Positions 1-64,000 of a stretch of 64,000 nt of DNA are shown piece after piece. The stretch is taken from assembly GCA_008632985.1 (NCBI GenBank), contig QPGO01000145.1, positions 124,001 to 188,000 on the forward strand, read 5' to 3'. The translations under genes were made by a program, and so were the position numbers. This DNA is from Psammoneis japonica (taxonomy: Eukaryota). The notes under the pieces were generated by a model, which made no database searches, was not told the DNA's origin, and saw nothing but the letters and a program-made list of their open reading frames with translations. Positions within the stretch are counted from its first letter, which is position 1. Every line of letters begins with the position of its first letter.

Positions 1-290
1 ATGACGGAAAGCAGGACGAGATTAGCCTTGATGAGAATCTAAAAGCCGAGGCTGTGTTTGACAGCGCTTAAACATGTCAATTATGTGCAATCTTTATGGA
101 TGGAAGATGCAAAGTGTCTCTTACAAATTATAATTCAAACCATTAGGCATCCCCCGAAGCAACCGCTGTGGGCTTGGATCCACGCCTGATTGCGACTTGA
201 ACCGAACAGTGACCGACACTGGATGACGCTCCCCAAAGAAGAGTTGGATCTCACTCTACTAGATTTTCTTGATCAATCAAATCATGTCTG
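1..290. pseudogene. Decayed paralogous copy of the 13.4-14.3 kb segment (3' end of the 2OG-oxygenase-like gene plus an internal piece of the MDR gene)
   Basis: 1-150 aligns to ~13430-13585 (GACGGAAAGCAGGACGAGAT...GATGAGAATCTAAAAGCCGAGGCTGTGTTTG). 151-290 aligns to ~14135-14270 (CCCCGAAGC..CCGC..TGGGCTTG.ATCCACGC.TGATTGCGACTTG). The ~550 bp between those two segments is missing here. Confidence 0.85.
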
Positions 291-299
291 ATATCACCC

Positions 300-2400
300 G
301 CAACCACTGATGCTGGGCTTGTGTCAAGCCTTCGCAGTGCCACCAGGACGGGGGCGGGACGCCTTTTGGAACCTTTACAACCATTTCTCCTTGGGCCCAA
401 CAACCCAGGTGACATAGCCACAGTGGTTAAGACACGTTCGACTTTACTCTCTCATCATGACAAAGTGCAAGTTGAGGCAAAACAACATGTTGTCAATGAA
501 GCGTCTCTCAAGGAGCATGACTGTGGATCTGGAGACAGGCTTCATCAGGACTCAGACAATGGCCTTGGCCTTGCTGCACAATGACTTCTTGGCCTGCATC
601 ATCTTGTTCTCAAGGATTTCATTGAGCAATCCAAGCCACAGGGCAGCACTGCACAAGTGCAAAAGATTGCCATGGCAAACAAGCAAGCATGTGCAAGATT
701 GTTCACATGCTGATCAGGTCAAGAACAAATGCTGCTTTCCACCAAAAGAGCACAACAGGATCTGACAGAAATGGTCATGCAAGAACCCATGCCCATGTGT
801 GAAGGATGCAAGAACACCTCTGCAACAACAAGTTGGTGCAATGACTTCAGCACAGTGTTTTCCTGGGTCAAATTGAGAGACAATGGGACACTTGTGTGCC
901 CAGGTCTTTGGCATGACAAGTGGGTGGGCCAAAGCTCTCTCTGACTTGAAAGAGGCTTGCGCCCAGCAGAAGTGGCTGAGTGCACTGACACACCCCACTG
1001 TCAATGATCAGTCTGCTTTTCATCAATGGTGGATGGTGGGTTCCCTGCAAAGCTGCTGCATGCAGTGAAACACTTGTGGTCACAAGCACACACACACACA
1101 CAGCAAAAGTGCAGGACATGGGTCCTGAAGTCACACAAAGAGTTTGTCAAGAGATCAATGAGGCCAACTGCAATTGCTTGTTGCCAGGTGTCATTGACAA
1201 GGAGATTCAAGCTGTCAGAAAGGGCACTCAAAATGGCCAATGATGACACCAACTTGGCAGAACAAATCAATTGCCACCACCTGACACTTGATGGCTCCTC
1301 CAGTGCCAACATGTGCAAGGGTTGCATCAAGAGACAGCACACAGGTTGCACCCATGACAAGCAACAGCACTCAATGAACTGGAAGCCAAGATGGTTGACA
1401 TTGAAAATGCTTGCACCATGGCCCGGAGCAGCAACAGAATCTTTGCAACAAAACCCCAGCTCCAGAATTTGGCTCAGATGATGGGAAGAAAAGGCCATTT
1501 TTGCGTGCACCCTCTGTGGCTGGAAAAGTGCAAGTGAGTCTTTCAGAAACCATCTGGCTTCCGGCACACATCACTTGGGGTGGAAATGTGTCCAGCTGGC
1601 CATCACATGCAGCCAAAGAGGAGAAAATGTGACTCCACAAATGGGCTCAAGCACTGCACAATTTCTTTGCTGTGCATTGATGATGACATGTCACACCAAC
1701 AGTGCACCACAATGCCACGAAGACATCAAAAGAGCTGGGTTGCTGTTTCAAGAATCTGAAGCCCAGCTTCATCATGTGCGACAGAGACATGGAGCAAGAT
1801 GGTCCAGTGGGGGGTGCCAGCTCCACACAACATCAGTGACAGCAAGCAAATCATGTCATTTTTCCTTTGCCAAGTGGCTTTGTGAGGGGGGTTGTTGGGG
1901 CTCCTTCTTTGTTGTGGCTGAGTGCAGCTGCCAGGAGGCAAACTGACCAAAGTCTGTCCATTGCCCCCCAAGCAGGCTTGGGGAGGCCAAAGAGTTTGCC
2001 ACGCAGCTGATCAACAAAGTGTGCTGGGAACTTTGCCAGTGAAAAACTGAGTTGAATCCTGGTGACCACTGAGTGGAGTCCTCATCACAGGAATGTGTGG
2101 ACTTTCTGCGGGCAAGATTTCACAGCTTTCAACAAATTGCTCGATGGTTTTTTCTGCACAAAGTGCCGCAAAAATTCAACAAAGGCCAATTTTTGAGCCC
2201 TCACCCTGTTGAAATGCACACAAGTTTGTGGCAGCAAAAAAGAGCTGTTGGAAAAAAAAAAACAAGGCTCGGCTCGGTCGGTTTTTTGCTGGCAGCAAAA
2301 ATTGTGAGCTCAGAGGCATGGCTGCCGATGACAACTCACTGATTGTCTCATCTTTTCATGCACAGCAGCACAGCGTTGGGATGTCTCTGGTTCTGTTCTG
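300..2400. repeat. Unclassified TpA-depleted repeat/TE relic
   Basis: Almost no TA dinucleotides and many Tyr-free overlapping ORFs, the same composition as the identified TEs. No domain recognised. Confidence 0.4.
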
Positions 2401-4560
2401 CTCTGATGGATGGCAAACACAGGCAATTTCTGCAGTGTGAAAGTGTTGCCGGACCGCTGCGCTCACCGCCCAACACAAAGTCTGTCGTGCATTGTGTGTT
2501 CACTGGATTCCAAAATGGCGCACTCTTGCTGCCAGCTTGCTGTCAGCTGTCGGCGCTTTGTCTGCCCTGAGCCCCGCCTTTCCTGCCTTGTCCTTGCCCA
2601 CGCATTCAAACCCATTGACAACGAGCTGTGTCGTTGACTTCCCCCCGCTCCAAATCTGCTGCCTCATCACATGTCAATGATGAGGGAATCAAACTTAACA
2701 CCCAAGACCAAAATCCTCACATCCACATCCAGCACTTCTCCCATTGACCGCCTCCCACCCACCAATGCTCAGGCTCTCTCCAAAGCCCTTTCCTTTCTCA
2801 ATCCCACCAATGACCCACGCGTCAAACCTGAACTTGCTTCTGGTGTCTGCTTCCTCAGCCAACCCATTGGCTCTTCACCTTTGCCATCAATTTCCTTCAT
2901 GACAAAGCCACTTCCTTTGCCACAGACCTTGACGCCTCACTGACCGCCTCGCCGACAAGCAAACACAAAGTGCTCTTTTCTCCGCAAATGCTCCATCCCC
3001 TCCACCACCCATCTCCTTGCAGCTGATGCATGCCACAACCTTGTGCACTCCAACAATTTTTCAACCCCCCTCCCAATGGGCGTCTCCTTTTGTTGACAAG
3101 ATCACAGGCCACTCCTTGTGCTTCCTTGCTTGCCTCACTCAACATGCTGCCCCTTTCCCTTCTGCATCAAAACTCATTGCCAACCTGCCCATTTCATTGG
3201 GTGGTGTGGATGCCAAGACATCTTTGCTGTCAACATCCCAGCTCTCATCACCTCCCTCACAAGATCAATGCATTGCACCAAACACGGCATCCCACTCACC
3301 AGTGGCGATGTCTTTCATCTTCCTTCAAGCCATTCTGCTGCTCTCGGCTCATGGTCCAATCCACGCTCCACCCTCTCCCCTCTTCCTTTGCCCCATCTTC
3401 TGCCATTGCACCCCCCCCCCCCCCCTCCTCTGGTTTGACTCTTCTTTGTTCACCTCCCGACCACACTGTTGAACACCACAACCTGCAAGGTCCAGCACAA
3501 CGCCTTCACCTGTGTCGCCACCAAACCAACGCTCTTCCTCAGACATTGCGATCCTTCCACACAACCAGCCCTGCCGTCCCTTCTATCTCTGCTGACAAGC
3601 CTGTGTCTTCACTCTCTCTCCCGAACTCCCGCTGCCAACCGACTCACATCACACCTGTTCACGCTTCTTCTTCTTTGCAAACTGCGCCTTCGGACAATTT
3701 CTCCTGCCTTCCTCCAACTTGACTGCCCATGTGGCCACACCCACCCAGACCCTTTTGGAGACCATGCCTTTGCATGCTCCAAAATGCACAAAAGCCCTCT
3801 GTCAAACCACATCCACGACACCATTCACACTGTCATCGAAACACCAGCCCCCCTCTTTGCGGCCTGTGCCTCTTCCGCCAACAAGTCTGCCTTGACCCAG
3901 CCAGTCTCTCAGCTGACCACCCCCTCAAATGCCCTGCCAATGTTGGCACTGAACTCACTCCTGGCTCCACACCACCCGACACTCCATCCACCCACCATTT
4001 CGTGGCCATCAACGTTGCCGCACCACCAGTGCCCCTGCCTCCTGCACCTGGTTTGCCTGCCCCTGAAAAACCATCAACAAGGCTCACCTCAGCAGCACAT
4101 GGGACAAGCCACTCGGTCACTCCACACCATCTGCCCCCACCTCCGATGTCATCAATGCTGTCAACCAAGCTGGGCTCTTCCTCCTCCCTTTTGCATTCAA
4201 CCACCTTGGTGGAATCGAGTGTCGTCATTTTCACATCTTCTTCTTCCGCACCCCTCTGCCTCAACATCCACCTCCATCCCACCCCTTCCTCCCAAACCAC
4301 CCTGGACAAGCCCACCCACCCTCTCCAACTCTCAAGCATCCTTCTCTGCCTTCACCAACTCACTGGCTGCTTGCCCCTTCCGACCTCCTCGTCCACTCCA
4401 ACGCGGCCTGGAAATGACTTTCTCCTGACCGCTTCGGCTCCTCTTGTTACACCGCAACACCTCCTCAACTTTGGGCCTCTCACATTCTTGGCCTTAACTT
4501 TGGCTTTGCTCTCTCCCACCATCTCTCCACATGTCAAGATCAACTCCTCCACAATCCCAC
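2400..4560 (+). mobile_element. Degenerate CRE-like (restriction-like endonuclease) non-LTR retrotransposon, 3' part
   Basis: RT remnants: CPLSPAFSCLVLA-like across a frameshift (~2560-2600), HVND at 2670-2681 (=YVDD after TA->CA and CG->CA), GVCFLSQPIGS, LPISLGG. C-terminal CPCG...DPFGDHAFAC...NHIHD zinc motif followed by CPANV...AINV (RPAD/IDV-type endonuclease motifs). Confidence 0.7.
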
Positions 4561-4829
4561 TCTTAGGGCCCTTCCGTCACCCTTGCGAATCCTGCGAAAC
4601 CTGCGAACTTCGAGGCCGGACATTTTGATAAAAACGTCAAGGGACATTTGGTGACTTTTCTCGCATTTCCCTCGCAGAACTTCGCCCATGATTGTTGCAA
4701 ACTTGCCAGTCGATCTCCGTAGAACCTGCGTGCGAATTTGTGGCATGTTCAATCCGACTGCATGCCTCCTGAGAGGTGCATCACGAGACGCGCTCTAGAA
4801 AACAATCAACACAAAAAATCGATCGCACC

Positions 4830-6683
4830 ATGTCGTCTTCAAGCGACGGCACTGACAACTCAAATGGCACCAACCAAGTGCCACCAATGCAAGACAGCAA
4901 CAATGGTGGCATGCCTCATGACAAGGACATGGGGCTTGTGCCAACCCCTCACCTCTTTGATCAAAAGCTGTTCATGTCCTTGCATGTTTGTGGCGGCGAA
5001 GAACTGTCTGCAGAAGAAAAGACGCTTGCGGATGCGAGCATCATGTCAATGAAAGTGGCCGGTCTCAGATCTCTTTGCCACAAGTACAAGCATGTTCGTG
5101 ATGACAATCCCACACCAAAAAACGTTTCCACCACAGGCAATTCTGGCCACTTGAAGAAGCGTCTGATGATGTGGTTCTGCATCTTCCGGCAGGAAGAAGC
5201 ACGCATCGACAAGCGCCCCTTCAGCGCTTCCAAGAACTGGAGCCAGGCAGAAGATTCTCGCATCATTGAGATTTTAAGTGACCCAACCTTCCAGAAACCC
5301 CTCCAGCACCTTCACCAAAAGGCTCCACGTGTTGTGCTTGACGAAGGCGACCCGCTCCTCATGTCTGTGTGCCGACAATTCATTGCTGTTTTGTGCGACA
5401 ATTTTGACAAGTACAAACCAACCCATCGGTTTCCAGATGACCCACATCTCAAAGCCTTCAATCCCAATGACAAGACCATTTCTTCCCGTGCTCCACATGT
5501 CTTGAAGTTGAGGGTTGGACAGCTTCGCAGCAGGTTGACAGCAGTGCACAAGGTCGGCACGAAGAGCGGCTCAGATCCGGAAGGTTTTGAGAATGCTCTT
5601 GATCTGACTGACCCACTGGACCAATCCATTCTCTGTTGGTGGAAGGTGGTTGACCAAAATGGTGATTCATCTGTTCTCAACAAGTTTGTGCGCCTCCTCC
5701 CAGGTGGCTGTGGTGTTGACTCGTCGGATCCCAGCACCATTCAACGCAGCCTGGACGCCGCCAACTCCATCTTGCGCAGCAGGGGTGACAGCTCCTCCAG
5801 CAAGTCACAGAGCATGTCTGAAAGAATCTTGAATGTAGCCAGTGAGATGAAAAGCGACATGATGAATGAGGAAAACAAGGAGAACATGTTTTTCTTGAAG
5901 CAGAACAGAGACCGTGCACAGAACAAGTCGGAGCGACTGGCCGACGAGATTCGGGCCATGAGGTGTGGAAAGGCTGGTGACTTGAGCAAGCATGAGAGAA
6001 AGATCAAGCAGCACAAAAGAGCCCGGAGCGAGTACGAAGAGCTTGAGAAAGAGGTGGTGAAAGCGCGAAAAGTTGAGTTGGACAGCGACATTGAGCACGA
6101 CGATGCTTCTTTTCTTCTGTCTGTGCCATCCAGCAGCGGCGACGATGAGGTGAGTGCCTTGTGTGTTCTTTGTGCTGTTTGTGATGTCAATGATTTGCGC
6201 CAACTCAACCTTTGCTGTGAACACAAGAGCCGCCAAAACTGCGTCAGGAACAAATCCAGGGAAGTCTCTGCTGGGAACTGCTCCGATGGCCACGACTGAG
6301 GGAATGAGTCTACAGAGCTGGAAGAAGATGTCCAGTCTGACAGCAAGAGCAATTCACGCAATGAACCAGTGCACTGCGGCTGCACAGAATGCAACAAGCG
6401 GAATGAGCCAGTTGGAACGAAAGACGAGGCGGAACACCACGATTTCAACTGCTCGGATTTGGGTTCCTGGTCTTCAAACATGTGCTCCAACTTTGAACAT
6501 TGTGGGCATCACTTGCATCATGTTGGTTGCAAAGCTTGCCTTGACGAAGATGACCCTGCTTCCCTGACTTGTGGGCACCCTGATTGCACTGGCGGGTCGG
6601 AAGTTCATGCATTTGCATCGTGTGCCAATGTGAACAACAACGCTGCGGATGGTGATTTTCTGTCTTCAGACAGCAGTGAGTAG
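4830..6683 (+). pseudogene. Harbinger accessory (Myb/SANT-like DNA-binding) protein with Cys-rich C-terminus, probably disrupted
   Basis: Long ORF 4776-6299 with WSQAEDSRIIEIL (Myb-like W...ED motif) and a coiled-coil region. A Cys/His-rich ORF 6369-6683 follows. It lies convergent to the transposase inside the TIRs. Confidence 0.6.
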
Positions 6684-6699
6684 AATGCAATGCATTCAA

Positions 6700-8225
6700 C
6701 ATTGTTTGCAGAATCACAGCTTTCTTGTGGTGCAACTTTTACTTCTGTGACCCTCTGGCCAGCAGATCCGAATCGGCATTTAGACATCGCAACGATCCCG
6801 CAGGTGCGCGCCAAAATCTCAGTGCATCTTGCTCAAGTGGGCGTTGCTTTAGAAGAAATGGGAATTGTGGCACAGTCAATGGCAACAACATCATCCATAG
6901 ATTGAGAGCTTTCTGATGATGTCAGTTTTATTTCCACACCCTGAGCAGATCCGAATCGGCACTCAGATGTCCTGCCGACCCCGGCTGCGCGCCAAAGTCC
7001 CAGTGCATTTTGCTCAAGCAGGTGTTGCTTTGTAAGAAATTGGAATTGTGGCACAATCAAAGGCAAAAACATCATCTGCAGATCAAGAGCTTTCTGATGA
7101 TGTTAGATCTGCTTCCATGCCCTGAGCAGATCCGAGTCTGCATTCAGACATCCTGCCGACCGGCACTTGTGCACCCGAGTCACATTGCGTTTTGCTTGAG
7201 CAGGTGTTGCTTTAGAAGAAATTGGAATTATGACACAATCTGTGACAATGACATCATCTAAAGAGCAAGAGCTTTCTAATGATGATGCTTTTATTTGGAT
7301 GCCTCTAGCAGAACCGAATCGGCAAAAATCCCAGTGCGTTTTGCTCAAGTGGGCGTTGCTTTGTGAGAAATTGGAGTTGTGGCACAATCAATGGCGACAA
7401 CATCATCCATAGATTGAGAGCTTTCTAATGATGTTAATTTTATTTCCATGCCCTGAGCAGATCCGAATCGGCATTCAGATGTCCTGCCGACCCCGGTTGC
7501 GCGCCAAAATCCCGTCAAAACGCCTCTCGCGCAATGCGTTTGCTTGACCAGCCGTTGCTTTAGAAGAACTCGGAATTGTGGGACAATCAATGGCAACTGC
7601 ATTATCTACAGAACAAGAACGAGAGCTTTCCAATGGTGCCACTTTCATTTCCATACCCCAAGCGGATCCGAATGATCAACAATCGGCAACCCGTAGAGTT
7701 GCGCGCCAAAATCCTGCTGCACTTGCTCAACTGGCAGTTACTTTAGAAGAACTCGGATTTATGGGACAATCAACGGTAACCACATTGTCTGTGGAACAAG
7801 AACAAGAGCTTTCCAACAGTGCCACTTTCATTTCCATGCCCCAAGCAGATCCGAATCATCAACAATCGGCATTCTGACAGCCAAACAACCCCTGTTTTTG
7901 GCGCCAAAATCCAATTGCGTTTTGCTTGACTAGCTGTTGCTTTAGAAGCACTTGAGCTTGGGCAATGAAAAATGGCAATAAAATCATCTACAGGACGAGA
8001 GCTTTCCAATGGCATTGCTTTCATTTCCACACCACAAGCAAATCCGAATCTGTGTTCAATTGTCCAAGTGACCCGCAGTTGCGCGCCAAAACCCTGCTCT
8101 ACGTGCTCAACTAGCCGTTGCTTTAGAAGAACTGGGAATTGTGGGACAATCAATGGCAATTGCATCATCTGCAGAACAAGAGCCATCCAATGGTTCTGCT
8201 GTTATTTCCATGCACACATCAGATC
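6700..8225. repeat. Tandem array of about 8 diverged ~150-200 bp units inside the Harbinger
   Basis: GTTGCTTTAGAAGAA-like core recurs at ~6843, 7024, 7206, 7354, 7554, 7737, 7935 and 8117, with GCAGATCCGAATC and GAGCTTTC motifs in each unit. Confidence 0.9.
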
Positions 8226-8231
8226 GGTTCT

Positions 8232-9635
8232 CTAGTTGTGATTCGATGCCATCGATGCCGACGCCGCATTTCTGCCGCCAATGCGAGGTGGGCAAACAAT
8301 GTTGGCAGTTCTCAATGAATCTGTGATCTGTTCCTGAATTGGACACTGCCCATGATGCACCCATGGGATGGCCCTGTCTTCAAGCCAGCATTGGTCCATG
8401 GGACACAGGTTGTGGTCGCACCCCATCGGCTCGTCTGAGGAAAGGAATGGCTCACCCTGTCGATGCTGACCCGGTCCGGTGTTGACTGAAGGAACGCACA
8501 ATTCATCACCATCAACACCAAGGTCTTTCAGGAAATTGTGCAGACGAAAAATAGATTGAATTGCCACCGGACACCTGCGCAATGGAAAAAGCAAAGGATG
8601 CCAAAAAATCCCAAACTTCTGGCAGACATTGCCCCACATTCGCTCAACGCAATTGTGGCGGCCTTTGTTCAGACAACAGTTGAAGGCATCCTTGTGTGGC
8701 TCACGCTCTGCAAGCCCAGTGCCTGGCCATGGACCAACCCGATTTGCACCACAGCCATGAGCCTCATCCAAAGAGATGCAGTGATGCCTCTTGGTGCCTT
8801 GATGCTTGACTCGTGTTTCATTCTCCCATCTTGTGGCCATGGTGCACAATTCCCAAGCTGTCCTGTCATGAGCATTTCCTGTGGCATGGACGTCCAACAC
8901 TCGACACTTTAAGACAGCATCTGCAATCGCTTGAACACTGATGGCTGGAAAACCCTTCCGATTGACGTGTGCCATTGGATTCTTGCATTCGTCGCTGCCT
9001 GGCATGCGAATTCTCACAGCACATCCGTCTCCTGCTCCCACATGACCAATGTGCAATTCCGGAAGGTTGTTCTTGTTTTGTAAAAATTGATTTGCCAAGT
9101 GTCGCAGCTCTGGCTCTGTTGTGGGAAAATGCACAGTGCCAACACCGGCTTCAACAATGGCTTTGAAAAAATCAAACAACGTGTCCTCCACACTCATGTG
9201 ACCCAAGCCAAAAGCAAAAATGAGGCCACCCAAAGAACAACCTCCAGACCCCATGCAGCCGAGATGCACCTTTTCATTGACCGCAAGTGGCCTCCGGTCG
9301 CAATCCTGTCAGCCGGCTGTGTTGGCATCCGACAACTTCGGCTTCAAACACGGGTGCAATTTGTTTCGGAGGCACTCCATGGCGTGTGGAGGCATTCTGA
9401 AAACAGTTGCAAATTCTCCGGTGAGCAAGGAGGCACAGCGTGAATCGAGCAAGTCCCGAAGCATGCATCTCGCATGAGAACGCTCGTGTGATGATTCTCG
9501 TCGTTCAATGGCGTCAGCGTGCAGACACAATGTGGCAACGAGTTCTGCCAACAGAGCCATCCTCTTTTTCTTTTTCCTTGGTCTCATTGCCACCAATGCA
9601 TTGAGATCTGGTGCATCTTGATCAAACGAAGACAT
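8232..9635 (-). pseudogene. Harbinger/HARBI1-type DDE transposase, frameshifted and hypermutated
   Basis: ORFs 9309-9635 (FATVFRMPPHAMECL) and 8232-9269 (VGAGDGCAVRIRMP, NRKGFPAISVQAIAD, TGNAHD, SLDEAH, HNCVERMWG, LHNFL). No Tyr in 345 aa. Confidence 0.85.
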
Positions 9636-11009
9636 TGCGAGTTCGCATGAGCGTGATCGATTTGCTTTTTCTGCATCAATGGCACTGATGCTGGTGCTTC
9701 ATCCCAGCGCGGTGGAAGCAAACCCCGCGAGATCAGTGACAGCATCAGAGACGTCAACATTCAGAAAGTGACGTCATTTCAGACATTTTTGAAAAATGTC
9801 ATTTCGCAGGTTTTGCAGGGGTTCGCAAGGGCAATGGAACGGGTCTTGCAGCATGGCTGGAATTGATTTTTAGAAATTTGGAGTAGATTTCCACGCAATT
9901 GGCACAACACGTCACCAAGTTGAAGTTCATTTTATTGGCGGGAAAACAAAAAGCACGAGAATTGTCACGTGCCCGGTCGCTCAACGATGATGCTCACAGC
10001 TTCTTGAAAATCCATGGCTTTTTGCACTGCGACCTGTGCCCACCTTACCAACCCACCTGTGAAGCTCCCTGAGGGCCGAAGTGCAAAAAACCCATCATGT
10101 CTGATGTCCGAAAATCATTCGTGTCAAAACACATGCATCGACTGTTCTTGGATTCTCGTGTTCAGAATCAATGGATGCCAGCAGACCTGTTGGCAGAGTG
10201 CTGTAATACAAAATTCAACATCAATGATGAGAGAGTCGAAAATGGGGGGTGGACAATTGAAGAAGCTGTGTGGCAGCATCAACGGGGTTTCGAGTTTGAC
10301 GGAAGAGAACAACACTGTTGCTGACGGGGTGAATTTGTACGAAACGGAATGCCAACATGGCAGTCAAGCCCAACCCCTTTCCCGGCTTTATAAATTACTT
10401 GAAGCAACTCAAGGACGAAAATAAAGGCCTTTCATCCCGGTTCTGTACCGACCTGCAAGACTTTTTAAGGATTGCAAACTCCCGAACCTCCGTTTGGACA
10501 CGAGAATCTCAATCACTTTGTCGGATCCAAGTCTTTGGCAAAAAACATTGACGTTTGTCATGATCTTGCAAAGCCAAGTCGTTCTTTGCCACTGAGCATC
10601 AGTGAGGGCATCGTGGGAGCACTTTTAATGGGTGCAATTTAGGATGAGACGATTTGAGGATTGCAGCTTTCTGTCAATCAATTGACATCATGCTTTTGAA
10701 TCGCCAATGACGATGGCTCGTTGTTGTGCCACTAGAGGCTCATCTGCACTGCCGTCTGCTCGTTTTAAGAATGAATTGGCTGCTTGCGCCTTCTCTGCCA
10801 ATGGATGTGTGTTTGGTTTGAGTGGCAGGTAGAGAGGAACGGGTGCAAGTTTCGTCTCTGAATGCACACCCCAAACAACACTGCCAAACTGATCGAAGGA
10901 GTGCAAGCACTGCCATCATAGCTCTAGAATAGTTTGTTTACATTCAAGAACGAACAGGTCTAGGCCCTGCCTGCCCACGTGGCATCGGTAGAAGAGAGCA
11001 AAGCCAAGG

Positions 11010-11576
11010 GTGGCATCAAGCGACGACGGCACCAGAGGCACCAGCAGCTGGCAACAATTGTTGGACAATTCAAAATGCAACAGTGCTTCATTGCACACTC
11101 TTCCTGTGGAGATACTTGCCTCTTGTGTAGATGTCTCGAAAGGAACTACGCTACTTCAGCATCACGCACATCACATGGGAGCACGCGTGGTCTTGACTCC
11201 AAAATGTCATTCTGAATTGGCATGGGAATGCACAGAATGTCTTTGGGCTTGTGCAAAAGGTGAGCATCGAAACCTTTTCCTGTCACAGAAAATAGGAAAA
11301 GAGAATTTCAAGAAATCGGTTAGGCACTGCTTGTTGGATGAGGTGTTGTCAAGCGCACACGTAAGTTTGCAAAGAGAGCACCACGGCACACTCAGGCTTG
11401 CCATGCAACTGACAATGGATGTGTTGAGGACACAAAGAGGGTCCATGAATTTGGACCCACTCCCAACTGGGAGGTCTGTATTATTTGGACCCGTTGCACT
11501 CGACAAGACGCACCGGTGTGCTGTTGCTTTTGCTTTTAAGTTTGCATCAACAGCGTCGCCGAAGGCGATGTTGTAA
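11010..11576 (+). CDS. Hypothetical protein or gene relic
   Basis: 188-aa ORF; LHTLPVEIL weakly resembles an F-box start. It has no Tyr, so it may be a mutated relic. Confidence 0.25.
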   Translation: MASSDDGTRGTSSWQQLLDNSKCNSASLHTLPVEILASCVDVSKGTTLLQHHAHHMGARVVLTPKCHSELAWECTECLWACAKGEHRNLFLSQKIGKENFKKSVRHCLLDEVLSSAHVSLQREHHGTLRLAMQLTMDVLRTQRGSMNLDPLPTGRSVLFGPVALDKTHRCAVAFAFKFASTASPKAML

Positions 11577-12001
11577 TGCTTCGAAGCGTTGCATGAATTT
11601 TCGAAATCACGTAGCCGCTGTAGAATTTGTACGGGGACAAAGATATAACGGTTGATGTTGCTCACTATCAACATTTGAGAGCTAATTACATTTTACACTA
11701 GACTGCGTAGAATCCTACTCCACATAGCGGCAGCAAAATTCCAGCCATACCATACTGACAACTCCTCATCTCGACCGTCTGTCCGTGCTTTGGGCCCACC
11801 CTTTTTCCGTCCATCCCCAAGCGCGCTTCGCGCACCCCGCCCTTCCACCACACATTTTTCTCCAGAACCCTGACTGTTTTTTCCTCTATGAACACAACAT
11901 CCAACAATGTAGAGTCGTCTCGACTCTCCTCCCTCCTCCTCCTCTCTGCACGTTGCTTCAACGTCGCTCACTCCCTCTACCTGTCACACATTTGTCATAA
12001 A

Positions 12002-12709
12002 ATGGATGCGTTTGTCACTGATTCTGCCCTCTGGCTTCAACCTATTCAAGTTTTGTTGGGCGGGTGGCGGAAGGAAGGTGACCCTGGCAACCCGGAGCTT
12101 TGCAAAACTCGAGACTTGCAGTTTTTTTTCATGGTCCGGGAATTGTTTGCGAATGAACGTGGTGAACCAGATCAAACAATGAGGCAATTTGAGAAACACT
12201 TTCCAATCCCAGTGGGGGCCTGTGAGAAGATGAAGGCCGACAACGTCTTTAGAATGTACGTCTTCACGGCAGTAGTCCATTACCTCGGTCAAGAGATACT
12301 TCGCAACGACCTTCCGCATGCACGTTGTCCGTGCATCGAGAAAACAGCAATTTCCATCCAAACTCATTTCTTTGTTCTACGTGATGGTGCGAAGGAGATC
12401 GAAGGTGCCTTTGTTCTGATGGTTCCCCATTGTGAGATTCCTGAATGTGCGACTCGCGCATACCATGAGTGTGACCGTGCTGGTCGCTTGTTGCGACATG
12501 ATATGAAAAGCGACGGCTTTCATGTGAAAAAGAAGCCAGTTAGCATGTGTGACCAGTGCGGCAAAGGAGACAAATGCAGCAGACTCATGAAATGCAGTCG
12601 TTGCAAGATTGCCTTCTACTGCTCCAAAGAGTGCCAAAGTCTCAATTGGAAAATCCATAAGCACCATTGCTTTGCCCCACCTCTGTACAATGCTTCATTC
12701 GATGCCTGA
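12002..12709 (+). CDS. MYND zinc-finger protein
   Basis: C-terminal CDQC...KCSRCKIAFYCSKECQSLNWKIHKHHC is a canonical MYND finger. ATG at 12002; normal TA/Tyr content. Confidence 0.85.
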   Translation: MDAFVTDSALWLQPIQVLLGGWRKEGDPGNPELCKTRDLQFFFMVRELFANERGEPDQTMRQFEKHFPIPVGACEKMKADNVFRMYVFTAVVHYLGQEILRNDLPHARCPCIEKTAISIQTHFFVLRDGAKEIEGAFVLMVPHCEIPECATRAYHECDRAGRLLRHDMKSDGFHVKKKPVSMCDQCGKGDKCSRLMKCSRCKIAFYCSKECQSLNWKIHKHHCFAPPLYNASFDA

Positions 12710-13104
12710 GAGACATCTGACTTTGCGGGTTGGTGACATGTATGGACCAACTCAACTAGTGTAGTCGTATCACCTGACAGTAAGATATAGCATCTCATAT
12801 CTTGCAAAAACACAGGATTGATAAGTCATTCGCTTTGCCAACATGGATGGGATGGAATGAGCTGTCCACGCACCGGTACGCCGCAACTTGACCTCTTTTT
12901 CATACCGGTAGGGCTACACCGTATTGTCGTACCAATGATAATAACCGCGGCATATTTCAACCGCAATCGCTACTACACAAAATAGAGTGGTGCGGCTGCT
13001 TATATCTCTCTCACTCTTTTGGATTCTAGCTGCGATTTCCCCAACAAGGATATTTCACAGCGCATAACAGTGTTGGGGGAGTAGGAGAACTTTGCAAAAT
13101 AATC

Positions 13105-13500
13105 GTGGGACCATCAATAACTGGCATTACCCACGAGATTGTAATGCAGAGTGGCGATCTTTTGCATTACGAAAGCAGCAAAATCTATCACGGCAGACCA
13201 AAACCGTTCAACGGAAGCTACTATTGCTCGATTCTTGCTCACTATTATCCTCATGATTGGCCCAAAAACATGGATCTAGAAGCGCACTATGCCGTACCGC
13301 CCATTTGGTTTGAAGATCCCCCGGAAATGGAACCGGGTTTAGAACGATTACAAGTCGTTGGGACTGCCTTGTGGGAACCGGATTGTGAATTTGGATGGTC
13401 TGGTCTACAAAACTCAATCAAGCATGGATACGACGGAAAGCAGGACGAGATCAGCCGTGATGAGAATCTAAAAGCCGAGGCTGTGTTTGAGAGTGGTTAA
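13105..13500 (+). CDS. C-terminal exon/fragment of a 2OG-Fe(II) oxygenase-like protein (5' part not identified)
   Basis: HEIVMQSGDLLHYESSKIYHGRPKPFNGSYYCSILAHYYP resembles the distal-His strand region of 2OG-Fe(II) dioxygenases. A paralogous 3' end lies at 1-70. Confidence 0.55.
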   Translation: MGPSITGITHEIVMQSGDLLHYESSKIYHGRPKPFNGSYYCSILAHYYPHDWPKNMDLEAHYAVPPIWFEDPPEMEPGLERLQVVGTALWEPDCEFGWSGLQNSIKHGYDGKQDEISRDENLKAEAVFESG

Positions 13501-13588
13501 GTACATTAATTACCAGCGCAATCCTTATGGATTAAAGATGCAAAGTGTCTCTTACAACTTATCAAAATTCTAACTATTAGGCATTATC

Positions 13589-14788
13589 CTACTCCCACTC
13601 AATCACCACCTTTTCGCCCGAGACGCCGTCCTTGTTGAATTTAAATGCCCTATGAACAGTTTCAGGAGTAAAGGCGCCCTTTACCGATTTGACGTTTTGC
13701 GGCTTGAACGAAACAATCTCTGGCATTGCCTTGGTGACTACAGCTCGAACAGGTTCGATATCCAGAGCAGTACCAAGATCCACGGGCTTCATGGTGGTAC
13801 CCTCGAGAGCTTCTGGCATGCCCCATCCACTGACCGTGCTGACAACCTTTTCCTTGTCTGCGTCACCGTTGGCCACCAAGAGTCTACAGCAGGACAAAAA
13901 AGTTTCACCCGTTCCAATGCAATCGACAGCACCATTCAAGCTTCTTTCATCACGAAGCTTGTCTACCGGACTCTTCATGGGTGGCGGTACGATAGCCTTG
14001 GCGGTTTCGAGAACGATTCGTGCTCCTCGGCGTGGATCACAAAGCTTTTCAATGGCTTCTTGAATGTCATCTTGGCTGTTGGTATAGTCGACAAATCCAT
14101 AGGCACCCAGCTCCATGAGCGCTTCTTTATGACGCCCCGAAGCCACCGCAATGGGCTTGAATCCACGCTTGATTGCGACTTGCACCGCATAATGACCGAC
14201 ACTGGAAGACGCTCCCCAAATGAGAATTGGATCTCCCTCGTTTAGATTATCTCCTTGTTGATTTAACAAGAACTCTGCCGTCAAGGCACCCACGGGAAGA
14301 GTCGCGGCAGACGCAAAGCTCATTTCATCTGGAATTTCCGCCACGATATCCGCATCCGCTGCAACATATTGCACATAGGCACCTCGATCCGTTGCGTGCT
14401 TTGTCTTGTCGGCACCCAAATACGCCACGACACGCTTTCCAATCATGTGTTTGGCATCATCCGACGCTGCTGCCACAACGACACCCGACACATCGCAACC
14501 CAATGCTGCCGGAAGAGGATCGGGAAGAAAAATTCCCAATTCCGCCATTTTCCAATCCACAGGATTGACGGCACTGGCCTTGACTTGAATCACAACTTCG
14601 TTACTTTGCTTGTTGGGAACGGGAATGTCGGCAAAGGCAACCTGCAAATGTTCGCCCGGAGTAAAGCCACCCTTTTTCACGAGATCGATGCGCTTGTTCT
14701 TCATGGGAGACATTGTTGTTCTTGATGATAGTGCTGAAGAAACTCCACTTAAAATGAGGAGAAGGATACAGATGAGACTCTTTATCAT
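13589..14788 (-). CDS. MDR-family (enoyl-reductase/quinone-oxidoreductase-like) NAD(P)H oxidoreductase with N-terminal signal peptide
   Basis: EVVIQVKASAVNPVDWK, LGCDVSGVV, ILIWGASSSVG, GEKVVI. Hydrophobic leader MIKSLICILLLILSGVSSA from ATG 14788. Confidence 0.9.
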   Translation of the reverse strand: MIKSLICILLLILSGVSSALSSRTTMSPMKNKRIDLVKKGGFTPGEHLQVAFADIPVPNKQSNEVVIQVKASAVNPVDWKMAELGIFLPDPLPAALGCDVSGVVVAAASDDAKHMIGKRVVAYLGADKTKHATDRGAYVQYVAADADIVAEIPDEMSFASAATLPVGALTAEFLLNQQGDNLNEGDPILIWGASSSVGHYAVQVAIKRGFKPIAVASGRHKEALMELGAYGFVDYTNSQDDIQEAIEKLCDPRRGARIVLETAKAIVPPPMKSPVDKLRDERSLNGAVDCIGTGETFLSCCRLLVANGDADKEKVVSTVSGWGMPEALEGTTMKPVDLGTALDIEPVRAVVTKAMPEIVSFKPQNVKSVKGAFTPETVHRAFKFNKDGVSGEKVVIEWE

Positions 14789-15371
14789 CAACTCTTCTTG
14801 GTTGTTCGTCGTTGCTCCAAGACGAAGAAAGAAGAAGTGATGACAGTGCGTGTGGTGGTGCGGTATCTTTTTTTTTTCGATTTTCGATTTTGCAAAAACT
14901 CCCTCCAACGCTACGCAGGACTTAGTATGTATGTTACATACGTCCATACCCCGTAGAAAAGATACTATCACGGGAAGATCTTTTTGAAGATTTGGAGATT
15001 TTTCGCATGTCACTGAATTCCAAACAAGCCGCCAATTAAAATGATAATGGCAGGAGTGAAATCGCAGAGGCCGTAACTGTGAAGTCTACATACCAGGTGT
15101 ACTCTAGCGGTAGCCCTGCCTAGTATCATCTTTTCAAGCCTCGTTGTGGTGACCTTCTGAGGATACTCTCCGGATCGAACTTTTTCAAAGAAGCAAAAAA
15201 CTGCACATTGTCGTGTGGCTTATGCTAAAAAGTACAAGAGAAAGACATTGATGATTTGATTGGTGATACTGCTTCAGTTCCGTTGAAAGATGAAAACAGA
15301 CCCAGGCGACGACAAGAGAAGTAGAAGCTGCCAAAATCCCAAAAACAAAAGCGGATCAGTCGACTAGTAGA

Positions 15372-15997
15372 ATGAGCGAGGAAAAAAGGAAAATGCTTGC
15401 CGGTGAAATGTACCGTTCCAGCGATGACCTCTTGACGGAAGAACGCAAGCAGTGCCAATTCTTCTGCATGAATTAAATTCACTCCATCCATCTGCCGACC
15501 CATCTATAAGACACAAACTTCAAAACAAGCTCTTTGGAAAATTGCCACGAGACGCATCACCTCCTCCCCACGTGGAACCAACCTTTCGATGCGATTATGG
15601 GTATAATATTTCGTTGGGACGAAACTTTTATTGCAATATTATGATTGTTGTATTCTCGATTGTTGCTCTGTGGATATTGGCGACAATGTGTTTTTTGCAC
15701 CACGCGTGCAATTGTACACGGCAACCCATCCGGTAGAACCTTGTGTGAGAGGAAATGCTCACGACGGACTCGAATACGCCAAACTCCATTCGAATTGGCA
15801 ATCGCTGTTGGTTGGGTGGAGGTGTCATTGTACTTCCGGGTGTTGTCATTGGAGATGATACAATGATTGGAGCTGGAAGTGTTGTTACTCGGGACGTTCC
15901 TTCTGGCGTGATTGCTGCAGGCAATCCGGCGAGAGTTATTCGCAAGCTCACTGAACAAGAACTGACCAAAGGACTCGATGACAGGAATGGTACTTGA
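15372..15997 (+). pseudogene. Maltose/galactoside O-acetyltransferase (hexapeptide repeat) with three frameshifts
   Basis: Successive frames give EKRKMLAGEMY / VEPTFRCDYGYNISLGRNFYCN / YDCCILDCCSVDIGDNVFFAPRVQLYTATHP / IRIGNRCWLGGGVIVLPGVVIGDDTMIGAGSVVTRDVP..AAGNPARVIR. Confidence 0.85.
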
Positions 15998-16163
15998 TAT
16001 GAAAATTGGAGTGGAGAGTCAACGATTCTATTGCTGAGAAAACTTGAATTGTTTCTGTTCTGAATCAAGAAGCTCTGCAAACTGCAAGCCGTCGCACACA
16101 ACACAATTTTGACTTTTTTTCTTCTCTACTAAATTTATCTATTATTCTCTTTCTGTTCTCGTG

Positions 16164-16955
16164 TCATGACATTTTGGAAAAGGACAACATCCACACAAAA
16201 GAAATCGAGGCAACAAAAAAGGTTCTCAAGTGCTCGGGAACCAAGGTAAATGTGAGACACTGCACAGGTGCCCAGAGCATCCATAATTTGACCAGCAGTC
16301 CCTTGTGACGAATATCCGACACGTAACCGTGTAGACTGCCAAAGAGTGATTGACGAAATACCGCAGCCTTGATTACATACGCCATGGGTAGGCTAACAAA
16401 CGGTTCCACAATGCTAAGGCTAAAGAGCACCTTTTTCATCGCGGTATAGACATCAGAGCCGTGTCCGAACCACATGGGAAAGAGTGTGTTGTAGATATGT
16501 TCCTGTGCCATGCCTTGATAGAAACCTCCATACAACAAAAAGGCAAAGTTTTGCGACATGTCAATCGAAGATGCAACGGCTACAGCTCCGCCACGGGCCA
16601 TACCACCGAAACGACGAGAAGGAGGCTTGTTATTATTGGCGACTGCCAGAGCCGACTTTTGAGCAAAGTAATCAGCGGCGGATCCCTTGATTGCGCAAGT
16701 GACAAAGGCGGTAAGGTAGGGTGTGGTTGTTTCCAAAAAGGATCCAACAGAAGCCGTCTCAATAAAGGCACCCATGCTTGTGAATCTCGTTCTTGACGTC
16801 GGTCTGATTCTTGGTGGACGGGAATGGCTGATCTTTCTCACAGAAACAGCCGAGTGCTTTGGAATCATGATTGAGCCTACCACCATATTAGCATACAGCA
16901 CAAGGGCCAATGCAAATACCCTGAAAACGGTCTTATTGAGTGCTTCTGACGGCAT
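16164..16955 (-). CDS. Mpv17/PMP22-family membrane protein (paralog 1)
   Basis: AFVTCAIKGSAADYFAQ, FLLYGGFYQG, WMLWAPVQCLTFTLVPEHLRTFFVASISFVW. Hydrophobic N-terminal leader. Confidence 0.85.
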   Translation of the reverse strand: MPSEALNKTVFRVFALALVLYANMVVGSIMIPKHSAVSVRKISHSRPPRIRPTSRTRFTSMGAFIETASVGSFLETTTPYLTAFVTCAIKGSAADYFAQKSALAVANNNKPPSRRFGGMARGGAVAVASSIDMSQNFAFLLYGGFYQGMAQEHIYNTLFPMWFGHGSDVYTAMKKVLFSLSIVEPFVSLPMAYVIKAAVFRQSLFGSLHGYVSDIRHKGLLVKLWMLWAPVQCLTFTLVPEHLRTFFVASISFVWMLSFSKMS

Positions 16956-17877
16956 CGTTGATTGTTTTTTCTTCTGTGAGACTGACCGTTTGCAGCAATG
17001 AACAACCCGTGCCAGATTGCACTCAAGTTCGTTCGTGAAGGAGCAGAAGGAAAAATCGACATCACCGTTTTCTCGTTGCCTCGTACTTGGAATCCGTTGA
17101 AATCTACGGGGAAATTTGAATGAAAAGATGCATGACATCAACATGACATCACGAAGGGGGCAATAGATAAATGTCTCTTAGTCTCTGAAAAACGCATGAC
17201 AGACGGCGGCGAAACACTGACCCGCCCCGCCCACCCACCAGCCAAAGTAAGGCACAAGGGATGAACGCCGTTGTGCCTTCTTTCAAGAACTGCCAGCATG
17301 GCTGGCCTGTTCCAGCCCCGGGTGATGGGCAATCCATCGCACAAGAGGGCCAGATTTTTTGCGCAGCAGGAGCTTCTTGGCGCACATCAAACTCCTTCAA
17401 ATTTGGTCGTTTCAAAAATCGAAAGGTGAGCGTGCACAACAAACAAAAGTTTTGTGTGCATTCTTTCAAGAACTGCTGGCATGGCTGGCCTGTTCCAGCC
17501 CCAGGTGATGGGGGCAATCCATCGCACAAGAGGGCCAGATTTTTTGTGCAGCAGGAGCTTCTTGGCACACATCAAACTCCTTCAAATTTGATCGTTTCGA
17601 AAATCAAAAGGTGAGTGTGCACAAAAAACAAAAGTTTTGTGTGCATTCACCCTTCAATTTGAGAGAAAAAACTGACTTTGAAAGAGTTCTTTGTTGTGCC
17701 AAATGCAAAAATGGGCCAGCAATGGGAGCCAAGTCTGCGCGAGTCACCTGGAGCTGGAGCAGGTGGCCAGCTGTCGCTTCTCTCGGCGGCGAGCGTCTCT
17801 TCCTGAAAAAGACAGAGGTCTGTCAATGGCAGGGCCACCAGAAAAACTGGCGAGCACATCAGAAGAGTGCTCGGGCC

Positions 17878-18238
17878 GATGCGCTCCAGCTCTGGGTGGG
17901 ACCTCGCACTGCTGAGCTGTGACACAATTGTTTTTTGTCATCCGTCGCATGTTTCGCTCGCGCATTTCTGTGTGCTCTGTTGTAAAAAATTGTTCCACAC
18001 TGCCTGTTTTGCAAAGCCAAAGGCTTTCTGTCACCTGCGCTTGTGACGACAAAAATGCGCTGTGCTGCAAAGAATGTGCTTCAAGTGTGGAGGAGGAGAT
18101 GGGTCCCACAAAATTGCCCCTTTTTCTGTTGGCGATCATTGACACATTCATTGCTCAACAATTTTGCTTTGGAGATCGCACACAGAATTTTGCGGGCCCA
18201 ATGTCACAAAAAGTCCCACCCAGGACTGGAACCCGTCG
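17878..18238 (-). mobile_element. Degenerate relative of the 44834-45222 MITE
   Basis: GTGGGACCTCGCACTGCTGAGCTGTGAC matches the reverse complement of the MITE right end. The other end is GGGCCCAATGTCACA...GTCCCACCCAGGACTGGAAC. Confidence 0.7.
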
Positions 18239-18575
18239 GCCAGCAATGCAGGTGCTGGCACATCTGAGGAAGGCTGACAAAAGCTGAAGGAGCCGGTGTG
18301 TCGTCAACTGGGTGTGACCACACCAGACACCAGAGAAGGGCAGAGCAGTCTGGGAGAAGAGTGCAGGGGGCAGAGCACGGCACCTTGAAGGAGCAACAGA
18401 GTTCACCAGAGTCGCGAAGGAGGGAGAGCTGTCATGCACTGCAACCACTCTCACTCTTGGCGTTGTTTTCCAGCAGCTCTTTTGCTGCAGAGCTTGTGCA
18501 CAGGAAAATCTGGGGCTTTGGAGAAAACCAGGCAACAAAAGACTTTTGTCACCGACAACATTGCACAACACCCAG

Positions 18576-18975
18576 GATGGGTTCCAGTCCCAGGCGGGAC
18601 TCTGTGTGACATTTGGCCCGAAGAATTCTGCGTGCGAGCTCCACAGCAAATTTGTCAAGCAATGAAAATGTGAATGATCGCCAGCAGAAAAAGAGGCAAT
18701 TTTGCAAATGCATCCTCTCCTCTTTCACAGTTGAAGCACATCATTGATGGTTTGTCCAGGTGCATTCTGCAGACATTGAAGAATGTGCCCAGCACAGCTT
18801 CTTTCTCGCAAACATTGAAAACAGAAAGCCTTTGGCCTCACAAAACAGGGAGCATGAAGCAATTTCGCAGAACATCGTGCATGGCCATCTGCACGCGCAA
18901 CATGTGGCATGATCCAAAAAACCATTGATGTCACACTTCAGTGGCACGAGGTCCCACCCAGAGCTGGAATGCGCC
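18576..18975 (+). mobile_element. Degenerate relative of the 44834-45222 MITE
   Basis: GTTCCAGTCCCAGGCGGGACTCTGTGTGACATTTGGCCCGAAGAATTCTGCGTGCGAGCTCC ... GATGTCACA..CAGTGGCACGAGGTCCCACCCAGAGCTGGAA. Confidence 0.75.
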
Positions 18976-19596
18976 CCAGTTGCAGCAAGTGTCAAAAACT
19001 GATTTTTGCTGCCCATGCCGTGGCAGGAGGCTCTCTCCCAAAACAAGGGCAAAAAAAGTCTTTTTTTTGCAGCACAAAAATCTGGCTGAGTGTCAAAGCT
19101 CTTTGGCTGCCTGAGCAGCCTCAAAATGTTTTTTTTCAGCTTTTGAGCAAAAAATCTGGGGGAGAGCTGAGACACTGCCTGAAATGGCAGCTTTTGCCAT
19201 CTGGTGACAAAGAAACAGTGTGTGCGCAGTTTTCAATGACAAACACACTTGCTCTCCACTCTCAGCATGTGTGTTTGACACAGAGCCTTGTGCTCAGCTC
19301 ATCAGGAGCTTTCCAAAGACTTGGACGTGGGTTCTTTCGAGCTGTGTGCTGGGGCATTGCCCAAACAAAGCTGTGGCTGCCGGCGCTCTCTCTCGTCTCT
19401 CGGAAAGCCTGTGATGTCAACACCTCTCACTTTTGGGTGGGAAGTTCATGCCTCCATCATCATCTTCAGAGGTTGACAGGTGTGAGGTGGTGCGGTGGCG
19501 CAGTTCACGGTTCAATCATCATCGCTTCTTTTGCCACCTGCAAGATTCTTCCATGCTTCCGACGTTTAGTCAGTCGGTGACGAGATGAAAGAAAGA

Positions 19597-19620
19597 TGAC
19601 GTGTCCACCGCGTTACGTCA
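19597..19620. promoter_or_regulatory. Inverted pair of TGACGT (bZIP/aureochrome-type) motifs upstream of LHCX
   Basis: TGACGT at 19597-19602 and ACGTCA at 19615-19620, ~260 bp before the LHCX ATG. Confidence 0.45.
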
Positions 19621-19873
19621 TCTCTCCTCAGCGATTATGTTTTTGCCTTATTGAGCCGTGACACAGAGTCAGAACGACAGAACGCGCATTATTCAGCAAA
19701 GAGATCGCGTAACTTCCCAGCGTTTTTCTTAGCTGTTTTCGAACTTGCGAAAGCTTCCGTCTGACGGCATCGGGGTGACTCACAAAATCGGACGACCCTT
19801 GTTCAGTTTTTCGGCCTACTATTGCTCACAATTTCGATTTGACTCCATTGCAACACTCACAACAATCACAACC

Positions 19874-20509
19874 ATGAAGTTCGCCGCCTCTGTCCTCGCC
19901 CTTGCTGGTTCTGCTGCCGCCTTTGCCCCTGCTTCGGTGTCCAAGTCCTCCACTTCTCTCAACGCGTTTACCGTTGACTCGATCCCCGGTGCGATCGCTC
20001 CTACCGGTATTTTCGATCCTCTTGGATTCGCCGAGAAGGCCGACGAGAACACCCTCAAGCGTTACCGTGAAGCTGAGGTCACCCATGGACGTGTCGCAAT
20101 GCTTGCTGTTCTTGGGTTTCTCGTCGGAGAGAAGGTTGAGGGTTCTTCCTTCCTTTTCGATGCACAGATCACCGGACCTGCTGTTACCCACCTCTCTCAA
20201 GTCCCTCCTCTCTTCTGGGCTCTTCTTATTACCGGAATTGGTGCTGCTGAACAGAAGCGCGCTGAGATTGGCTGGGTCGATCCTGCTGATGTTCCTGTCG
20301 ACCAGCCCGGTCTCTTGAAGGCCGAGTACTACCCGGGCGACATTGGATTCGATCCTTTGAACCTCAAGCCCACCGACCCCGAAGAGTTCAACACCATGGC
20401 CACCAAGGAGCTCCAGAACGGACGCCTTGCTATGCTTGCTGCTGCCGGTTTCATGGCCCAGGAGCTTGTCAACGGACAGGGAATCCTTGAGAACCTCCAC
20501 CTCAACTAA
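19874..20509 (+). CDS. LHCX: LHCX (LI818/LHCSR-type) fucoxanthin-chlorophyll protein, photoprotection
   Basis: Bipartite leader MKFAASVLALAGSAAA|FAP; FDPLGF, YREAEVTHGRVAMLA, VEGSSFLF, YYPGDIGFDPL, KELQNGRLAMLA. Confidence 0.93.
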   Translation: MKFAASVLALAGSAAAFAPASVSKSSTSLNAFTVDSIPGAIAPTGIFDPLGFAEKADENTLKRYREAEVTHGRVAMLAVLGFLVGEKVEGSSFLFDAQITGPAVTHLSQVPPLFWALLITGIGAAEQKRAEIGWVDPADVPVDQPGLLKAEYYPGDIGFDPLNLKPTDPEEFNTMATKELQNGRLAMLAAAGFMAQELVNGQGILENLHLN

Positions 20510-21072
20510 GTTGAATACAATTTCAATTTTTTTTGAGAGACAAATCTTTGGAAACATTCCACCTCTTATTGAAACAATAGAGCACCTGCATAGAATAAAC
20601 TAGCGCTATCATATATTGCATTGAAAAAGCAATGTAGATAATTCGTTTCTGTTAATCCTGTGCACAACATGTCTTTCGATGTCCGCAGTACTTACATGAT
20701 TGTGCCGAGATTATGAAACAAGCACAAACTACTCCAAATCCAACAAATCAGAATAATAAAACCTTTTAGAACGCTACGCGCAAGCTACAGCCTAATGCAT
20801 GATGGCTCACCCGCGACTTTCCAGAAAGCTGTAATCCCGCCTCTCGGGTCGTACCGGTAGAGGAGCAAAGATTCCCACAGATGTGAAGAAGCACGTTGAG
20901 GAATGTGTAGCCAATGACAATATTCAGGGTGAACAAAATACAGCAAGAATAAATCGTTTCTGGTTTTATGCTATGTTGAAACATTATATTGATCTGTGCG
21001 CATGCACTCGCATGACCAATGCTATTGTTTCCTGCGCTGCAAGCGTCTCTCTCTCGCTTTTCGCAACGGCCT

Positions 21073-21888
21073 TTATGACATTTTCGAAAGAAGAATAACC
21101 CAAAAGAAGGAAACCATGGCAATAAAATGAATCCTTACATGCTCAGGAATCACACTAAAGGCCACGGCCAGCACCGGCGTCCACAAGGACCAAAACTTGA
21201 TGAGCAACTGCTTCTCTCGAACATCTTGAACATAGATTTGTAAACCACGAACAAGTGACTGCCGAAAGACAACAGCCTTGGTCAAGTACGCAACGGGGAG
21301 CGTAAGAAACGGTGACATGATGAGCATGCTGGCCAGCACTTTTTTAGCAGTGGTACCAATGTCGGAATCGTGTCCAAACCAACGGGGAAAGAGTGTGTTG
21401 TAAATGTATTCTTGTGCCATACCCTGATAGAGACCTCCATATAGCAAAAAGGCAAGATTACGCTTTACATCAATCGTCTTGGTGACGGTGACTAGAGCTC
21501 CACCCCGTGAGAAACGGGGGTTATTTCTGCTTCTCAGAATGCGCCGTGATGGGGTTTCTTTTGCATGACTGCTTTTCTGAGCAACATAATCAGCAGCCGA
21601 GCCCTTGACGGCGCAAGTGAGAAAGGCTGAAAGATGTGGGAAATTTTCGAAAAAGGATCCAACTGCCGTTGTATCGATAAAGGCCGAGGGTATGTTGCTT
21701 CGAGTGCTAGTTCTGAAAGATGAACGCTGCAGAAAACGCTGTCGGCGATACGTTTCAACAGACCTTGTCGAAAAACTGCCCCATGCATTTGGAATCAGTA
21801 TAGAAGCTTCCGTTATAAGTTCATTGGTGGATAGCAAGAGGTGGACTAGGACGGCCTTTACGACCGTCCTTTTGGTGAAAAACCTCAT
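21073..21888 (-). CDS. Mpv17/PMP22-family membrane protein (paralog 2)
   Basis: AFLTCAVKGSAADYVAQ, RNLAFLLYGGLYQG, FWSLWTPV...IPEHVRIHFIAMVSFFW. Clearly paralogous to 16164-16955. Confidence 0.85.
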   Translation of the reverse strand: MRFFTKRTVVKAVLVHLLLSTNELITEASILIPNAWGSFSTRSVETYRRQRFLQRSSFRTSTRSNIPSAFIDTTAVGSFFENFPHLSAFLTCAVKGSAADYVAQKSSHAKETPSRRILRSRNNPRFSRGGALVTVTKTIDVKRNLAFLLYGGLYQGMAQEYIYNTLFPRWFGHDSDIGTTAKKVLASMLIMSPFLTLPVAYLTKAVVFRQSLVRGLQIYVQDVREKQLLIKFWSLWTPVLAVAFSVIPEHVRIHFIAMVSFFWVILLSKMS

Positions 21889-22086
21889 GGTCGGAAGGCA
21901 AATTCGGCTTTTTGATGGGTCGGAACGTCAGCGGAATTGTCTTTCTTGAAATTTCCTATAAACATTTTCGAATATAAAAATATATAGCAAACTTCATGGG
22001 GCAATTGTCAAACAGCTGATTTTGAATTACTTATGGAACGTCTGTCCCCCGTTCATATGATGGTCTGTCCTTCTTCATAATCAATA

Positions 22087-22129
22087 TGACGTATCATAAC
22101 CAATCAGATTGCATTCCGCATACACGTCA
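22087..22129. promoter_or_regulatory. TGACGT / CCAAT / ACGTCA motif cluster in the divergent Mpv17-TypA promoter
   Basis: TGACGT 22087-22092, CCAAT ~22100, ACGTCA 22124-22129. Confidence 0.35.
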
Positions 22130-22330
22130 TTTTAATATCCGGGTCTCTATGAATCTGCCTACGTGTTTTCGTACGTGTGCTCTCGTAGTGCGTCAGGCCA
22201 TGCAATGGCCACAGAAAAAAGATGCGACCCGTGTTTTTCGACACGGCTGATGTGTTTTAGAACAAACAGAGCACACGACGACAATTACAATTTTAAACTG
22301 GTCGCTGTTGGATTGGAATAGAAGGAAAAA

Positions 22331-24750
22331 ATGAGGGTTCTCAGTGGTTTAGTAGCTGCCGCCATGGCACTGCTGTCAATGAATTCTTGTAGTGCGTTTA
22401 GCAGCACACCGTTTGGTGTTGGTCGATCGTCGTCCTCGGCTCGCACCATGTCGGCGGTTGCGGATGCACCTGTCGAATCCGCAACTGGAAATAACTTGGG
22501 AGACAAAATCAGGTTAGTTTTTTTTCGTTTGTCGAACATCCATGTGTTTCGGAATTTTTGGGGCGCTCGTTCTCACTCTGTACTCTGTCCCTGCTTTGCA
22601 AATTCTGGTTTCGACAGAAATATTGCCATTATTGCACACGTCGATCACGGCAAGACGACTCTTACCGACGCTCTCATTCGTGAATCGGGTGTTTTTCGGG
22701 ATGAAGAACAGAGTGAGGAAGCCGGAAGTTGTATCATGGACAATGAAGATCAGGAACGGGAACGTGGTATTACCATTCTAGCCAAAAACTTGGCCGTTGT
22801 ACGAAACGGAGTCAAAATTAACATTATGGACACACCAGGTGAGCCTGTTTTGTAATTCTTAGTGGAAAGATGCTCACATTAACATTATCGATACACCAGG
22901 TCACGTTGCTGTGCATTTGTCGAGTCTAATATACTTTTTTCCGTCTTAATCCAGGTCACGCTGACTTTGGTGGCGAGGTAGAACGTGTTCTCAACATGGC
23001 GGATGGTGTTTTGCTCGTCGTGGACAGTGTCGAGGGGCCCAAGCCTCAGACGCGATTTGTGTTGGACAAGGCGCTCCAAAAGGGAATGAAGGCTCTAGTC
23101 GTGGTGAACAAGATTGACCGTCCGGCGGCTCGTCCCGATCACGTTGTGGATATGGTGTTTGACTTGTTTGTGGAGCTTGGTGCTTCCGATGAACAGACCG
23201 ACTTTCGTGTCGTGTACGCTTCCGGTTTGCAGGGAAAATCTGGAGACGATCCCAGCGAGCTCCAAGACAACATGGGACCGCTCTTTGATGCCATTATGGA
23301 GTCCATTGATCCTCCTACAATCGAAACGACCGAACCCGATGCCCTTCAGGCGTTGGTTTCCAACATTGTCTTTGATCCGTTCAAGGGAAAAATGGGAATT
23401 GCCCGTGTTACCAACGGATCAGTCAAGAACGGTCAAGCTGTTGCCTTGGCCCACCCAGACAAGGAAAAGAAGACCGGTCGTGTGGTGAGTTATGCCTCCT
23501 TGTGAGTTGCTTGTTGATTTTTTATCCTGTACGATATTCTTACAATTTCCGTCAAAACGATCTGCAATATTTAGGGCACACTGTTTGTGTTTGACAATCT
23601 CGGTCAAAAGGAAGTGGACGAAGCCGCTGCGGGTGAAATTATCATGTTTGCCGGGCTCAACGACGTGGAGATTGGTGATACATTGGTGACAAACGAAAAC
23701 GCGGGTGCCAACGCTGCCGACCCTCTCCCTCCAATTGCCGTGGAACAGCCCACGGTTCGAATGACGCTTGGAGTCAACAAGTCTCCACTCGCCGGACGGG
23801 AAGGAAAATTCTTGACGAGCCGCATGATTCGTGATCGTCTCTTTAAGGAATTGGACCGTAACGTTGCTTTGCAGGTTGCCGAAACGGACTCGGCCGATCG
23901 ATATGAAGTTTCTGGACGTGGTCAGCTTCATTTGACGGTCTTGATTGAAACCATGCGTCGTGAAGGATTTGAACTCGAGGTCGGTCCGCCCTCTGTGATT
24001 TACAAGGAGAATGAAGAAACGGGCGAAATCGAAGAGCCATGGGAAATGGTCGAAGTGCGTGTTCCAGAAGAATATGTTGGCGGTATTGTCGATTTGCTCA
24101 ATCAACGCAAGGGAGAGCTCCAAGATATGGGACTCGAAGAAGGTGAAGGCATGAGCGTTGTCAAGTACCTTGTTCCTACTCGCGGAATGTTGGGTCTCCG
24201 TTCTGCCGCCCTGACGGCTACACGAGGAACCGCCATTCTCGACAGTGTTTTCGACTCGTACCGACCGAAAATCTCTGGTGAAATTCAGGGACGTGATAAG
24301 GGATCTCTCTTGGCATTTGCTGACGGCCCCACTACATCATTTGGAATTGAAGGAGCTCAGGACCGTGGCAAATTGTTTGTCAAGCCTGGTGAAGACGTGT
24401 ACAAGGGCATGATGTACGTTACTGAGACTGCGGGTATCGGATTCGGACGTTAAAAGAAACGTGTATCTCACCTCTGTTTTCCCTTCTCCTTATTTTTCTA
24501 TGACAGTGTCGGCATGCACCAACGTCCCGGTGATTTGGAAGTCAACGTTTGCAAGACAAAGGCTCTTACCAATATGCGATCTGCCACCAAAGGCATTACC
24601 ACTGGTATTATAGCACCCATTGAAATGTCCTTGGATGCGTCGGTCGAATACCTTGCCGCAGACGAAGTCCTCGAAGTGACACCGTCCCTCTTTCGCATGG
24701 CCAAGAATCCTCAAATGGCTGGAAAGAAGAACAAGGGAAAGAAGAAATAG
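22331..24750 (+). CDS. typA: Plastid-targeted TypA/BipA translational GTPase, 5 exons (introns 22513-22617, 22839-22954, 23485-23574, 24414-24506)
   Basis: [69 protein letters not shown] introns restore the frame; signal peptide ending SA-F. Confidence 0.95.
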
Positions 24751-25004
24751 ATATCATGCGAATGCGCATTCATTTTTGGGTTACTCTGTAAATTTTTTGA
24801 AAATATAGAGGCACATTGTTTTGTTTGTTTCAACACCGATTCAGCTACGGCAACTCCTACGCATAAATCAAAAAGCTAGCTAGGTTCGTTTTCACTCACA
24901 CTACTACAATACTTTATCCTAAACGTCTGGCCAGTCCAAACCACCTCGACAGGTGTCCCACACAACACAACCTACATCATCATTAAAACTACTCGCTGTC
25001 GTTT

Positions 25005-26471
25005 TCATTTCTTCGCCTTCCTGCCCTTCTTTTCTCCCTTTGTCATTTCCATGGAAGGCCGGACAAAGGGGAAAAAGTCAATTCCTCCCATAAAAGGTTG
25101 CAACACCTCGGGCACCTTGACACCCTCGGGTGTTTGATTATTCTCCAAGAGACAACAAATACCCCGCCCCGTGGCACAAAGGGTGGAATTCAAAAAGTGC
25201 ACATAGGACGCTCGCGCATTCAAGTCACTCTTTTCATTGGCCTTTTTCGTGCCACACCGTGTTCCGACACCGCGTGCTTGAAAGTCGGTGCAATTGGAAC
25301 AACTCACCAACTCACGGTAGGCTTGCTGTCCGGGGAACCACGCTTCCAAGTCGTACTTTTTGACCGCCGCATCATTGAGCTCGTGCGAAACCAAACACAC
25401 AACGCGGTAGGGAAAACCAAGACTCTGATAAAAGTCTTCTGCCGCTTGAAGCATGCGTTTTTGTTCCTTTTGGGACTCTTCAAAGTCATCCACGGTAACA
25501 CAGAATTGTTCAATCTTTTCAAATTGATGAACACGAAAGATACCACGAATATCCTTGCCGTGACTTCCGGCTTCTTTGCGAAAACACGTCGACACACCGG
25601 CATAACGATAGGGAAGTTCCTTTTCCGGAATCCATTCGTTGCGATGATAGGCACAAATGGGTTGTTCCGACGTGGCAATGAGATACTTTTCATTGCTCTT
25701 TTCCGAGCCATCATCGGTTTTACCCGAAACCTTGTAGAGTTGTTCATCAAAGTCTTCGAGTTGAGCAATACCCGCCATGACCTCCTTGTTCATCATGTAG
25801 GGTGGTTGCAACACCTTGTATCCGCGTTGACGCAAAAAGGCAATGCCATAATTGATGAGCGCTTGATTGAGCAAGACGCCCGCATCCGTTAAAAAGTAAG
25901 CACGGTGTCCCGCCACTTGTTGTCCACGAACGGGTTCAAAGCCACCAATGCGCCACAACAAATCGTCATGCGTCATGGGTTTGGTTTCGGGAAGCGTGTA
26001 TTGAATCTGCCCAAGAGGACACGGCAACGTCGACGGCGTCACGCCCGAATCGCCCTCGAGGGGCTCTGGATAGAGCGCCACCACGAGATTGTCCTCGTCC
26101 TCGTTGTTACTAATGGGCACTTCGGGATCGACGATATTTCCAATTCTCGCTAAAAGCGCATCGCGCTGTTGCGCAATTTCCGGAAGCTGCGCTTCAATCG
26201 CCTTGATTTCTTCCTTTTTCGCCTTCATTTCCGCCACGGCTTCGTCGCAATTTTCTTTTGCCTTTTTCTTGGGTGCAATCACTTCTCGTTGCAATTTGCC
26301 AACCTGACGACGCAACTCGTCGCCTTGTTTGGTGAGATTGCGCCACTCTTCATCACGCTCCAACACTTCATCGACCCATTCCGGTGGCTTGAATCGCATC
26401 TTCATGTACTCCTTGTACTTGTCGGGATTCCCGCCCTTGTACGAACGAAGCTCATTAATGTCAATCGGCAT
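25005..26471 (-). CDS. SARS: Cytosolic-type seryl-tRNA synthetase
   Basis: YLIATSEQP, STCFRKEAGSHG, GIFRVHQFEKIEQF, ELVSCSNCTDFQ, LNSTLCA. Confidence 0.97.
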   Translation of the reverse strand: MPIDINELRSYKGGNPDKYKEYMKMRFKPPEWVDEVLERDEEWRNLTKQGDELRRQVGKLQREVIAPKKKAKENCDEAVAEMKAKKEEIKAIEAQLPEIAQQRDALLARIGNIVDPEVPISNNEDEDNLVVALYPEPLEGDSGVTPSTLPCPLGQIQYTLPETKPMTHDDLLWRIGGFEPVRGQQVAGHRAYFLTDAGVLLNQALINYGIAFLRQRGYKVLQPPYMMNKEVMAGIAQLEDFDEQLYKVSGKTDDGSEKSNEKYLIATSEQPICAYHRNEWIPEKELPYRYAGVSTCFRKEAGSHGKDIRGIFRVHQFEKIEQFCVTVDDFEESQKEQKRMLQAAEDFYQSLGFPYRVVCLVSHELNDAAVKKYDLEAWFPGQQAYRELVSCSNCTDFQARGVGTRCGTKKANEKSDLNARASYVHFLNSTLCATGRGICCLLENNQTPEGVKVPEVLQPFMGGIDFFPFVRPSMEMTKGEKKGRKAKK

Positions 26472-26799
26472 GGTGTTGTTTTTATGATAATAGAGGAGAA
26501 CTTGAACAGCAACACCAACAATGCTGGTCTAACTTCCCAAACGTGAGCTGGGTTTCTCGTTGTGTGAGAACAAACAGAAATTCCAACGCATGTCGACCGC
26601 ACAATTTTTTTCCCGCGCAAAATCGCGCACTAAGATCGCGCGGACTAAGATTTTCCCGCGTAAATTTGAAAAATTTAAACGTCACATCCGGGTATCTTTT
26701 CAACTTCAACGAAAATTACTTCCACGCGTTCCACGGATGTTTTCGGCATTTTCAATTTGGTGATTGCTGTGAACCAACAACAAACCAACAACAACAACA

Positions 26800-28906
26800 A
26801 TGACTACCGAAGCAAATGATATTCCCTTTTATCTCATGCCCGTGGCGGCCGTCTTTGGCATGTACACGATTGTCGGTTCCATTCGGGCTGTATACTTGCT
26901 GTACGCCAATCTCAAAACAAAAGAGGGAGACATTCCTCCGGCGACGTCGTTGAAATCCAAGGCATATTCTCTACTGGTAATTTCAGTGCTACTCTCTGCC
27001 GTGGCATACGCCAAGGTGGTGGCCATGGTAGAAAACGCCGTGGCCGAATCGGATCATGCTCTGTTTGACCCGTACGACATTTTGAAATTGCCCGACAGCA
27101 CCACCAACACGACCGTCATTAAACAAGCCTACCGAGAGCTTTCGAAAAAGCACCATCCCGACAAGGGCGGAAGTGAAGCGGTGTTTCATAAAATCAATCT
27201 CGCCTATCGTGCCCTGACGGACGATAAAGAAAATTGGCAACGCTACGGACATCCCGATGGACCCGTGCAGACGCATTCGCTCACCTTTGCCCTGCCCGAA
27301 TGGCTGCTCCATCCCGAGGGCAAGACGGCGGCGATTTTGCTCGTGTTGTATTTGGGCATGTTTGTGGGATTAATTTATTGGGTCATCCGATATGCCACGA
27401 CTCAAGAGCAAAAGGCTACCAAATTGGAAATGGACAATTCGGTGGCGGGAGCCGATTTGGCCTATTTGGCATCGAATCTGTCGCCCGATAGCAGTCCCTT
27501 TGATATCTTGTGTTTGATTGCCACGACTCCGGAAAACATGGAACGCACACAGCAAAGTCTCGACAAGGCGGAGCAATTGAAAAAGGAAAAATTACAAAAG
27601 CGTTCGACCCAAAAAGATGAATTTGATTTGGGCGGTGGATGGGCCGATGATGACGAAGAAGAAGATACGGCAGCCGCAGAAGCCAAGATGGCCAAGGAAC
27701 GGGCCGAGCGGATTGCCAATGCCACGGGAACCAAGGAAGTATTGATGGAGGGTGTTGACGAAGGTGTCTTGGGACAACAATGGGTTCAAAATGCACTGGC
27801 AAAAAAGCAACAGTGGCCACCCAAACATATCGACGTGCTAAAGGGCAGAACCTACAAGACCAAGGACGGCAAGGTGGTGGATGCCATGGAGCACCCAGCT
27901 ATTCGACGAAACTTGTGCATGACCATGGGACGGCTCAATGCTCCCTATCTCAATACTCACCCCGAATTATGTGAGTGCATCTTGCGCGCGTGTGCGACTG
28001 TGTAAGTCGTCGTGGTGCCCGCAATTCTCACTCTTTACACTCACCTTTCTCTCTTTTATAGTGGAAGCTGGTTCCAAGAAATTGGTGGATGGCACGTACT
28101 TTTCGTCCACAATTGAATACCGCAACCGCGTTGGTATGCTCTTGGAGGCATCGTTACGGATTGCCATGCAAACCAAATCCTATCGTCTCGCCAAGACCAT
28201 TATCGAAACGGTCGTCATGTTCAAGATTGGAACCGTGTCGGTGCACAACAAGAATGTCATTAAGGAATTTCAACAAGGCATGATGAAAAAGTACGGCGGG
28301 GAGGATGGTGTCCCAAAGCTAAGTGTTAACTCGTGCCGTGTCTACACACCCGATGAGGAGGAGATTGCGACGGAGGATACGTGTGCGCTTGAGATTGATA
28401 TGGAACGTTTGCACGCGGAGAACTTTACCAAGCAAAAGGTTCAAATGTGTCAAGAACAAGGCATTCCTGTTCAAGTTGCACTCAAGAGTTATCGAGAGGG
28501 ATGGTGGATTTTGGTACGAGCGAAACGCACGGATGGAAAAGAAAAGGTGCACGATGAAGAAGATGAGGATTTGCCAGACAACAATAGTCTCTTGGCACAA
28601 GCCCTCCGAGACGGTGTCCGTGAGCGTTTTTCGGGTGAAACGGGTGAGAACCGTCTGGTCACGGCGTGGCCCTTGATTGTGCAGAATGTGTCACAAAAGG
28701 GTGGTAAACTCAATGTGCGGTTTCGAGCACCATCCGAACCCGGCAAGTACCGTTACTTTGTAGCCATCAAGAGTCAAGAATTCTTGGGAGCCGACCAGGA
28801 ACACACGGTGGACGCGGTTGTGGTGGATGCCGCCAGTATTACTCGGGTCGAGGACGAAGTGAGTGACGGGGAAGAAGAAGGAGACGAAGGAAAGAAAGAA
28901 AAGTAA
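26800..28906 (+). CDS. SEC63: Sec63-like ER translocon J-domain protein, 2 exons (intron 27971-28061)
   Basis: TM segments, J-domain FDPYDIL...YRELSKKHHPDKGG, NWQRYGHPDGP, FALPEWL, C-terminal YREGWW...FRAP..PGKY...SQEFLGADQ and an acidic tail. Confidence 0.88.
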
Positions 28907-31730
28907 TTTTTTAATTACATTATGCATGACTTGGGGCTTCTACTTGATGTAGTACTTGCACAAGTATCATTTTTTTCTCCCTCTCTTGATAGATGCTTTC
29001 GAGTTCTTCGTGGGGGTCTCGGCTGTAAGGTTACGAACAACGTTTCAACGACTCACCTTTCGAGAGTGATTCTTCTTCCGCCGTTTCGGTACTGGCAGTA
29101 GCGCAGAATTATTCAGCCTTTCAGGAAGAACTCGTGTTGGATTTGTCGCAATAACAGCTTGAAAGAGTTGTTGATATGGTTGGTTCTAGTCCCGGCACCT
29201 GTCTGCCTGTACGAACTCCCTCTCAAGTTCAAACTGTCCCTATACCATTTTCCTTTCGATGACGATTTCAGGCTTACATCCGGAAACTTAACCGCATATT
29301 GGAGAGCCTACGGGTAGCTGCGCCTCAATCAGAGGAAAGGCAGTCAAAGTACTGCGCAAGCAGCTCAGGCGCCGACTGCGTTCTTATTTGGTATTTTGCA
29401 ATGGAGTATTCGCTCAAATACTTCCCTTCATTGTCTGTTTCATATGGACATTATACTTTTATTTGGTCTGTACATTCTTTCTTGCACTTGTAGACATTGT
29501 TCTTAGACCTCAAAGTATTACGCAATATTCAAAGCCGGCTCTCTGTCTCTTGCAACGTTAATTCGTGGTTCGTCGTCGAGCAATGAAAAACGATGCACTA
29601 TTGTCTCCGTAGTTGTCTTCATACCACGCCGCCCGTATCCACAGGTCTCCTTCTTCAAAGAAAAAGACCGGAGGGCTTGGTGTCCAGGGTCTCGCATATT
29701 CATTCACTAGGGAAACAAGACCGGGGTCAAGTCCCAAGTGTCTAATCATCCATGAGTTTTCCGGCTTTTGCCGTTGCAGGTAGGCCTCAGCTTCTTCGGC
29801 ACTATCGAATCTCGGAATAAAGCCATTGCGCCTTTCGTCATCGCCATATCTTGCAAGTTTGTGTTCCTCGAGAATCCATCGGCACGCAACGCGCTTGTCC
29901 AACACCTGAATGCATCCTTCCGCTCCATATTCGGTTTCCCAATCCGCCGGGAACTTGACGATATTGAAACCAATGCTGTTATTAGCTCTGGAGATTTCTT
30001 CGAAGCTAAAGTTCGGTCGTTCCCATCCTTCATCTATATCTTCGTTGGCAAACACAACACATCCACTCAAGTTCTCCTCATCGCGAGATAGAGTCAATGT
30101 TGCATCGACCTTACATTGCACTCCGCCTTCACCACTGCCCCAAAAACCATGATGGTAAATCACATCATACTCTCCGACAAGAGTGTCAGGCATGGGTAAG
30201 GTGGACTGATAATCACACAAGTCTTCTGGAAATTCAAAAGACCTTGGGTATTTGTGCATTCTCAATTCCTGCCACTTACTCTCCCTTCTTTCAATTTCCT
30301 CAAGTCTTGCCTTCTCTGCTCTGTGACAATCTTCTTCTTCTTTAGGATAACACTCAAGGCACTTTCCACAAGACTCGCCTTGCTCAATGCATTCAAGCTC
30401 ATCTTCCGACATGGAACTGTCGGAACTAAAGCCACAGTCGTGATGATGCCTTTCTTCAAAGATGCTGCCTTTTCCGCCGGCCCATTGAAAGGCAGAAAAC
30501 TCTTCTTTCGCTTTCGTAAGGCCACAGCCACTGCATTTTCTGGGTCGAGACAGTAGCTCATCCTTTTTCGCTTTTCGCTCGGCCTTTTTGGCTTTTTCCT
30601 CGGCTTTTCGCTCGGCCTCTCTGGCCTCTTGCTCTTGGTTCCAACAACCACGACACATGGCGTCCTGGCCCTCGCTTGCCAGTTTGCGTTGGGCTTTCGT
30701 AAAGCTGCTCTGTTTGGTGGCACAAACACAACATAGCATCATGTCTCGCGTCTCCCAACAACCACGACACATGGCCTTCTTTCCCTCGTTTGCCAGTTTG
30801 CGTTGGGCTTTCGTAAAGTCGCTCTGCTCGGTGGCGCAAACACTGCACAGAATCTTTTCCTTACTCGCGCCATTGGCACCTCGGCTTGTCTTTTGCTTCT
30901 CTTGCTCCCAACAACCACGACACATGGCCTTCTTTCCCTCGTTTGCCAGTTTGCGTTGGGCTTTCGTAAAGTCGCTCTGCTCGGTGGCACAAACACTGCA
31001 GAGAATCTTTTCCTCACTCGCGCCGTAAGCGTCTCGGCTTGTCTTTTGCTTCTTTTTGGTTTGACTCTCAGCAGCTGCTGTAGCAACGTCCGGTCGCTTG
31101 TTCTTTCGTTCGCTCATGGTGGTGTTGTAAGGTGCGGTGCTTTATCACAGCAGGGGGGTCAGGATTTGGATTGCCGGTGCGGCTGTACCATCATGCCCGG
31201 CATTATCGTACCGGCCGGTGCCGGTACGGTACAGGAGGATTTCGAATCTCTGACTTTACCGGTATTCAGTACCGGGTAGGTAGGTATGCGGGGAATGGCG
31301 CCAAAAGAGCGAGAGGCGGCACGCATTTTTCGTGGCTTATTTTTGGCGGGAAAATTTTTGAATGACACATGTCCGAATCAACAATCAACCGTCAAGAAAC
31401 GTCTTTTAATGACACATGCTTAAAACAGGTGACGTGATGTGACCAAATGGGACAAGCGATTTTTGAAGGGGAAAACTTCGTAAACACAATGTCATCCAAA
31501 AATTCAAACACGCAAAATCGCCACAGTTCACAAAATCTCTAGTTCTGAGGGCTTGCTCTCCCACCATCCCCTCCTTCAAATCTTCCTTGTCATTGTGGCC
31601 ACAAGCAGTGCCAGCACCAGCCAAGCCAGCAACAAAGCCCCTTTCTCCCTCCTTGCCTTCTCAGCCACAGTGCTGAGAGTGCCTGTGGTGGCTTGGTCAG
31701 CAGGGGGGTGGTGAGCTGCCCTTGATGAAG
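28708..31730. repeat. Left (mostly intact) arm of a large inverted duplication
   Basis: Its reverse complement matches, in order, 37005-37480, 46700-48305, 56178-56650 and 61694-61716. Confidence 0.85.
29558..31117 (-). CDS. Hypothetical protein with tandem CxxC-x-F-x-x-x-Q-x-CxxC zinc-finger repeats (Stc1-like, tentative)
   Basis: 519-aa intact ORF with normal Tyr content. Three near-identical CSVCATEQSDFTKAQRKLANEGKKAMCRGC repeats, plus CSGCGLTKAKEEFSAFQW...CLEC. Confidence 0.75.
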   Translation of the reverse strand: MSERKNKRPDVATAAAESQTKKKQKTSRDAYGASEEKILCSVCATEQSDFTKAQRKLANEGKKAMCRGCWEQEKQKTSRGANGASKEKILCSVCATEQSDFTKAQRKLANEGKKAMCRGCWETRDMMLCCVCATKQSSFTKAQRKLASEGQDAMCRGCWNQEQEAREAERKAEEKAKKAERKAKKDELLSRPRKCSGCGLTKAKEEFSAFQWAGGKGSIFEERHHHDCGFSSDSSMSEDELECIEQGESCGKCLECYPKEEEDCHRAEKARLEEIERRESKWQELRMHKYPRSFEFPEDLCDYQSTLPMPDTLVGEYDVIYHHGFWGSGEGGVQCKVDATLTLSRDEENLSGCVVFANEDIDEGWERPNFSFEEISRANNSIGFNIVKFPADWETEYGAEGCIQVLDKRVACRWILEEHKLARYGDDERRNGFIPRFDSAEEAEAYLQRQKPENSWMIRHLGLDPGLVSLVNEYARPWTPSPPVFFFEEGDLWIRAAWYEDNYGDNSASFFIARRRTTN

Positions 31731-34199
31731 GCACCAGTCGCACAAGCCGTCTGCTGAAGAGCTTTGCCGAAGGCTCAAAAGCAGCCCCCTCACACTTTTA
31801 GATGGGGTGCACTGCCTTGTTGTTGGCATGCTGAAGTGACTCATTGGCTCTGCTTGGTGCTGCAAGCGAGTGCTTTGATGGGCTCATCCTTGTCTTTTTT
31901 TCATTGCATGCAAAGCACCAGGGGGGCAAGCTCCAGGGTGAAGACCCCTTGCAAATGATGCATCAGCAAGCAAACAACAAGCTGGGTGGCATGTGGCACC
32001 AGCACTGGGCTCTCACCTAAAAGAGTGTTGGCAATGCCAAACAAAGCAGCTGCAAATGGAAATCCGGCTGTGCTGGCACCCGGGGTTTTGCGCTTGCAAA
32101 GCCCAAATGGATGCACGCGGCATCTCTGCAGGCACCAGGGGGGGGGGGGGGCAACATTTTGAAATGGCAACGTGTGCACAGTTGAAGGGGGTGAGGCACT
32201 TTAAGTGCACTGGCACAATTTCTGGTGGACAGGAGCAGTGCACTGACAAGTGAATTTTGACTTTTTTTTGTCATCAAGCAGATTTTGTCCAAAGGGTCAT
32301 TCAAAAATTCGAGAGGCGCGCCATGTTTGCAAGATGGAAAACACACCCTTGACAAAGAGAAACCCACTCTCTTGGTGAGTCAAGCTTGAACAAGATGCTG
32401 AAGAAGTGCAAGCCAGACACAACGTCAGGGAAAGAACAAAAAGACCGGGGCAAAGCAGGCTCTGACCAGTTGTGACTGGTTCTATCGCAGAGTGTGAGCC
32501 CATGTGGAGGCTTCTTTGTGACTTCTTCTTCACCTTGTTGGTGACTCTGAAAAAGTGCCATGCTGCTGGCATGTGACTTGTGTCCATCAGATTGTCCTTT
32601 TCCTTTGAATTTGGATGCAGCAATCCAGTTTGCTCAGCTCAAGACAAAACAACAAGGCAAACCCCTGCTTCACAACCACACAAATGCTCCAGCAAAGGAC
32701 CAGCATGGAAACCCCATCACCTGCACACTGGTGATTGGAAAAGCCACTCTTTCATTGGGCTCTTCCGTGCTGCCACGAGCAAGCTTCACATGCACACTGC
32801 AAAACAACCAATGGCAAGTGCCAAGAAATGTGTGCTGATTGTTGTGAGATTGGCAGGAGAAAGCCCAAAAGGGTGCATGTGCTGGATGCCGCAAACACAC
32901 TGATGCTGATCTCCTTTTCTGGTGTCATGGAAGTTACGCCAAACATGAAAATTTCAAGACTGCACAATTGACCAATGGCAAGACTGTGCTTCGAAGTGCT
33001 TTTGCATTCTTGCCGGGCAAGGTGTGGGCCATTCAAGACTGCTGTTTGTCACATGATGACAAGTGTCATCTCATGATTTGGTTGTCATCATTGTGGGCAC
33101 AAAGTCATTTCTCATGCTGTGAAGAGGTTTTGGAGATGATGGTTGAGAAGTTTGTCACCGAGCACTTCCAAGTGTTAGAAAATGCCATCAAGGGTCTTTG
33201 TCACTGAGCACTTCCAAGTGTTGGAAAATGCTGTCAAGGTCTTTGCACCAAAATCTGTGGCAAGCATGACAAGAAGGATCTTCATTCATGATTTGGGACG
33301 ATGAAATGTCCTAAATTCTTGGGAACCATTGCCACTCTTATTTGGGTGTGTTGTTTCAGCATCAAGTCAGACAAGTTGTTTCCCACAAGAGACGAGTTGG
33401 AGCTCAACAAGGAACATCATGAAAAAAAATTCCATGCAACTTGCTCCTGGATTTTTTTGAGTTTGCTTGCAAAACCACTCTGGGAAGGGATGTTAACAAG
33501 ATGTCAAATGACATCATTGGAACACATGTTCTTGAAGGACCAGCTTTGCATTTGCTGAATGGTGCTCTACAAAGGACAAAGATGCTCACTGTGTTGGCAA
33601 ATGGGAACCCATCCACATGAAGCATCTTTCTTTGTTTGCATCCATCATGGCAACTCTGCCAGATGCCAAAAGCCTCTGCCAAAACTTGCTGATTGGCACA
33701 TCACAGAAGTGCTTGGTGTGCAGCAGAGCAGCTAATTGACCACCAAGCAACTGTGCACAAAAGCTGCATCATGCACCCCAGACTTGTCTAATGAAGAAGA
33801 AATGAAGCAGTTCTTGATTCGTGAGCTTGGATCCAGCAAGGCAGAGGTGTGGCAATGCAAGTGCATGACAAGTCTGCTGCAGAAAGAGTGCATGCTGCAC
33901 AGTCTACAAGTGTTGAATTGCTTGCCAATGCCAAAAGTGCAGGTGAGAAAAGAGCTGCTTCTGACCCAGCTCAAGGTGAAAAGAATGCCAAATGAACCAA
34001 GCCCATCAGTGACACCATCGCACAGTTTGATCACGACTGCCAATCTGAATTTAAATCCACCAAGGATGCTGCTGTCAAGCTTTTTTCAGGCATTTTTTGA
34101 CACACACCAGGATGTGAAGGATCAGGTGCATGCCAGCAAGTCCTTGGAAGATCCCAACAAAAACAAAACCCAAAGTCTAATTTTTAAGTGCTGCTGCGC

Positions 34200-36800
34200 T
34201 TCCACCCTGCAACTCCAGCAACAAGCTAACCCACACTCCCAGTGCACTGGGTGCGGCAGGAGCATGTGTCAATTGGCCAAGATTGGCATCACCCTCGGGT
34301 GATGCCATGCCAAAATGGCTTGCAATGGTTTGCATGCCTCTAACTGCCAGACGTTGGGCCTCATGGATGCTCGACTTGAACATTGGCTTTGCCACAGCCA
34401 ACCAATTCTGCACTCGGTGGGTGGAGTGAGTGAGATGTTTGTCAACTGAATCCAACAACTGAGCTCGGTCACGAGCCAAGCACTCGTCCTTCCTGGAATG
34501 GATTTCTCTGATCTCTGCCTCTGCATCTCTGCATTGCAAAGACCATCTTGTTTTTGGAATCATGTCCGTGCACTGCATCATTGTGAGATCGTCCTAGAGA
34601 TCCCACCATTGAGACCACACATGACTGCCAATCACAGCTGCCCAGTCTAATCGTCGGTCTTTGTCAGACAAGGAGCAGCACAAGCCAGAAGACAACAGGT
34701 GGGATGTTTGGGCCTCGTTCCACAGCAAAGAAAAATGCCCATTAAAGACATGTCACCATCCGACATCCTCTTGAGATCCAAATGCCTCCGTGACACCATG
34801 GTGGACTTTGTCAGAGCAAAGCATGTCTTTGTGCAAAACCAACCCTCCAAGGCACACAACAAGAGATCCCGAATCAAAGGAGAGGCATGAATGTCATCAC
34901 ACTTCTTCCGCAGTCCTTGGAGGAACGTGCGCCGCCATGATTCATTGTGCTCGCATTGCAGCATGTGGTCTCTGTCCTCGAGGGGATGTTGGCAGTGCAC
35001 GCAACAGTCCAGGCATGTGGGATTGCATGGTGGACAATTTTGTTTGTTGGCAGCAAATCTTGGACAAGTTTACAGTGCTGACCTTGCGTCTGATGTTGCA
35101 AGACATCAATTTGGAGTGAACGTGCCAGTCGACTGAGTTGTGCACCGACTCAGACCACCCGTGCTTGTCTTTCGTGTGTGTTGTGAGGGCTGGACTAGAA
35201 GCTTTGCATGAAGAACTGACTTGAACTTGGAAGTCACCAACGAACCTTGAACTGTTAACACAGCAGAACAGCGGGGCATGTGGGGAGCGAGCAAAGTGTC
35301 ACCGGCACATTTGCCTTGGAATGAGCTGGCCAACTTGTCAAACGAATGTTCAATTTAGCTGGGAAGGAAAGGGACTCATGTGGGCTGCTGTCATCTTGGT
35401 GACCTTTGATCCACTGCAGGTCAACCAAGGTGCCTGCTGAACATTCTGGGACTTGAGCCTCCAAGCTCTGCAAGGAAACAAAAACTTTGTGCACAATGTC
35501 CCAGTCAGGCAACAGCGTGTTAGCGATGTGGTGTCAATGATGATGGCTGCATTGTCTGTCAACGGCATCCCCATCGTCTGGAGGAGGTGGGAGGGAATTG
35601 AAATTTGCAACATTTTGGACCAAAAAGAAGAGTTGTCACAGAACACTTCCGTGCCTTGTGACAGAATGCCGTTGCAAAATTCCACCAGGCAAAAAAGGAA
35701 CCACAAGACAGACAAAAACCTGCAGGCTTCAGCATGACATGAAGAAGGTCAAAAACCAAAGACTGGTCCTGTGCACTCAACTGGCGTCACTCCGTTGATT
35801 GCCAACACCCATCCAAAGGTGCCCTGAAAGCACAGAACCAAACCGTCACAAAAGTTCTCCAGGGATGCTGCCATTTCAAATGTTGAAGCGTGCAGGGTGA
35901 GCTCGCAAAATGAGGTAGACTCCCATTTCGGCAAGGACTGCAACCAGTCTCGAAAATTGCTGCAGACAGGAATGGTCGGTGGGACGTCAACAGTGGAAAA
36001 CATCAACCTGAGCATCCATCTGCCATCCAAAGTTGGCCAACTAATGTGGGAGATGCCAGTGGGGAAATGTCTGGGACAGTTTCCAGCTGATGAAGAGATG
36101 CAGCACAGTCATCTTGCATGGGAAAAACCTGAAATCCAGTGTCTGATGGGATGCAAAGAAACTCTTCCGCAGGCTCACAGCAGGCTGTGTGACAAATTTG
36201 CATCTCGGACATGGGAACTGTCCACTGACCCAAAGGATGTTGTGAGGTCGCGGTGCTGTTGGCACAAAACAGGGCCATGGCACGACGCGCTGTTTCCAGG
36301 CTCAAGCAGATGGGGAGCTTGTTCAATTGGATTTGATGACAAGGTGCAACTCATCAGGGATCTTTGTCCGTTCAACATAGATTCTTCTAAGTGTCTGCCA
36401 TGGGAAGGGTGATGTCCAAAACAGCGAGCACAAAAGAAACAACCGGCAGCAATTTACCCACCAAATTTCTTATCGGAGAAAACATTCGACTCCAACACCA
36501 CATCCAAATGTGCTGATCATTGTCACGTTGCGTCAGGAGGACACCGGTGAAATCAAGCTCAAAGCATGGAAGATCCCAACAAAAGCTTTGCAAATCAAGC
36601 CACTTGGGTCATCCAGTGTGTTGAAGATTGCTGCAGCAGCAAGGTTGATTGTTTTCTTCAAGAAAATTCTGGGCCCCTGTCAAAGTTCAGAATGTGCAAC
36701 AAAAGGGTGTCAATCACAAGCCTGCATTTGACATTGCAAAGCTGCAAGAGGACGGGACTTGCCAACACATGAAAATGCTTGATCTCATTCATCATCATGT
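34200..36800 (-). mobile_element. Degenerate RNase-H-bearing non-LTR retrotransposon (Ambal-like LINE), 3' part
   Basis: GTFGWVLA, DWDIV...QWIKGHQD...LNIR (RNase H), HCQHPLEDRDHMLQC (zinc knuckle), C-terminal NWLAVAKP...QTIASHF. Fragmented across frames; boundaries approximate. Confidence 0.7.
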
Positions 36801-37004
36801 GCAGCACATCACACTGCACTGAACTCGTTTGTGTTTCAGGGGTTTCTGTGACTGCAAGTGCGAGTGGGTGCAACCACATGTGACATGTGCTTTAGTCCAT
36901 TGTGCTCTGTGTGCACCACCACCGGTTCTACACAAGTGCACAGTGCACAGATGTGCTCCTGCACTTGTGTCTGTCTTGGTGCCACTCCCAATGGACAGCA
37001 CAGA

Positions 37005-37479
37005 TTTTGATGGGCAGCTCAAATGCCACTCCCGTTGACCATGCTGCCACAGGCGCTCTCACCACTGCAGCTGAGAAGGCAAGGAGGGGGAATGGGCCTT
37101 TGTTGCCTGCTTGGTGGCTGGGGGGCAGAAAAAGCCGGTGCGCCACAAACAAGGGGGGTTTGAGGAAGGGTGTGTCAGGAGAGCAAGGCCTCAAACTGGA
37201 GATTTTGTGAACTGCAGCAATTGTTTTGTGTGTTGCATTTTTGAATGACATTGTGTTTGTGAAGTTTACCTCCAAAAATCGCTTGTCACATCATTGTCAT
37301 GTCATCTGGTTTTAGCATGTCATCAAACAGACGTTCCTTGATGACAATGATTTGGACATGCATCATCAAATGGACATGACATGTGGTCACGGATTCAATT
37401 GTTTTACCGCCAAAAACAAGCCAAGAAAAATGTGCCGCCTCTCGCTCACCTTGCTCTTTTGTGGCACCATTTGTTCCCC

Positions 37480-37480
<1 letters not shown>
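37005..37480. repeat. Right-arm segment: inverted copy of ~31290-31730 (promoter region of the zinc-finger gene)
   Basis: CCGCCAAAAACAAGCCAAGAAAAATGTGCCGCCTCTCGCTC versus reverse complement CCGCCAAAAATAAGCCACGAAAAATGCGTGCCGCCTCTCGCTC. GAGATTTTGTGAACTG and CCTCCTTGCCTTCTCAGC are also shared. Confidence 0.85.

Positions 37481-37481
<1 letters not shown>

Positions 37482-37511
<30 letters not shown>
37482..37511 (+). repeat. (CT)15 microsatellite
   Basis: Read directly from the sequence. Confidence 0.95.
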
Positions 37512-37513
<2 letters not shown>

Positions 37514-38640
37514 TCCAGAGCAGCTGGAGCTGCTCTCTGTGGGTGTCTGGTCCACCGGGTTTTTTCCTCAATTGAGGCAGCAAAATTGTCCTCAATTGAG
37601 GCAGGTGAAATGCACGGCAGACAGAAAACAACATGCCATTTTGGCAAATGACACGAGAGATGACGATGTCAATTCCATTGTGCAAAGCAGTCTCCACAAT
37701 GACAACGAAGCTGTTTTAATGCTCGTCACACTGCACTTTACATGTGCAATGTGCTTGCCTGCACCAAATTTGAATCCTGATGTCCACAAATTAGCCACAA
37801 ATGTGGGATGCGAAAATGGCCCATCACATTCATAAAAACACTTTTGACACACTTTCAGCCACCGCATCGTCTCACATTCAACACATGTCAATGCACCACA
37901 TGCTTGTCATTGTTGATTGTTGTGTTTTGGTGACACAAATTGACACAAAGATTGTTGATCTTGGTTGTTTGTTGTGACAGCAATTCTGATGCTGCAATCG
38001 CAAACAATGCTTGTTGAAAGCTCATCTGCACACAACAGCGCACTTCTCTTCATTGCAGAGAAGACATCCTGCTGCACACGCAGCACACATTTGCCATCGT
38101 TGCAGACCCAAATTTTTGAGGTGCCATTTTTTTGCGTTTTGCACTTGATCCCTCCTTTTTTCGACTGTCACTTCAATTTTGAGACTCGGGTCACCATTTC
38201 ATGGGAACTTTCTCGTAGATTCTACGACACAAATGGGCGACAGACAGACAAATGTGACAGAAGAGTCCATTTCCATCATCCCCGTGCTTTTTGTGCAGCA
38301 TGCGATGCTGACAATGGCGTGCCGCCGGTGACGCCATTGACTGATTTTTGTGAGATGAAATGCATTGGATGTGTCTTGTGGCGAGCGACAAGCACAGATG
38401 TGCGCCCATGTTGACTCTGGATGCAGTTTGTGGTTGATTTCAGTGCATCATTGTCAATGGCTTTTTTTGCAATTTTCTGCGTGAATTACGTGCAGCAACA
38501 ATGCAGGATGTTGATGACAATGGCATCATCTCAAATGATCGATTAGAGCTGTCAGACAGACACCAGTGAGCCAAATGTTGCATCAGCTGCACTTGTCATG
38601 TTCATGTTGTCACTGCAGCATGCCTGGAACCAGTGTGGAT

Positions 38641-39029
38641 GACGCGTTCCAGCCCCAGGTGGGACTCCCTGTGACATTGGGCCCACAGAATTCCACATGC
38701 GAGCTCCGCAGTGCGAGAATTTAATTGATGGATGTGGTCATCTTCAACATCAAATGAATGGCCAAGTTTGTGGTGCAATTGTGCCTCTTGCCACTCAACG
38801 TTTTTGCAAATGCACCTGCCCCAAGCGATTCTTGGGACATTGTAGAATTGCGCTGCAACAAAAAATGTCAAAAGTTTTTGGACAGATCACTCAACAAGTG
38901 CACCGCAAAATGACACAAAATGTCAAAAAATCAAGTGGAACTCCACGTGCACGACACACAACGAGATTCAAAAAACTGTCGATGTCACAGTTCAGTGGTG
39001 CGAGGTCCCACCTGGACCTGGAACGAGTC
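38641..39029 (+). mobile_element. MITE, hypermutated copy
   Basis: TIRs GACGCGTTCCAG / CTGGAACGAGTC, flanks GGAT / GGAC; colinear with 44834-45222. Confidence 0.9.
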
Positions 39030-40004
39030 GGACATTGTTTTTGTCCCCACATGGTCGCCATTGTCGCTTGTCATGTTGTGTTGCATTTTTGTGTGTCTCT
39101 GTTGCATTTTTCGATCCAACCTCATCTCTTTTTTAAAATTTTGTGCAATTTCTACATGGATGTTTTGCCGACAAAACGCCAGGAAACTGGTGTCTGATGC
39201 CTGTTTGTTCTTTCTGCAGACAGCGGCACGACAACATGCAACAACACCATGGCAAGCAACATGAACGCCGTTCACTTGTCTGCCAGCTGGCATTTCCAGA
39301 CAAGTTCAAAGCTGTTGGACAACATTTGTGCACTGCATTCATGGGTCAAGTTGGGTTCCTTCTCGTTGCTTGTTGTCGTGTCACTTTGCAATGTCTTGAC
39401 CCACGCCGTGTTTTTGCTTTGTTGCTTCTGCTCGATTGCACGCCACCGAACAGCTTTTCCTGCAGGGTGTGGCTAGCTGCTCATCACATCGAACCCAAAC
39501 GTGCGCAACCAACTAGCCCTGCCCCGGCCAACTCATGGACACACCCACCTTGTGCAGTGCGACGAGGCAAATGACCCGTTTTTGACCGTTGGGTCATGCA
39601 AACCGTTTGAATTCAAATTTGAACATGCTTGCGCGAGCTTGGCGAGCAAACAACGGTTTTTGCTCTTTTTCTCTTGCTTGTTTCACTCATTCTTCTGAAG
39701 AGCAACAAAGAGCAAGAAGCTGCTAGATGGGTTTTAACTCTGTCGACGTGGCGCAGGACACCTCCGCCGTGGCTTCTCGTTGTTCGCAGGAAGAACCTTT
39801 GTTGAGTCCATTGTGGACGCGCAACAGCAGCAAAATGCAGGTCAAGGGGCCCAAAACGCCCCCAAATGCCAACGACCCGGCTCCACCGCAAGGAGGAGCT
39901 GCAGCAGCCGCCGCGGCGGTCCCAAACGCTCCGCCACCGCCTCCGCCTCAAGTTCCGGTGCCTCCGGTGGCACCGCAAGCAGCAGGAGCCTTCGCACAGC
40001 CACC

Positions 40005-40446
40005 TGCAACACACAGCTGCTGACAAGAGTTGATGTGTCACGGCGACGTGTTGCAGCCTTTAAATGTCACAAAGGGCATGACAAAATGACCTTTTGTCTG
40101 CATGCATGCTGCATTGTCAATTCACAGCGGAGTGGTTCATCGCAACCATTGGGCAGGAGGCCAGGGGTTCGAAACCCTGAGTGGGAGTTGTCTGCAGCAA
40201 CGTTGATCACTGTCGAACGCGCAAAACTCTGTGCAGTTCTGTGTGTTCCTTGTACGCACCCACACTGTTCGCCAAAACCGTGCAGTGTCAGTGCACGTTA
40301 GCAAAGAGCCGTGTGGACGCGTGACACATGGGGAGGAGTGCAACACACAGCTGCTGGTGGAGTTGATGTGTCACGGCGACGTGTTGCAGCCTTTAAATGT
40401 CACAAAGGGCGTGACAAAAACCTTTTGTCTGCGTGCATGCTGCATT
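40005..40446 (+). mobile_element. TRIM-like mini LTR element inserted in the Ngaro gag
   Basis: Direct repeats 40005-40115 and 40339-40446; purine tract GGGGAGGAG before the second; 5-bp TSD CCACC (40000-40004, 40447-40451). Excision restores the frame AFAQPP-LGAQAVP. Confidence 0.85.
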
Positions 40447-42879
40447 CCACCACTGGGTGCCCAAGCCGTGCCGGCGGTGCCGCCGGTCATTTCGACTTGT
40501 CGTGATTTCTGCCTCACCACCGCTGACGACCCACATCGGGGGGCATGCGACGATTCGATGTTGGATTTCAAGGTCCCGGTTCAGGGACCTTCCAGATGCA
40601 ACCCTGGAACACTGCATGGGCGAGTTGCAGTGGCGTCAAGTCATGATCAGCCGATGGCAGTCATCGCACACTGTCGAGAGGCTGGTGCAGCGGATGAAGG
40701 ACAGATTCAAGTCCTCCACTGCGTCACCACTTATCCGACGACCGTGGTTGGGCCCGCCGAACCTTGGGACGGTGAGACGCATGCAACAGCGGGTGATCTA
40801 ACTCGTGGACAGTTCACTCTGGTTGAACTTGGAGACGACTCATTCAATCTAGCACAGCAGGGGACTGGGGTGCCGACTCATGCTGCACTGTTGGAGCACA
40901 TCACCAACAATGCGGATGGCCTGCATCCGCATCTGGCTGAGAATGCACAAAATTCGGAGGTCGTGCGAACCAGGAATGCAGTGCACGTGCCCTTTGAGTT
41001 TGTGCCGCTCCTGTTGGCACAACCCTTGCGCCCAAAACAAGCCCATCAGCGGGTGCACGGCGCTGCCACGGCAGCTGACAAAGTGGCTGCCATTCGACCA
41101 CTGCTCGATTTTCTTCGCGTCGCCTGCTGTGCCATTGCCAACAACCAAATGGTGTCTGTTGTGACACGACCTTGGCCTGTCATGACACGCCCCCCCAATG
41201 AAGCCCTCATTCAATTCTTTGATGCCAAGGTGTGCGTGACATCCCTGGGAGACTGGGCCATGCGCCACCCACTGCGCAGCACTTCCAGCCGGTCATGCAA
41301 GCCATTGAAGGGCTCACCACTGAGCAACGCCAACTTTGACTTGATGCTACAGCACGTCAGCAAGCGGCTGCCCGGGGCAAGGTGCCCAACAAATTTTGGG
41401 GACCTTTTGGTGTCACCAAGCTTGTGAATTGGTGCCACATCCTCAACAAGACGGCACTGCCACCTGTGTGGGCTGCACTTGCTGCAGCGCCAAAGACAGG
41501 CCGCCTGGCAGTTGTCCAAAATGCAATTGACAAGCAACGCCAGGCAATGGCCGTCCATTTTGACGCACCTGTCACCGTCAGTCTCGTCACCAAGCTCGCA
41601 CAGCTCAAATTTGCTGGTCACAATCAAGACGAGCCTGCCCAAGGCATCACCCCCTTCCAATTTGGGATCACTGCACCAGACAGCGCTGAACAGATTGCCT
41701 GCCGCAGGGCCATGTGTGTGCACATTCATGGCGGCACTGCGGCCCCGTCCCTCCAGGACACTCAAATCCTGGAAGCTCCAGACAAGCGCTCGTGGCAACG
41801 ACAATGCAAGCCACCCAGCAGTCGTACAATGGACACTGTCTGGTGCTTTCTGCTTCGCTTGGGGCCAATCATCCAGTCGTCCAGTGGCTCACCCGTCAAC
41901 GTCAAGACATGGACCGGCAACCAGTGAATTGGCAGCACAGGCCACTTGGCACCCAACCCTTCCCGCGGACTTTCAACGCTGTGCACAGATTGAAGTTCGC
42001 CGTTGCCATTTGCACCCTTCAACGTTGTGTTTGAAGTGGCCAAGGAATCGTCTGCTGGCGTCCGCACTTGCCTGCTAGCGTGCAAGCTGCCAACCCCAGT
42101 TCTGTGCTGGGGGCCGCACGGCCCCAGCATCTCAACGCCAGCCTGCCAACAACATGGCCCCTGCCAGCCAAGCTGCAGGAAGCAACAGCGCAGCCCGAAA
42201 TCCTTCCTGCGACAACTGCTTTGCCACGCTCCGTGTCCGCCCCAACGTCAGATCACACGATGTCAAAAACCGATGTGCAAGGGACAACATCGACCTCCCC
42301 AAAGATGCCCAAGGTCGCCCTCGCTGCTTCCCCTGCCATTGCAAAGGGCCATGTAACACCAACTGTGGCTCATCCTGTGATCATCGCAATGACCACACAG
42401 AAGACGAACAGGCCACCCTTCTCACCTGGGGTGAGGAGAACTGGAAGACCGAACAGGTCTTCGGCAACGGCCCAAGTTCGGGGACTTGCAGCCGAGAGCC
42501 TTCACCCGCGATGGCCGATTCGCCATCGCGTCCACAACCCCCGACTGTGGAGAGTTTCAAGAGGCAGCGCACCCACCCCACTGCCCGTGGACAGGATGTT
42601 GCTGCCGCAATCTTCAATGACAAACCAGGTGAGCACATGTGAATTGATGCTGCACCACTGCATCGTAAAGGCCTCAGTTGTTTGTTGTGTCACCGCAGTG
42701 GCAGAGGCGATTGGGGTCCACTCCATCGAGTCAAGCAACACCCAGCTCATTGACTTCTGAGCACTTGCAAGTGCCGAGGTGCCCCCATCACCGCCGCCGA
42801 TGCACCATGGACGTGTGCTGAGCTGGACGCTAGTGTCTCCAGGGGTCCACACAAATCCGCCTACGAACACATCGAGTTT

Positions 42880-44172
42880 TTGCACCAGGACATGGCTGAC
42901 ATGGTCGAAAAAGGTTTTTGGGTTGTCGTCCCCTACGAGGAAGTGCGGCACACCCCCGGTCTTCGCCCAAGTCCAATTGGCGTTGCACCTCAACATGGTC
43001 GACGTCCCCGTCCCATCGTGGACTGCACCTGCTGTGGGCTGAACACTTCCACGCAACCCAACGCTGCAATGGAAGCAATGCAATTCGGACGTGCCTTTGA
43101 CCGCCTTCTACGCCGCATCCTCCTTGCTGATCCTAAAAAAGGCACCGTCCATCTTGTGAAGATAGACCTGGCCGATGGGCATTGCCGCATGCAAGTCGCA
43201 CCAGAACAGGCTCCTGCACTTGGTGCAGTGTTCCCGAGCCAACCGGGAGAGCCACCATCAGTTGCAATTCCAACACGCTTGCCCATGGGCTGGGCCAACT
43301 CCCCGCCATTGTTCTGCACATCAATGGAAACTGTCGCCGATGTTGCCAATTTGGATTTGGTGCGCAACGTCCAAGCGCTGCCACATCCGCTGGAAGTGCT
43401 CTTAGACAGCCGCCCGCCGAAGCACCAACCACCACAAGTTGCTGCAGCTTCACAGGCCGTGCCCATTCCTGACACGCCCAACCCACACCTTCGACCGCGT
43501 CGGCGCCGCCGCTTGCAATGCATCGACATCTATGTCGATGACTTCCTTGGTGCTGCACAAGGATCCAAACGAGCCCGGCGCAACGTCCACCGTGTGATGC
43601 TGCACGCTCTCGATGACGTCTTTCGCCCACTCAATGCACACGACCCAGCCACCTGCAAGGAGCCCGTCTCCATCAAGAAGCTCCGCCAGGGTGATGCCAC
43701 ATGGTCCACGCAGAAAGAAGTCCTGGGATGGCTCACAGATGCTCGCGCCATGACCATCCGGCTCACGCCCCATCGGCGTGCCCGACTTCGTACAACACTG
43801 CACAAGGATTTCCTCCACACACGTAAACATGCCACCATCTCTGATTGTCAGAAGCTGCTGGGAGAGCTGTGCTCTTTGAGCATTGCCATCCCTGGCTCCC
43901 GGGGTCTCTTCTCAGCACTCCAAGAAAATCTCCGACATGCCACGCCGGACTCACGCATCCGGATCTCCGCCACTGCGCACTGCGCACTGGATGACTTTCG
44001 GGATCTAGAATCTACCCTGGACACCCGACCCGCTCGCATTCAAGAATTGGTTCCACCAAGACCAACACTCACCGGTTGTCATGATGCTGCAGGTCACGGT
44101 GCAGGCGGCGTCCTTCTGCCAACCAGTGCCACAGCACCTGGAGCAGCCACTCTCTGTTTCGGCAATTGCTGA
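42880..44172 (+). pseudogene. Ngaro reverse transcriptase / start of RNase H
   Basis: RPSPIGVAPQHGRRPRPIVDC, MQFGRAF, VKIDLADGHCR, LPMGWANSPPLFC, CIDIYVDDFLG, VLGW. Confidence 0.9.
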
Positions 44173-44649
44173 CGCTGTCAACAGAGAGATGCGGGTCCCT
44201 CAGTGTGGCAGCTGCCTTTCCCCAAAAGTGTCAGCAGTCAACTCTCCACTTTCTCCAACCCGCGAGGTCCCATCACCAACACAGACCTAGAACTTGCCGG
44301 CTGTGTCATCCAGTCCTGCGGTGCCGCCGACTGCTTTGACATCCGTGAACGTGCTGACCTTTCACGCACCGACAATTCAGGCACCATGCGCTGGCAACGT
44401 AAAGGTGCCACCACCACCGTCAAACCCGCCTCCCGGTTGCTTCGACACCAATGCCACCATCAACACCACCATCACCACTTGGGGTTGCATGGCTGCTTGC
44501 CTGGGTGCCTCAACACTGCCGCTGACGATGCCTCCCGCCTGCAGTCTTTATCTGGCCATGAATTCCTGTGCCATTTTAATTTCTGCTATCCGCAGACACT
44601 CTCCTGGCGTCTCTGGACGCCTCCACCAGAGCCGAGTTCATGCGTGATC

Positions 44650-46150
44650 TCAATTCTGCTTAACACGCCGTCCAGCATGGCGTCGCCTCTTCCCGAGCCT
44701 CCGCCGCCAACACCCATTGGGACAAATGGCGAGAGTTCTGCTCCTCTTTGGCCATCGACCCACTCCTCGAAGACATTGACGACCCCGTTGTCTTCCTCCA
44801 AGTCTTCCTGCACCGCCACCGCACAGGAGTCCTGACGCGTTCCAGCCCTAGGTGGGACTCCGTGTGACATTTGGCCCGTAGAATTCTACGTGCGAGCTCC
44901 GTAGTACGAGAATTTAATCAATGGATGTGTCCATCTTCAACATCAAATAAACGGCCAAGTTTGTGGTGCAATTATGCCTCTTACCACTCGACGTTTTTGC
45001 AAATGCACCTGCCCTGCGCGATTTTTAAGACATTGTGGAATCGCGCTGTAACAAAAAATGTCAAAAGTTTTTGGACGGATCGCTCAACAAGTGCACCGTA
45101 AAATGACACAAAATGTCAAAAAATCACGTAGAATTCTACGTGCGCGACATGCGACGAGATTCAAAAAACCATCGATGTCACAGTTCAGTAGTGCGAGGTC
45201 CCACCTAGACCTGGAACGCGTCTCCTCGCGCCGATGGGCAATCCCATCCGTGGAAGAACTGCTGAAGATGCCACACGTTCGGTTGGCCAAACATTCGCTG
45301 CAATGGGGGCCCCGGATCCACGCCACACATCCCAAGGCACAATGGATTTCCGTCTTGCCCGGCAAGTCTGTTTTTACAAGAAGCAGGATCCACCCCCAGA
45401 CCGCACAAAACCTGCCCCAATTGCAGCGCTGCAATGGATTATGACAGCCGCAGCCCTCAGCAATGACCCGGGCACACAAGCTGTTGCTGACATGATTGTA
45501 ATCGCCTTTTTCTTTTTGTTGCGGCCTGGCGAGTGCACCGCAACACCATCCGATGCCACCCCCTTTCGTCTCGCCGATGTCCAGCTTGCGTCCGGTGGTG
45601 CTTGTCTTGTTGCCATGCAAGTTCCACTTGCTCACCTTGACACAGTGACCTTCGCTGCTCTCACATTCACCACCCAGAAAAATGGAGTGCGAGGCGAAGT
45701 TCCAGGGCTCGGTCTTTCCGGTCACCCTCACCTGTGCCCGGTTCAAGCCCTCATCCGCCGTGTCCAACACTTGCGCACCCATGGTGTGCTCCCTGACACA
45801 CCCCTTGGTGTTTGCTTTCAAAACAACACCTGGTGTCGTGTGTCCCTGGCCGACATCACCAGCATGCTTCGCAATGCTGTCACTGCTCTCGGTCCGGCTA
45901 ATCTCGGCTTCATCACCCGAGACATCACCGCTCGGTGTCTTCGTGCCGCTGGGGCAATGGCCCTCCTTTGTGCCCGCGTTGACACCGATCTCATTCAGCT
46001 CTCAGGCCGCTGGCGATCCGACGAAATGTTGCGATGCCTGCATTTGCAAGCAGAACCAGTCATGCGCAACTTCGCTCATGACATGCTCGCCGGTGGCGAC
46101 TTCGTCCTGCACCCCAATGCTGACGTCCCTCAGAATCCTTCAAGACGCCT
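44650..46150 (+). pseudogene. Ngaro tyrosine recombinase, interrupted by a MITE and with catalytic Tyr->Cys
   Basis: Removing 44834-45226 joins HWDKWREFC...HRTGVL to APMGNPIRGRTAED. Also FFFLLRPGEC, TQKNG, LCPV, GRWRSDEMLRCLH (TGC 46035-46037 where Tyr is expected). Confidence 0.88.
44834..45222 (+). mobile_element. MITE, young unmutated copy, 4-bp TSD
   Basis: TIRs GACGCGTTCCAG.CCTAGGTGGGAC / GTCCCACCTAG.CCTGGAACGCGTC; TSD TCCT (44830-44833, 45223-45226). Retains many TA. Confidence 0.93.
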
Positions 46151-46796
46151 GATCACCACAGCCCTCCAGCCTCAACCCACCCACCCTCCCAAGAGTGCAT
46201 GGCACTGTGGGTGGCACTGGAAGGCCCTGCCGTTCCAGCTTGGGTTTTTGGGAATGAGGCTTGCGCATCCGCCAGTGAAGCCATTCCAGTCCATCACTGG
46301 AAGATCTCTAGATGGCGCTAGAGAGCCGCAGGAGAAGGAACAAGACGGGCGGTGTGAGCCGCCCACCTTGTGCAGTGCGACGAGGCAAATGACCCGTTTT
46401 TGACCGTTGGGTCATGCAAGCCGTTTGAATTCAAATTTGAACGTGCTTGCGCGAGCTTGGCAAGCAAACAACGGTTTTTGCTCTTTTTCTCTTGCTTGTT
46501 TCACTCATTCTTCCAAAGAGCAACAAAGAGCAAGAAGCCGCTAGACAGTTTTTAATGCTCCCACCTCTCCCGCCCTCTGGCCCTGCCGGTCCAGCTTGGG
46601 TTTTTGGGAATGAGGCTTGCGCGTCCGCCAGCAAAGCCATTCCAGTCCATCACTGGAAGATCTCTAGATGGCACTGGAGAGCCGCAGGAGAAGGATTGTG
46701 CCGGGCACCGGGCATGATGTTGCAACTTACAACTGCATCGCCAATCCAAATCCTGAAGCCCCTGCTGCGACAAGCACCACACCTTACAACACCACC

Positions 46797-48079
46797 ATGA
46801 GCGAATGAAAGAACAAGTGACTGGACGTTGCTGCAGCTGCTGCTGAGAGTCAAGCCAGAAAGAAGCAAAAGACACCCCGAGACGCAAACAGCGCGAGCAA
46901 GGAAAAGATTCTCTGCAGTGTTTGTGCTGCCAAAAAGAGCGACTTTTTGAAAGGCCAATGCAAATGGGCAAGCAAGGGCGAGAACGCCATGTGTCACGGT
47001 TGTTGGAATCAAGAGCAAGAGGCCAAACGGGCCGAGAGAGAAGCCAAGAGAAAGGCCACAGAGGCCGAGCAGAACGCGAAAAAAGATGCGCCACTGTCTC
47101 GACCCAGAAAATGCAGTGGCTGTGGCCTTGCGAAAGCAAAAGAAGAGTTTTCTGCCTTTCAATGGGCTGGCAGAGAAGACAGCATCTCTTTCAAATGGCA
47201 TCACGACGACTGCGGCTGGATTTCCTTGTCGGAAGATGTGTTTGAACGCATTGAGCAAGGCGAGGCTTGCGGAAAGTGCCTTGAGCGCCATCCTAAAGTA
47301 GAAGAAGATCGTCACAGAGCAGAGAAGGCAAGACTTGAGGAAATTCAAAGAAGGGAGTGTAAGTGGCAGAGCTTGAGAATGTGCAGATGCTCCAAGTCTT
47401 TTGAATTTCCAGAAGACTTGTGCCATTTTCAGCCCACCTGCCTGCATCTGACACTCTTGTTGGAGAGCATGATGTGATTTATCATCATGGCTTTTTGGGT
47501 GGTAAAGGCAGAGTGCAAAGTGCGGTTGATGCAACATTGACTCTCACTCACAATGAGGAGAAATTGAGTGGATGCGTTGTGTTTGCCAACGAAGATGCAG
47601 ATGAAGGATGGGACTGACCGAACTTTAACTTTGAAGAAAGCTCCAGAGCCAATGACGGAATTGGTTTCAACATCGTCAAGTTCCCGGCAGATTGGGAAAC
47701 CGAACATGGAGCGGAAGGATGCACTCAGGTGTTGGACAAGTGCATTGCGTGCCGATGGATTCTCGAGGAAAACACATTGGCAGGTGATGACGATGACGAG
47801 AGGTGCAATGGCTTCATTCCGAGATTCAACAGTGCCGAAGAAGCGGATGCCCACTTGCAGCGGCAACTGCCGGAAAACTCGTGGATGATTGGACACTTGG
47901 GACTTGACCCGGGTCTTGTTTCCTCAGTGAATGAACATGCGAGACCCTGGACACCAAGCCCTCCTGTCTTTTTCTTTGAAGAAGGCGACCTGTGGACAGA
48001 TGTGGCATGGTGTGACCACGGAGAGAATTGTTTCTCTTTTTTCATTGCTCGACGACGAACCACGAATGAATGTCATTAG
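46797..48079 (+). pseudogene. Hypermutated inverted duplicate of the 29558-31117 zinc-finger gene
   Basis: CGA->TGA stops at codons 4 and 8. Tyr losses: GEYDV->GEHDV, TEYG->TEHG, AYLQ->AHLQ, NEYARP->NEHARP, WY->WC. Fewer CxxC repeats. Confidence 0.93.
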
Positions 48080-48305
48080 ACAGCCGACTTTTGGCAATGA
48101 CGTCACTTTCTGGGCTGGTGCTTTCTCTAAAGCGTAAAATTTTGAGGTCTGAGAACAATGTAAGAAAGAATGTAGAGACAAAACAAAAGCATTGTGTCCA
48201 CATTAAACATGCAATGAAGGAAAGCATTTGAGCGAATGCTCCATTGCACAATGCCTTTTCTCTGTTCCTGGATGTGCCTGAAATTGTCATCGGCAGGTTG
48301 CAGGG

Positions 48306-51300
48306 TGACAGGGATCCCACATGCCCTTTTTACATTGGAACCTCATGACCGAAGACAACATGTCTTCAGCCCAGTTCATGATTGAAATTTGCCGATCTTT
48401 CAGAGTGTTTCATCAACCTGTCAGAATCCATCCGACATGGACATCATGTCGATTCTGAGACTGGCTCAGAATCTCTCACAACTTCTAGACAACGCATTGT
48501 CGCAAGGTGCTGCTCCTAGATTTAGCTTTTGGCTCACTCTCTCCTGTTTGTGCATGGACTTGATTCCCAAGACACTCTCAGGCGAGCACCCAGTTCTTTC
48601 CCATCTTCTGTCATGGTTGCAACTCTTCCGGTTTGGTCCAACACGACCGCTTCTTTTAAGCCGAGTGCTGGTTGCGCGTCTCGCAATGCTTCCTCTCGCA
48701 AGCCGTCTTCGCACGCACTTTCTTCGCAAGAAGTTTTCACGGTCCACGGGCGCTCCGTCGATGACATCCCCATAGCCGACCCTCGTGACCGTTGTCACAA
48801 TGTTGATGCTGGATCTGTTGTCCAGCATGCTGGCATGTACACCGCACATCGTCGTCACACTCGTCGCGTGACCCAGGGCGTGCACCACACCCCGACCCGT
48901 CGCATCAAGTGCGCATCTGCACCAATGTCCAAGCCGCCTCCCAAGCCCTTGCAGCAGGCCCCCAGGCGCAACAAGGTCTCAACCCATTGTTCTCAACGTG
49001 CCATCAACCGCATGCTCACTGCCTCTGCCGACCCTGTGGATTTGAGCGCCGTGTTGGCTCATCTGTCTGTGGCCTTTGCAACGGCAAAACCGTCAATTTG
49101 CCCAGGGCCACTTCCGGTGCTTCACAGCCAACTCGCAAGCGTGCCAAGACTGCTCGCCGTCATGCCCAGCGTGCTCTCCATCGCTCCATTGCTTCGGCAA
49201 AATGCACTCCGGCTCCTGCTCTGCCCACACCTGATGAGCTCTGTCTCTCTCGTGTCAAAGCCAACGTCCGCATTGCTCTCAGCGAACGCCTTGCTCAGGC
49301 CCAGGCCCGCGTCGATCGTCTCCAACTGGAGACTGACAAGATCCACTCCAACTTCCGTGTCATGAAGCACTCCCGTGCTCGACTCGACAATTTGTTGGAA
49401 CAAGCCGCCCTTGGTGAATCCGATCTTTTTGACCCCGAGCACAATCTCTGTGACCGCGCGATCCGCAACCAATTGATGGAAGTCAATGACTCTTTGGACA
49501 TTCTGGATGTAGATTTGGACACTTTGCACAACCGCGTTCGGAAACCTTCCGCACCTGATGACCCTGAACCTTCTGCTCACTTTTCCAGGCCGTGACCCCG
49601 TCGACGTCGTGCCAAATCCCAGTTGAGACAATCACTCAAGATGATGCCCAACCAGGAACGCCGCGCCTTGCACTCCCACCGTCGCCGCCATGGCATGTCT
49701 CGATCCGAACCCTTTCACCATCCTGACGCCGATTCATGTTTTCAGCCCGACGCAAGAAAATGTCAAGACAGTGGCCCTCCGCAGTCTCCGCACCCCTCGT
49801 CAGATCAATTCATCTGTGCAACTGTTGAAACCGTCCGTTCTGACCAAGATGATGTTCCGGTTCAAGGGGGGTCTCAACCTGCTGCTGATGACTCGCCACC
49901 CAATGTTGCTGCACCCCTGGGGTCCCCAGAGGCATTCCCTCCACTTTCATCTCCAACGGATCGTGCCACCCCTGCACTCTCACATGTCAACCCATCCTCT
50001 TCAACATCTGCGCCTCACCTTTTTGATGTTGTTGCTCCCATGTTGCACGAAATGGACAAAGCTCTGACAAGGCCCTTGCCTCTCCCTCTCGTGCAAATTC
50101 TGTTGGCTCGTCTGCTCCCCCTGAGTCACACACCTCTGATGCTCCCGATCTCTCCGTGGACGATGACACAACATCAAGTTCGCCTCGCAACCTTCGATGC
50201 TCTTTTTGATGCCCAGCAAGCTCTCGCACCATTTTTCCATCGCAAGAATGAAAATGCCGTTGCGCTTCGCGACACCATTGACTCAACCAAAAACTGTCTT
50301 TTGAGTGCCTCCTTTGCCGTCATCCGGCTTGTGAAGCCAGCAACCTTGCACTTCGTCATTTTCAGGATGTGATGTGCGACGCCGAGTCCCTTTGTCTGGA
50401 ACTCATGTTCCGTCTTGCTCTCACGCCGCGACGACATCCCGCGTCCCCGTCTGACCATCCCTCATCAGCTGACGGCACTGTCTTCCATCATGGTGCGACC
50501 GAGCGCTCCTCGGAATCCTTGTCAAATTCTCTGATGAAGCACGCGTCCCATGCAAACTTGAGCACTCTGAAACACCATCAGAACCACACACGCGATGACA
50601 CAAATTTTGCGCATTTTTGAATGACTTGCGCGGGACCTTTGCATCTTTTCTGGAATTCAATGGCATTCTCAATGACTTTCCTTCTGTCCCTCTTCGCCCA
50701 CTTCCAGACCATGCTGACAGCGCTCTTTGTGCTCTCCTCTGGATGCATGTGGATGCAACGCACCAATCTGACATCTCCGACCTTGCACCCCGCTCTGGCA
50801 AACTTGCTCTCGAGGAACTCCAATTGCGGTGCATGCCCATCACCCAGGAGCACAGCAATTGCTGTTCCAACAACTGCCTGCAGGTCTTCCGCAACTCCGA
50901 CGAGTCCGCAAGCAGCTTCATCCAACACTTTGAGCGAAAACTCTGAAACCACAAAAACGCCGGCCTCCCGGTCAAGACTGATGTGGAAATTAGCACCCCA
51001 TTTTCTCAGCCAAATGGGCAGCCATCCTCGATGCGATGCATCGATCAAGCAATTCGAACCCGAATTCTGCACTGCCGCCATCTCTCCATTGCCTCCGCTC
51101 CTCACTTCAAGGACATCCGGCAAACTTTTTATGACATTGACGAGCAGCATCACAACCAGCAGCATCGTGACCGTCTTTCAAATGGCTCTCGCTCCCGCTC
51201 TCACAACAACCACGCTCATCTTGCTTCCGCCAAACGCAATCCTTGGAATGCTCCTCGACAGCAACGCCAACAACGTTGCCCACCCCTGCCTGGCGCAACC

Positions 51301-54300
51301 GAGATCTGCGACCACTGTGGAAAGTGCAACCACAATGCGCCAAGTGTTGTTCTTGCCTCTGCGATTTGAAGAATGGCGCGCCCAAGGAAAACCCTGCTGC
51401 CAAGCCTCCTCACGACCTGAGCAAAATCACCTGTTTTCACTGCAAGAAAAAGGGTCACCTTCATCCAGATTGTCCCGAGCTTGCAAAGGACGCAAAACAA
51501 ACCGCTCTTGCGGCCACTGCACCCACCATGCATTGCCAAGCAACGGCACCTCCACCAAACGGCCAAATCATTTTCTGTGTCACTCACACTGACATGGAGG
51601 ACACTCACTCTTTTGTCTCCTCCTCCTCAGACTCCACCCCGCCTCTGGAATCATGCCACATTTCCTTCGACGACGATTCCTCGGCCGACTCCTCCAACAG
51701 TGACACCATTGCATCCTCATTGACTCATGGAACAATGCCAACATTGTCCCTCCAGGACCTTCTTGCTGACACTGATTCGACTCATGGCAACAACATCTCA
51801 TCCGCCAGCTTGGCCTCCTCTGGTCCGCCGCCTCTTGCATTTCATGACCGAGACTCCAGCACGGAATCTTCACTCACTGTGCCGTCTTTGCTTGTCACTC
51901 AAGCACACCCGACAACACCACGGCCTCCACTTTTGGTGCACCGCCTCCCGGGCACTCTGCTGCGGCACCCCCTTTCTGCTTTGACTGCCACGACACTTTC
52001 ACCATGGAATCTTTTGCCACCAGGCCCACTGCAGTCTCTGATGATGACAACGACTCCGTCATCTCTGACATCAGCTTCGACCTCATGGATGCAGCCGACA
52101 CTGCCCCCTGTCACCCATGCAACACCTCTGCTGATCACGTTCAAATTGCATGCATGGCCGATGATCCCAGTCAATGCCAACCTCAACAAATGCCCCGCGA
52201 CACTGACCTCACCGACATCTGCAGTTGGTTTGTTGACTCTGGTGCTTCATCTCACTTCGTCCGTCATGACTCACTCGACAACAGTGCCCCCTGCCACGTT
52301 CCTGTTGTGATTGCCGACGGCACCACAGTCCATGCCACGACAGTCGGATCCGTCACTTTGCACTTTCAGGATGACCAAGGACACCCGGTCAACCTTGTCC
52401 TTGATCGTGTTCATCACATCCCGGGGCTCAATCGGAGCTTGTTCTTGGCACCCTCCTTCACGGCCAATGAACTCTTCAACATCCGAATCACCACCAACAT
52501 CACGACGCTCGATTTTGGCAATGGGCACACTTTCAGTTTCCCGACACTCCGTCACAAGCGCTCCTGTCACAATGCCACCACTGACACAGCACCGACATCC
52601 ACTGCTGACCCCATTTTGATGGAAACAACCGACACCCAGAGCTCCTTGAAACCGATGACTCTTGCAATCGACCTTGACCTTGCAGGCCGCCGTTTCAGTT
52701 GTCGCTCCTCTCAGAGTCTTTTGGCAGGCACAGTTGGCAAAGTTTGGTGCGACTGCCACATTGCCCCCAGGACTGACAACTGTCTGGACAATGCGCGCAT
52801 CACCATCTCACGAAAGCTCAACCGCGCCAAGTGTGACCCGACTGAACCCACACACACATTTTCACGTGTGTTCATGGATGTAATTCCCAACCCTCGCACA
52901 GTCGCACTCACCCCAAAAACGTCTTTTCCCTGCCATCTCTTTTTGGCAACTCACAAAGGACACTGCTGCAGTGTTCGTGGTCTCGAGAGTCCATCATCTG
53001 GCAATGTCATCACCGCATTTAAATCATGGATGACCGACGCACAATCCCAGGGACAAGTCCAAGACATGAACTTCATCCGCGCTGACTCCGCGCAACATTT
53101 CCTGTCCTCCGAATTTCTCGCCTTTGGGGAAGACAATGGCATCAAGGTCGAGGTCGCCGCTCCACGACACCAGGAACAAAATGGAGTCGCTGAACACATG
53201 TGGCAGGTTGTCAGCAACATGATCCGCTGTCTGCTTGTCAACGCACGGCTCTCGGCACACTTCTACCATCATGCATTTGTTCATGCCGTCGCCATCCTGA
53301 ATGTCCTCCCAGCTAAAGGCACACGGCTGCCTGATGGCTCTTCAGCTACGCCGCACTTCCACGCATTCAACAAACTCCCCAAGATTGGCAACTTCCGTGT
53401 TTTTGGATGCCCCGTCACTTTTGACAGATGCCAACCCCTCAACCCAGAAACTCGTCGCCCGACCACCACCCAACAACAGATTCAATGTCGATCTTGATGC
53501 ATCCACATCGGTTTTGCACCAAACCAAGCTGGGTGCCTCATTCATGTTCCCGAGGGCATCGGCACCAAGAATCTGATTGTTGTGTGCGACGCTGTTTTCG
53601 ACGAACTATTTGATTCGTCTCTCGTTCATGACCACGTCCCTTTCTCTGGTGCCCTCCCGATCTGGAACATCTCCAACAATGCCTCTGGTCTCAAGACACA
53701 CAACAAGACCCCAGCAGATGAACATGCGGGCACCATTCAAGATTTCTTTGATGTTGACTCACCCCCTCCTTCCTCCACTCTCGCCAAAGCGCCTCCGGAC
53801 TCCGACAAATCCGATTCGGACCCACCGTCTCCTGCACCTGCTGCAACCGGCCTCAGACGAGCTGCTCGCATCAACGCCGGCCACCGCACATCCATGCGCT
53901 TCGCAGATGAAGAGCAGCTGTGTGCCATCTCCTCCACTCCCCCAGTCGACCTCCTCGAGCAAACTCTCTTCGATGACTCGCCAGCCATGGAATCTGTGCA
54001 CAGTGCCTTGATCGAATCTCCTTGGCCTGACCACAACTGGCATCAATGCCCGGATCCTTTGCAACAAGCTTTGGAAGCCGTCAAGGCCACCACTTCAACC
54101 CCCATTGATGACTGCTCACCCGTTCCTCGCTCTTTTCGAGCCATCCTCAGACAACCTCCCGCGATTCACGATGCCTGGCTGCGTGCTGTCCGATCCGAGC
54201 TCAAGAACCTCACAGTGGACAATGAAACCTTTGCTCTTCACGAATGTCCCCGTCCAGACGATGAGATCATCGGCACCACCCTTGCTCTCCGTGCCAAAGA

Positions 54301-56177
54301 GAAATCCGACGGCTCTCTGGAGAAACTCAAGGCTCGATGCTGCGCGCGCGGCGACGTGCAACGCAAATCAGCCGATGACGACAATTGGTCTCCAAATGCA
54401 TCCTCTCGTGCCATCAAGCTCTTTCTAGCCTTTGCTGCGAAGGCCAAACGACACGTCAAGAATGGTGACTTTGTCGGTGCTTACCTTCAGGCCCCAGCTC
54501 AAGGCCGTCTCTTTGTCCGCTTCAACCCAATTCTGAAGCAACACTTTCCCGAGCATGCCGAACATTTTGGTGTGCCCCTCCGCCTCAAGAAGGGCATGTG
54601 CAGGACCATCCGCAGCAGTCTTTGGTGGTCCACCGAGCTCTCCGAATTTTGCTTGCCAAGGATGCACCAATTCCAAGGCAGACCCCACCTTCTTCGCCAA
54701 GCACTTCCCTGACGGCTCACATGTCAAGCTCATCTTCTGCACGGACGACATCATCTGTTTTGGGTCTCACGATGGAGTCGAGAAGGATTTTGAGAACCTC
54801 GTACGATCCAGGCACAACATTGCATTCAACGGTGACGTCACCTGGTTCTTGCAAATGTGCATTCACCGATGCGCCGATGGCTCCTTCTCTCTCGACCAAC
54901 ATCGATGCATGCGCAATCTCCTCAAGCGGTTTCTCACTCCCAACTCACCTTGGGGCAGCCCCAGCTTTCAGGATGCTCCAGCTCTCGTTGATTGTGTGCA
55001 CTCCAAGTTGAATCAACCCAAGGATGCCGTCAAATCCAAGCAAATTGCAAACAAGTGTCCCGGACTCCATTTTCGCTCCGCTGTCTGCTCCATCCTCTAT
55101 CTCGCTTGCAACACTCGCGCTGACATGCTTTGGATCACCTGCAAACTTGCAAAGGCTTGCACCAACCCCGGCATGAAAGATTTCGATGCTCTCATTCATC
55201 TTTTTGGCCACCTCCACAAACATCAAGACCTTGCCATCAAATTTTGTTCCGGTCCCACCATGAGCCCTGTTCACGCGATTTGCAAAGCTCACAATGTCAG
55301 TCATTCTGAATTTGTGGTCTTCACTGATGCCAGCTGGCAAGACTGTCCGGACACCGCTAAGTCAACTGTTGGATTTATGGTCCACTTCAATGGGGCAACA
55401 GTGGAAGCCAATTCCACTGTCCCAACTCCTGTGGCAATGTCCGCCGCCAAATCCAAGTGGATGGGTGCCTGCACTGGTGCTGTGGCTGTCACTCACCTGC
55501 GCATGTTGGCACACGACTTCACCTTCCTTGGCACCCGCCACTGCTCCATTGACTCCCAACGCCTCTCCACTGCTCCCACCATCCTCATGTTGGACAACCA
55601 AGCAGCAGCCCAAATGGCCCAAAATGACCAACAGACTTGACGAACCTGACACATCGAGTGACGTTTCCAATGTGTCCATGAAGGCCAGTGCCTTGGTCAT
55701 CACTTGCTTGTTTGGGTCCCTGCTGAAAGTCAATTGGCGGACTGCCTCACCAAAACTCAATGTGCAGACAAAATTTGGGTCATGGTCGACCGTGTCCCAT
55801 GGCGTCTCCCTGCACACATGTTGTCATGAGCTTCTTGTCATCTTCCCTCATTCGGTTCAAGGGGGGTGACAGGGATCCCACATGCCCTTTTTATGTTGGA
55901 ACCTCATGACCAAAGACAACACATCTTCAGTCCAGTTTGTGATTGAAATTTGCCGATCTTTCGGAGTGCTTCATCAACCTGTCAGAATCTGTCTGATCTG
56001 GACATCATGTCAATTCTGAGACTGGCTCAGAATCTCTCACACAACTTCTGGACAACGCATTGTCGCAAGGTGCTGCTCCTGGATTTAGCTTCTAGCTTGC
56101 TCTCTCCTGTTTGTGCACAGACTTGATCACCCAAGACACTCTCAGGCGAGTGCCCAGTTCTTTCCCATCTTCTGTCA
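48306..56177 (+). mobile_element. Full-length Ty1/Copia LTR retrotransposon (CoDi-like), hypermutated
   Basis: LTRs 48306-48613 and 55867-56177 (TGACAG...CTGTCA); TSD CAGGG; PPT AAGGGGGG. Gag knuckle CFHCKKKGHLHPDC, protease WFVDSGASSH, integrase IRADSA..EQNGVAE, RT ARCCARGD / DFVGAYLQ / IFCTDD, RNase H FTDASW, in PR-INT-RT-RH order. Confidence 0.95.
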
Positions 56178-56650
56178 CAGGGGCACACGTGTGGACACTT
56201 TGAACTTGAGAGGAAGTTCGCATTGATGTGACAGGTGCCAGGATTGGAACCACATGAACAACTCTTTCGAGCTGTTGCAACAAATCCAATGCTGACTCTT
56301 CCTGAATTGCCAGCACCGAAACGGTGAAAGAAGAAATCACTCTCAAAAGGCGGGTCGTTGAAACATTGTTCGTGCAGCCCCCAAAAACAATTCGAAAGCA
56401 TGTAAAAATTTGTGGCACTTTTGCAAGCATCAGAGCAAGAAGAAGCACCAAGTCTTGCACAATGAAACTAAAGAAATTGCTTCACTTTCTTTCCTTTGCC
56501 GTCTTCTTCCCCGTCTCTCACTTCGTCCTTGACCCGAGCAATGCTGGCAGCATCCACCACAACCATGCCCACTGTGTGTTCATGGTCAGCTCCCAAGAAT
56601 TCCTGACTCTTGATGGCTGTGGCAATGGCACTTGCCGGGTTCGGATGGTG
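56178..56650 (-). pseudogene. Inverted duplicate of the Sec63 3' end and downstream intergenic DNA
   Basis: The minus strand reads AIKSQEFLGADHEHTVGMVVVDAASIARVKDEVRDGEE versus the intact AIKSQEFLGADQEHTVDAVVVDAASITRVEDEVSDGEE. It resumes for ~23 bp at 61694-61716 after the Gypsy. Confidence 0.9.
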
Positions 56651-59600
56651 TGCAGCATGCCTCGCTGCTGGACAACACGGCGAGACCGTGCATGAGCCTC
56701 TTGTGCGTGGCAACGCAGTGTTGTCAACACACACCTGGGAAGCACGACCACAGGAGGGTGTGGCTCCAGGTCTTGGGCAATTCCAGAAGGATGCTAAGAG
56801 AGCATCCGTGTGAAGCACACCAGCCCGTCGTCTGGCCCACGATGGCAGCGTGATTCCACACGATGACATCACTCGTGCACAGCGCGTGATGGCTTGATTC
56901 GCACGATCCACAATGCGAAGGCACAATCGATTTGATGCGATCCAAATGCGAACAAATGGGGATTTGGCAAGATTCCCCATTTGCACGATCCCACTTTCTC
57001 CACTCCAAACTGGCTCACAATTTTCACAACGACAAAGTCGCAACACATCTTCTTTTTCAGCGCCTGGCACATGCATGGGGCACAGCGACATTGCTCCCGC
57101 ATGTTGTGCGAGGTGACGAAATCTGCAGAAACGAAACTGCGAAATGTTGGTGGGACCGACAAATCTTAAAACGACCATGAAGAAGCGGATTGAGCCACCG
57201 ATTCCGTTCGCACGGCCGGAGAAGAAAGAGCTGCAGCAAGGCGAGTGCCAGACGTTCAAGCTGCGCAACAACCCTGCCAATCCGGATGGTCCAACGCACG
57301 AGATGGGCATTCCGCACCTTTCTGCGGCTGCATGCGAGACACTCCCAATCTTTCTGCACAACGTGGATCGCGTGCATGAAGGACAAAACATCACGGCTGG
57401 GCCAGCGAAATTTGCCCTCATGCGTGACCCACTGCAGGGCGATGCTCTGACGTCATTTGACAGTGCCGCTGACAAGCAGGCATCTCAAACCAACGCCACG
57501 TGCACAGCATGCGTCGCGAAGCTAAAGGAAAGCATCTTCCCACACAGGGCGGTGCCATTGCAGAAGCATTGTCTGAGGCGCTTCACGCGCAAGCCCGCAG
57601 AGGTTTCCACTCGTGACTGCATCGCGAGGGCTGTTGAAATTAACGGCTGTGTCTCTCAGTTTCCACCCATGACGGAGGATGGAGAAGCACCGGCACCATC
57701 ACCCAATGACGAACCATGCGACATGTTCGAGCACAGTGTGCCAAACGCATGGCAGAAGTTCATGACGCCACAGAATTTTGACCCGTTGGCGCACACTGTC
57801 GCCGAATTTGCACAGTTCTGCGAGCGCATCGAGCAGGTCGAGCTTGCTGAAGGTAACCTGGACCAACACACTAAGGTCCCACGCAAGCGGGGACGTAGAA
57901 CGGACAATCCTGAGTCGTTGATCACGACCCAACGGAACACCCAGAAGTCGTGCATGCTGCACGGGACCAACTGTGGACATCATGCGGAGGATTGCCGTCA
58001 GCTCAAGCACCACGCAAAACGTGTCAAGACTGGACATTCCAATGACGGAGGGCAGCAAACCTGATGCAAAACCTCGGAATGAGGAAGACATTGACACTCT
58101 CATCGGATCGAAGGTCGAGGAGTTCTTTGCCAACGCTCAGAAAAAACGCAAGGCACGCGAGGAGGAGCTCAATCACTTCCGCGACCTCAACTTAAGTGAT
58201 TCCGAAGATTCGGACACCTGAGAAGGGGGGCCGACACGACACAGGCACTTTTAACACATCAGATGAATGTATAAATGAACAACTGAATTACCATCGTACA
58301 CGTGTTGTAGGCCAATCCCGCAAACGAGTTAAAAAGACTCATCTTACTCCAATCTTGTTTATAGCTATGAATGCTAAACATGGCAAGGGCAAGACTCAAA
58401 CCATTAAGGCACTACTAGATAGTGGCGCCAGCAGCACTCTACTCGACAGTCGATACTGTAAACGTCTGCGAAGCCATTCAACGGCTGAGACAAACTGGAC
58501 TACGGTAGCAGGCTCGTTCAGTACGTCTAACGACTGTACCGTTAAATTTCGGTTACCAGAATTATCCGAAACGGAAACCGACCGGATTTCGCGTATTTTA
58601 GACGCTAAGTACGCGCCGGCCTGCCTCGAGGACATAACGCGAGGGGCAATAGAATTTTCTATTGTTCAACAAAACGACCTTTTGGCACTATAGAAACGCC
58701 ATGAGTCCTTATTTGATGGGACATTAGGAGAATGGAAGGGAGAACCCTACCATATCCAACTCAAGGAGGGTGTAGAACCATACCACGCTCGTCCGTATAA
58801 AGTACCTCGTGCGTACGAAGCTACGCTACGTAAAGAAGTAGAACGCCTAGTGCGCATTGGTGTTCTCAAACGCGTTAACCGATCCCAATGGGCAGCTCCA
58901 TCATTTATCACACCGAAGAAAGATTTAACGGTGCGCTTTATTAATGATTTGAGAGAGCTGAATAAACGGATCAAGCGATTGCCTTGTCCGATTCCTGATG
59001 TCCAAGACATGCTGCTTGAGCTCGAAGGCTTTATGTGGGCTGCATCGCTGGATTTAAATGCAGGCTGTCATCACATCCGATTGGATGCTGACAGTGAGAA
59101 GCTTTGCACGCTCATCTTCCCGTGGGGCAAGCATGAGATGCAGGCATTGCCCATGGGATTGTGCAACTCGCCAGACATTTTCCAAGAACGCATGTCAGGC
59201 TCATTTGAAGATCCATGGTTCGTTCGAACGCACTTAGATGACCTTCTCGTCGTGACGAAAGGCACCCATGAAGATCACCTCAACAAACTTGAAGAAGCTT
59301 TGTTGAGGGTCCAGAAAGCAGGACTAAAAGTTGACGCAACTAAATCTCACTTCTGTCAAACCCAACCAGAGTGCTTGGGCTGTCTGGTCAACAGAGACGG
59401 AACGCGACCAACACCTGACAAAGTGGACGCCATTGAGCGAGTCGCGACCCCAGCCAACAAACGCGACCTGCGCTCATTTGTTGGCATGGCGAATTGCTGC
59501 CGTGATGCGTGGATCAGACATTCTGAAGTCTTGGCTTCGCCAACACGACTCGCAAGCAAGACTGTCAAGTGGGAGTGGACGTCCATTGAAGACGAGGCGC

Positions 59601-61693
59601 TCGAAACCGTTGAACGGGTGACATCGGATGATGTTTTGTCGTCACATCCTGATTTTGACAAACCCTTTGAGACACATGCCGATGCCTCTAAATGTCAATT
59701 GGGAGCAGTTGCACCCCAAAATGATGAACCTGTCACCTTTTGCAGCAGAAAGCTCAACAGCGCGCAATTAAATTGTGCAACAACGGAGAGAGAATTGCTC
59801 GTCATTGTGGAAATGTTGAAAGAATTTCGAATGATTCTCCTTGGTCATCGCATGATTGTGTGTGCTGATCATAAAAATCTTGCATGCAATGCGGCCCCGA
59901 ATTACGCTGTGTTGAGGGCACCCACAACCCAGTCGCTGACGCTCTTGGTCGCCTTCGACTGGCACCCAGCTTGCCTTCCGAGGCCAATCCGGATGTAAAC
60001 GACACACCATCGAGTCATCCTTTGCATGAAGCTTTTAATGCAGACGCGCAAGATGAGATGTCTCTGCCCATTAGCTTCAAGCGCATTCAAAAAGCACAAC
60101 AAAAGGACAAGCGCCTACTCTCACGAGCTAAGGACTCGTCCGACTACTCCATTCGCGCGTGTCGTGGGGGAGGGTCATCACGACAGTTAATCTGTCATAA
60201 GGACAAAATCGCAGTACCACAGTCATTGCAGGTTCCGCTAACTGAATGGTGCCACGAGACACTGTGTCATCCAGGTGAGACACGTACGGAAATATCTATT
60301 GCCCAGCACTTCTATTGGCCTAGTATGAGGTCTACGGTGCATTCTACGTGCGTTAAGTGCGATCGATGCCAGAAGACAAAACGCCGAACGCAGCGTTATG
60401 GGAAGCTACCAGAAAAGGTCGCAGAGATAATTCCATGGGAGACTCTATGCATAGATATGATGGGGCCATATAAAATTCAAAGACGCGGAAAGGACACTTT
60501 GCAATTATGGGCAGTCACAATGATTGACCCAGCAACCGGGTGGTTCGAGATTAAAGAAGTGTCTACGAAACGCGCAGACGTCGTAGCAAACGTCGTGGAA
60601 CAAACGTGGCTATGCAGACATCCGTGGCCAACCCAGGTGGGTTTATGACCGTGGGACAGAATTTATGGCAGAATTTAGCCAGATGATTAAAAATGACTAT
60701 GGGATTTTGAAGAAACCCCTAAGTAAACGGAATCCACAGGCGAATGCCATAGTGGAACGTGTACACCAGACACTTGGTAACATGGTACGTTCCTTTTCAG
60801 TACAGAATATGGAACTGGACGAAGATGACCCATGGAGTGGCATCCTCTCCGCAGTAGCCTTCGCTATTAGAGCTACGGTACATACGACCACGCGTGCAAG
60901 TCCCATGCAATTGGTCTTCGGACGCGATGCGGTTTTTATCTATTGCCTATCGTGCTAAGTGGAAGTACATGGAAACCAGAAAGCAGAAGCTTATCCACTT
61001 TTAAACAACCAGCGTGAAAATCAGAAATGCAAGAAGTGTCAATATACCGTAGGGCAATTGGTACTTATCAAACAGGAACAATCCTCTAAATACGGTTCTG
61101 ACAGCTATGCAGGACCCGCCAGAGTTGTCTGTGTATATGACAACGGCACGTTGCGTGTCCAGAACGGAGCGCTGATAGATACGTACAATCTACGGCAGAT
61201 TGTACCCTATCACCAGTAAGACATCCTGTCACTTTTAACGGCCCTGATCATGGGGGAGTGTGCAGTATGCCTCGCTACTGGACAACACGGCGAGACCGTG
61301 CATAAGCCTCTTGTACGTGGCAACGTAGTATTGTTAACACGTACCTGGGAAGCACGACCACAGGAGGGCGTGGCTCCAGGTCTTAGGCAATTCCAGAAGG
61401 ATTTCAAGAGAGCATCCGTGTGAAGCACACTAGCCCGTCGTCTGGCCCACGATGGTAGCGTGATTCCACACGATGACATCACTCGTGCATGGCGCGTGAT
61501 GGCTTGATTCGCACGATCCACAATGCGAACGCACGATCGATTTGATGCGATCCAAATGCGAACGAGTGGGGATTTGGCAAGATTCCCCATTCGCACGATC
61601 CCACTTTCTCTGCTCTAAACTAGCTCACAATTTTCACAACGACAAAGTCGCAACACATCTTCTTTTTCAGCGCCTGGTGCATGCATGGGGGCA
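56651..61693 (+). mobile_element. Ty3/Gypsy LTR retrotransposon, partly hypermutated, with internal deletions
   Basis: LTRs 56651-57082 and 61261-61693 (TG...CA); TSD GGTG; PPT GGGGGAG. Gag 57177-58220 (CMLHGTNCGHHAEDC), protease LLDSGAS, RT WAAPSF..PKK / DLRELNK / LPMGL, RNase H DAS..LGAV, integrase H..LCHPG..CDRC / CIDMMGP / NPQANAIVERVH. Confidence 0.95.
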
Positions 61694-61716
61694 GGTGCTC
61701 AAAACTGCACATTGAG

Positions 61717-63200
61717 ACAACCTTCTTCTTGGCATGACCCCATGTGCTCATGAGCTGTGGCTTGCATTTGTTGTTTCCTGCATGCATTTGGCAAGAAGCT
61801 CCATGTGGCACCCTGGGGCCTCCTTTGTGTGCTTTTGGCATGACTTGATCCTTTTGTGCAGGTGCAGCACTGCAGTGAGATTTTCACAAGAACTTGACAG
61901 CAGTCTTTTGATCAACAAAGAGTCTGTGCTGCCTCACAAGACTGTTGTCACAGCTGTCCCCACCAACTGCTTTTCGGCACATGTGGCTTTTGTTGTCACA
62001 CCACCAGTGCACACCACATGCAAATGTGGGAGGGCACTCATTGTCCTTGAGTGCCTTGGCAAGTTTGGCTTTGCGGCGCTGTTGACTTTTTTTCTCTTGC
62101 TTGAGCATTTGCAAAACACAAGCGCAAATCACACGTTTTGCCTGTGCGCTGCCTTTGTCCTTGCTGCCAGTCCAGTGATGAGGAAGGGCCAGTAGATTCT
62201 CTTGGGCATTTCTTGCTGTTTTCATGGTCTCCCTCTTGTTTGAAGGTGCAGGAGCAAAAACAATGGCAGCAGCTGGGTTCTGCCAAAAGAAAGAGTTGAA
62301 ATTGGGTCAGCTGATGAGTTGCACCACATGAAACTCATGTTGTCATTTTGACCACAATGAGAGCAATCAGAAAACAAGCAGTTTGAAGCAAGGTTTGCAT
62401 GTGACAGGATTGGCCCTCCACAAGCAGCAACAATGTTGTCAACTTGCAACTCAGTTCAACTTGTGGTCAAGAATCTCCTCTCAGCATCATCCAAAGTGAG
62501 CGACAGTCATGTGTTGCAATTGCAGAGCTTGCGCCACATCAAGGTTAATTGGGCTGTGAGAACTTGTCCCTGCATGTGTCCAGCACCTGCTCTGTGTGGC
62601 AGCTTGCACTCTCTGACATGCTTGCAAACCCCCTTGGCTGTGTGTGAGTGGAGTTGCAGAAGGAGCGCCCATCTGTGCAAGGTTTCTAGCTGCACCTTTT
62701 TTCTTCTGCTGTGTTCTCACTGTCAGTTGCTGCCAGCACCAGCCTGACCAAGTCTGTTCCCTCTGTCTGTTTGGTGGGCCATGCTCTTCAATCAGGCTGA
62801 TGCTGGTGGTGACAACAGATGAGTGGCCCAGTGGAGAAAGTTCATAGAGTCATCAGACAGATGGGAAAAGTGGCTGAGTTCTCCTTTGCCAATCCCACAA
62901 ATGACTGGGGGGAGAGTGACTGCTGGGCTTGTGGGACATGAAGCTGACTCTGAAGTTGCCAAACTCTGAAGTCTTTGACTGCTTTCAAAAACATCCAAGT
63001 GTGCTCTTGTCACATCTGAATCTTGGTGCAGAGGGGAGCCATTCTCCTTTTTTTGTGCACTTGCCAGAGAGCATTGCACTTCATGCTGGCTGTTCAAGTC
63101 CAAAGGCTGCTGCTCCTTCTTCTTCATTGTGGCAAAACAAGAAGTGTCACTCACAGTTTTTCCTTGTCTGTGCAACACCGCAAGTGAGACCACATGCCCC
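61717..63200. repeat. Unclassified TpA-depleted repeat/TE relic
   Basis: Near-absence of TA up to a sharp boundary at ~63.2 kb. No domain recognised. Confidence 0.45.
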
Positions 63201-63588
63201 ATCTGCATGATCCTTGAACGGCTGCACTTCTTGATGGGAGATTTCTAGGACATCGCCCGTAGGGTGTAGTAGGATGGTCCCCAAGGACACTCTACCGGAA
63301 ACGGCATCCGGAACACGGATGAAAATTATGGTAAATGCGCTAATGCGGTGGATTTCATGGTCATTGACATGGCGGCTGCCACCACTCCCATTATTTTTAC
63401 CATGAAACTGTGTCCCACTGCTTGCTTGGGAGGAAAAAGGTACAATATTGCTATAGTTGCCAGTTATTAAACGCTTGGTTCTTACAATGCTGCCACTAAC
63501 CACCTTTCTGAAGCGTGGACGACAAACGCACTGTAGTGCTTGTGTCTCTACCTTGCCTCTCTCTTGTAGTCTATGTCTGCGATACTGT

Positions 63589-64000
63589 CTAGTCGCTTTC
63601 GACTTTCTTTTCGGTTTCAACATTTACTGATAGCTTTTCTGCCATCGACTTTTCCACCTGGGCGACACCATTGTCAGAGTTGTCGGAAGTGGCATTATCG
63701 CCCTCTGCAACTGCATCATTTTTTGATTCTGTCTCTTGAAGATACCTTTCATACTGCTTGATCATCATATCGGCCCAATAGCGGGCAATCAATAAACGAA
63801 CGATTCGCCGGTCTCCTCTAAAGCTCGGTCCAGTCGCCGTGGCATCATCCGGATCGCGTTCTTGACCAGCATCCGCATCACCCGCTTGTTCCTCTTCGTC
63901 GTCGTCGTTGTTGGACGCAGAAGTCGACGGACCACGCTCTAACAGTTTGGGTCCTCCCAGTGTTTTCAATCGTTCCAGCCATACGGCAAGCACTTGTTCA
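63589..64000 (-). CDS. 3' end of an unknown host gene entering from beyond the window
   Basis: Open frame to the window edge with normal Tyr/TA content and acidic low-complexity segments. Confidence 0.5.
   Translation of the reverse strand, partial: EQVLAVWLERLKTLGGPKLLERGPSTSASNNDDDEEEQAGDADAGQERDPDDATATGPSFRGDRRIVRLLIARYWADMMIKQYERYLQETESKNDAVAEGDNATSDNSDNGVAQVEKSMAEKLSVNVETEKKVESD

Follow-up and report, generated by a model that had tools for sequence, protein, structure and literature searches.

Analysis of a 64,000-nucleotide stretch of the diatom Psammoneis japonica (the whole stretch is hereinafter the window) showed that TpA-specific A:T>G:C transitions strike the DNA of mobile elements and stranded fragments of host genes, and that they do so on the integrated copy. 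About 90% or more of the TA dinucleotides have been converted to TG or CA in kilobase-scale, sharp-edged tracts, whereas host genes lying within a few hundred bases are spared. With modest confidence, we consider the best explanation to be an in-place, TpA-specific hypermutation of transposable elements (TEs) and stranded host copies by a putative adenine deaminase recruited by silencing.

TA depletion and the elements affected

Relative to the mononucleotide expectation, TA is present at an observed/expected ratio (o/e) of 0.01-0.12 across approximately 38 kb of TE blocks, as against 0.51-0.53 in the blocks of host genes. This confirms the initial annotation, which had described the TE blocks as TA-poor and rich in TG and CA next to normal host genes. 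When each block was compared with 200 shuffles, the TA counts of all five TE blocks fell far under the minimum of the shuffles:

501-9850: TE block, 53 TAs vs 569 expected, o/e 0.09
17249-19566: TE block, 1 TA vs 143 expected, o/e 0.01
31541-44500: TE block, 79 TAs vs 753 expected, o/e 0.10
45500-58190: TE block, 54 TAs vs 690 expected, o/e 0.08
61622-63245: TE block, 4 TAs vs 104 expected, o/e 0.04
11501-17200: host block, TA o/e 0.53
19567-31300: host block, TA o/e 0.51

TG and CA are in excess in the TE blocks (o/e 1.4-1.9, compared with 1.13-1.30 in the two host blocks). The edges of the depletion are sharp (17248/17983/19567, 31.5 kb and 63246), with host genes within about 200 bp showing a TA o/e near 0.5. 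While the depletion thus stands, the coordinates given earlier need correction: 31.4-63.2 kb includes two patches without mutation, 58193-59055 (o/e 0.96) and 60036-61621 (0.86), and a partly depleted one at 44.5-45.5 kb (0.35-0.52); values are likewise intermediate (0.19-0.37) at 6.5-8.2 kb and 10-11.5 kb. The features of the window are:

446-9870, no strand: TA-depleted TE block; last preceding TA at 445, TAs back at 9871
8235-9308, minus strand: Harbinger-type DDE ORF within this block (Pfam DDE_Tnp_4, E 1.5e-06)
about 6.7-8.2 kb: partly depleted tandem array within the same block
17249-19566, no strand: nearly TA-free repeat insertion with sharp edges (TAs at 17248, then 17983, then 19567) and internal direct and inverted repeats, lying between Mpv17-like and LHC host genes (Pfam)
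28728-31200, no strand: intact host segment, not TA-depleted (o/e 0.29-0.76 per 500 bp), comprising the 3' end of a Sec63-like gene and a 519-aa gene
31541-44500, no strand: TA-depleted TE block, CG o/e 0.54, with strong CpG depletion in 31.5-37.5 kb
38640-39029, plus strand: mutated repeat copy whose partner at 44833-45222 retains TAs
44833-45222, plus strand: the less-mutated partner, located where depletion is partial (44.5-45.5 kb)
46708-48255, minus strand: hypermutated duplicate of host 29390-31200
48306-56177, plus strand: Copia LTR retrotransposon with TA saturated away (Pfam Pol_BBD and RVT_2; interior TA o/e 0-0.15); LTRs at 48306-48613 and 55867-56177, target duplication CAGGG on both sides (ends read directly)
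56193-56650, minus strand: hypermutated duplicate of host 28728-29239, the other half of the duplicated host piece split by Copia
56648-58190, plus strand: TA-depleted tract holding the Gypsy gag region and 5' LTR (56648-57080)
58193-59055, plus strand: Gypsy protease and start of the reverse transcriptase (Pfam), unmutated tract, 59 TAs vs 61 expected
59056-59995, plus strand: remainder of the Gypsy reverse transcriptase and RNase H, TA-depleted tract, 7 TAs vs 57 expected, o/e 0.12
60036-61621, plus strand: Gypsy integrase (Integrase_H2C2) and most of the 3' LTR (61258-61690), largely unmutated, 87 TAs vs 102 expected
61622-63245, no strand: TA- and CpG-depleted block 3' of Gypsy, CG o/e 0.14; TAs back at 63246

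Among the element identities proposed at the outset, the Harbinger-type, Copia and Gypsy (protease, RVT_1, RNase H, integrase) assignments were upheld by Pfam. For the two LINEs and the MITE there was no such confirmation, the candidate ORFs scanned in those stretches giving no convincing Pfam match. The element read as an Ngaro gave a weak RVT_1 match only (E 0.0025), together with a lead from a language model that points to tyrosine recombinases of eukaryotes. The effect on the encoded proteins is as had been claimed, with tyrosine lost to cysteine or histidine: Tyr makes up 0.5% of 12 TE ORFs (4611 aa) as opposed to 2.7% of 9 host ORFs (3464 aa), and Cys rises from 2.6% in host to 3.8% in TE ORFs and His from 2.3% to 4.5%. 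The DDE transposon ORF has 0% Tyr. In an alignment of the Copia integrase with 150 homologues, all five Tyr-majority columns are occupied here by His (4) or Cys (1), while the control columns are kept for Phe (13/13) and Trp (3/3).

Direction, context and timing of the changes

Self-BLAST recovered paralogous copies of the host segment 28728-31200, which served as the ancestral reference for its duplicates. Relative to it, the duplicate at 46708-48255 has 30 of 49 TAs changed to TG or CA and 8 kept, with 31 of 78 CpGs also changed to TG or CA; in that at 56193-56650, 14 of 18 TAs are so changed and 2 kept. Comparison of 38640-39029 with 44833-45222 (2 and 16 TAs, respectively) gave 15 changes of TA to TG/CA, one in reverse and 4 TG/CA double differences. 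Over the four ancestor-to-derived pairs there are 72 changes from TA to TG/CA versus 3 reversals (binomial p 4e-18), which, with the integrase columns, settles the polarity in the direction first proposed. The polarized spectrum by context, which the initial annotation had called for, shows the predicted excess at TpA: A>G occurs at 56/159 sites preceded by T (0.35), 20/376 preceded by A (0.05), 19/329 by C and 13/335 by G (0.04), i.e. at rates of 0.04-0.06 after any base other than T. By trinucleotide the rates are 0.45 for TAC, 0.39 for TAG, 0.34 for TAT and 0.19 for TAA. TG and CA changes are interleaved in 18, 9 and 8 runs, near the 14.9, 7.4 and 7.5 expected if strands were chosen at random, so that both strands are affected, as originally stated. 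Hence, the mutation class is A>G/T>C at TpA, with CpG decay and ordinary divergence superimposed.

The two LTRs of single elements are discordant at TA sites. The Copia pair, aligned over 308 bases, shows 7 adjacent CA/TG double differences, about half of the approximately 19 expected TAs, which fits independent loss of TA in each LTR on a random strand. In Gypsy, 13 sites that are TA in the 3' LTR read TG or CA in the 5' LTR, with one site in the opposite sense. Together with the duplicated host fragments and the DDE transposon, this discordance indicates mutation in chromosomal DNA after insertion rather than reverse-transcriptase error, bearing out the claim that chromosomal DNA is the substrate. 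The label "repeat-targeted", in the sense of fungal repeat-induced point mutation (RIP), fared differently: only one member of each pair is mutated (the copy but not the host original, the Gypsy 5' but not 3' LTR, and 38640-39029 but not 44833-45222), and homology-based, RIP-like targeting is therefore not supported.

TA loss is also separate from CpG decay, as had been supposed: the Copia interior has a TA o/e of 0-0.04 while its CG o/e is 0.7-0.95, and 58 changes of CG to TG/CA were counted in the four pairs. The TpA process is thus both distinct from CpG decay and faster. Background LTR divergence is 1.9% in Copia, though it is TA-saturated, and 0.9% in Gypsy, in which some tracts are mutated and others are not; this state would fit fast bursts. 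One depleted Gypsy tract lies within a single reading frame, the ORF at 58694-59995, which is open and carries both RVT_1 and RNase H.

Candidate mechanisms

As the leading account of the enzyme, footprints suggest an adenine deaminase acting on DNA, which would deaminate the adenine of 5'-TA-3', whichever strand it lies on, to hypoxanthine, with this base then being copied as G. The silencing machinery would bring it to silenced mobile DNA, where episodes of activity would saturate a tract, remove Tyr codons and disable the TE proteins. The best candidate would be an ADAT/TadA-type polynucleotide adenine deaminase. The natural tRNA substrate of these enzymes is A34, which follows the conserved U33. 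The 5'-T preference would be compatible with such an enzyme; the proposed link draws on this tRNA biology and on a suggestion made in a preprint on a chlorarachniophyte alga, discussed below. We know of no natural DNA adenine deaminase established in such a role. A thymine-directed chemistry matches the footprints equally well, given that A>G on one strand and T>C on the other amount formally to a single event.

Another account, which we regard as improbable, is the decay of an epigenetic mark: a symmetric modification of TpA in silenced DNA might mispair with G and turn TpA into CpA or TpG without a dedicated mutator, for example if thymine were oxidized to 5hmU or 5fU by a TET/JBP-type dioxygenase, in analogy to 5mC at CpG. 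TpA is palindromic like CpG, the strands are equally hit, the depletion is seen only in silenced-looking TE DNA where CpG has decayed too, and dinoflagellate 5hmU is described as marking TEs and silencing them (PMC11572971). Nevertheless, there is no increase of T>C at TpC, the equivalent of A>G at GpA, and the rate is far above that of CpG decay and near all-or-none between neighboring tracts and between the LTRs of one element, which resembles an active burst more than slow decay. To our knowledge, no such mark has been described in diatoms. Error-prone patch repair, with a Pol-eta-like polymerase filling gaps in heterochromatin and misinserting opposite T, was a candidate of the initial annotation and is now very improbable. 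Its signature is A>G at WA motifs, of which TA is one, and A>G is indeed the chief non-CpG change here. It predicts, however, that ApA be raised as well, and this is as low as CpA and GpA; moreover, some 90% saturation of one dinucleotide at a background of 1-2% is hard to achieve by misincorporation.

A-to-I hyperediting of TE transcripts by an ADAR-like enzyme, or by an ADAT acting on mRNA, followed by reverse transcription and re-insertion, is the least credible of these accounts. The 5' U/T preference does resemble that of RNA-editing enzymes, as also argued in the Discussion of bioRxiv 10.64898/2026.01.13.699255. Such a route predicts identical edits in both LTRs and in retro-elements only, but the LTRs are discordant, the Copia target duplication is intact, a DDE DNA transposon and duplicates of host gene fragments are affected, and both strands are mutated. 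Very unlikely, too, is an artefact, in which a modified T or A of TpA, read from either strand and miscalled or wrongly polished, might mimic CA/TG, or chimeric repeat assembly might produce the mosaic. The mosaic in Gypsy could be a polishing chimera. The stretch 22001-42000 was compared with contigs assembled from exact words of 31 letters in a public run (X1; possibly the same sample as the assembly). Within that stretch, X1 contigs at a word depth of 48-55 give the same TA-poor sequence over 30959-37141, differing at 12 letters in total (1-4 per piece), in support of the assembled bases behind the initial annotation. Their depth and length are not expected of noisy long reads, the platform being inferred, and single-copy duplicated host fragments are converted likewise, alongside ordinary divergence.

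Comparison with known systems

The preferred reading, a targeted hypermutation, is not without precedent, and the description "undescribed" has to be withdrawn. In the chlorarachniophyte Bigelowiella natans (Rhizaria), integrated viral DNA was reported to undergo A:T>G:C hypermutation at TpA only: of 231 new mutations seen in two viral insertions, 230 were A>G or T>C, those biased to GC all being at TpA; DDE and RT domains were enriched among TpA-depleted coding sequences, and ADAT2 was named as a candidate (Mettrop et al., bioRxiv 10.64898/2026.01.13.699255). The footprint in the window matches this hypermutation, which was measured directly in mutation-accumulation lines. Common to both are the exclusive change of TpA to TpG/CpA, its confinement to foreign DNA with sharp regional limits, and TpA-poor, CpA- and TpG-rich clusters and coding sequences with DDE and RT domains. 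The host there is a chlorarachniophyte and here a diatom. According to the preprint the rate is orders of magnitude over background and episodic, with only some lines mutating, and the giant-virus (NCLDV) insertion is mildly depleted (Rho 0.45), whereas here fixed footprints are read, and these are saturated (o/e 0.01-0.12). They occupy elements of LTR, DDE and other types as well as stranded copies of host genes, with LTR pairs proving action after insertion. The words diatom and stramenopile are absent from the preprint in a word search, and our literature searches found no report of TpA hypermutation in diatoms. This is a rare form of targeted mutagenesis, for which a single 2026 preprint, dealing with an unrelated alga, is so far the only report. 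A bolder proposal, which we advance tentatively and hold to be rather less than probable, is that diatoms and chlorarachniophytes share a defence pathway, widespread in SAR (stramenopiles, alveolates and Rhizaria), in which a natural DNA adenine deaminase would be directed to mobile or viral DNA that has newly been silenced, erasing nearly every TpA over kilobase-scale tracts in short bursts. If true, it would be the functional mirror image of fungal RIP with no duplication required, and its effector the first natural enzyme editing A in chromosomal DNA as a defence.

Fungal RIP resembles the process in its massive, context-specific, in-place transitions in mobile or duplicated DNA, with sharp borders and destruction of coding capacity. 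RIP, however, changes C to T mainly at CpA, thereby making TpA, requires duplicated sequence and mutates both copies. Here TpA is lost rather than gained and a single member of each pair is mutated, with the host original at 28728-31200 intact, unlike RIP on both counts. Hyperediting of dsRNA by ADARs and editing by ADAT2/3 (TadA family; tRNA A34 and fungal mRNAs) likewise lead to A being read as G with a preferred 5' U/T, but these enzymes act on RNA, and ADARs accept a 5' A nearly as well as U, whereas in the window the substrate is chromosomal DNA and a 5' T alone is favored. CpG decay through 5mC deamination also turns a palindromic dinucleotide into TG/CA in the same blocks, but it has another target and is slower here, Copia having lost nearly all TA and little CpG. 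Finally, in dinoflagellates, another SAR lineage, 5hmU is made by a TET/JBP homologue, mostly on TEs, and an older report cited in that work has T preferentially replaced in TA and TC; it is presented in the relevant sections as a silencing mark, with no mutational footprint reported there (PMC11572971), and TpC is unaffected in the window.

The mosaic of mutated and unmutated tracts in Gypsy may reflect gene conversion between mutated and unmutated copies instead of bursts. Word depth is very high at 38-40.7 kb, a hint that mutation of some TA-poor repeats preceded their multiplication; copies in such amplified families may have inherited their TA-poor state instead of each acquiring it anew.

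Loss of TpA from mobile DNA

In 2-kb and 500-bp windows the ratio of observed to expected TA dinucleotides (TA o/e) stands at 0.00-0.15 over most of 0.45-9.87, 17.25-19.57, 31.5-58.2, 59.06-60.0 and 61.6-63.25 kb, with TG and CA o/e raised to 1.4-2.0 in the TA-depleted stretches. Expected TA counts were computed for each block from mononucleotide composition and compared with 200 shuffles; in all five blocks the observed count lies below the minimum of the shuffles.

TA counts in the five depleted blocks of the window
501-9850: 53 observed, 569 expected
17249-19566: 1 observed, 143 expected
31541-44500: 79 observed, 753 expected
45500-58190: 54 observed, 690 expected
61622-63245: 4 observed, 104 expected

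These counts bear out the initial annotation, which had remarked on a depletion of TA and an excess of TG and CA. The block borders are abrupt: successive TAs fall at 17248, 17983 and 19567, and the usual TA spacing is seen again from 63246. In the host-gene blocks TA o/e is 0.51-0.53 and TG/CA o/e 1.13-1.30. The process acting on the mobile DNA is real, operates at the DNA level and is specific to TpA.

The public sequencing run X1 accounts for 82% of the words sampled from 27001-37000; none of the runs listed for that stretch was of RNA. Its contigs, at a word depth of 48-57, match the host part 22001-29381 with 2 other letters and cover the transposable element (TE) block 30959-37141 in five pieces with 1-4 other letters each. 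Contig depth and length suggest that the X1 reads, from a platform not on record, are accurate and that base modifications were not misread as other bases. Against the concern that raw reads might fail to support the assembled bases, the X1 contigs carry the TA-poor sequence over 30959-37141, although the run may be the assembly's own sample and so is not fully independent. In the single-copy TE part 12 differences from X1 are listed, 2 of them TA in the window and TG in the run, and 4 of them CpG versus TG/CA. In the multi-copy part at 37.8-40.9 kb, 20 of the 25 differences listed are sites at which other copies have TA (8) or CG (12) and the window has TG/CA; a further 223 differences lie outside the listing.

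Several side observations emerged from the runs. The single-copy TE part shows 12 differences over about 4.8 kb and the host part 3 over about 9.3 kb, a density several times higher in the former. At host-gene sites 24985, 25656 and 30852 both X1 and a second run, X2, read a letter other than that of the window, which may reflect allelic difference or assembly error. Over 38009-40676 the summed X1 word depth is 12,000-70,000 as against about 57 in unique DNA, a summed depth not being a copy number; very many copies seem to share the TA-poor sequence found here, and some TA-poor repeats may have multiplied after mutation or may represent a homogenised satellite. Most TE blocks are without cover in runs X2 and X3. 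The cover of X2, labelled 'DNA?' and noted over 24904-31269, is confined to stretches within 22.7-31.3 kb, largely host ORFs, at very uneven depths of about 5 to 85, in addition to one 3379-nt record from a relative of the 38.4-39.1 kb repeat (38404-39137) with 393 bases skipped; this pattern looks like that of a transcriptome rather than genomic DNA.

Direction of change and action on integrated DNA

Self-comparison of the window uncovered both duplicated host DNA and terminal repeats. The host segment 28728-31200, comprising the end of a Sec63-like gene and the gene for a 519-aa protein, has a segmental duplicate of about 2.5 kb, which was later cut by the Copia insertion into the halves 56193-56650(-) and 46708-48255(-). 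Taking the intact host gene as the ancestral state, 30 of 49 TAs have become TG/CA and 8 are kept in the half 46708-48255(-), along with conversion of 31 of 78 CpGs to TG/CA; the corresponding figures for 56193-56650(-) are 14 of 18 TAs, with 2 kept, and 13 of 26 CpGs. The LTRs of the Gypsy element (56648-57080 and 61258-61690) differ at 13 sites with TA in the 3' LTR and TG/CA in the 5' LTR, against 1 opposite case, and 15 TAs of the repeat 44833-45222 are gone from its partner 38640-39029, again against 1 opposite case. Summed over the four pairs, there are 72 changes of TA to TG/CA versus 3 reversals (p = 4e-18).

Polarity can also be read from proteins. A full HMMER scan recovered 150 homologues of the Copia protease-integrase ORF among the matches listed, although a word-indexed search at 'near' lengths returned none. 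Among the homologues listed, all five integrase columns with Tyr in at least 40% of at least 15 aligned sequences are non-Tyr in the window (His in 4, Cys in 1), and control columns are retained (13/13 Phe-majority, 3/3 Trp). The pair polarity and the replaced Tyr columns show that the TG/CA state is derived, and an ancestral TG/CA composition was rejected. In each duplicated pair only one member is mutated; consequently, the homology sensing implied in describing the process as repeat-targeted is unsupported, and a reading in terms of RIP was rejected.

The Copia retrotransposon (48306-56177, forward strand) has LTRs ending in TG...CA and a polypurine tract, and its 5-bp target duplication, CAGGG, is intact. 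By the mechanism of LTR retrotransposition both LTRs are identical at the time of insertion. Of the 308 aligned sites in its LTRs (48306-48613 and 55867-56177), 27 are mismatched today, and 14 of these mismatches form 7 adjacent CA-versus-TG double differences, the expected outcome of one ancestral TA being mutated separately in each LTR on opposite strands. These 7 discordant sites are close to half the number of TAs, roughly 19, expected in 308 bp of this composition; given 6 unexplained mismatches over the 308 sites, we estimate that chance adjacency would yield about 0.1 such pairs. Taken together, the Copia doubles, the asymmetry between the Gypsy LTRs, the mutation of host-gene copies and a Tyr-free DDE ORF show that integrated chromosomal DNA is the substrate and that the process acts after integration, as had been proposed. 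The LTR discordance, the host-gene copies and the DDE ORF rule out reverse-transcriptase error and RNA editing as the principal cause.

Gypsy is the youngest element, with 0.9% unexplained LTR divergence, and is a mosaic within intact ORFs: 56.6-58.19 and 59.06-60.0 kb are depleted (TA o/e about 0.1), and the tracts at 58.19-59.06 kb (0.96) and 60.04-61.62 kb (0.86) are unmutated. The mosaic suggests episodic saturation, tract by tract; for this one element it may also have arisen by gene conversion between copies or from a polishing chimera.

Sequence context, mechanism and precedent

Folding changes onto the A strand and counting per A site by 5' neighbour, A>G occurs at 56/159 sites after T (0.35), 20/376 after A, 19/329 after C and 13/335 after G, confirming the anticipated excess of A:T to G:C change at TpA. 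Broken down by trinucleotide, the rate is 0.45 for TAC, 0.39 for TAG, 0.34 for TAT and 0.19 for TAA. The 162 TAs surviving in depleted blocks are enriched for TAA and TAG, and 6% of them have a 3' T versus 23-29% of TAs in unmutated DNA; some may be newly created. TG and CA outcomes form 18, 9 and 8 runs as against 14.9, 7.4 and 7.5 expected at random, and therefore both strands are hit without long single-strand runs; no strand-coordinated clusters, a sign of a single-strand substrate, were found among these outcome runs. In the Copia interior TA o/e is 0-0.04 and CG o/e 0.7-0.95, and only 1.9% of LTR sites differ for other reasons; TpA loss is faster than CpG decay.

The tRNA substrate of ADAT/TadA enzymes has U33-A34. 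Given this, the strict 5'-T and a suggestion made in a preprint on another protist, our leading inference is that an ADAT/TadA-like enzyme, recruited to silenced DNA, would deaminate adenine in 5'-TA-3'. The Pol-eta-like repair put forward in the initial annotation is a poor fit, since its WA mutagenesis would raise ApA as well and ApA stays low (20/376 vs 56/159 for TpA). The chief competing explanation is that TpA bears a symmetric mark, for example oxidised thymine, and is lost as a side effect of the decay of that mark: dinoflagellate TEs do carry 5hmU, with a reported TA/TC preference (PMC11572971), but in the diatom TpC is unaffected, and tracts that are mutated almost completely or not at all look like the product of an active rather than a passive process. 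Also rejected as causes were selection against TA, APOBEC-type C>T change and GC-biased gene conversion, the last being without TpA specificity.

Aside from a single 2026 preprint on a TpA-specific A:T>G:C process in one chlorarachniophyte, fungal RIP is to our knowledge the only known eukaryotic mass point mutation that destroys integrated mobile DNA. That preprint (bioRxiv 10.64898/2026.01.13.699255), a study of mutation-accumulation lines of the chlorarachniophyte Bigelowiella natans, describes the same signature: two integrated viral regions took 231 of the 302 new point mutations in the nucleus. Of these 231, 230 were A>G or T>C, every one of these GC-biased changes lying at TpA; the rate was about 6e-7 per site per generation, and mutation was limited to some of the lines. 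The preprint further describes 324 TpA-poor coding sequences enriched in DDE and RT domains, and puts forward an ADAT2 homologue as candidate; the words 'diatom' and 'stramenopile' are absent from its text. Contrary to what was initially supposed, the process is thus not wholly undescribed, and the diatom footprint adds a further lineage, the second, to a kind of process described only very recently. A full-text literature search, with subscription journals outside its scope, returned no report of TpA-specific hypermutation in diatoms. The footprint evidence in the diatom is stronger than that in the preprint (TA loss is saturated, every tested TE class is affected, and the LTRs prove post-insertion action), whereas new mutations were measured directly in B. 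natans and the diatom provides footprints alone.

That a diatom shows this footprint at saturation, across all the TE classes looked at, means that the process is no one-strain curiosity; it may have an ancient origin and a wide distribution within the SAR group (stramenopiles, alveolates, Rhizaria). Diatoms include relatives that can be transformed and crossed and could serve in a search for the enzyme, and a natural TA-specific DNA adenine editor, if real, would be relevant to base editing. The process also raises local GC content, inflates LTR-based age estimates and biases TE annotation, since Tyr-less, stop-poor ORFs are missed by Pfam, as in the window.

Proteins of the mobile elements and host genes

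Tyr makes up 0.5% of residues in 12 TE ORFs versus 2.7% in 9 host ORFs, with Cys and His higher in the former. Among the elements named in the initial annotation, Pfam recovers three types in depleted DNA, namely Copia, Gypsy and a Harbinger-type DDE_Tnp_4 transposase ORF, which is without Tyr; the 'Ngaro' stretch has a weak RVT_1 match, with language-model features that point to eukaryotic tyrosine recombinases, and the LINEs and MITE are unconfirmed. Pfam searches with E up to 1 of the ORFs in the supposed LINE stretches and of the tyrosine-recombinase-like ORF gave no convincing match, none being near the curated cut-off. Heavily TA-mutated TE proteins seem to be missed by profile searches. 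The tyrosine-recombinase-like ORF, 45192-46400(+), resembles eukaryotic tyrosine-recombinase clusters, one from a diatom, in language-model features with a score of 0.97; with Tyr at 0.2% of its residues, the catalytic Tyr of this putative recombinase may be among those lost. Single-protein scans of metagenome_contigs found no relatives of the Copia ORF or the Gypsy RT ORF, nor did a viral_contigs scan find any relatives.

Pfam identifies the host genes as encoding zf-MYND, a zinc-type alcohol dehydrogenase (ADH), two Mpv17/PMP22 proteins, LHC, BipA, SerRS and DnaJ/Sec63. SerRS is a single 488-aa ORF whose best matches, at 72-80% identity, come from the diatoms Chaetoceros, Eucampia, Ditylum, Skeletonema and Thalassiosira; the window is accordingly diatom DNA, in agreement with the initial annotation. 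The BipA/TypA GTPase gene, 22322-24450(+), lies in three ORFs (22322-22852, 22930-23502 and 23575-24450), presumably due to introns, unlike its single-ORF neighbours. The 519-aa protein, 29561-31141(-), matches no Pfam family and contains a Cys-rich unit of about 50 aa repeated two to three times; a 153-bp tandem repeat at 30752-31053, with copies 94% alike, encodes it. Immediately outside a depleted block, positions 3-269 hold a short copy of the ADH gene 3' region that fuses 13432-13584 to 14135-14252, 550 bp apart in the gene; fewer TAs have been lost from it, 8 of 15 being kept.

Follow-up and report, generated by a model that had tools for sequence, protein, structure and literature searches.

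The window analysed here, 64,000 nucleotides of a chromosome of the diatom Psammoneis japonica (contig QPGO01000145.1), contains a local inverted duplication of a host segment of about 3 kb. This segment comprises the 3' end of a Sec63-like gene (its final ~200 bp lie within the left arm), intergenic DNA, a zinc-finger-like gene and the DNA upstream of that gene (Table 1). The zinc-finger-like gene is intact in the left arm. Its 519-aa product matched no Pfam family; an environmental ortholog, P0121, is 56% identical to it and might instead be a paralog.

Table 1. Features of the locus in window coordinates, with dinucleotide observed/expected ratios (O/E) where available
Feature	Positions	Strand	Details
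Sec63-like host gene	26773..28906	+	Pfam DnaJ 1.7e-12, Sec63 1.2e-7 (DnaJ and Sec63 Brl domains)
Left arm	28708..31721		unconverted to ~31480; TA O/E 0.55, CG 0.97 there
Intact zinc-finger-like host gene, 519 aa	29558..31117	-	repeated CxxC...CxxCW zinc-ribbon-like units
Left edge of converted domain	31480..31540		TA and CG densities both drop (position lists, 250-bp map)
Spacer between arms	31722..37011		TA O/E 0.10, CG 0.31
Right-arm piece C (= left 31307-31721)	37012..37447	-	TA O/E 0.10
MITE copy 1	38640..39029		terminal inverted repeats; converted, TA O/E 0.08
Ngaro-like element	39544..46695	+	split direct repeats A1 39544-39737, B1 46223-46339, A2 46362-46555, B2 46579-46695
MITE copy 2, nested within Ngaro-like element	44833..45222		terminal inverted repeats; unconverted, TA O/E 0.57, CG 1.35
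Right-arm piece B, pseudogene copy of zinc-finger-like gene	46708..48255	+	TA O/E 0.14
Copia (Ty1/copia)	48306..56177	+	TSD CAGGG 48301-48305 / 56178-56182; TA O/E 0.06, CG 0.78
Right-arm piece A (= left 28728-29239, Sec63 3' end and intergenic)	56193..56647	-	TA O/E 0.06
Gypsy (Ty3/gypsy)	56651..61693	+	TSD GGTG 56647-56650 / 61694-61697
Terminal right-arm piece (= left ~28708-28729)	61695..61716	-	MAFFT
Converted DNA beyond right arm	61717..63245		TA O/E 0.04, CG 0.12; k-mer depth single-copy

Inverted self-BLAST matches pair left 28728-29239 with right 56650-56193 (73%, E 1e-86), left 29390-30740 and 30899-31200 with right 48255-46708 (82-83%, E 0 and 4e-88), and left 31307-31721 with right 37447-37012 (73%, E 5e-61), and in a MAFFT alignment the homology picks up again beyond the Gypsy site, at 61695-61716. 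The first-pass annotation had reported this inverted reappearance of the left arm, and the self-BLAST and MAFFT limits fall within ~50 bp of its coordinates. It had also spoken of a 33-kb inverted duplication; the inversion is borne out, while 33 kb is the total length once the insertions and a 5.3-kb spacer are counted in, and the homologous right arm amounts to only ~2.5 kb. A Pfam scan of 76 open reading frames across 31.5-46.7 kb gave no match in the spacer, which is left unclassified.

The duplication is old, since the arms are ~9-16% diverged even when TA, CG, TG and CA sites are set aside. The right copy has lost its function and was split afterwards by insertions. In its zinc-finger-like pseudogene, CGA has become a TGA stop at codons 4, 8 and 367, there is a frameshift of 1 bp, the array of repeat units is 267 bp shorter, and Tyr residues have changed to His or Cys. 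Contigs from sequencing run X1, which may come from the same sample as the assembly and is not fully independent of it, bridge only some junctions of the arrangement.

The DNA that splits the right arm matches the first-pass annotation (an unclassified block with a MITE, a Ngaro-like element, Copia and Gypsy). The Copia element has LTRs with TG..CA ends (90% identical), a 5-bp TSD, an RVT_2-type reverse transcriptase characteristic of Ty1/copia and a Pol_BBD domain, and it has suffered several frameshifts. The Gypsy element shows the Ty3/gypsy combination of LTRs (93% identical), a 4-bp TSD and protease, RVT_1, RNase H and integrase (Integrase_H2C2) in that order; the catalytic core of the integrase was not found in the domain search, so this copy is probably deleted there. 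The sequence GGTG occurs a single time at the matching left-arm site, and one run contig preserves the empty site, linking 56646 directly to 61694. This Gypsy element is therefore a polymorphic insertion, and the arrangement differs among haplotypes or strains. The Ngaro-like element has the repeat order A1..B1-A2-B2 of Ngaro (DIRS order) and a weak RVT_1 match (E 0.0025); Pfam and PDB searches of it found no tyrosine recombinase, although heavy loss of Tyr codons may mask one. MITE copy 2, whose family reaches a k-mer depth of ~78000, is absent from one run contig. Judged by background divergence between LTRs or repeats, the Copia and Ngaro-like elements are the oldest insertions (~1-2%), followed by Gypsy (0.9%) and the MITE copy, both of which are still polymorphic.

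The right arm and its insertions are severely depleted of the dinucleotide TA, with O/E values of 0.06-0.14 in the right-arm pieces and 0.00-0.1 in transposons (MITE copy 2 excepted), as against 0.79 in the left intergenic DNA, a value that is no lower than the host background of 0.50. Comparison of the aligned arms gives the direction of the change: TA on the left faces TG or CA on the right at 47 sites, with 1 site in reverse (binomial p 3e-13), and the count is 19 to 0 in the non-coding parts. Transitions overall are balanced between the arms (119 versus 127), and the asymmetry lies in their context. Adenines that follow T have changed to G in 46 of 138 cases (0.33), compared to 0.055-0.092 in other contexts and 1 of 33 in the reverse direction. 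The choice between TG and CA is random along the sequence (runs-test z -1.3 to +1.1). CpG sites are also lost, with CG on the left facing TG or CA on the right at 50 sites and the reverse at 15; likewise, CpG-to-TpG/CpA changes make up 26 of the 40 differences listed, out of 137, when the window is compared with run X1 over 44-64 kb. The process is thus a conversion of TpA to TpG or CpA, together with one of CpG to TpG or CpA, and it runs in the opposite direction from RIP (repeat-induced point mutation).

Did the right arm lose its TA sites, or did the left arm gain them? Where the arms differ, P0121 sides with the left at 38 positions and with the right at 14, and agrees with neither at 40. 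Six tyrosines common to the left arm and P0121 are altered in the right arm, four to His, one to Cys and one to Asn. A similar picture emerges from the RT/RNase H reading frame of Gypsy, where 16 alignment columns have Tyr in at least 60% of 40 homologs. Both of the columns that fall in an unconverted patch keep TAC, while the 14 in a converted patch now read TGY (8), CAY (4), TGG and ATG; the YIDD version of the reverse transcriptase motif YxDD has become HLDD.

Repeat pairs provide further evidence that conversion is fast and occurs in place. In Gypsy, 13 sites that are still TA in the 3' LTR read TG or CA in the 5' LTR (which has 13 of its 14 TA sites converted), and just 4 other differences separate the two LTRs over 429 bp. 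Between the LTRs of Copia there are 7 TG/CA doublet differences, as expected if each LTR was converted independently. Conversions that distinguish the two LTRs of a single element must have arisen after its integration. The two MITE copies differ at 15 sites that are TA in copy 2 and TG or CA in copy 1, with 1 site in reverse. An unrelated metagenome contig, L011, bears the same signature: relative to the 91%-identical contig L001 it shows 54 TA-to-TG/CA changes and 3 in reverse among 95 mismatches, so that 54 of 75 TA sites were converted at ~3% other divergence, with 2 CpG changes.

Conversion is confined to a domain with well-defined limits. The left edge lies ~370 bp upstream of the ATG of the zinc-finger-like gene, within the duplicated segment, and the right edge is sharp, at ~63.245 kb; TA and CpG depletion share both edges (~31.5 kb and ~63.245 kb). 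In left-arm positions 31501-31721, 1 TA is observed where 11 are expected, and 2 CG where 16 are expected. The earlier claim that conversion over the genic part is limited to the right arm thus needs one correction, in that the left arm is unconverted as far as ~31480 but converted over its distal 220 bp. Two further islands with sharp edges, 501-4250 (3.75 kb) and 17251-19500 (2.25 kb), are nearly free of TA amid host genes. Copy number is a poor guide to conversion. Run X1 contigs at the single-copy baseline depth of ~45-60 reproduce TA-poor sequence, and the 61.7-63.2 kb stretch is converted and yet of single-copy depth. On the other hand, the Gypsy element is patchy, with 56651-58250, 59001-60000 and 61500-61693 converted (CpG O/E ~1) and unconverted stretches between them, even though its k-mer depth is 5000-20000; the patchiness could reflect a consensus mosaic of so abundant a family. 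The suggestion of the first-pass annotation that targeting is by region rather than by homology pairing agrees well with the coincident edges, the converted single-copy DNA, the unconverted young insertions of high copy number and the spared left copy, all of which fits a conversion that follows the genomic domain and not sequence similarity.

Several other explanations deserve consideration. A repeat-triggered, RIP-like mutator that depends on homology or copy number might strike transposons and leak a few hundred bp to ~1.5 kb into unique flanks, including the right-arm pieces. Those pieces are each at most 1.5 kb long with a transposon on both sides, only ~220 bp of the left arm is converted beside the spacer, the bulk of the converted DNA is recognisable as transposon, and the converted blocks that are now unique may derive from old transposons that still had many copies at the time of mutation. 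However, the arms themselves constitute a 3-kb repeat with the left arm untouched, and such a mutator should hardly have passed over MITE copy 2 and the large Gypsy patches at their depths. In addition, 1.5 kb plus 5.3 kb of converted DNA is single within the window, and a comparable process in Bigelowiella natans is described as having a single-copy target (Mettrop et al. 2026, bioRxiv 10.64898/2026.01.13.699255). We consider leakage unlikely. We are somewhat more sceptical of a model without any dedicated enzyme, in which a regional bias of mutation or repair in methylated, late-replicating heterochromatin slowly strips TpA and CpG. Such a bias would account for the common edges of TA and CpG loss, and for the oldest blocks being poor in both. 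Yet TA is gone entirely in elements with a CpG O/E of ~1 and an LTR background divergence of 0.9-2%, so that the rate would have to exceed background by a factor of 100 to 1000; moreover, conversion comes in kb-scale patches, and in L011 TA conversions far outnumber CpG changes.

The remaining alternatives are much weaker. A pattern so extreme, and so limited to repeat-rich DNA, could raise the suspicion of an artefact of sequencing or assembly, such as the miscalling of modified bases in repeats. An artefact is nonetheless very improbable, given that X1 k-mer contigs match the TA-poor sequence at normal depth with independent TG/CA alternatives, that TG and CA outcomes are intermixed from site to site, that the right copy also has transversions, indels and a frameshift, and that the unrelated L011 shares the signature. 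Equally improbable is A-to-I editing of element transcripts by an ADAR/ADAT-like enzyme, fixed through reverse transcription. Many of the targets are indeed retroelements, and the 5'-U preference of A-to-I editors, as noted by Mettrop et al. (bioRxiv 10.64898/2026.01.13.699255), fits TpA; but editing of RNA is contradicted for non-retroelement DNA by conversion in the host-gene copy, in the DNA-type MITE, in unclassified single-copy DNA and at the distal end of the left arm (220 bp), and it also conflicts with the post-integration differences between LTRs of one element and with the equal striking of both strands. Least probable of all is that a process strikes both arms alike and is masked in the left one by purifying selection on its functional gene copy. 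That gene is indeed conserved and has stayed intact, and the first-pass annotation had kept this alternative open, proposing neutral TA sites in both arms as the check. Those sites are not converted in the left arm as they are in the right, and the non-coding count of 19 to 0, together with the TA content of the left intergenic DNA, means that purifying selection cannot cause the asymmetry.

We therefore favor the view, which is probably correct in outline, that an old inverted duplication has had its right copy, embedded in a transposon-rich block, rewritten from TA to TG or CA while the left copy was spared. Within the block (31.5-63.2 kb), a context-specific process rewrites 5'-TA-3' on a strand picked at random for each site, almost to completion, at an estimated 100 to 1000 times the background rate and outpacing CpG decay as well; as far as the edge upstream of the gene, the coding and the non-coding DNA of the left copy have both escaped. 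The pattern suggests an enzymatic genome defence aimed at silent, CpG-methylated chromatin rather than at repeats per se. The likeliest chemistry would be deamination of adenine to hypoxanthine, which is read as G, at TpA on either DNA strand, perhaps through an enzyme with a deaminase fold, ADAT/TadA-like or otherwise; thymine oxidation at TpA is less likely. Erasure of TpA would remove Tyr codons (including the Tyr of YxDD) along with TAA and TAG stops, and TATA and AATAAA signals would presumably be lost too, so that the elements would be permanently inactivated.

How does this process compare to known systems? RIP in ascomycetes converts CpA to TpA (C:G to T:A) and thereby creates TpA, needs duplicated sequence, mutates both partners, acts premeiotically and depends on RID. 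The resemblance lies in hypermutation by transitions at specific dinucleotides, in the permanent inactivation of mobile DNA and in possible effects on the DNA next to it; in contrast to RIP, TpA is destroyed here, one partner of the duplication is spared, and young elements of high copy number are unconverted. Fungal RIP itself was rejected on three counts: it predicts an excess of TpA (O/E is 0.00-0.14 and TA-to-TG/CA changes run 47 to 1), it should mutate both duplicates (the left arm is unconverted, non-coding 19 to 0), and it is a fungal process, whereas the best SerRS matches of this host are diatom proteins (72-80% identity), which makes RIP merely an analogy. Animal APOBEC and ADAR enzymes edit single-stranded cDNA or RNA, and leave strand-coordinated clusters or affect only elements with an RNA intermediate. 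They share with the present case deaminase-style, context-specific transitions that cripple retroelements, but here both strands are struck at random and non-retroelement DNA is affected too. Transposons of diatoms are reported to be CpG-methylated (PMC9998398), and decay by 5-methylcytosine deamination resembles the CpG-to-TpG/CpA enrichment in the right arm (50 versus 15); it leaves unexplained the loss of TpA, which is faster and can be complete at a CpG O/E of ~1.

The sole described match found in the literature is the 2026 preprint on the chlorarachniophyte B. natans (Mettrop et al. 2026, bioRxiv 10.64898/2026.01.13.699255), whose main text contains neither "diatom" nor "stramenopile". 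As presented there, TpA-to-TpG/CpA hypermutation strikes silent, single-copy viral inserts at ~1000 times background, seemingly in episodes; TpA-poor clusters rich in CpA and TpG are enriched in transposon domains, and the evidence includes de novo mutations in mutation-accumulation lines. We tentatively suggest, though the case is slightly short of even, that diatoms possess a homology-independent, silencing-guided defence in which a DNA-acting deaminase or its equivalent erases TpA in repressed chromatin. The same system would then operate in Rhizaria, and its origin may go back to the ancestor of the SAR supergroup. If true, such a defence would do the work of fungal RIP with reversed chemistry and a different targeting logic, erasing Tyr codons, TAA/TAG stops, TATA boxes and poly(A) signals from any repressed DNA. 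In any case, the diatom adds an example to a very recently described kind of hypermutation. The parallels with B. natans as it is described in the preprint are close: A:T-to-G:C transitions at TpA give TpG or CpA on either strand, the converted regions are discrete, foreign or silent (silence being predicted here) and independent of copy number, single-copy DNA included, and the rate, estimated here from the Gypsy LTRs and L011, lies orders of magnitude above background. The differences are that the host is a diatom, a stramenopile; that the targets are transposons and a trapped host-gene copy; that conversion is near saturation (TA O/E 0.00-0.14, versus 0.45 in the B. natans viral region); that CpG decay accompanies it; and that the evidence is comparative instead of coming from de novo mutations.

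The inverted duplication proposed by the first-pass annotation is borne out by self-BLAST, in which the segment at 28.7-31.7 kb gives four inverted matches within 37.0-56.7 kb (E values from 5e-61 to 0), and by a fifth short piece of the right arm past the Gypsy element, at 61695-61716. The right-arm pieces are collinear and nearly the whole left segment is represented. The proposed figure of 33 kb holds for the whole span, which consists of the homologous pieces, a 5.3-kb unclassified spacer and insertions; the homologous right arm amounts to only about 2.5 kb. On its Sec63 side, the left arm contains the terminal ~200 bp of Sec63 and then the intergenic DNA separating two convergent genes, and it also holds a gene encoding 519 aa, in which CxxC...CxxCW units recur, plus about 600 bp of its upstream DNA. 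An environmental ortholog, P0121, is 56% identical to this gene across the entire compared region. The right-arm copy is a pseudogene: it has stops from three CGA to TGA changes (codons 4, 8 and 367), a 1-bp deletion, fewer repeat units (by 267 bp) and many replacement changes.

Stretches carrying host genes (see table) are those with ordinary dinucleotide content. The best matches of the seryl-tRNA synthetase (SerRS) ORF, among 120 listed, are all diatom proteins at 72-80% identity, the named ones coming from Chaetoceros, Thalassiosira, Skeletonema and Seminavis, so the window is nuclear DNA of a diatom and not of a fungus.

Host genes and inserted elements in the window
Feature	Positions	Strand	Details
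MYND-finger protein gene			host gene
Alcohol dehydrogenase gene			host gene
Mpv17/PMP22 gene	16166-16769		host gene
Mpv17/PMP22 gene	21075-21684		host gene
Light-harvesting protein gene			host gene
BipA-like GTPase gene			host gene
SerRS gene	25005-26528	-	host gene
Sec63 gene			host gene
Ngaro-like element	39544-46695		split direct repeats A1..B1-A2-B2; RT match weak
MITE, copy 1	38640-39029		390 bp, terminal inverted repeats; converted
MITE, copy 2	44833-45222		390 bp, terminal inverted repeats; unconverted
Copia	48306-56177		308-bp LTRs; RVT_2 and Pol_BBD domains; 5-bp TSD CAGGG
Gypsy	56651-61693		430-bp LTRs; protease, RT, RNase H and integrase zinc-binding domains; 4-bp TSD GGTG

The LTRs, domains and target-site duplications (TSDs) confirm the Copia and Gypsy elements of the first-pass annotation, and its MITE is present in two copies, one of them nested in the Ngaro-like element. 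The Gypsy TSD occurs once at the corresponding place in the left arm. Domain and structure-database searches detected no tyrosine recombinase in the Ngaro-like element, and no Pfam family was found in the spacer block (76 ORFs, 31.5-46.7 kb). The Gypsy copy is without an integrase catalytic core, and internal variants of its family occur in run contigs (for example, a joint 60623 to 61258). The order of events was taken from background divergence, which leaves aside the dinucleotide classes TA, CG, TG and CA: it is 9-16% between the arms, 2% between the Copia LTRs, about 1% between the Ngaro-like repeats and 0.9% between the Gypsy LTRs. The inverted duplication was a local one, and one copy has decayed and been invaded by elements.

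When dinucleotide context is considered, the two arms differ in a one-sided way. A left TA faces a right TG or CA at 47 positions, with a single case of the reverse (p = 3e-13), and a left CG faces a right TG or CA at 50 positions, with 15 of the reverse. The frequency of A to G changes per adenine is 0.33 after T and 0.055-0.092 after other bases. The observed/expected ratio (O/E) for TA is 0.79 in the left intergenic DNA, 0.50 in host DNA at 20-28.7 kb and 0.06-0.14 in three right-arm pieces. Total transition counts were dropped as an asymmetry test: they are symmetric (119 vs 127), because the TA to TG/CA and CG to TG/CA changes cancel, and only dinucleotide context shows the one-sidedness. 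Comparison with P0121 gives the polarity of the arm differences, this outgroup siding with the left arm at 38, with the right at 14 and with neither at 40. Six tyrosines common to P0121 and the left arm are altered in the right arm (four to His, one to Cys and one to Asn), and with P0121 as outgroup the left arm has the derived state at three sites.

What accounts for the sparing of the left copy? The first-pass annotation favored targeting by chromatin domain, on the grounds that over the genic part only the right arm is converted, and offered purifying selection on the functional left copy as the alternative. Selection is not the explanation: in the non-coding aligned parts a left TA faces a right TG or CA at 19 sites and the reverse at none, which, along with the intergenic TA O/E of the left arm, excludes it. 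The same check of neutral left-arm TA sites leaves the domain reading unrefuted. A correction applies to the distal end of the left arm: its final 220 bp, 31501-31721, fall past the domain edge and are likewise converted. Fungal RIP is ruled out by the opposite direction of change, the spared duplicate and the diatom host. Targeting by domain is thus supported, with corrections for the homologous length and the distal 220 bp.

The edges of the domain are abrupt. On a 250-bp map, TA drops within 60 bp at about 31.5 kb, the count going from about 10 (19 expected) to about 1 (13 expected), and it recovers at 63,245; CpG shifts at the same two places. Two smaller islands have equally sharp edges. 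One, among host genes at 501-4250, has 2 TA over its 3.75 kb, where each 250-bp window would be expected to hold about 14; the other, at 17251-19500, has 1 TA in 2.25 kb where about 140 are expected, and illustrates the small size that a targeted domain may have. The latter island consists partly of MITE-related inverted repeats and lies between an Mpv17/PMP22 gene and the light-harvesting-protein gene; the two Mpv17/PMP22 genes, diverged direct duplicates at 67-75% identity, bracket this island and the light-harvesting gene. Near the first island, window positions 3-269 are 85% identical to 13432-13584 and 14135-14252 in the alcohol-dehydrogenase gene region, two blocks that lie about 550 bp apart at 13-14 kb and side by side in 3-269. 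The 3-269 stretch could be a gene copy, either partial or spliced (processed), next to the TA-free block beginning at about 500. Further along, 6710-8225 is a long tandem-repeat array, diverged (self-similarity of 65-77% at several offsets) and intermediate in TA content, adjoining a DDE_Tnp_4 transposase ORF at 8235-9308.

The inserted elements provide a record of conversion in place. At 13 sites the 5' Gypsy LTR has TG or CA where the 3' LTR keeps TA, alongside 4 unrelated differences in 429 bp, and the older MITE copy has TG or CA at 15 sites where the young one has TA, with 1 site in the opposite direction. Between the Copia LTRs there are seven TG/CA doublets, as expected if each ancestral TA was converted separately in each LTR with the strand random. 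Conversion thus took place after the elements had inserted. TG and CA outcomes alternate as by chance, and runs tests (z = -0.64, +1.14, -1.33 and +0.31) gave no strand-coordinated tracts. Nor is there a clear flanking-base preference, at most a weak one: 3' of the edited A, G or A is somewhat under-represented and C over-represented, from which no preference is claimed. Conversion in Gypsy is patchy, in patches of about 1 kb, which could reflect ectopic gene conversion, tracts that arose in episodes or, for a family of such high copy number, a mosaic consensus. The converted Gypsy patches still have a CpG O/E of about 1, so TpA is lost much faster than CpG decays; by an indirect estimate its loss runs at roughly 100 to 1000 times background substitution.

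Coding capacity is affected accordingly in the Gypsy RT/RNase H ORF, which has 16 columns with Tyr in at least 60% of 40 homologs. Both such columns in an unconverted patch keep TAC, while the 14 in a converted patch have TGY (8), CAY (4), TGG (1) and ATG (1), and the RT catalytic motif YIDD has become HLDD. Stop triplets are also depleted, TAA and TAG each occurring about 2 times per kb in converted DNA versus 6-8 in host DNA. Marked ORF inflation was rejected, since the mean stop-to-stop length is just modestly greater in converted DNA (38.8 vs 30.6 codons).

Support for the assembly comes from a sequencing run, X1, whose Logan contigs contain 87% of sampled words from 25-35 kb and cover 44-64 kb in 30 of 30 bins; X1 is not fully independent, because it may derive from the assembly's own sample. 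Unique TA-poor stretches are recovered in contigs whose k-mer depth is that of the baseline (about 45-60), one of which reads from the Ngaro-like element across into the right arm. A depth-51 contig links 56646 straight to 61694 with 4 letters shared, representing the empty Gypsy site, and another contig skips MITE copy 2. Because contigs without them exist and the family depths are 5000-20000 (Gypsy) and about 78000 (MITE), both are young, high-copy, polymorphic insertions. Among 40 listed of the 137 differences between X1 and the window, 26 are CpG versus TpG/CpA, with two TG/CA doublets (4 rows), one TA to CA and 9 others. In 44000-52000 the differences are concentrated in the TE domain and mostly at CpG, reaching a maximum of about 2.5% in one 529-bp contig, a pattern that suggests ongoing methylation-driven divergence between haplotypes or strains. 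The contig over 62875-63999 begins in the distal block, where CpG is exhausted, and passes the 63.245-kb edge into host-type DNA; it has zero differences.

The same signature appears in public data. Two of 120 Gypsy RT homologs (P0129 and P0227) are Tyr-poor and Cys/His-rich, with Cys or His at 60-70% of conserved-Tyr columns; a third homolog, P0204, has such replacements at about one third. A metagenome comparison used contigs related to P0227, standing in for its own contig. Among 77 related loci, only L011 is clearly TA-poor (TA O/E 0.29, CpG O/E 0.97) and L033 has a patch; the remaining relatives have a TA O/E of 0.59-1.18. L011 is 91% identical to locus L001, and at 54 of the 95 mismatches it has TG or CA where L001 has TA, with 3 of the reverse and CpG changes of 2 vs 0. 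The signature therefore occurs in other assemblies and other element families, hitting individual copies, and, given the environmental RTs with Tyr to Cys/His replacement, public protein sets thus include converted-element products. Such proteins can mislead annotation, and conversion can mislead the dating of transposons by LTR divergence.

The comparisons show a TpA-specific A:T to G:C process which, along with CpG decay, operates within sharp edges, after insertion, on either strand, and on unique and repeated DNA alike. It strips Tyr codons and TAA and TAG stops; TpA loss would also delete TATA and AATAAA signals. We infer from these sequence patterns that an enzyme carries out the process and that it is guided to a domain by silencing or methylation there. 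Mechanistic models have to accommodate per-site random strand choice, the lack of a strong flank preference, kilobase-scale patches, a rate faster than CpG decay and edges sharp to about 60 bp. The inverted duplication is a built-in and unusually clean natural control, since a single chromosome carries the same sequence both within the target domain and beyond it, and it separates targeting by location or silencing from homology targeting and from selection.

Diatom TEs are known to be CpG-methylated (PMC9998398). Searches found no literature report of TpA loss, hypermutation or a RIP-like process in diatoms, within a coverage that leaves out most subscription journals. As far as these searches show, targeted TpA to TpG/CpA hypermutation has been reported once before, in an April 2026 preprint on Bigelowiella natans (Mettrop et al., bioRxiv 10.64898/2026.01.13.699255). 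That preprint describes de novo changes, at a rate about 1000 times background, in viral inserts that are silent and single-copy, and it proposes adenine deamination in view of an ADAT2-like candidate; its main text makes no mention of diatoms. Here too the chemical step is probably adenine deamination in a 5'-T context. The observation in the window is confirmed, and it represents a very recently described kind of hypermutation, now near saturation in a diatom, a member of a major marine primary-producer group. Fungal RIP is an analogy only, as direction, dependence on duplication and host all fail for the window. The closest match is B. natans, which shares the TpA to TpG/CpA signature, although the host there is a chlorarachniophyte and here a diatom.

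What the first reader, a model, noticed from the sequence alone, without database searches (positions are those of the whole stretch)
56651..61693. The two Gypsy LTRs give a direct before/after record of the mutation
LTRs are identical at insertion. In the first ~200 bp I count 11 TA sites of the 3' LTR, and all are TG or CA in the 5' LTR: CAGTAT->CAGCAT, GCTAC->GCTGC, CATAA->CATGA, TGTAC->TGTGC, CGTAG->CGCAG, AGTAT->AGTGT, GTTAA->GTCAA, CGTAC->CACAC, CTTAG->CTTGG, ACTAG->ACCAG, GGTAG->GGCAG. Beyond these there are two CpG transitions and little else. The changes therefore arose after integration, on both strands, and hit one LTR far more than the other.
Basis: seen in the sequence. Interest (0 to 1): 0.9.

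Follow-up and report, generated by a model that had tools for sequence, protein, structure and literature searches.

The report
TA-erasing hypermutation recorded in diatom LTRs
In this diatom DNA, mobile elements have had almost every TA step rewritten to CA or TG after they inserted, and the two end-repeats of one young Gypsy element preserve the before and after states side by side.

Summary
The element is a Ty3/Gypsy retrotransposon at 56651-61693 with TG..CA ends and a 4-bp target duplication (GGTG). An empty-site allele exists in reads of the same sample. Its LTRs differ at 29 of 432 aligned sites. At 13 sites the 3' LTR has TA where the 5' LTR has CA (7) or TG (6). No TA is shared.

The polarity is TA->CA/TG, not RIP-like. 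In the TA-free stretch of pol, 14 of 14 conserved Tyr codons read TGY, CAY or ATG. None of 83 mismatches at conserved residues fits CA/TG->TA.

The asymmetry is tract-wise, not LTR-wise. 62% of the window (transposons and spacers) has TA o/e 0.01-0.12, in sharp-edged tracts. One edge lies inside the 3' LTR, between 61457 and 61490. Where both LTRs are TA-free, three CA-versus-TG doublets point to independent erasure. Two other LTR pairs in the window and one marine metagenome Gypsy copy show the same signature.

The only precedent found is a 2026 preprint on TpA hypermutation in the chlorarachniophyte Bigelowiella natans. I read this as a new, saturating case of that process in a diatom. Assembly mosaicism and gene conversion are not excluded.

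The parts
56647..56650 (+). Left target-site duplication GGTG
   Evidence: The same 4 letters occur at 61694-61697. The X1 contig joint 56646->61694 has 4 letters that fit both sides.
56651..57082 (+). 5' LTR (432 bp), TA-free: 1 TA, o/e 0.05-0.13
   Evidence: Alignment to the 3' LTR; composition.
57083..61260 (+). Internal region of the Ty3/Gypsy element. It holds an unassigned first ORF, then protease, RT, RNase H and the integrase zinc domain, broken into six frames.
   Evidence: Pfam hits PF13650, PF00078, PF17917/PF17919 and PF17921, in that order, on the + strand; ORF list. No rve core domain was detected.
61261..61693 (+). 3' LTR (433 bp). The first 196 bp are TA-normal (11 TA). The last 237 bp are TA-free (2 TA, o/e 0.14).
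61694..61697 (+). Right target-site duplication GGTG
56651..58192 (.). TA-free tract 1 of the element, continuous with the TA-free left flank
   Evidence: TA positions; HMM segment 45501-58200, TA o/e 0.08.
58193..59055 (.). TA-normal tract (o/e 0.93) covering the protease and the start of RT
   Evidence: Tyr codons are kept here.
59056..60035 (.). TA-free tract 2 (RT/RNase H). Its left edge is located to within 11 bp: TA is kept at 59055 and the Tyr codon at 59066 reads TGT.
   Evidence: All family contigs covering 59214 and 59333 read TA.
60036..61456 (.). TA-normal tract (o/e 0.87-0.91) running from integrase into the first 196 bp of the 3' LTR
61457..63245 (.). TA-free tract 3: the end of the 3' LTR plus the right flank. 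The edge lies between 61457 and 61490.
   Evidence: An X3 contig (61406-61565, 2 other letters) bridges the edge.
38640..39029 (+). Upstream copy of a second long direct-repeat (presumed LTR) pair, TA-free (2 TA, 15 CpG)
   Evidence: Against 44833-45222 there are 43 differences: 15 TA-in-downstream-copy against 1 the other way, and 4 doublets. CpG counts are 15 against 28, with all 15 shared.
44833..45222 (+). Downstream copy of the second pair, which keeps 16 TA and 28 CpG
48303..48613 (+). 5' LTR of a Copia element, TA-free
   Evidence: The Copia domains PF22936 and PF07727 lie between the two repeats.
55864..56177 (+). 3' LTR of the Copia element, TA-free. There are 7 CA/TG doublets against its partner.

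Best explanation
The window comes from a diatom genome in which a DNA-level process converts TpA to CpA or TpG (an A:T->G:C transition at 5'-TA-3', on either strand). It acts in mobile-element and spacer DNA but not in the host-gene blocks. It works after integration, runs to near-saturation, and leaves sharply bounded tracts.

The Gypsy element at 56651-61693 is a young insertion that is not fixed. It has so far been converted in three tracts: the 5' LTR plus 1.1 kb of interior, about 1 kb in RT/RNase H, and the last 237 bp of the 3' LTR. The first 196 bp of the 3' LTR lie in an unconverted tract, so the LTR pair shows 11 (13 overall) ancestral TA beside their CA/TG products.

Shown: the signature, its polarity, its strand symmetry, its post-integration timing, its restriction to transposon/spacer DNA, and a co-located extra loss of CpG.

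Inferred: the process is enzymatic. The leading candidate is deamination of adenine in the TA context, as proposed for Bigelowiella natans. The targeted domain may be a methylated or silenced chromatin state that spreads in from already-silenced flanks. Because TA is its own reverse complement, A->G by adenine deamination cannot be told from T->C through a modified thymine.
For: Signature: 13 of the 13 TA in the 3' LTR are CA (7) or TG (6) in the 5' LTR, and 0 TA are shared. In the permutation control the maximum was 8 of 13 in 200,000 trials.

Polarity: in the TA-free pol tract, 14 of 14 consensus-Tyr codons read TGY (9), CAY (4) or ATG (1). In TA-normal tracts 4 of 7 are kept as Tyr. At conserved residues, 30 of 66 (TA-free) and 5 of 17 (TA-normal) mismatches fit TA->CA/TG, and 0 of 83 fit the reverse. 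Of the 14 displayed read rows inside the element, 5 show window CA|TG against family contigs TA, all in TA-free tracts. At 59214 and 59333 every covering contig (8 and 15) reads TA. Two rows show window TA against one contig TG, both in a TA-normal tract.

Post-integration timing: where both Gypsy LTRs are TA-free there are 3 CA-versus-TG doublets. If these had been CpG, the coincidence has p = 0.015. The Copia LTR pair, TA-free in both copies, has 7 doublets. A second pair has 15 TA-in-one-copy against 1.

Scale: window TA o/e is 0.27. 39.6 kb are TA-free (o/e 0.01-0.12) and 24.4 kb are normal. Transposon ORFs in TA-free tracts have 0-1 Tyr per 315-549 aa, while host genes have 1.4-4.1% Tyr. 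Host genes lie in the normal blocks.

Real DNA: X1 contigs at single-copy depth (about 51-59) match the TA-free flanks (62875-64000, 0 other letters; 62502-62815, 2; 61715-62453, 10). An X3 contig bridges the tract edge in the 3' LTR.

Elsewhere: 1 of 77 marine metagenome Gypsy loci (L011) is TA-poor. Against its siblings L001 and L002 it has 54 sibling-TA/L011-CA|TG sites against 3 the other way. Of 75 sibling TA sites, 34 are CA, 20 TG and 16 kept.

Precedent: TpA->TpG/CpA hypermutation was measured in mutation-accumulation lines of B. natans (10.64898/2026.01.13.699255; abstract, Results and Discussion read).
Against: No other copy of this Gypsy family could be aligned at the 13 LTR sites themselves. 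The window holds none, no whole genome is held, only 40 of 437 read-difference rows were displayed, and a metagenome scan with an LTR word found nothing. Polarity at the LTR sites is therefore inferred from the adjoining coding tracts and from the doublets.

Runs X1-X3 are from one sample that may be the source of the assembly, and their library type is not on record. They are not independent. At 59214 and 59333 no X1 contig shows the window's own letters.

Tract edges are sharp (11-34 bp). That also suits gene conversion, template switching or an assembly mosaic.

In the single-copy flanks the allele without the element has lost 6 CpG relative to the window and gained none. My model does not predict this.

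No enzyme, chromatin or methylation data exist here.
Confidence: 0.72

Rival explanations
1. The hypermutation is real but did not happen in this copy. On this view, ectopic gene conversion between converted and unconverted family copies pasted tracts together. Copy-choice recombination during reverse transcription could do the same for the interior. The LTR pair would then compare two different copies rather than before and after.
For: Tract edges are sharp: 11 bp at 59055/59066 and 34 bp at 61457-61490. Tract lengths of 0.86-1.4 kb are in the range of conversion tracts (recalled). The family is highly repeated: summed contig depth is 10,000-44,000 against about 55 for single-copy flanks.
Against: Template switching cannot make the two LTRs differ, because both are copied from one template (established retrotransposon biology). 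The TA-free tracts at both ends of the element are continuous with TA-free flanks. Differences outside the TA and CpG classes are few and similar in the two halves of the LTR: the 3-bp cluster at 56793-56795 in the first 196 bp, against 2 sites in the remaining 236. The doublets show independent erasure in both LTRs. Two further LTR pairs show the same pattern.
Confidence: 0.12
2. The mosaic is an assembly or polishing artefact. On this view the local copy is TA-free throughout, and the TA-normal tracts were written in from reads of other, unconverted copies. The LTR asymmetry would then be spurious, although the mutation signature itself would stand.
For: There are hundreds of near-identical copies. 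The tract edges are sharp. The TA-free tracts adjoin the unique flanks. The window's own letters are not seen in X1 contigs at 59214 and 59333.
Against: The interior TA-free tract 59056-60035 is a rare variant that was not overwritten by the family majority. A contig of run X3 (61406-61565, 2 other letters in 160) spans the normal-to-TA-free edge inside the 3' LTR. 1024 of the 5404 laid X1 contigs are 99% or more alike to the window. The window holds no N.
Confidence: 0.08
3. The DNA really has TA at these places, but a modified base in silenced DNA is misread (for example by a nanopore base-caller, or by polymerases), so the TA-free tracts are a read-out artefact.
For: The TA-free tracts coincide with transposon and spacer DNA, where base modification would be expected. 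The library types of the runs are not on record.
Against: X1 contigs built from 31-letter words, at depth about 51-59, reproduce the TA-free flanks with 0-10 other letters per 314-1126 nt. That is hard to obtain from error-prone reads. The same signature occurs in an unrelated public metagenome contig, L011. The B. natans mutations were called from Illumina reads of mutation-accumulation lines.
Confidence: 0.03
4. RIP-like C->T at CpA created the TA in the 3' LTR and in the TA-normal tracts, so CA/TG is the ancestral state.
For: The difference between the two LTRs is, taken alone, symmetric in direction. RIP in fungi produces exactly CpA->TpA (recalled; named in the preprint's Discussion).
Against: 0 of 83 mismatches at conserved pol residues fit CA/TG->TA. 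The only stop in frame is a TAG at a consensus Leu, not at Gln or Trp. TA-normal tracts match conserved residues better (106 of 123) than TA-free tracts do (136 of 202). Transposon proteins in TA-free tracts lack Tyr. In the displayed rows, family contigs read TA. In L011 the TA state is shared by all sibling copies.
Confidence: 0.02

Closest known systems
TpA hypermutation of integrated viral DNA in Bigelowiella natans (Mettrop et al., bioRxiv 10.64898/2026.01.13.699255, 2026; abstract, Results and Discussion read)
   Same: The changes are almost exclusively A:T->G:C, and only at TpA, giving TpG or CpA depending on the strand. The process is confined to foreign or mobile DNA and spares ordinary genes. 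The long-term trace is TpA loss with CpA+TpG gain. TpA-poor coding sequences there are enriched in DDE endonuclease and reverse transcriptase domains.
   Different: The host is a diatom (stramenopile), not a chlorarachniophyte (rhizarian). The targets shown here are LTR retrotransposons, a PIF/Harbinger-type transposase remnant and spacers, not giant-virus or virophage inserts. Conversion here is saturated (o/e 0.01-0.12 over 62% of the window) and has edges sharp to 11-34 bp, whereas the viral region there still has Rho 0.45. Extra CpG loss is co-located here. Ongoing activity was measured there in mutation-accumulation lines; here it is only inferred from LTR pairs and an unfixed insertion.
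Repeat-induced point mutation (RIP) of Neurospora and other fungi
   Same: It is a DNA-level, post-integration, dinucleotide-specific transition process on both strands that wrecks repeats and can run to saturation in tracts (recalled; compared in the preprint's Discussion).
   Different: The direction is opposite. RIP turns CpA into TpA and lowers GC. This process removes TpA and raises GC. RIP creates stop codons; this process removes TAA and TAG, which leaves long open frames. Dependence on duplication was not testable here.
APOBEC3 (G->A) and ADAR (A->G) editing of retroelements before integration
   Same: These are deaminase-driven hypermutation of retrotransposons. ADAR prefers a 5' U before the edited A (as stated in the preprint's Discussion; PMC4866542 seen only as a search listing).
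   Different: Those edits occur on RNA or cDNA before integration, so both LTRs would inherit them. They are also strand-specific. Here the LTRs differ, both strands are hit equally (15 CA: 15 TG over 30 LTR events), and DNA-transposon remnants and flanks are affected as well.
5-methylcytosine deamination at CpG in methylated transposons
   Same: It also ends in CpA/TpG and is seen in the same tracts. The TA-free copies lost CpG (26 against 32 in the Gypsy LTRs, 15 against 28 in the second pair) while the TA-keeping copies lost none. Old TA-free tracts have CG o/e 0.23-0.55.
   Different: It acts on C, not on A or T, and is slower. In the Gypsy 5' LTR 13 of 13 TA are lost but only about 6 of 32 CpG. 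It cannot explain the loss of TA.

Membership tests
TpA-specific A:T->G:C hypermutation of foreign DNA (B. natans type) | Changes are A->G / T->C transitions only | tested here: met
   20 of the 29 differing LTR sites belong to the TA<->CA|TG class or to CA/TG doublets. For L011 against L001, 54 of 95 differences are sibling-TA to CA|TG. The rest are CpG transitions and a low background.
TpA-specific A:T->G:C hypermutation of foreign DNA (B. natans type) | Only TpA is hit, giving TpG or CpA depending on the strand | tested here: met
   13 of 13 TA in the 3' LTR are changed in the 5' LTR. Outcomes over three LTR pairs are 15 CA: 15 TG. Consensus Tyr codons read TGY (9) or CAY (4).
TpA-specific A:T->G:C hypermutation of foreign DNA (B. 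natans type) | Confined to foreign or mobile DNA; host genes are spared | tested here: met
   The TA-free segments hold the Gypsy, Copia and DDE_Tnp_4 remnants and spacers. The blocks 10.2-17.3 kb and 19.6-31.3 kb, which carry the LHC, SerRS, BipA, ADH and DnaJ/Sec63 genes, have TA o/e 0.49-0.51 and normal Tyr content. This covers one 64-kb window only.
TpA-specific A:T->G:C hypermutation of foreign DNA (B. natans type) | Acts on chromosomal DNA after integration | tested here: met
   The LTRs of one element differ. There are independent CA-versus-TG outcomes at one site in both LTRs: 3 in the Gypsy pair, 7 in the Copia pair and 4+2 in the second pair. Caveats are gene conversion and an assembly mosaic.
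TpA-specific A:T->G:C hypermutation of foreign DNA (B. natans type) | Currently active, at a rate orders of magnitude above background | not testable with these tools
   Only indirect support is available. An empty-site allele exists in the same sample, so the insertion is unfixed, yet its LTRs are 6.7% apart. They are 2.1% apart without the TA class and the doublets.
TpA-specific A:T->G:C hypermutation of foreign DNA (B. natans type) | Responsible enzyme (an ADAT2-like adenine deaminase is proposed there, unproven) | not testable with these tools
   No whole genome is held. No deaminase domain was found among the 139 ORFs of 120 aa or more scanned or the six Gypsy frames scanned.
Fungal RIP | C->T at CpA (gain of TpA, loss of GC) | tested here: not met
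   0 of 83 mismatches at conserved residues fit CA/TG->TA. TA is lost, not gained.
Pre-integration editing of retroelement RNA or cDNA (ADAR, APOBEC3) | Edits are shared by both LTRs and confined to one strand | tested here: not met
   The LTRs differ at 13 TA sites, with 7 T->C and 6 A->G on one strand. A DNA-transposon remnant and the flanks are also TA-free.
Ty3/Gypsy LTR retrotransposon (the carrier element) | LTRs with TG..CA ends, a short target duplication, and the order PR-RT-RNase H-INT | tested here: met
   The integrase core domain was not detected, and the reading frame is broken into six frames.

The most novel reading that the evidence does not exclude
Diatoms may carry a dedicated genome-defence system that finds newly inserted mobile DNA by its chromatin state and rewrites every TpA within a sharply bounded domain. 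The agent would be a DNA adenine deaminase, or an equivalent thymine-modifying route. It would act fast enough to saturate kilobase tracts while the insertion is still polymorphic. Its presence in both a stramenopile and a rhizarian would make it an old, widespread counterpart of fungal RIP with the opposite polarity. It would also be a natural double-strand-DNA A-to-G editor with TA specificity.
Probability: 0.4. Interest if true: 0.9.

Novelty: new member of a known kind. Interest (0 to 1): 0.8.

Why it matters
- **A second lineage, at larger scale.** TpA-specific hypermutation of foreign DNA has so far been reported only once, in a 2026 preprint on a chlorarachniophyte. Finding it at saturating strength in diatom transposons would show that it is neither a peculiarity of one alga nor limited to viral inserts. 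It would argue for a widespread eukaryotic genome defence that pushes A:T to G:C.
- **A natural experiment.** LTR pairs fix the starting state, the timing (after integration), the strand symmetry and the context of the change. That makes the process testable genome-wide without mutation-accumulation lines.
- **LTR dating.** LTR-divergence dating in diatoms would be inflated about threefold at this element (29 differing sites, 9 without the TA class and doublets).
- **Transposon annotation.** Transposon proteins lose all Tyr and become hard to recognise. No Pfam family was found in the ORFs between the second repeat pair.
- **Composition.** Regional GC and dinucleotide content are reshaped.
- **The enzyme.** If an enzyme is responsible, it would be of interest as a TA-specific A-to-G editor of DNA.

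Tried and rejected
- **Whole genome:** none is held for this window. 'All LTR pairs in the genome' and a family consensus could therefore not be done.
- **Other copies in the window:** there is no other copy of this Gypsy family.
- **Metagenome scan:** a 26-base LTR word gave 0 matches.
- **Protein search with the RT frame:** the best relatives are at most 62% identical, so there are no same-family copies in that collection.
- **Earlier findings of this scan:** four look-ups returned nothing on this genome and only unrelated phage items.
- **tRNA scan:** no tRNA genes were found. I did not identify the primer-binding site.
- **Sequencing runs:** no RNA holder was listed, so nothing can be said about expression.
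- **Read laying:** this was limited to one call. Only 40 of 437 difference rows were shown, and none fell on the 13 LTR sites.
- **Strand-coordinated clusters (kataegis-like):** the order of CA and TG outcomes along the LTRs shows no long runs (read from the list; 7 runs in 15 events for the second pair, about 8.5 expected, hand calculation). Rejected.
- **Transcription-coupled targeting:** rejected, because the 5' LTR U3 region is converted while the 3' LTR U3 region is not (inference).
- **Dinoflagellate origin and 5-hydroxymethyluracil:** this was my first guess. It was dropped when the host genes matched diatoms at 72-80% identity.
- **3'-neighbour preference of the edited A:** G/C was chosen over A/T at 7 of 8 informative sites. 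That is too few to claim.
- **Literature for diatoms:** searches found no report. A 2025 diatom transposon preprint (10.1101/2025.10.24.684338, term search only) has no occurrence of dinucleotide, hypermut, RIP or deaminase.

Full report
**The object.** The two repeats align over 432 columns with 29 differing sites and one single-base gap. Between them, on the + strand, lie frames with protease, reverse transcriptase, RNase H and integrase zinc-finger domains in the Ty3/Gypsy order. They are broken into six pieces. A contig of sequencing run X1 joins 56646 directly to 61694. Four letters fit both sides, and record 2 (565 nt) is laid as 514 + 51 letters with nothing between. This is the empty insertion site. 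It also shows that the insertion is not fixed in the sequenced sample. Summed contig depth over the element is 10,000-44,000, against about 51-59 on the single-copy flanks, so the family is highly repeated.

**The observation.** All 11 listed sites are there, and two more lie at 57006 and 57012. The 3' LTR has 13 TA and the 5' LTR has 1. None is shared. The 13 read CA (7) or TG (6) in the 5' LTR. Placing 29 differences at random hits 1.7 of the 13 TA on average and never more than 8 in 200,000 trials. The remaining differences are:
- 3 adjacent double differences of the form CA against TG;
- 5 sites where the 3' LTR has CG and the 5' LTR has CA or TG;
- a 3-bp cluster at 56793-56795;
- 2 further single substitutions (56920, 56956).

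**The context changes the picture.** The whole window has TA observed/expected 0.27, with CA at 1.39 and TG at 1.49. The TA that remain are not spread evenly. 84 of 320 bins of 200 bp have none (variance/mean 4.7). A two-state segmentation gives 39.6 kb with TA o/e 0.01-0.12 and 24.4 kb with 0.38-0.93.

The normal blocks at 10.2-17.3 and 19.6-31.3 kb carry host genes: a light-harvesting protein, seryl-tRNA synthetase, BipA, an alcohol dehydrogenase and DnaJ/Sec63. The synthetase is 72-80% identical to those of Chaetoceros, Skeletonema, Thalassiosira and other diatoms. The TA-free segments carry the Gypsy element, a Copia element, a DDE_Tnp_4 transposase remnant and unannotated spacers.

Inside the Gypsy element the tracts alternate:

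| Tract | State |
|---|---|
| 56651-58192 | TA-free |
| 58193-59055 | TA-normal |
| 59056-60035 | TA-free |
| 60036-61456 | TA-normal |
| 61457 onward | TA-free |

The first 196 bp of the 3' LTR therefore lie in a normal tract. Its last 237 bp are TA-free as well: 2 TA against 14.4 expected, P = 4e-4 if o/e were 0.85. The LTR asymmetry is a tract edge, not a property of the LTRs.

**Polarity.** I aligned 120 related pol proteins to the element by tblastn and compared each codon with the residue most homologues share.
- In the TA-free tract all 14 consensus-Tyr codons are TGY (9), CAY (4) or ATG (1). In the normal tracts 4 of 7 are still TAY.
- Match to well-conserved residues is 136 of 202 in TA-free tracts and 106 of 123 in normal tracts.
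- Of the mismatches, 30 of 66 and 5 of 17 can be reached from a codon of the consensus residue by TA->CA/TG changes alone. None of the 83 can be reached by the reverse change.
- The only in-frame stop in the aligned part is a TAG at a consensus Leu.
- Transposon frames in TA-free tracts have 0-1 Tyr in 315-549 residues with raised His and Cys, whereas host genes have 1.4-4.1% Tyr.
- In the few read rows displayed, family contigs read TA at five places where this copy has CA or TG, all in its TA-free tracts. At 59214 and 59333 all 8 and all 15 covering contigs do so. One contig reads TG at two places where this copy keeps TA in a normal tract.

**Timing.** LTRs are copied from one template and are identical at integration (established retrotransposon biology), so their differences arose in the chromosome. 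The CA-against-TG doublets add to this. In the part where both Gypsy LTRs are TA-free there are three. They are what one ancestral TA gives when each LTR loses it independently. If they had been CpG instead, all three losses in the 3' LTR would have to coincide with losses in the 5' LTR (p = 0.015).

Two other repeat pairs in the window repeat the result.
- The Copia LTRs (48303-48613 and 55864-56177) are both TA-free and have 7 doublets among 27 differing sites.
- The pair 38640-39029 and 44833-45222 has 15 TA-in-one-copy against 1, plus 4 doublets. A third related fragment near 18.9 kb gives CCCAGA where the other two read CCTGGA and CCTAGA.
- Over the three pairs the outcomes are 15 CA: 15 TG, so both strands are hit equally.

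**Extra CpG loss.** The TA-free copies have also lost CpG where their partners have not: 26 against 32 in the Gypsy LTRs, and 15 against 28 in the second pair, with none unique to the TA-free copy. Older TA-free tracts have CG o/e 0.23-0.55.

**Is it real DNA?** X1 contigs at single-copy depth reproduce the TA-free flanks: 62875-64000 with 0 other letters, 62502-62815 with 2, and 61715-62453 with 10, mostly CpG sites. A contig of X3 spans the tract edge in the 3' LTR (61406-61565, 2 other letters).

The runs are from one sample that may be the assembly's source, and their library type is not on record, so this is not independent support. However, contigs built from 31-letter words at such depth argue against a base-calling artefact.

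Independent data come from marine metagenomes. Of 77 Gypsy loci fetched with a Tyr-poor homologue, one, L011, is TA-poor (o/e 0.29). Against its nearest siblings L001 and L002 it has 54 sites where the sibling has TA and L011 has CA or TG, against 3 the other way. Of 75 sibling TA sites, 34 are CA, 20 TG and 16 kept in L011. The other 76 loci show no 500-bp window with TA o/e below 0.15.

**Mechanism.**
- Shown: a TpA-specific A:T->G:C change, on either strand, after integration, saturating within tracts. The tract edges are located to 11 bp (59055/59066) and 34 bp (61457-61490). The change is restricted to mobile and spacer DNA and is accompanied by faster CpG decay.
- Inferred: an enzyme does this. 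Adenine deamination in a 5'-TA context is the leading candidate, as proposed for B. natans, where an ADAT2-like protein was named but not tested.
- Not distinguishable from sequence: because TA is palindromic, A->G on one strand cannot be told from T->C on the other, so a thymine-modification route is equally compatible.
- My inference only: the TA-free tracts at both ends of the element continue into flanks that were already TA-free (the empty-site allele is TA-free too). The extra CpG loss also fits. Together these suggest that the target is a silenced, methylated chromatin domain spreading inward.

**Rivals that remain.** Two alternatives could explain the sharp mosaic: gene conversion between converted and unconverted copies, or an assembly or polishing mosaic in a family with hundreds of copies. 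Several points speak against them:
- the interior TA-free tract is a rare variant that was not overwritten;
- the X3 contig bridges an edge;
- the doublets;
- the low and even background divergence.

None of these is decisive without single long reads.

**Comparison with what is known.** Six full-text searches found one precedent: Mettrop et al., bioRxiv 2026, on Bigelowiella natans (abstract, Results and Discussion read). In that study:
- 230 of 231 mutations in two integrated viral regions of mutation-accumulation lines were A->G or T->C;
- all of these GC-directed changes fell on TpA;
- the rate was about 1000 times the background;
- a class of TpA-poor coding sequences was enriched in DDE endonuclease and reverse transcriptase domains.

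The preprint does not mention diatoms, and no search found the signature reported for diatoms. The present case meets the sequence-level defining features (transition type, TpA context, both strands, foreign DNA only, post-integration). It differs in host lineage, in targets and in degree: saturation over most of a 64-kb window, sharp tracts and co-located CpG loss. It is the opposite of fungal RIP in direction. It differs from ADAR or APOBEC editing of retroelements in acting after integration and on both strands.

**Verdict.** I file it as a new member of a very recently described kind. It is of high interest because the LTR pairs turn the process into something that can be measured genome-wide.

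Noticed in passing
window 1-64000: 62% of the window (39.6 kb) has TA o/e 0.01-0.12, with CA and TG at 1.4-1.9. With TAA and TAG nearly absent, all six frames hold long open frames (145 ORFs of 120 aa or more), which would mislead gene callers.
   Followed up: yes
window 56133-56646 and 61715-62453: The empty-site allele in X1 differs from the window's flanks mainly at CpG. At 6 sites the window has CG and the allele has TG or CA; there are none the other way. At 2 sites the window has CA or TG and the allele has TA. The one-sided CpG difference is unexplained.
   Followed up: partly
window 38640-46555: This is a long element bounded by direct repeats (38640-39029/44833-45222 and 39544-39737/46362-46555, with unequal spacing of 6193 and 6818). 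None of its ORFs of 120 aa or more hits any Pfam family. It may be a transposon degraded beyond recognition by the same process. Related fragments lie at 17.9-19.0 kb in the TA-free spacer between two host genes.
   Followed up: partly
window 3-269 vs 13432-14252: The start of the window repeats parts of the alcohol-dehydrogenase gene region at 85-88% identity, which looks like a duplicated gene fragment.
   Followed up: no
window 6810-8275: There are tandem arrays of units of about 150-190 bp (families D1 and D5). They sit next to the DDE_Tnp_4 remnant at 8235-9308 and have intermediate TA content (o/e 0.38).
   Followed up: no
window 2001-5000 and 41001-56000: GC skew is strongly negative (-0.2 to -0.49) over several kb of TA-free DNA. 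The cause is not known.
   Followed up: no
L011 (1-1112) vs L001, L002: A marine metagenome contig carries a hypermutated copy of another Gypsy family: 54 TA->CA|TG against 3 the reverse way, relative to its siblings. Two of the 120 related pol proteins (P0007, P0110) are Tyr-poor (0.7% and 1.3%, against a median of 3.9%).
   Followed up: partly
LTR pairs, 30 events: At sites where the two strands offer different 3' neighbours, the edited A was followed by G or C rather than A or T in 7 of 8 cases. This is a weak hint of a TAS preference.
   Followed up: partly
window 61616-61625: Two TA, 5 bp apart (TCTAAACTAGC), survive in the otherwise TA-free end of the 3' LTR. Both are converted in the 5' LTR.
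   Followed up: no

Follow-up and report, generated by a model that had tools for sequence, protein, structure and literature searches.

Structure of the element

The window considered here, a stretch of 64,000 nucleotides from the stramenopile alga Psammoneis japonica, carries on its forward strand a Ty3/Gypsy element (56651-61693) bounded by an LTR pair and a 4-bp target-site duplication. The two copies of the duplication, GGTG at 56647..56650 and at 61694..61697 on the same strand, were both recognized from a contig of the public run X1 that joins 56646 to 61694, with the four letters common to both sides. X1 was the only run, among three of one sample, that matched part of the stretch (0.45 of sampled words); no RNA run matching it turned up. 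The 5' LTR (56651..57082), with TG...CA ends, is a 93% direct repeat of the 3' LTR (61261..61693); the former has 1 TA and 26 CG dinucleotides and is fully TA-stripped, while the latter has 13 TA and 32 CG, its start being spared and its end partly stripped. Between the LTRs, Pfam models match in the order Asp_protease_2 (weak, below the cut-off), RVT_1, RT_RNaseH_2, and Integrase_H2C2. The LTR ends, the target duplication, and the order protease-RT-RNase H-integrase together place the element among the Ty3/Gypsy retrotransposons. The gag-like ORF (57117-58064) yielded no Pfam match.

Two protein searches, with 973 and 811 proteins reaching an E value of at most 0.001, supplied the homologs with these domains, of which 240 are listed. 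None of these listed matches is a copy of the same family (identity at most 63%), and ancestral states are therefore read from conserved columns only. The reading frame runs unbroken over 58963/58964, one of the block borders described below, and is interrupted elsewhere: by an in-frame TAG at 58691, a position occupied by Leu in 76 of 79 homologs; by a frameshift near 59881-59893; by a 1-nt frameshift near 60639 (60637-60641); and by a TAA at 60956.

A mosaic of TA-stripped and TA-spared blocks

The element is partitioned into five blocks that differ sharply in their content of TA. The first stripped block (56651..58192; 7 TA in 1,542 bp, observed/expected [O/E] ratio 0.09) comprises the 5' LTR and the gag-like ORF, and within it TG (O/E 1.57) and CA (O/E 1.46) are in excess, with CpG at 0.95. 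It is followed by a spared block (58193..58963; 57 TA in 771 bp, O/E 1.03) with the protease, including the Asp_protease_2 match, and the N-terminal part of the RT. The second stripped block (58964..59995) covers the RT core, RNase H, and the start of the integrase, with the RVT_1 and RT_RNaseH_2 matches; its composition, measured over 58964-60100, is 12 TA in 1,137 bp (O/E 0.17). The second spared block (59996..61456; TA at 87 of 303 TA/TG/CA sites) holds the integrase, with the Integrase_H2C2 match, and the first 196 bp of the 3' LTR, the remainder of which forms the third stripped block (61457..61693; 2 TA in 237 bp). Together, the stripped blocks have 21 TA in 2,916 bp (O/E 0.09-0.17) versus 142 TA in 2,127 bp for the spared blocks (O/E 0.95-1.03, i.e., about 1.0). 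At the density of the spared blocks, the stripped DNA would have about 195 TA, and with 21 remaining it has lost about 89% of them. Counted per 100 bp, TA stands at 0-3 at 56.0-58.2 kb, 0-2 at 59.0-60.1 kb, and 0-2 at 61.4-63.0 kb versus 5-10 at 58.2-59.0 kb and 4-8 at 60.1-61.4 kb.

The same partition emerges from a two-state hidden Markov model (HMM) applied to all TA, TG, and CA sites across the window without preset borders, which returns normal segments at 58193-58963 and 59996-61456 and stripped segments at 58972-59994 and 61461-63235. On the left, the first stripped block merges with older stripped DNA in an HMM segment of 45212-58188; on the right, the third merges with the older stripped flank up to 63235, the CpG O/E of that segment being 0.27. 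A five-segment model is favored over a uniform one with 2*deltaLL = 172, a value obtained with borders picked after looking at the data. Labels of TA and non-TA fall into 237 runs versus 273 +/- 8.6 in 10,000 shuffles (shuffle minimum, 240), which bears out the clustering asserted by a preliminary description of this DNA and speaks against uniform drift or random scatter. Three of the four block borders can be placed within 50 bp, and the blocks are 0.8-1.5 kb long. Such borders and lengths equally resemble gene-conversion tracts, for which a high-copy family offers plentiful donors.

The preliminary description had recognized stripped and TA-rich patches within one Gypsy element, and the counts, the HMM, and the conserved Tyr columns discussed below all agree with this. 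Its peptides from the stripped regions (PCPIP, GCHHIRL, GKHE, THLDD, ECLGCL, NCCRD, SHPDF, SKCQLG, FCSRKL, NCATTERE, and VCADH) and EPYHARPYKVPRAYE are found in the translation of the element, and those from the spared region (HFYWP, RYGKLP, and GPYKI) in the ORF at 59875..60648. Two stripped and two spared patches do exist as it held, but the first stripped block begins at 56651 and takes in the whole 5' LTR, and the second spared patch starts near 59996 rather than at 60.1 kb. Likewise, gag is TA-stripped by its composition, but the motif support claimed for it falls away, as gag is without usable homologs.

Direction and sequence context of the change

Three comparisons, namely, of the LTR pair, of conserved Tyr codons, and of a duplicated host-gene segment, establish that the change runs from TA to TG or CA, as had been claimed from Tyr motifs. 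The two LTRs mismatch at 29 positions, of which 19 are of the TA type (13 single sites and 3 CA/TG double sites), 5 of the CpG type, and 5 of other types. At the datable sites, which were TA at insertion, conversion has occurred at 16 of 16 in the 5' LTR versus 3 of 16 in the 3' LTR (Fisher P = 3e-6). Within the 3' LTR, none of 11 such sites up to 61456 is converted versus 3 of 5 beyond it (Fisher P = 0.018).

Conserved Tyr columns, defined as the 25 columns with Tyr in at least 70% of 80 full-length homologs, tell the same story in the coding region. Tyr is kept at 0 of 14 of these in stripped DNA (now 9 Cys, 4 His, and 1 Trp) versus 9 of 11 in spared DNA, that is, all 3 in the first spared block and 6 of 8 in the second, with Cys at 60250 and His at 60619. 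As a control, among 120 listed homologs from other sources, the maximum was 4 Cys or His at 23 conserved Tyr columns, and 85 had none. At columns conserved in at least 90%, TA-type differences number 26 of 178 in stripped versus 4 of 165 in spared DNA (P = 4e-5), while differences of neither the TA nor the CpG type number 10 of 178 versus 6 of 165 (P = 0.45); judged from these columns, the background of change is equal in both kinds of block. The TA-type changes at conserved columns of the spared blocks (58910, 60211, 60250, 60460, and 60619) may predate the insertion. The third comparison concerns a host segment at 28.7-31.2 kb that retains its TA and has an inverted duplicate within the transposon island. 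Of 64 sites that are TA in the host copy, 55 are no longer TA in the duplicate, 42 of these having become TG or CA, and 9 are kept; the reverse state is seen at 1 of 13 sites. Selection could be what has kept the host copy intact.

The change also has an enzyme-like context. The TA dinucleotides surviving in stripped blocks are YTAR in 15 of 21 cases and RTAY in none of 21; in spared blocks they form an unbiased mix (YTAR 32 of 142, RTAY 38 of 142), the contrast having P = 2e-5 for YTAR and P = 4e-3 for RTAY. Conversion is thus fastest where a pyrimidine follows the A (TAY). Changes of the CpG type number 9 in stripped versus 1 in spared DNA (binomial P = 0.02, on a count that mixes two kinds of evidence), and CpG decay in the same blocks as the loss of TA fits a shared epigenetic state.

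Timing of the mutation

As LTRs are identical at insertion, their present differences at TA sites mean that, once inserted, two 433-bp sequences separated by 4.6 kb met different fates; at three sites the outcomes in the two LTRs are opposite (CA versus TG). Only three events separating the LTRs are neither of the TA nor of the CpG type, giving a divergence of about 0.7%. The empty insertion site, with a single GGTG, is present in X1 at a depth of 51, equal to that of the flanks, and the insertion is therefore young and polymorphic. Further, the right-flank sites 62419/20 and 62600/01 differ between two haplotypes, being CA in one and TG in the other. The LTR differences, the insertion polymorphism, and the haplotypes thus show the process to be recent, in keeping with the suggestion that mutation was caught in progress. 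The LTR dating does not reach the RT/RNase H block, which we infer to have arisen in situ.

These data bear on whether the changes could have been made before integration, by ADAR-like editing of the RNA or by deamination of the cDNA, the blocks then reflecting template switching or differences in the time spent single stranded. Retroviral hypermutation is regional, and a stripped copy would still have open reading frames, because the loss of TA removes TAA and TAG. However, the LTRs differ at 16 TA sites, which places the changes after integration, and both strands are mutated. DNA that is not of retroelement origin is equally stripped, namely, the host-gene duplicate, a 390-bp repeat, and the flanks in both haplotypes. 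Editing before integration is hence exceedingly improbable, and we reject it on the LTR differences.

Elsewhere in the window, the gene-bearing stretches at 12.7-16.9 and 19.6-30.3 kb, which include an FCP gene, are mostly assigned to the normal state of the HMM, with short stripped calls at 14426-14726 and 26159-26405, and the transposon blocks to the stripped state.

Strand pattern

A TG product corresponds to A->G on the forward strand and a CA product to A->G on the reverse strand, so that the order of the two along a block records the strands on which it was mutated. In the 5' LTR, 10 CA and 6 TG conversions form 9 runs versus 8.5 expected (P = 0.71) and are thus interleaved. The RT/RNase H block has 23 TG and 9 CA in 9 runs versus 13.9 +/- 2.2 (P = 0.027), a weak clustering in which the longest runs are of 5 CA (59069-59231) and 14 TG (59678-59947); its Tyr codons give 9 TG and 4 CA in 5 runs (P = 0.24). 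All three conversions in the 3' LTR are TG. With TG and CA interleaved, each block was mutated on both strands, and a single one-strand processive event does not account for the blocks.

This is the point on which the preliminary explanation, in which a single processive event made each block, either in long-patch repair or on single-stranded DNA left exposed, loses ground in its simplest version: the runs of only A->G or only T->C for which it proposed to test are lacking in the 5' LTR and weak in the RT block. Its appeal lies in the all-or-none blocks with sharp borders, in the weak strand clustering of the RT/RNase H block, and in the 3' LTR, where TG accounts for every conversion. A one-strand event, however, gives TG or CA only within a lineage, and both the 5' LTR and the Tyr codons of the RT are mixed; a burst could still mix the two if the T opposite inosine were excised before replication. 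Taken together, we consider such events very unlikely to have made the blocks.

Family copies and the origin of the mosaic

The family is abundant in X1, with the summed depth of its contigs over the whole element at 160-750 times that of the flanks, so that its high copy number holds along the entire length of the element. Mean depth is about 13.6k and 18.4k over the spared blocks and about 16.9k and 11.6k over the stripped blocks. Accordingly, the patches do not represent unique versus repeated parts of the element, as the depth is high throughout. Neither are the spared patches nested younger insertions, since they encode, in frame, the protease and integrase portions of one and the same pol. 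Among the family contigs of X1, 1,024 of 5,373 are at least 99% alike. Relative to the family, the window shows 101 A>G, 91 T>C, 77 C>T, and 62 G>A differences, and the family holds both states. At 59214 and 59333, every family contig has TA while the window has CA or TG. Letters peculiar to the window occur at 58248 and 60806 in spared DNA and at 59217 and 60006 in DNA counted as stripped, an anecdotal set from the 40 listed of 372 variant places.

The abundance of donors raises the possibility of ectopic gene conversion, by which an element first stripped throughout would have regained both TA and CpG at 58193-58963 and 59996-61456 through copying from unmutated siblings. Tracts of 0.77 and 1.46 kb with borders within 50 bp would fit such a history, as would the high depth and the near-identical contigs. 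The ends of the element, which adjoin unique flanks, are still stripped, as expected if homology is needed on both sides, and co-restoration would explain why CpG decay is limited to the stripped blocks. In addition, the frameshift near 60639 in the spared block is common to about 62% of the family depth at that place. Such siblings would not have been intact active elements, as the TAG at 58691, this frameshift, and the TAA at 60956 all lie in the spared patches. Against this history, the spared U3 differs from the 5' LTR by one event of neither the TA nor the CpG type (a 3-nt cluster), with two for the unconverted R-U5; without excess divergence in the U3, the donor must have been nearly identical. 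Moreover, window-only letters (58248 and 60806) lie inside the supposed tracts, and full stripping plus two separate conversions would have to fit within the LTR divergence of about 0.7%. Gene conversion, in any case, explains only the mosaic and not the TA-specific changes. We regard it as standing on the unlikely side.

An artifact of assembly or polishing, in which the consensus mixes reads of stripped and unstripped copies or haplotypes so that the mosaic exists in no single molecule, is again made conceivable by a very abundant family holding both states, and the internal borders are known from the assembly alone, as X1 is without the insertion. The clean junctions with a target duplication matching the empty site and the unbroken frame over 58963/58964 are not what such a chimera predicts, and polishing toward the family would erase the window-only letters, which are found in both types of block. 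On this balance, a chimera seems quite unlikely.

Comparison with known hypermutation systems

The closest parallel is the TpA-restricted hypermutation of integrated giant-virus and virophage DNA in Bigelowiella natans, described in a 2026 preprint (Mettrop et al., bioRxiv 10.64898/2026.01.13.699255). There, de novo changes are reported at TpA only, in silent single-copy viral inserts, indicating that the target need not be repeated; the rate in some lines is about 1e-7 to 1e-6 per site and generation, and an ADAT2-like adenine deaminase has been proposed (10.64898/2026.01.13.699255). Both cases involve almost exclusively A->G and T->C at TpA, giving TpG and CpA, are limited to foreign or mobile DNA, and leave a long-term depletion of TpA with a gain of CpA and TpG in clusters of 1-kb windows. 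The host there, however, is a rhizarian rather than a stramenopile, and its viral inserts, each present once and 25-186 kb in length, are reported to show partial depletion (rho TpA 0.45), unlike the high-copy LTR retrotransposon here, which is near saturation in blocks of about 1 kb adjoining untouched ones. The main text of the preprint is without tract borders, a strand analysis, or a flanking-base rule (the word "tract" occurs 0 times, "strand" 2, and "diatom" 0). Our literature search found nothing on TpA-erasing mutation in diatoms, with this preprint as the sole published match. Diatoms do possess RID-like DNMT4 genes of unassigned function, for which no mutational process is described in the passages concerned (PMC9998398), and in another paper (PMC9258296), "hypermutation" is used for antibodies only.

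The RIP process of Neurospora and other ascomycetes is likewise a dinucleotide-linked transition hypermutation that kills mobile elements, is regional, and can be caught part-way. RIP converts C:G to T:A, mainly at CpA, creating TpA (PMC2621366), so that the direction here is its exact reverse and stop codons are destroyed rather than created. RIP also mutates both copies of a duplication, unlike the present case, where the host copy is intact, with selection as a caveat to this comparison. Kataegis and the APOBEC or ADAR hypermutation of retroelements share with the stripped blocks deaminase-type transitions, a fixed neighboring base, and clustering at the kilobase scale. Those clusters are strand-coordinated, in contrast to the interleaved strands and saturated blocks seen here. 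Ectopic gene conversion among retrotransposon copies, for its part, also gives a sharp kilobase-scale mosaic of two states in one element.

A proposed mechanism and its significance

Starting from the direction, context, borders, post-insertion timing, and both-strand action documented above, we tentatively favor a TpA-specific, TAY-preferring A:T->G:C mutator aimed at domains smaller than the element. Such a mutator would act at the DNA level, converting TpA to TpG or CpA in the silenced mobile DNA of this alga while leaving host genes alone. The Gypsy copy would have recently inserted in a transposon island that was already stripped, after which the 5' LTR and gag, the RT/RNase H region, and the end of the 3' LTR would have been driven near saturation on both strands, with the protease domain and the domain of the integrase and U3 not exposed to the mutator at all. 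The blocks would then be the footprint of whatever aims the mutator, be it chromatin state, small RNA, or homology. The host segment that retains its TA and its stripped duplicate in the transposon island would be another case of targeting by domain in this window. The chemistry might be adenine deamination by a TadA/ADAT-like enzyme; the TAY preference of the stripped blocks would match the UAC loop edited by TadA. A more specific version, which we consider unlikely, has a DNA adenine deaminase recruited by a sequence-specific guide, either a small RNA or homologous pairing, whose footprint would be the sharp borders and the all-or-none blocks of about 1 kb. If so, diatoms would defend their genomes with a natural, guided "adenine base editor," caught here claiming a new transposon copy piecewise.

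As far as our literature search shows, invading DNA as the target of A:T->G:C hypermutation has been described in a single 2026 preprint, on an unrelated alga. The present element amounts to a dated natural experiment, with LTRs that were identical at insertion, a polymorphic insertion, and saturated beside untouched blocks. Its borders, given by four exact coordinates (58193, 58963, 59996, and 61456), imply targeting, or its reversal, at a resolution of about 1 kb within an element, and the preference for TAY limits the range of candidate enzymes. Finally, as TAA and TAG are destroyed and none created, dead transposons retain long open frames, which matters for gene prediction in such genomes.

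A TA-poor window and its Ty3/Gypsy insertion

The window comes from the nuclear genome of a photosynthetic stramenopile and has a light-harvesting gene of the fucoxanthin-chlorophyll type at 19.7-20.5 kb; among solved proteins, its best matches are LHC/FCP proteins from diatoms and other ochrophytes. Over its entire length the observed/expected (O/E) ratio is 0.27 for TA, 1.49 for TG, 1.39 for CA, and 0.73 for CG; two 1-kb bins are devoid of TA, and six further bins contain just one. A direct repeat of 433 bp (56648-57080 and 61258-61690; 93% identity) flanks a Ty3/Gypsy element with the Pfam domain order protease (weak), RVT_1, RT_RNaseH_2, and Integrase_H2C2. Two homolog searches recovered at least 240 relatives that share this domain set; among the matches listed, the top identity is 63%, and none of the 240 homologs listed is a member of the same family. 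The element begins with TG at 56651 and ends with CA at 61693, with GGTG on either side (56647-56650 and 61694-61697). In a public sequencing run, X1, contigs fuse 56646 to 61694 with 4 letters common to both sides, and the joining contig has a depth of 51.4, single-copy flanks being at ~51. This clean joint, along with GGTG at both ends, shows that the element is a real insertion, that it duplicated 4 bp of its target, and that some other haplotype or strain of this species lacks it. Flanks of the empty-site haplotype are ~1-1.3% different from the window; over 56133-56646 and 61715-62815 these differences are mainly at CpG and TA sites.

Sharply bounded blocks within one element

The preliminary description had reported kilobase-scale patches of TA loss and TA retention in this element, and TA counts, a blind segmentation, and a shuffle test all bear this out. 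In stripped DNA, where nearly all TA has changed to TG or CA, there are 0-3 TA per 100 bp at 56.0-58.2 kb, 0-2 at 59.0-60.1 kb, and 0-2 at 61.4-63.0 kb, as against 5-10 at 58.2-59.0 kb and 4-8 at 60.1-61.4 kb in spared DNA. A two-state HMM given every TA/TG/CA site in the window but no information on the element called 58193-58963 normal (protease), 58972-59994 stripped (RT/RNase H), 59996-61456 normal (integrase and U3), and 61461-63235 stripped. The stripped blocks retain 21 TA in 2916 bp (O/E 0.09-0.17, with TG and CA at 1.3-1.6), and the spared blocks 142 in 2127 bp (O/E 0.95-1.03). Ten thousand shuffles of the TA labels among TA/TG/CA sites gave 273 +/- 8.6 runs with a minimum of 240, against 237 observed. 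Three of the four borders are resolved to within ~50 bp. One falls between the TA at 58963 and 59000, where a conversion is first inferred; the next between 59947, the final inferred conversion, and the TA at 59996; and the third between the TA at 61456 and a converted site at 61490. For the first spared block, the border on the left lies somewhere between 57896 and 58270. Unconverted escapees on the stripped side are found at 59032, 59872, and 59903. X1 also contains numerous rearranged copies of the family at roughly single-copy depth (joints within 57140-61402), such as contigs without 58341-59741, 59177-59738, or 60564-60958, and no block border falls on any of these joints.

Comparable blocks occur elsewhere in the window. 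A stripped block of 2.6 kb at 16937-19554 (7 TA in 515 sites; CpG O/E 0.53) is flanked by two apparently intact genes, so sharp kilobase-scale domains are not confined to the Gypsy element. A TA-normal island of 565 bp (7213-7777) sits in a stripped block within a diverged tandem-repeat region (6710-8225). The HMM also called 30351-31079 stripped (9 TA in 118 sites); this is the internally repeated part of a 527-aa host ORF, so the call may stem from composition, or the process may truly have leaked into repeated coding DNA. A paralogous ORF pair with ~67% DNA identity, 16164-17177 (-) and 21073-21927 (-), has normal TA in both members.

Direction of the change

The earlier claim that the change runs from TA to TG/CA is upheld by three comparisons. 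First, the LTRs of one element are identical when integrated. Their 29 mismatched positions include 13 with TA in the 3' LTR and CA (7) or TG (6) in the 5' LTR, and six more that form three sites at which one LTR reads CA and the other TG, for which an ancestral TA is the sole single-step explanation. Five others have CG in the 3' LTR and TG or CA in the 5' LTR; this leaves a 3-nt cluster, a transversion, and a further transition. Second, at 25 columns where 70% or more of 80 full-length homologs carry Tyr, it is kept at 0 of 14 in stripped DNA (9 Cys, 4 His, 1 Trp) versus 9 of 11 in spared DNA; each of 120 homologs from elsewhere has Cys or His at no more than 4 of 23 conserved Tyr columns. 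Third, the host segment at 28.7-31.2 kb has an inverted duplicate, at 46.7-48.26 and 56.19-56.65 kb within the transposon island, that a copia element interrupts. Of the host copy's 64 TA, 9 are kept in the duplicate and 42 are TG or CA, the opposite change being seen at 1 of 13.

The duplicated segment (28728-31200, matching 46708-48255 and 56193-56650) covers most of the 527-aa ORF plus the end of a DnaJ/Sec63-like one; the original is intact, and the stripped duplicate also has only about half of its CpG left. The nested copia-like element (48303-56177; LTRs 48303-48613 and 55864-56177, 91% identical) is fully stripped, with ~1 TA/kb at 49-53 kb, and its LTRs oppose CA to TG at 7 alignment dinucleotides. 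A 390-bp repeat exists in two states: the copy at 44833-45222 has 16 TA, forming a 358-bp normal island within a stripped block, and that at 38640-39029 has TG (8) or CA (7) at 15 of these sites, with 9 CpG also gone to TG/CA.

Timing and what distinguishes the blocks

Datable LTR sites are converted at 16 of 16 in the 5' LTR versus 3 of 16 in the 3' LTR (P = 3e-6), where they amount to 0 of 11 before 61456 and 3 of 5 beyond it (P = 0.018), with one more ambiguous site in the 3-nt cluster. At least in the two LTR-containing blocks, the block-making process thus postdates integration, and editing prior to integration, a poor fit, is very improbable. Both of these blocks run on into older stripped flanks. 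Apart from TA- and CpG-type changes, the LTRs differ by 3 events over 433 bp, implying that near-saturation was reached with ordinary divergence well below 1%.

Background change, judged from columns conserved at 90% or more, is equal in the two kinds of block: differences of neither type number 10/178 in stripped versus 6/165 in spared DNA (P = 0.45), whereas TA-type differences number 26/178 versus 4/165 (P = 4e-5). CpG-type changes accompany stripping: the 5' LTR has 5 and the 3' LTR 0, and RT/RNase H has 4 against 1 for both spared coding blocks together (binomial P = 0.02). Spared DNA has lesions of its own, with a TAG at 58691 (Leu in 76 of 79 homologs), a 1-nt frameshift near 60639 common to ~62% of the family depth, and a TAA at 60956.

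Two candidate causes were rejected. Repeated versus unique parts do not set the blocks apart: summed X1 contig depth, which is not a copy number, is 8.4k-38k across the element versus ~51 in the flanks and is no lower in spared than in stripped blocks. Nor are the spared blocks nested insertions, as one frame crosses the 58963/58964 border and both blocks belong to a single pol, forming its protease and integrase portions.

Ectopic gene conversion, with near-identical siblings as donors, is a reading that we consider unlikely though worth weighing. It accounts equally well for the sharp borders and block sizes and predicts that the element ends remain stripped; however, outside TA/CpG the spared U3 is no more diverged from the 5' LTR than the remaining LTR is (1 event versus 2). 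An assembly chimera seems improbable.

Strands and sequence context

The simplest processive mechanism, in which a single event on one exposed strand should leave only TG or only CA, had been suggested earlier and is disfavored by the strand data. The 5' LTR has 10 CA and 6 TG in 9 runs (8.5 expected; P = 0.71). In the RT/RNase H block, 32 protein-inferred conversions (23 TG, 9 CA) form 9 runs (13.9 +/- 2.2 expected; P = 0.027), including stretches of 5 CA at 59069-59231 and of 14 TG at 59678-59947; the TG excess is partly a detection bias, since T->C is silent at third codon positions, and Tyr codons alone give 9 TG and 4 CA in 5 runs (P = 0.24). With TG and CA interleaved, both strands were hit per block and local strand clustering is weak at most, so that one-strand processive events fit poorly and seem quite improbable. 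A burst in which the T opposite a deaminated A is repaired prior to replication may be compatible with the mixture.

Among surviving TA in stripped blocks, YTAR makes up 15/21 and RTAY 0/21, versus 32/142 and 38/142 in spared blocks (P = 2e-5 and 4e-3), showing that A is hit much faster with a pyrimidine directly 3' of it. As the fast contexts are not short in spared blocks, these look unexposed rather than lightly exposed.

Parallels and a favored reading

RIP has a chemistry that is the mirror image of the change seen here, and under RIP both members of a duplicated pair are mutated, whereas here the host copy (28.7-31.2 kb), which selection may have preserved, is intact and the duplicate stripped. 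A full-text literature search found no description of a TpA-erasing process in diatoms. The nearest case is that of the Bigelowiella natans mutation-accumulation lines (Mettrop et al., bioRxiv 10.64898/2026.01.13.699255): two integrated viral regions, one of them single copy and silent, have A->G or T->C as 230 of 231 new mutations, all on TpA; 1-kb windows that are TpA-poor and CpA+TpG-rich are clustered genome-wide; and the candidate enzyme is ADAT2-like. The main text of the preprint holds nothing on diatoms, within-element tract borders, strand runs, or flanking bases.

Taking these observations together, we tentatively favor, at somewhat short of even odds, an aimed and recurrent mutation of sub-element domains. 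Such a process would account for the LTR asymmetry and both-strand saturation, for the CpG decay coinciding with stripped blocks, and for the window-only letters in spared DNA (58248, 60806). Differences between the window and the X1 haplotype at TA-derived sites in the flanks (TG against TA at 56412 on the left; CA against TG at 62419/20 and 62600/01 on the right) suggest that the mutation process is still running.
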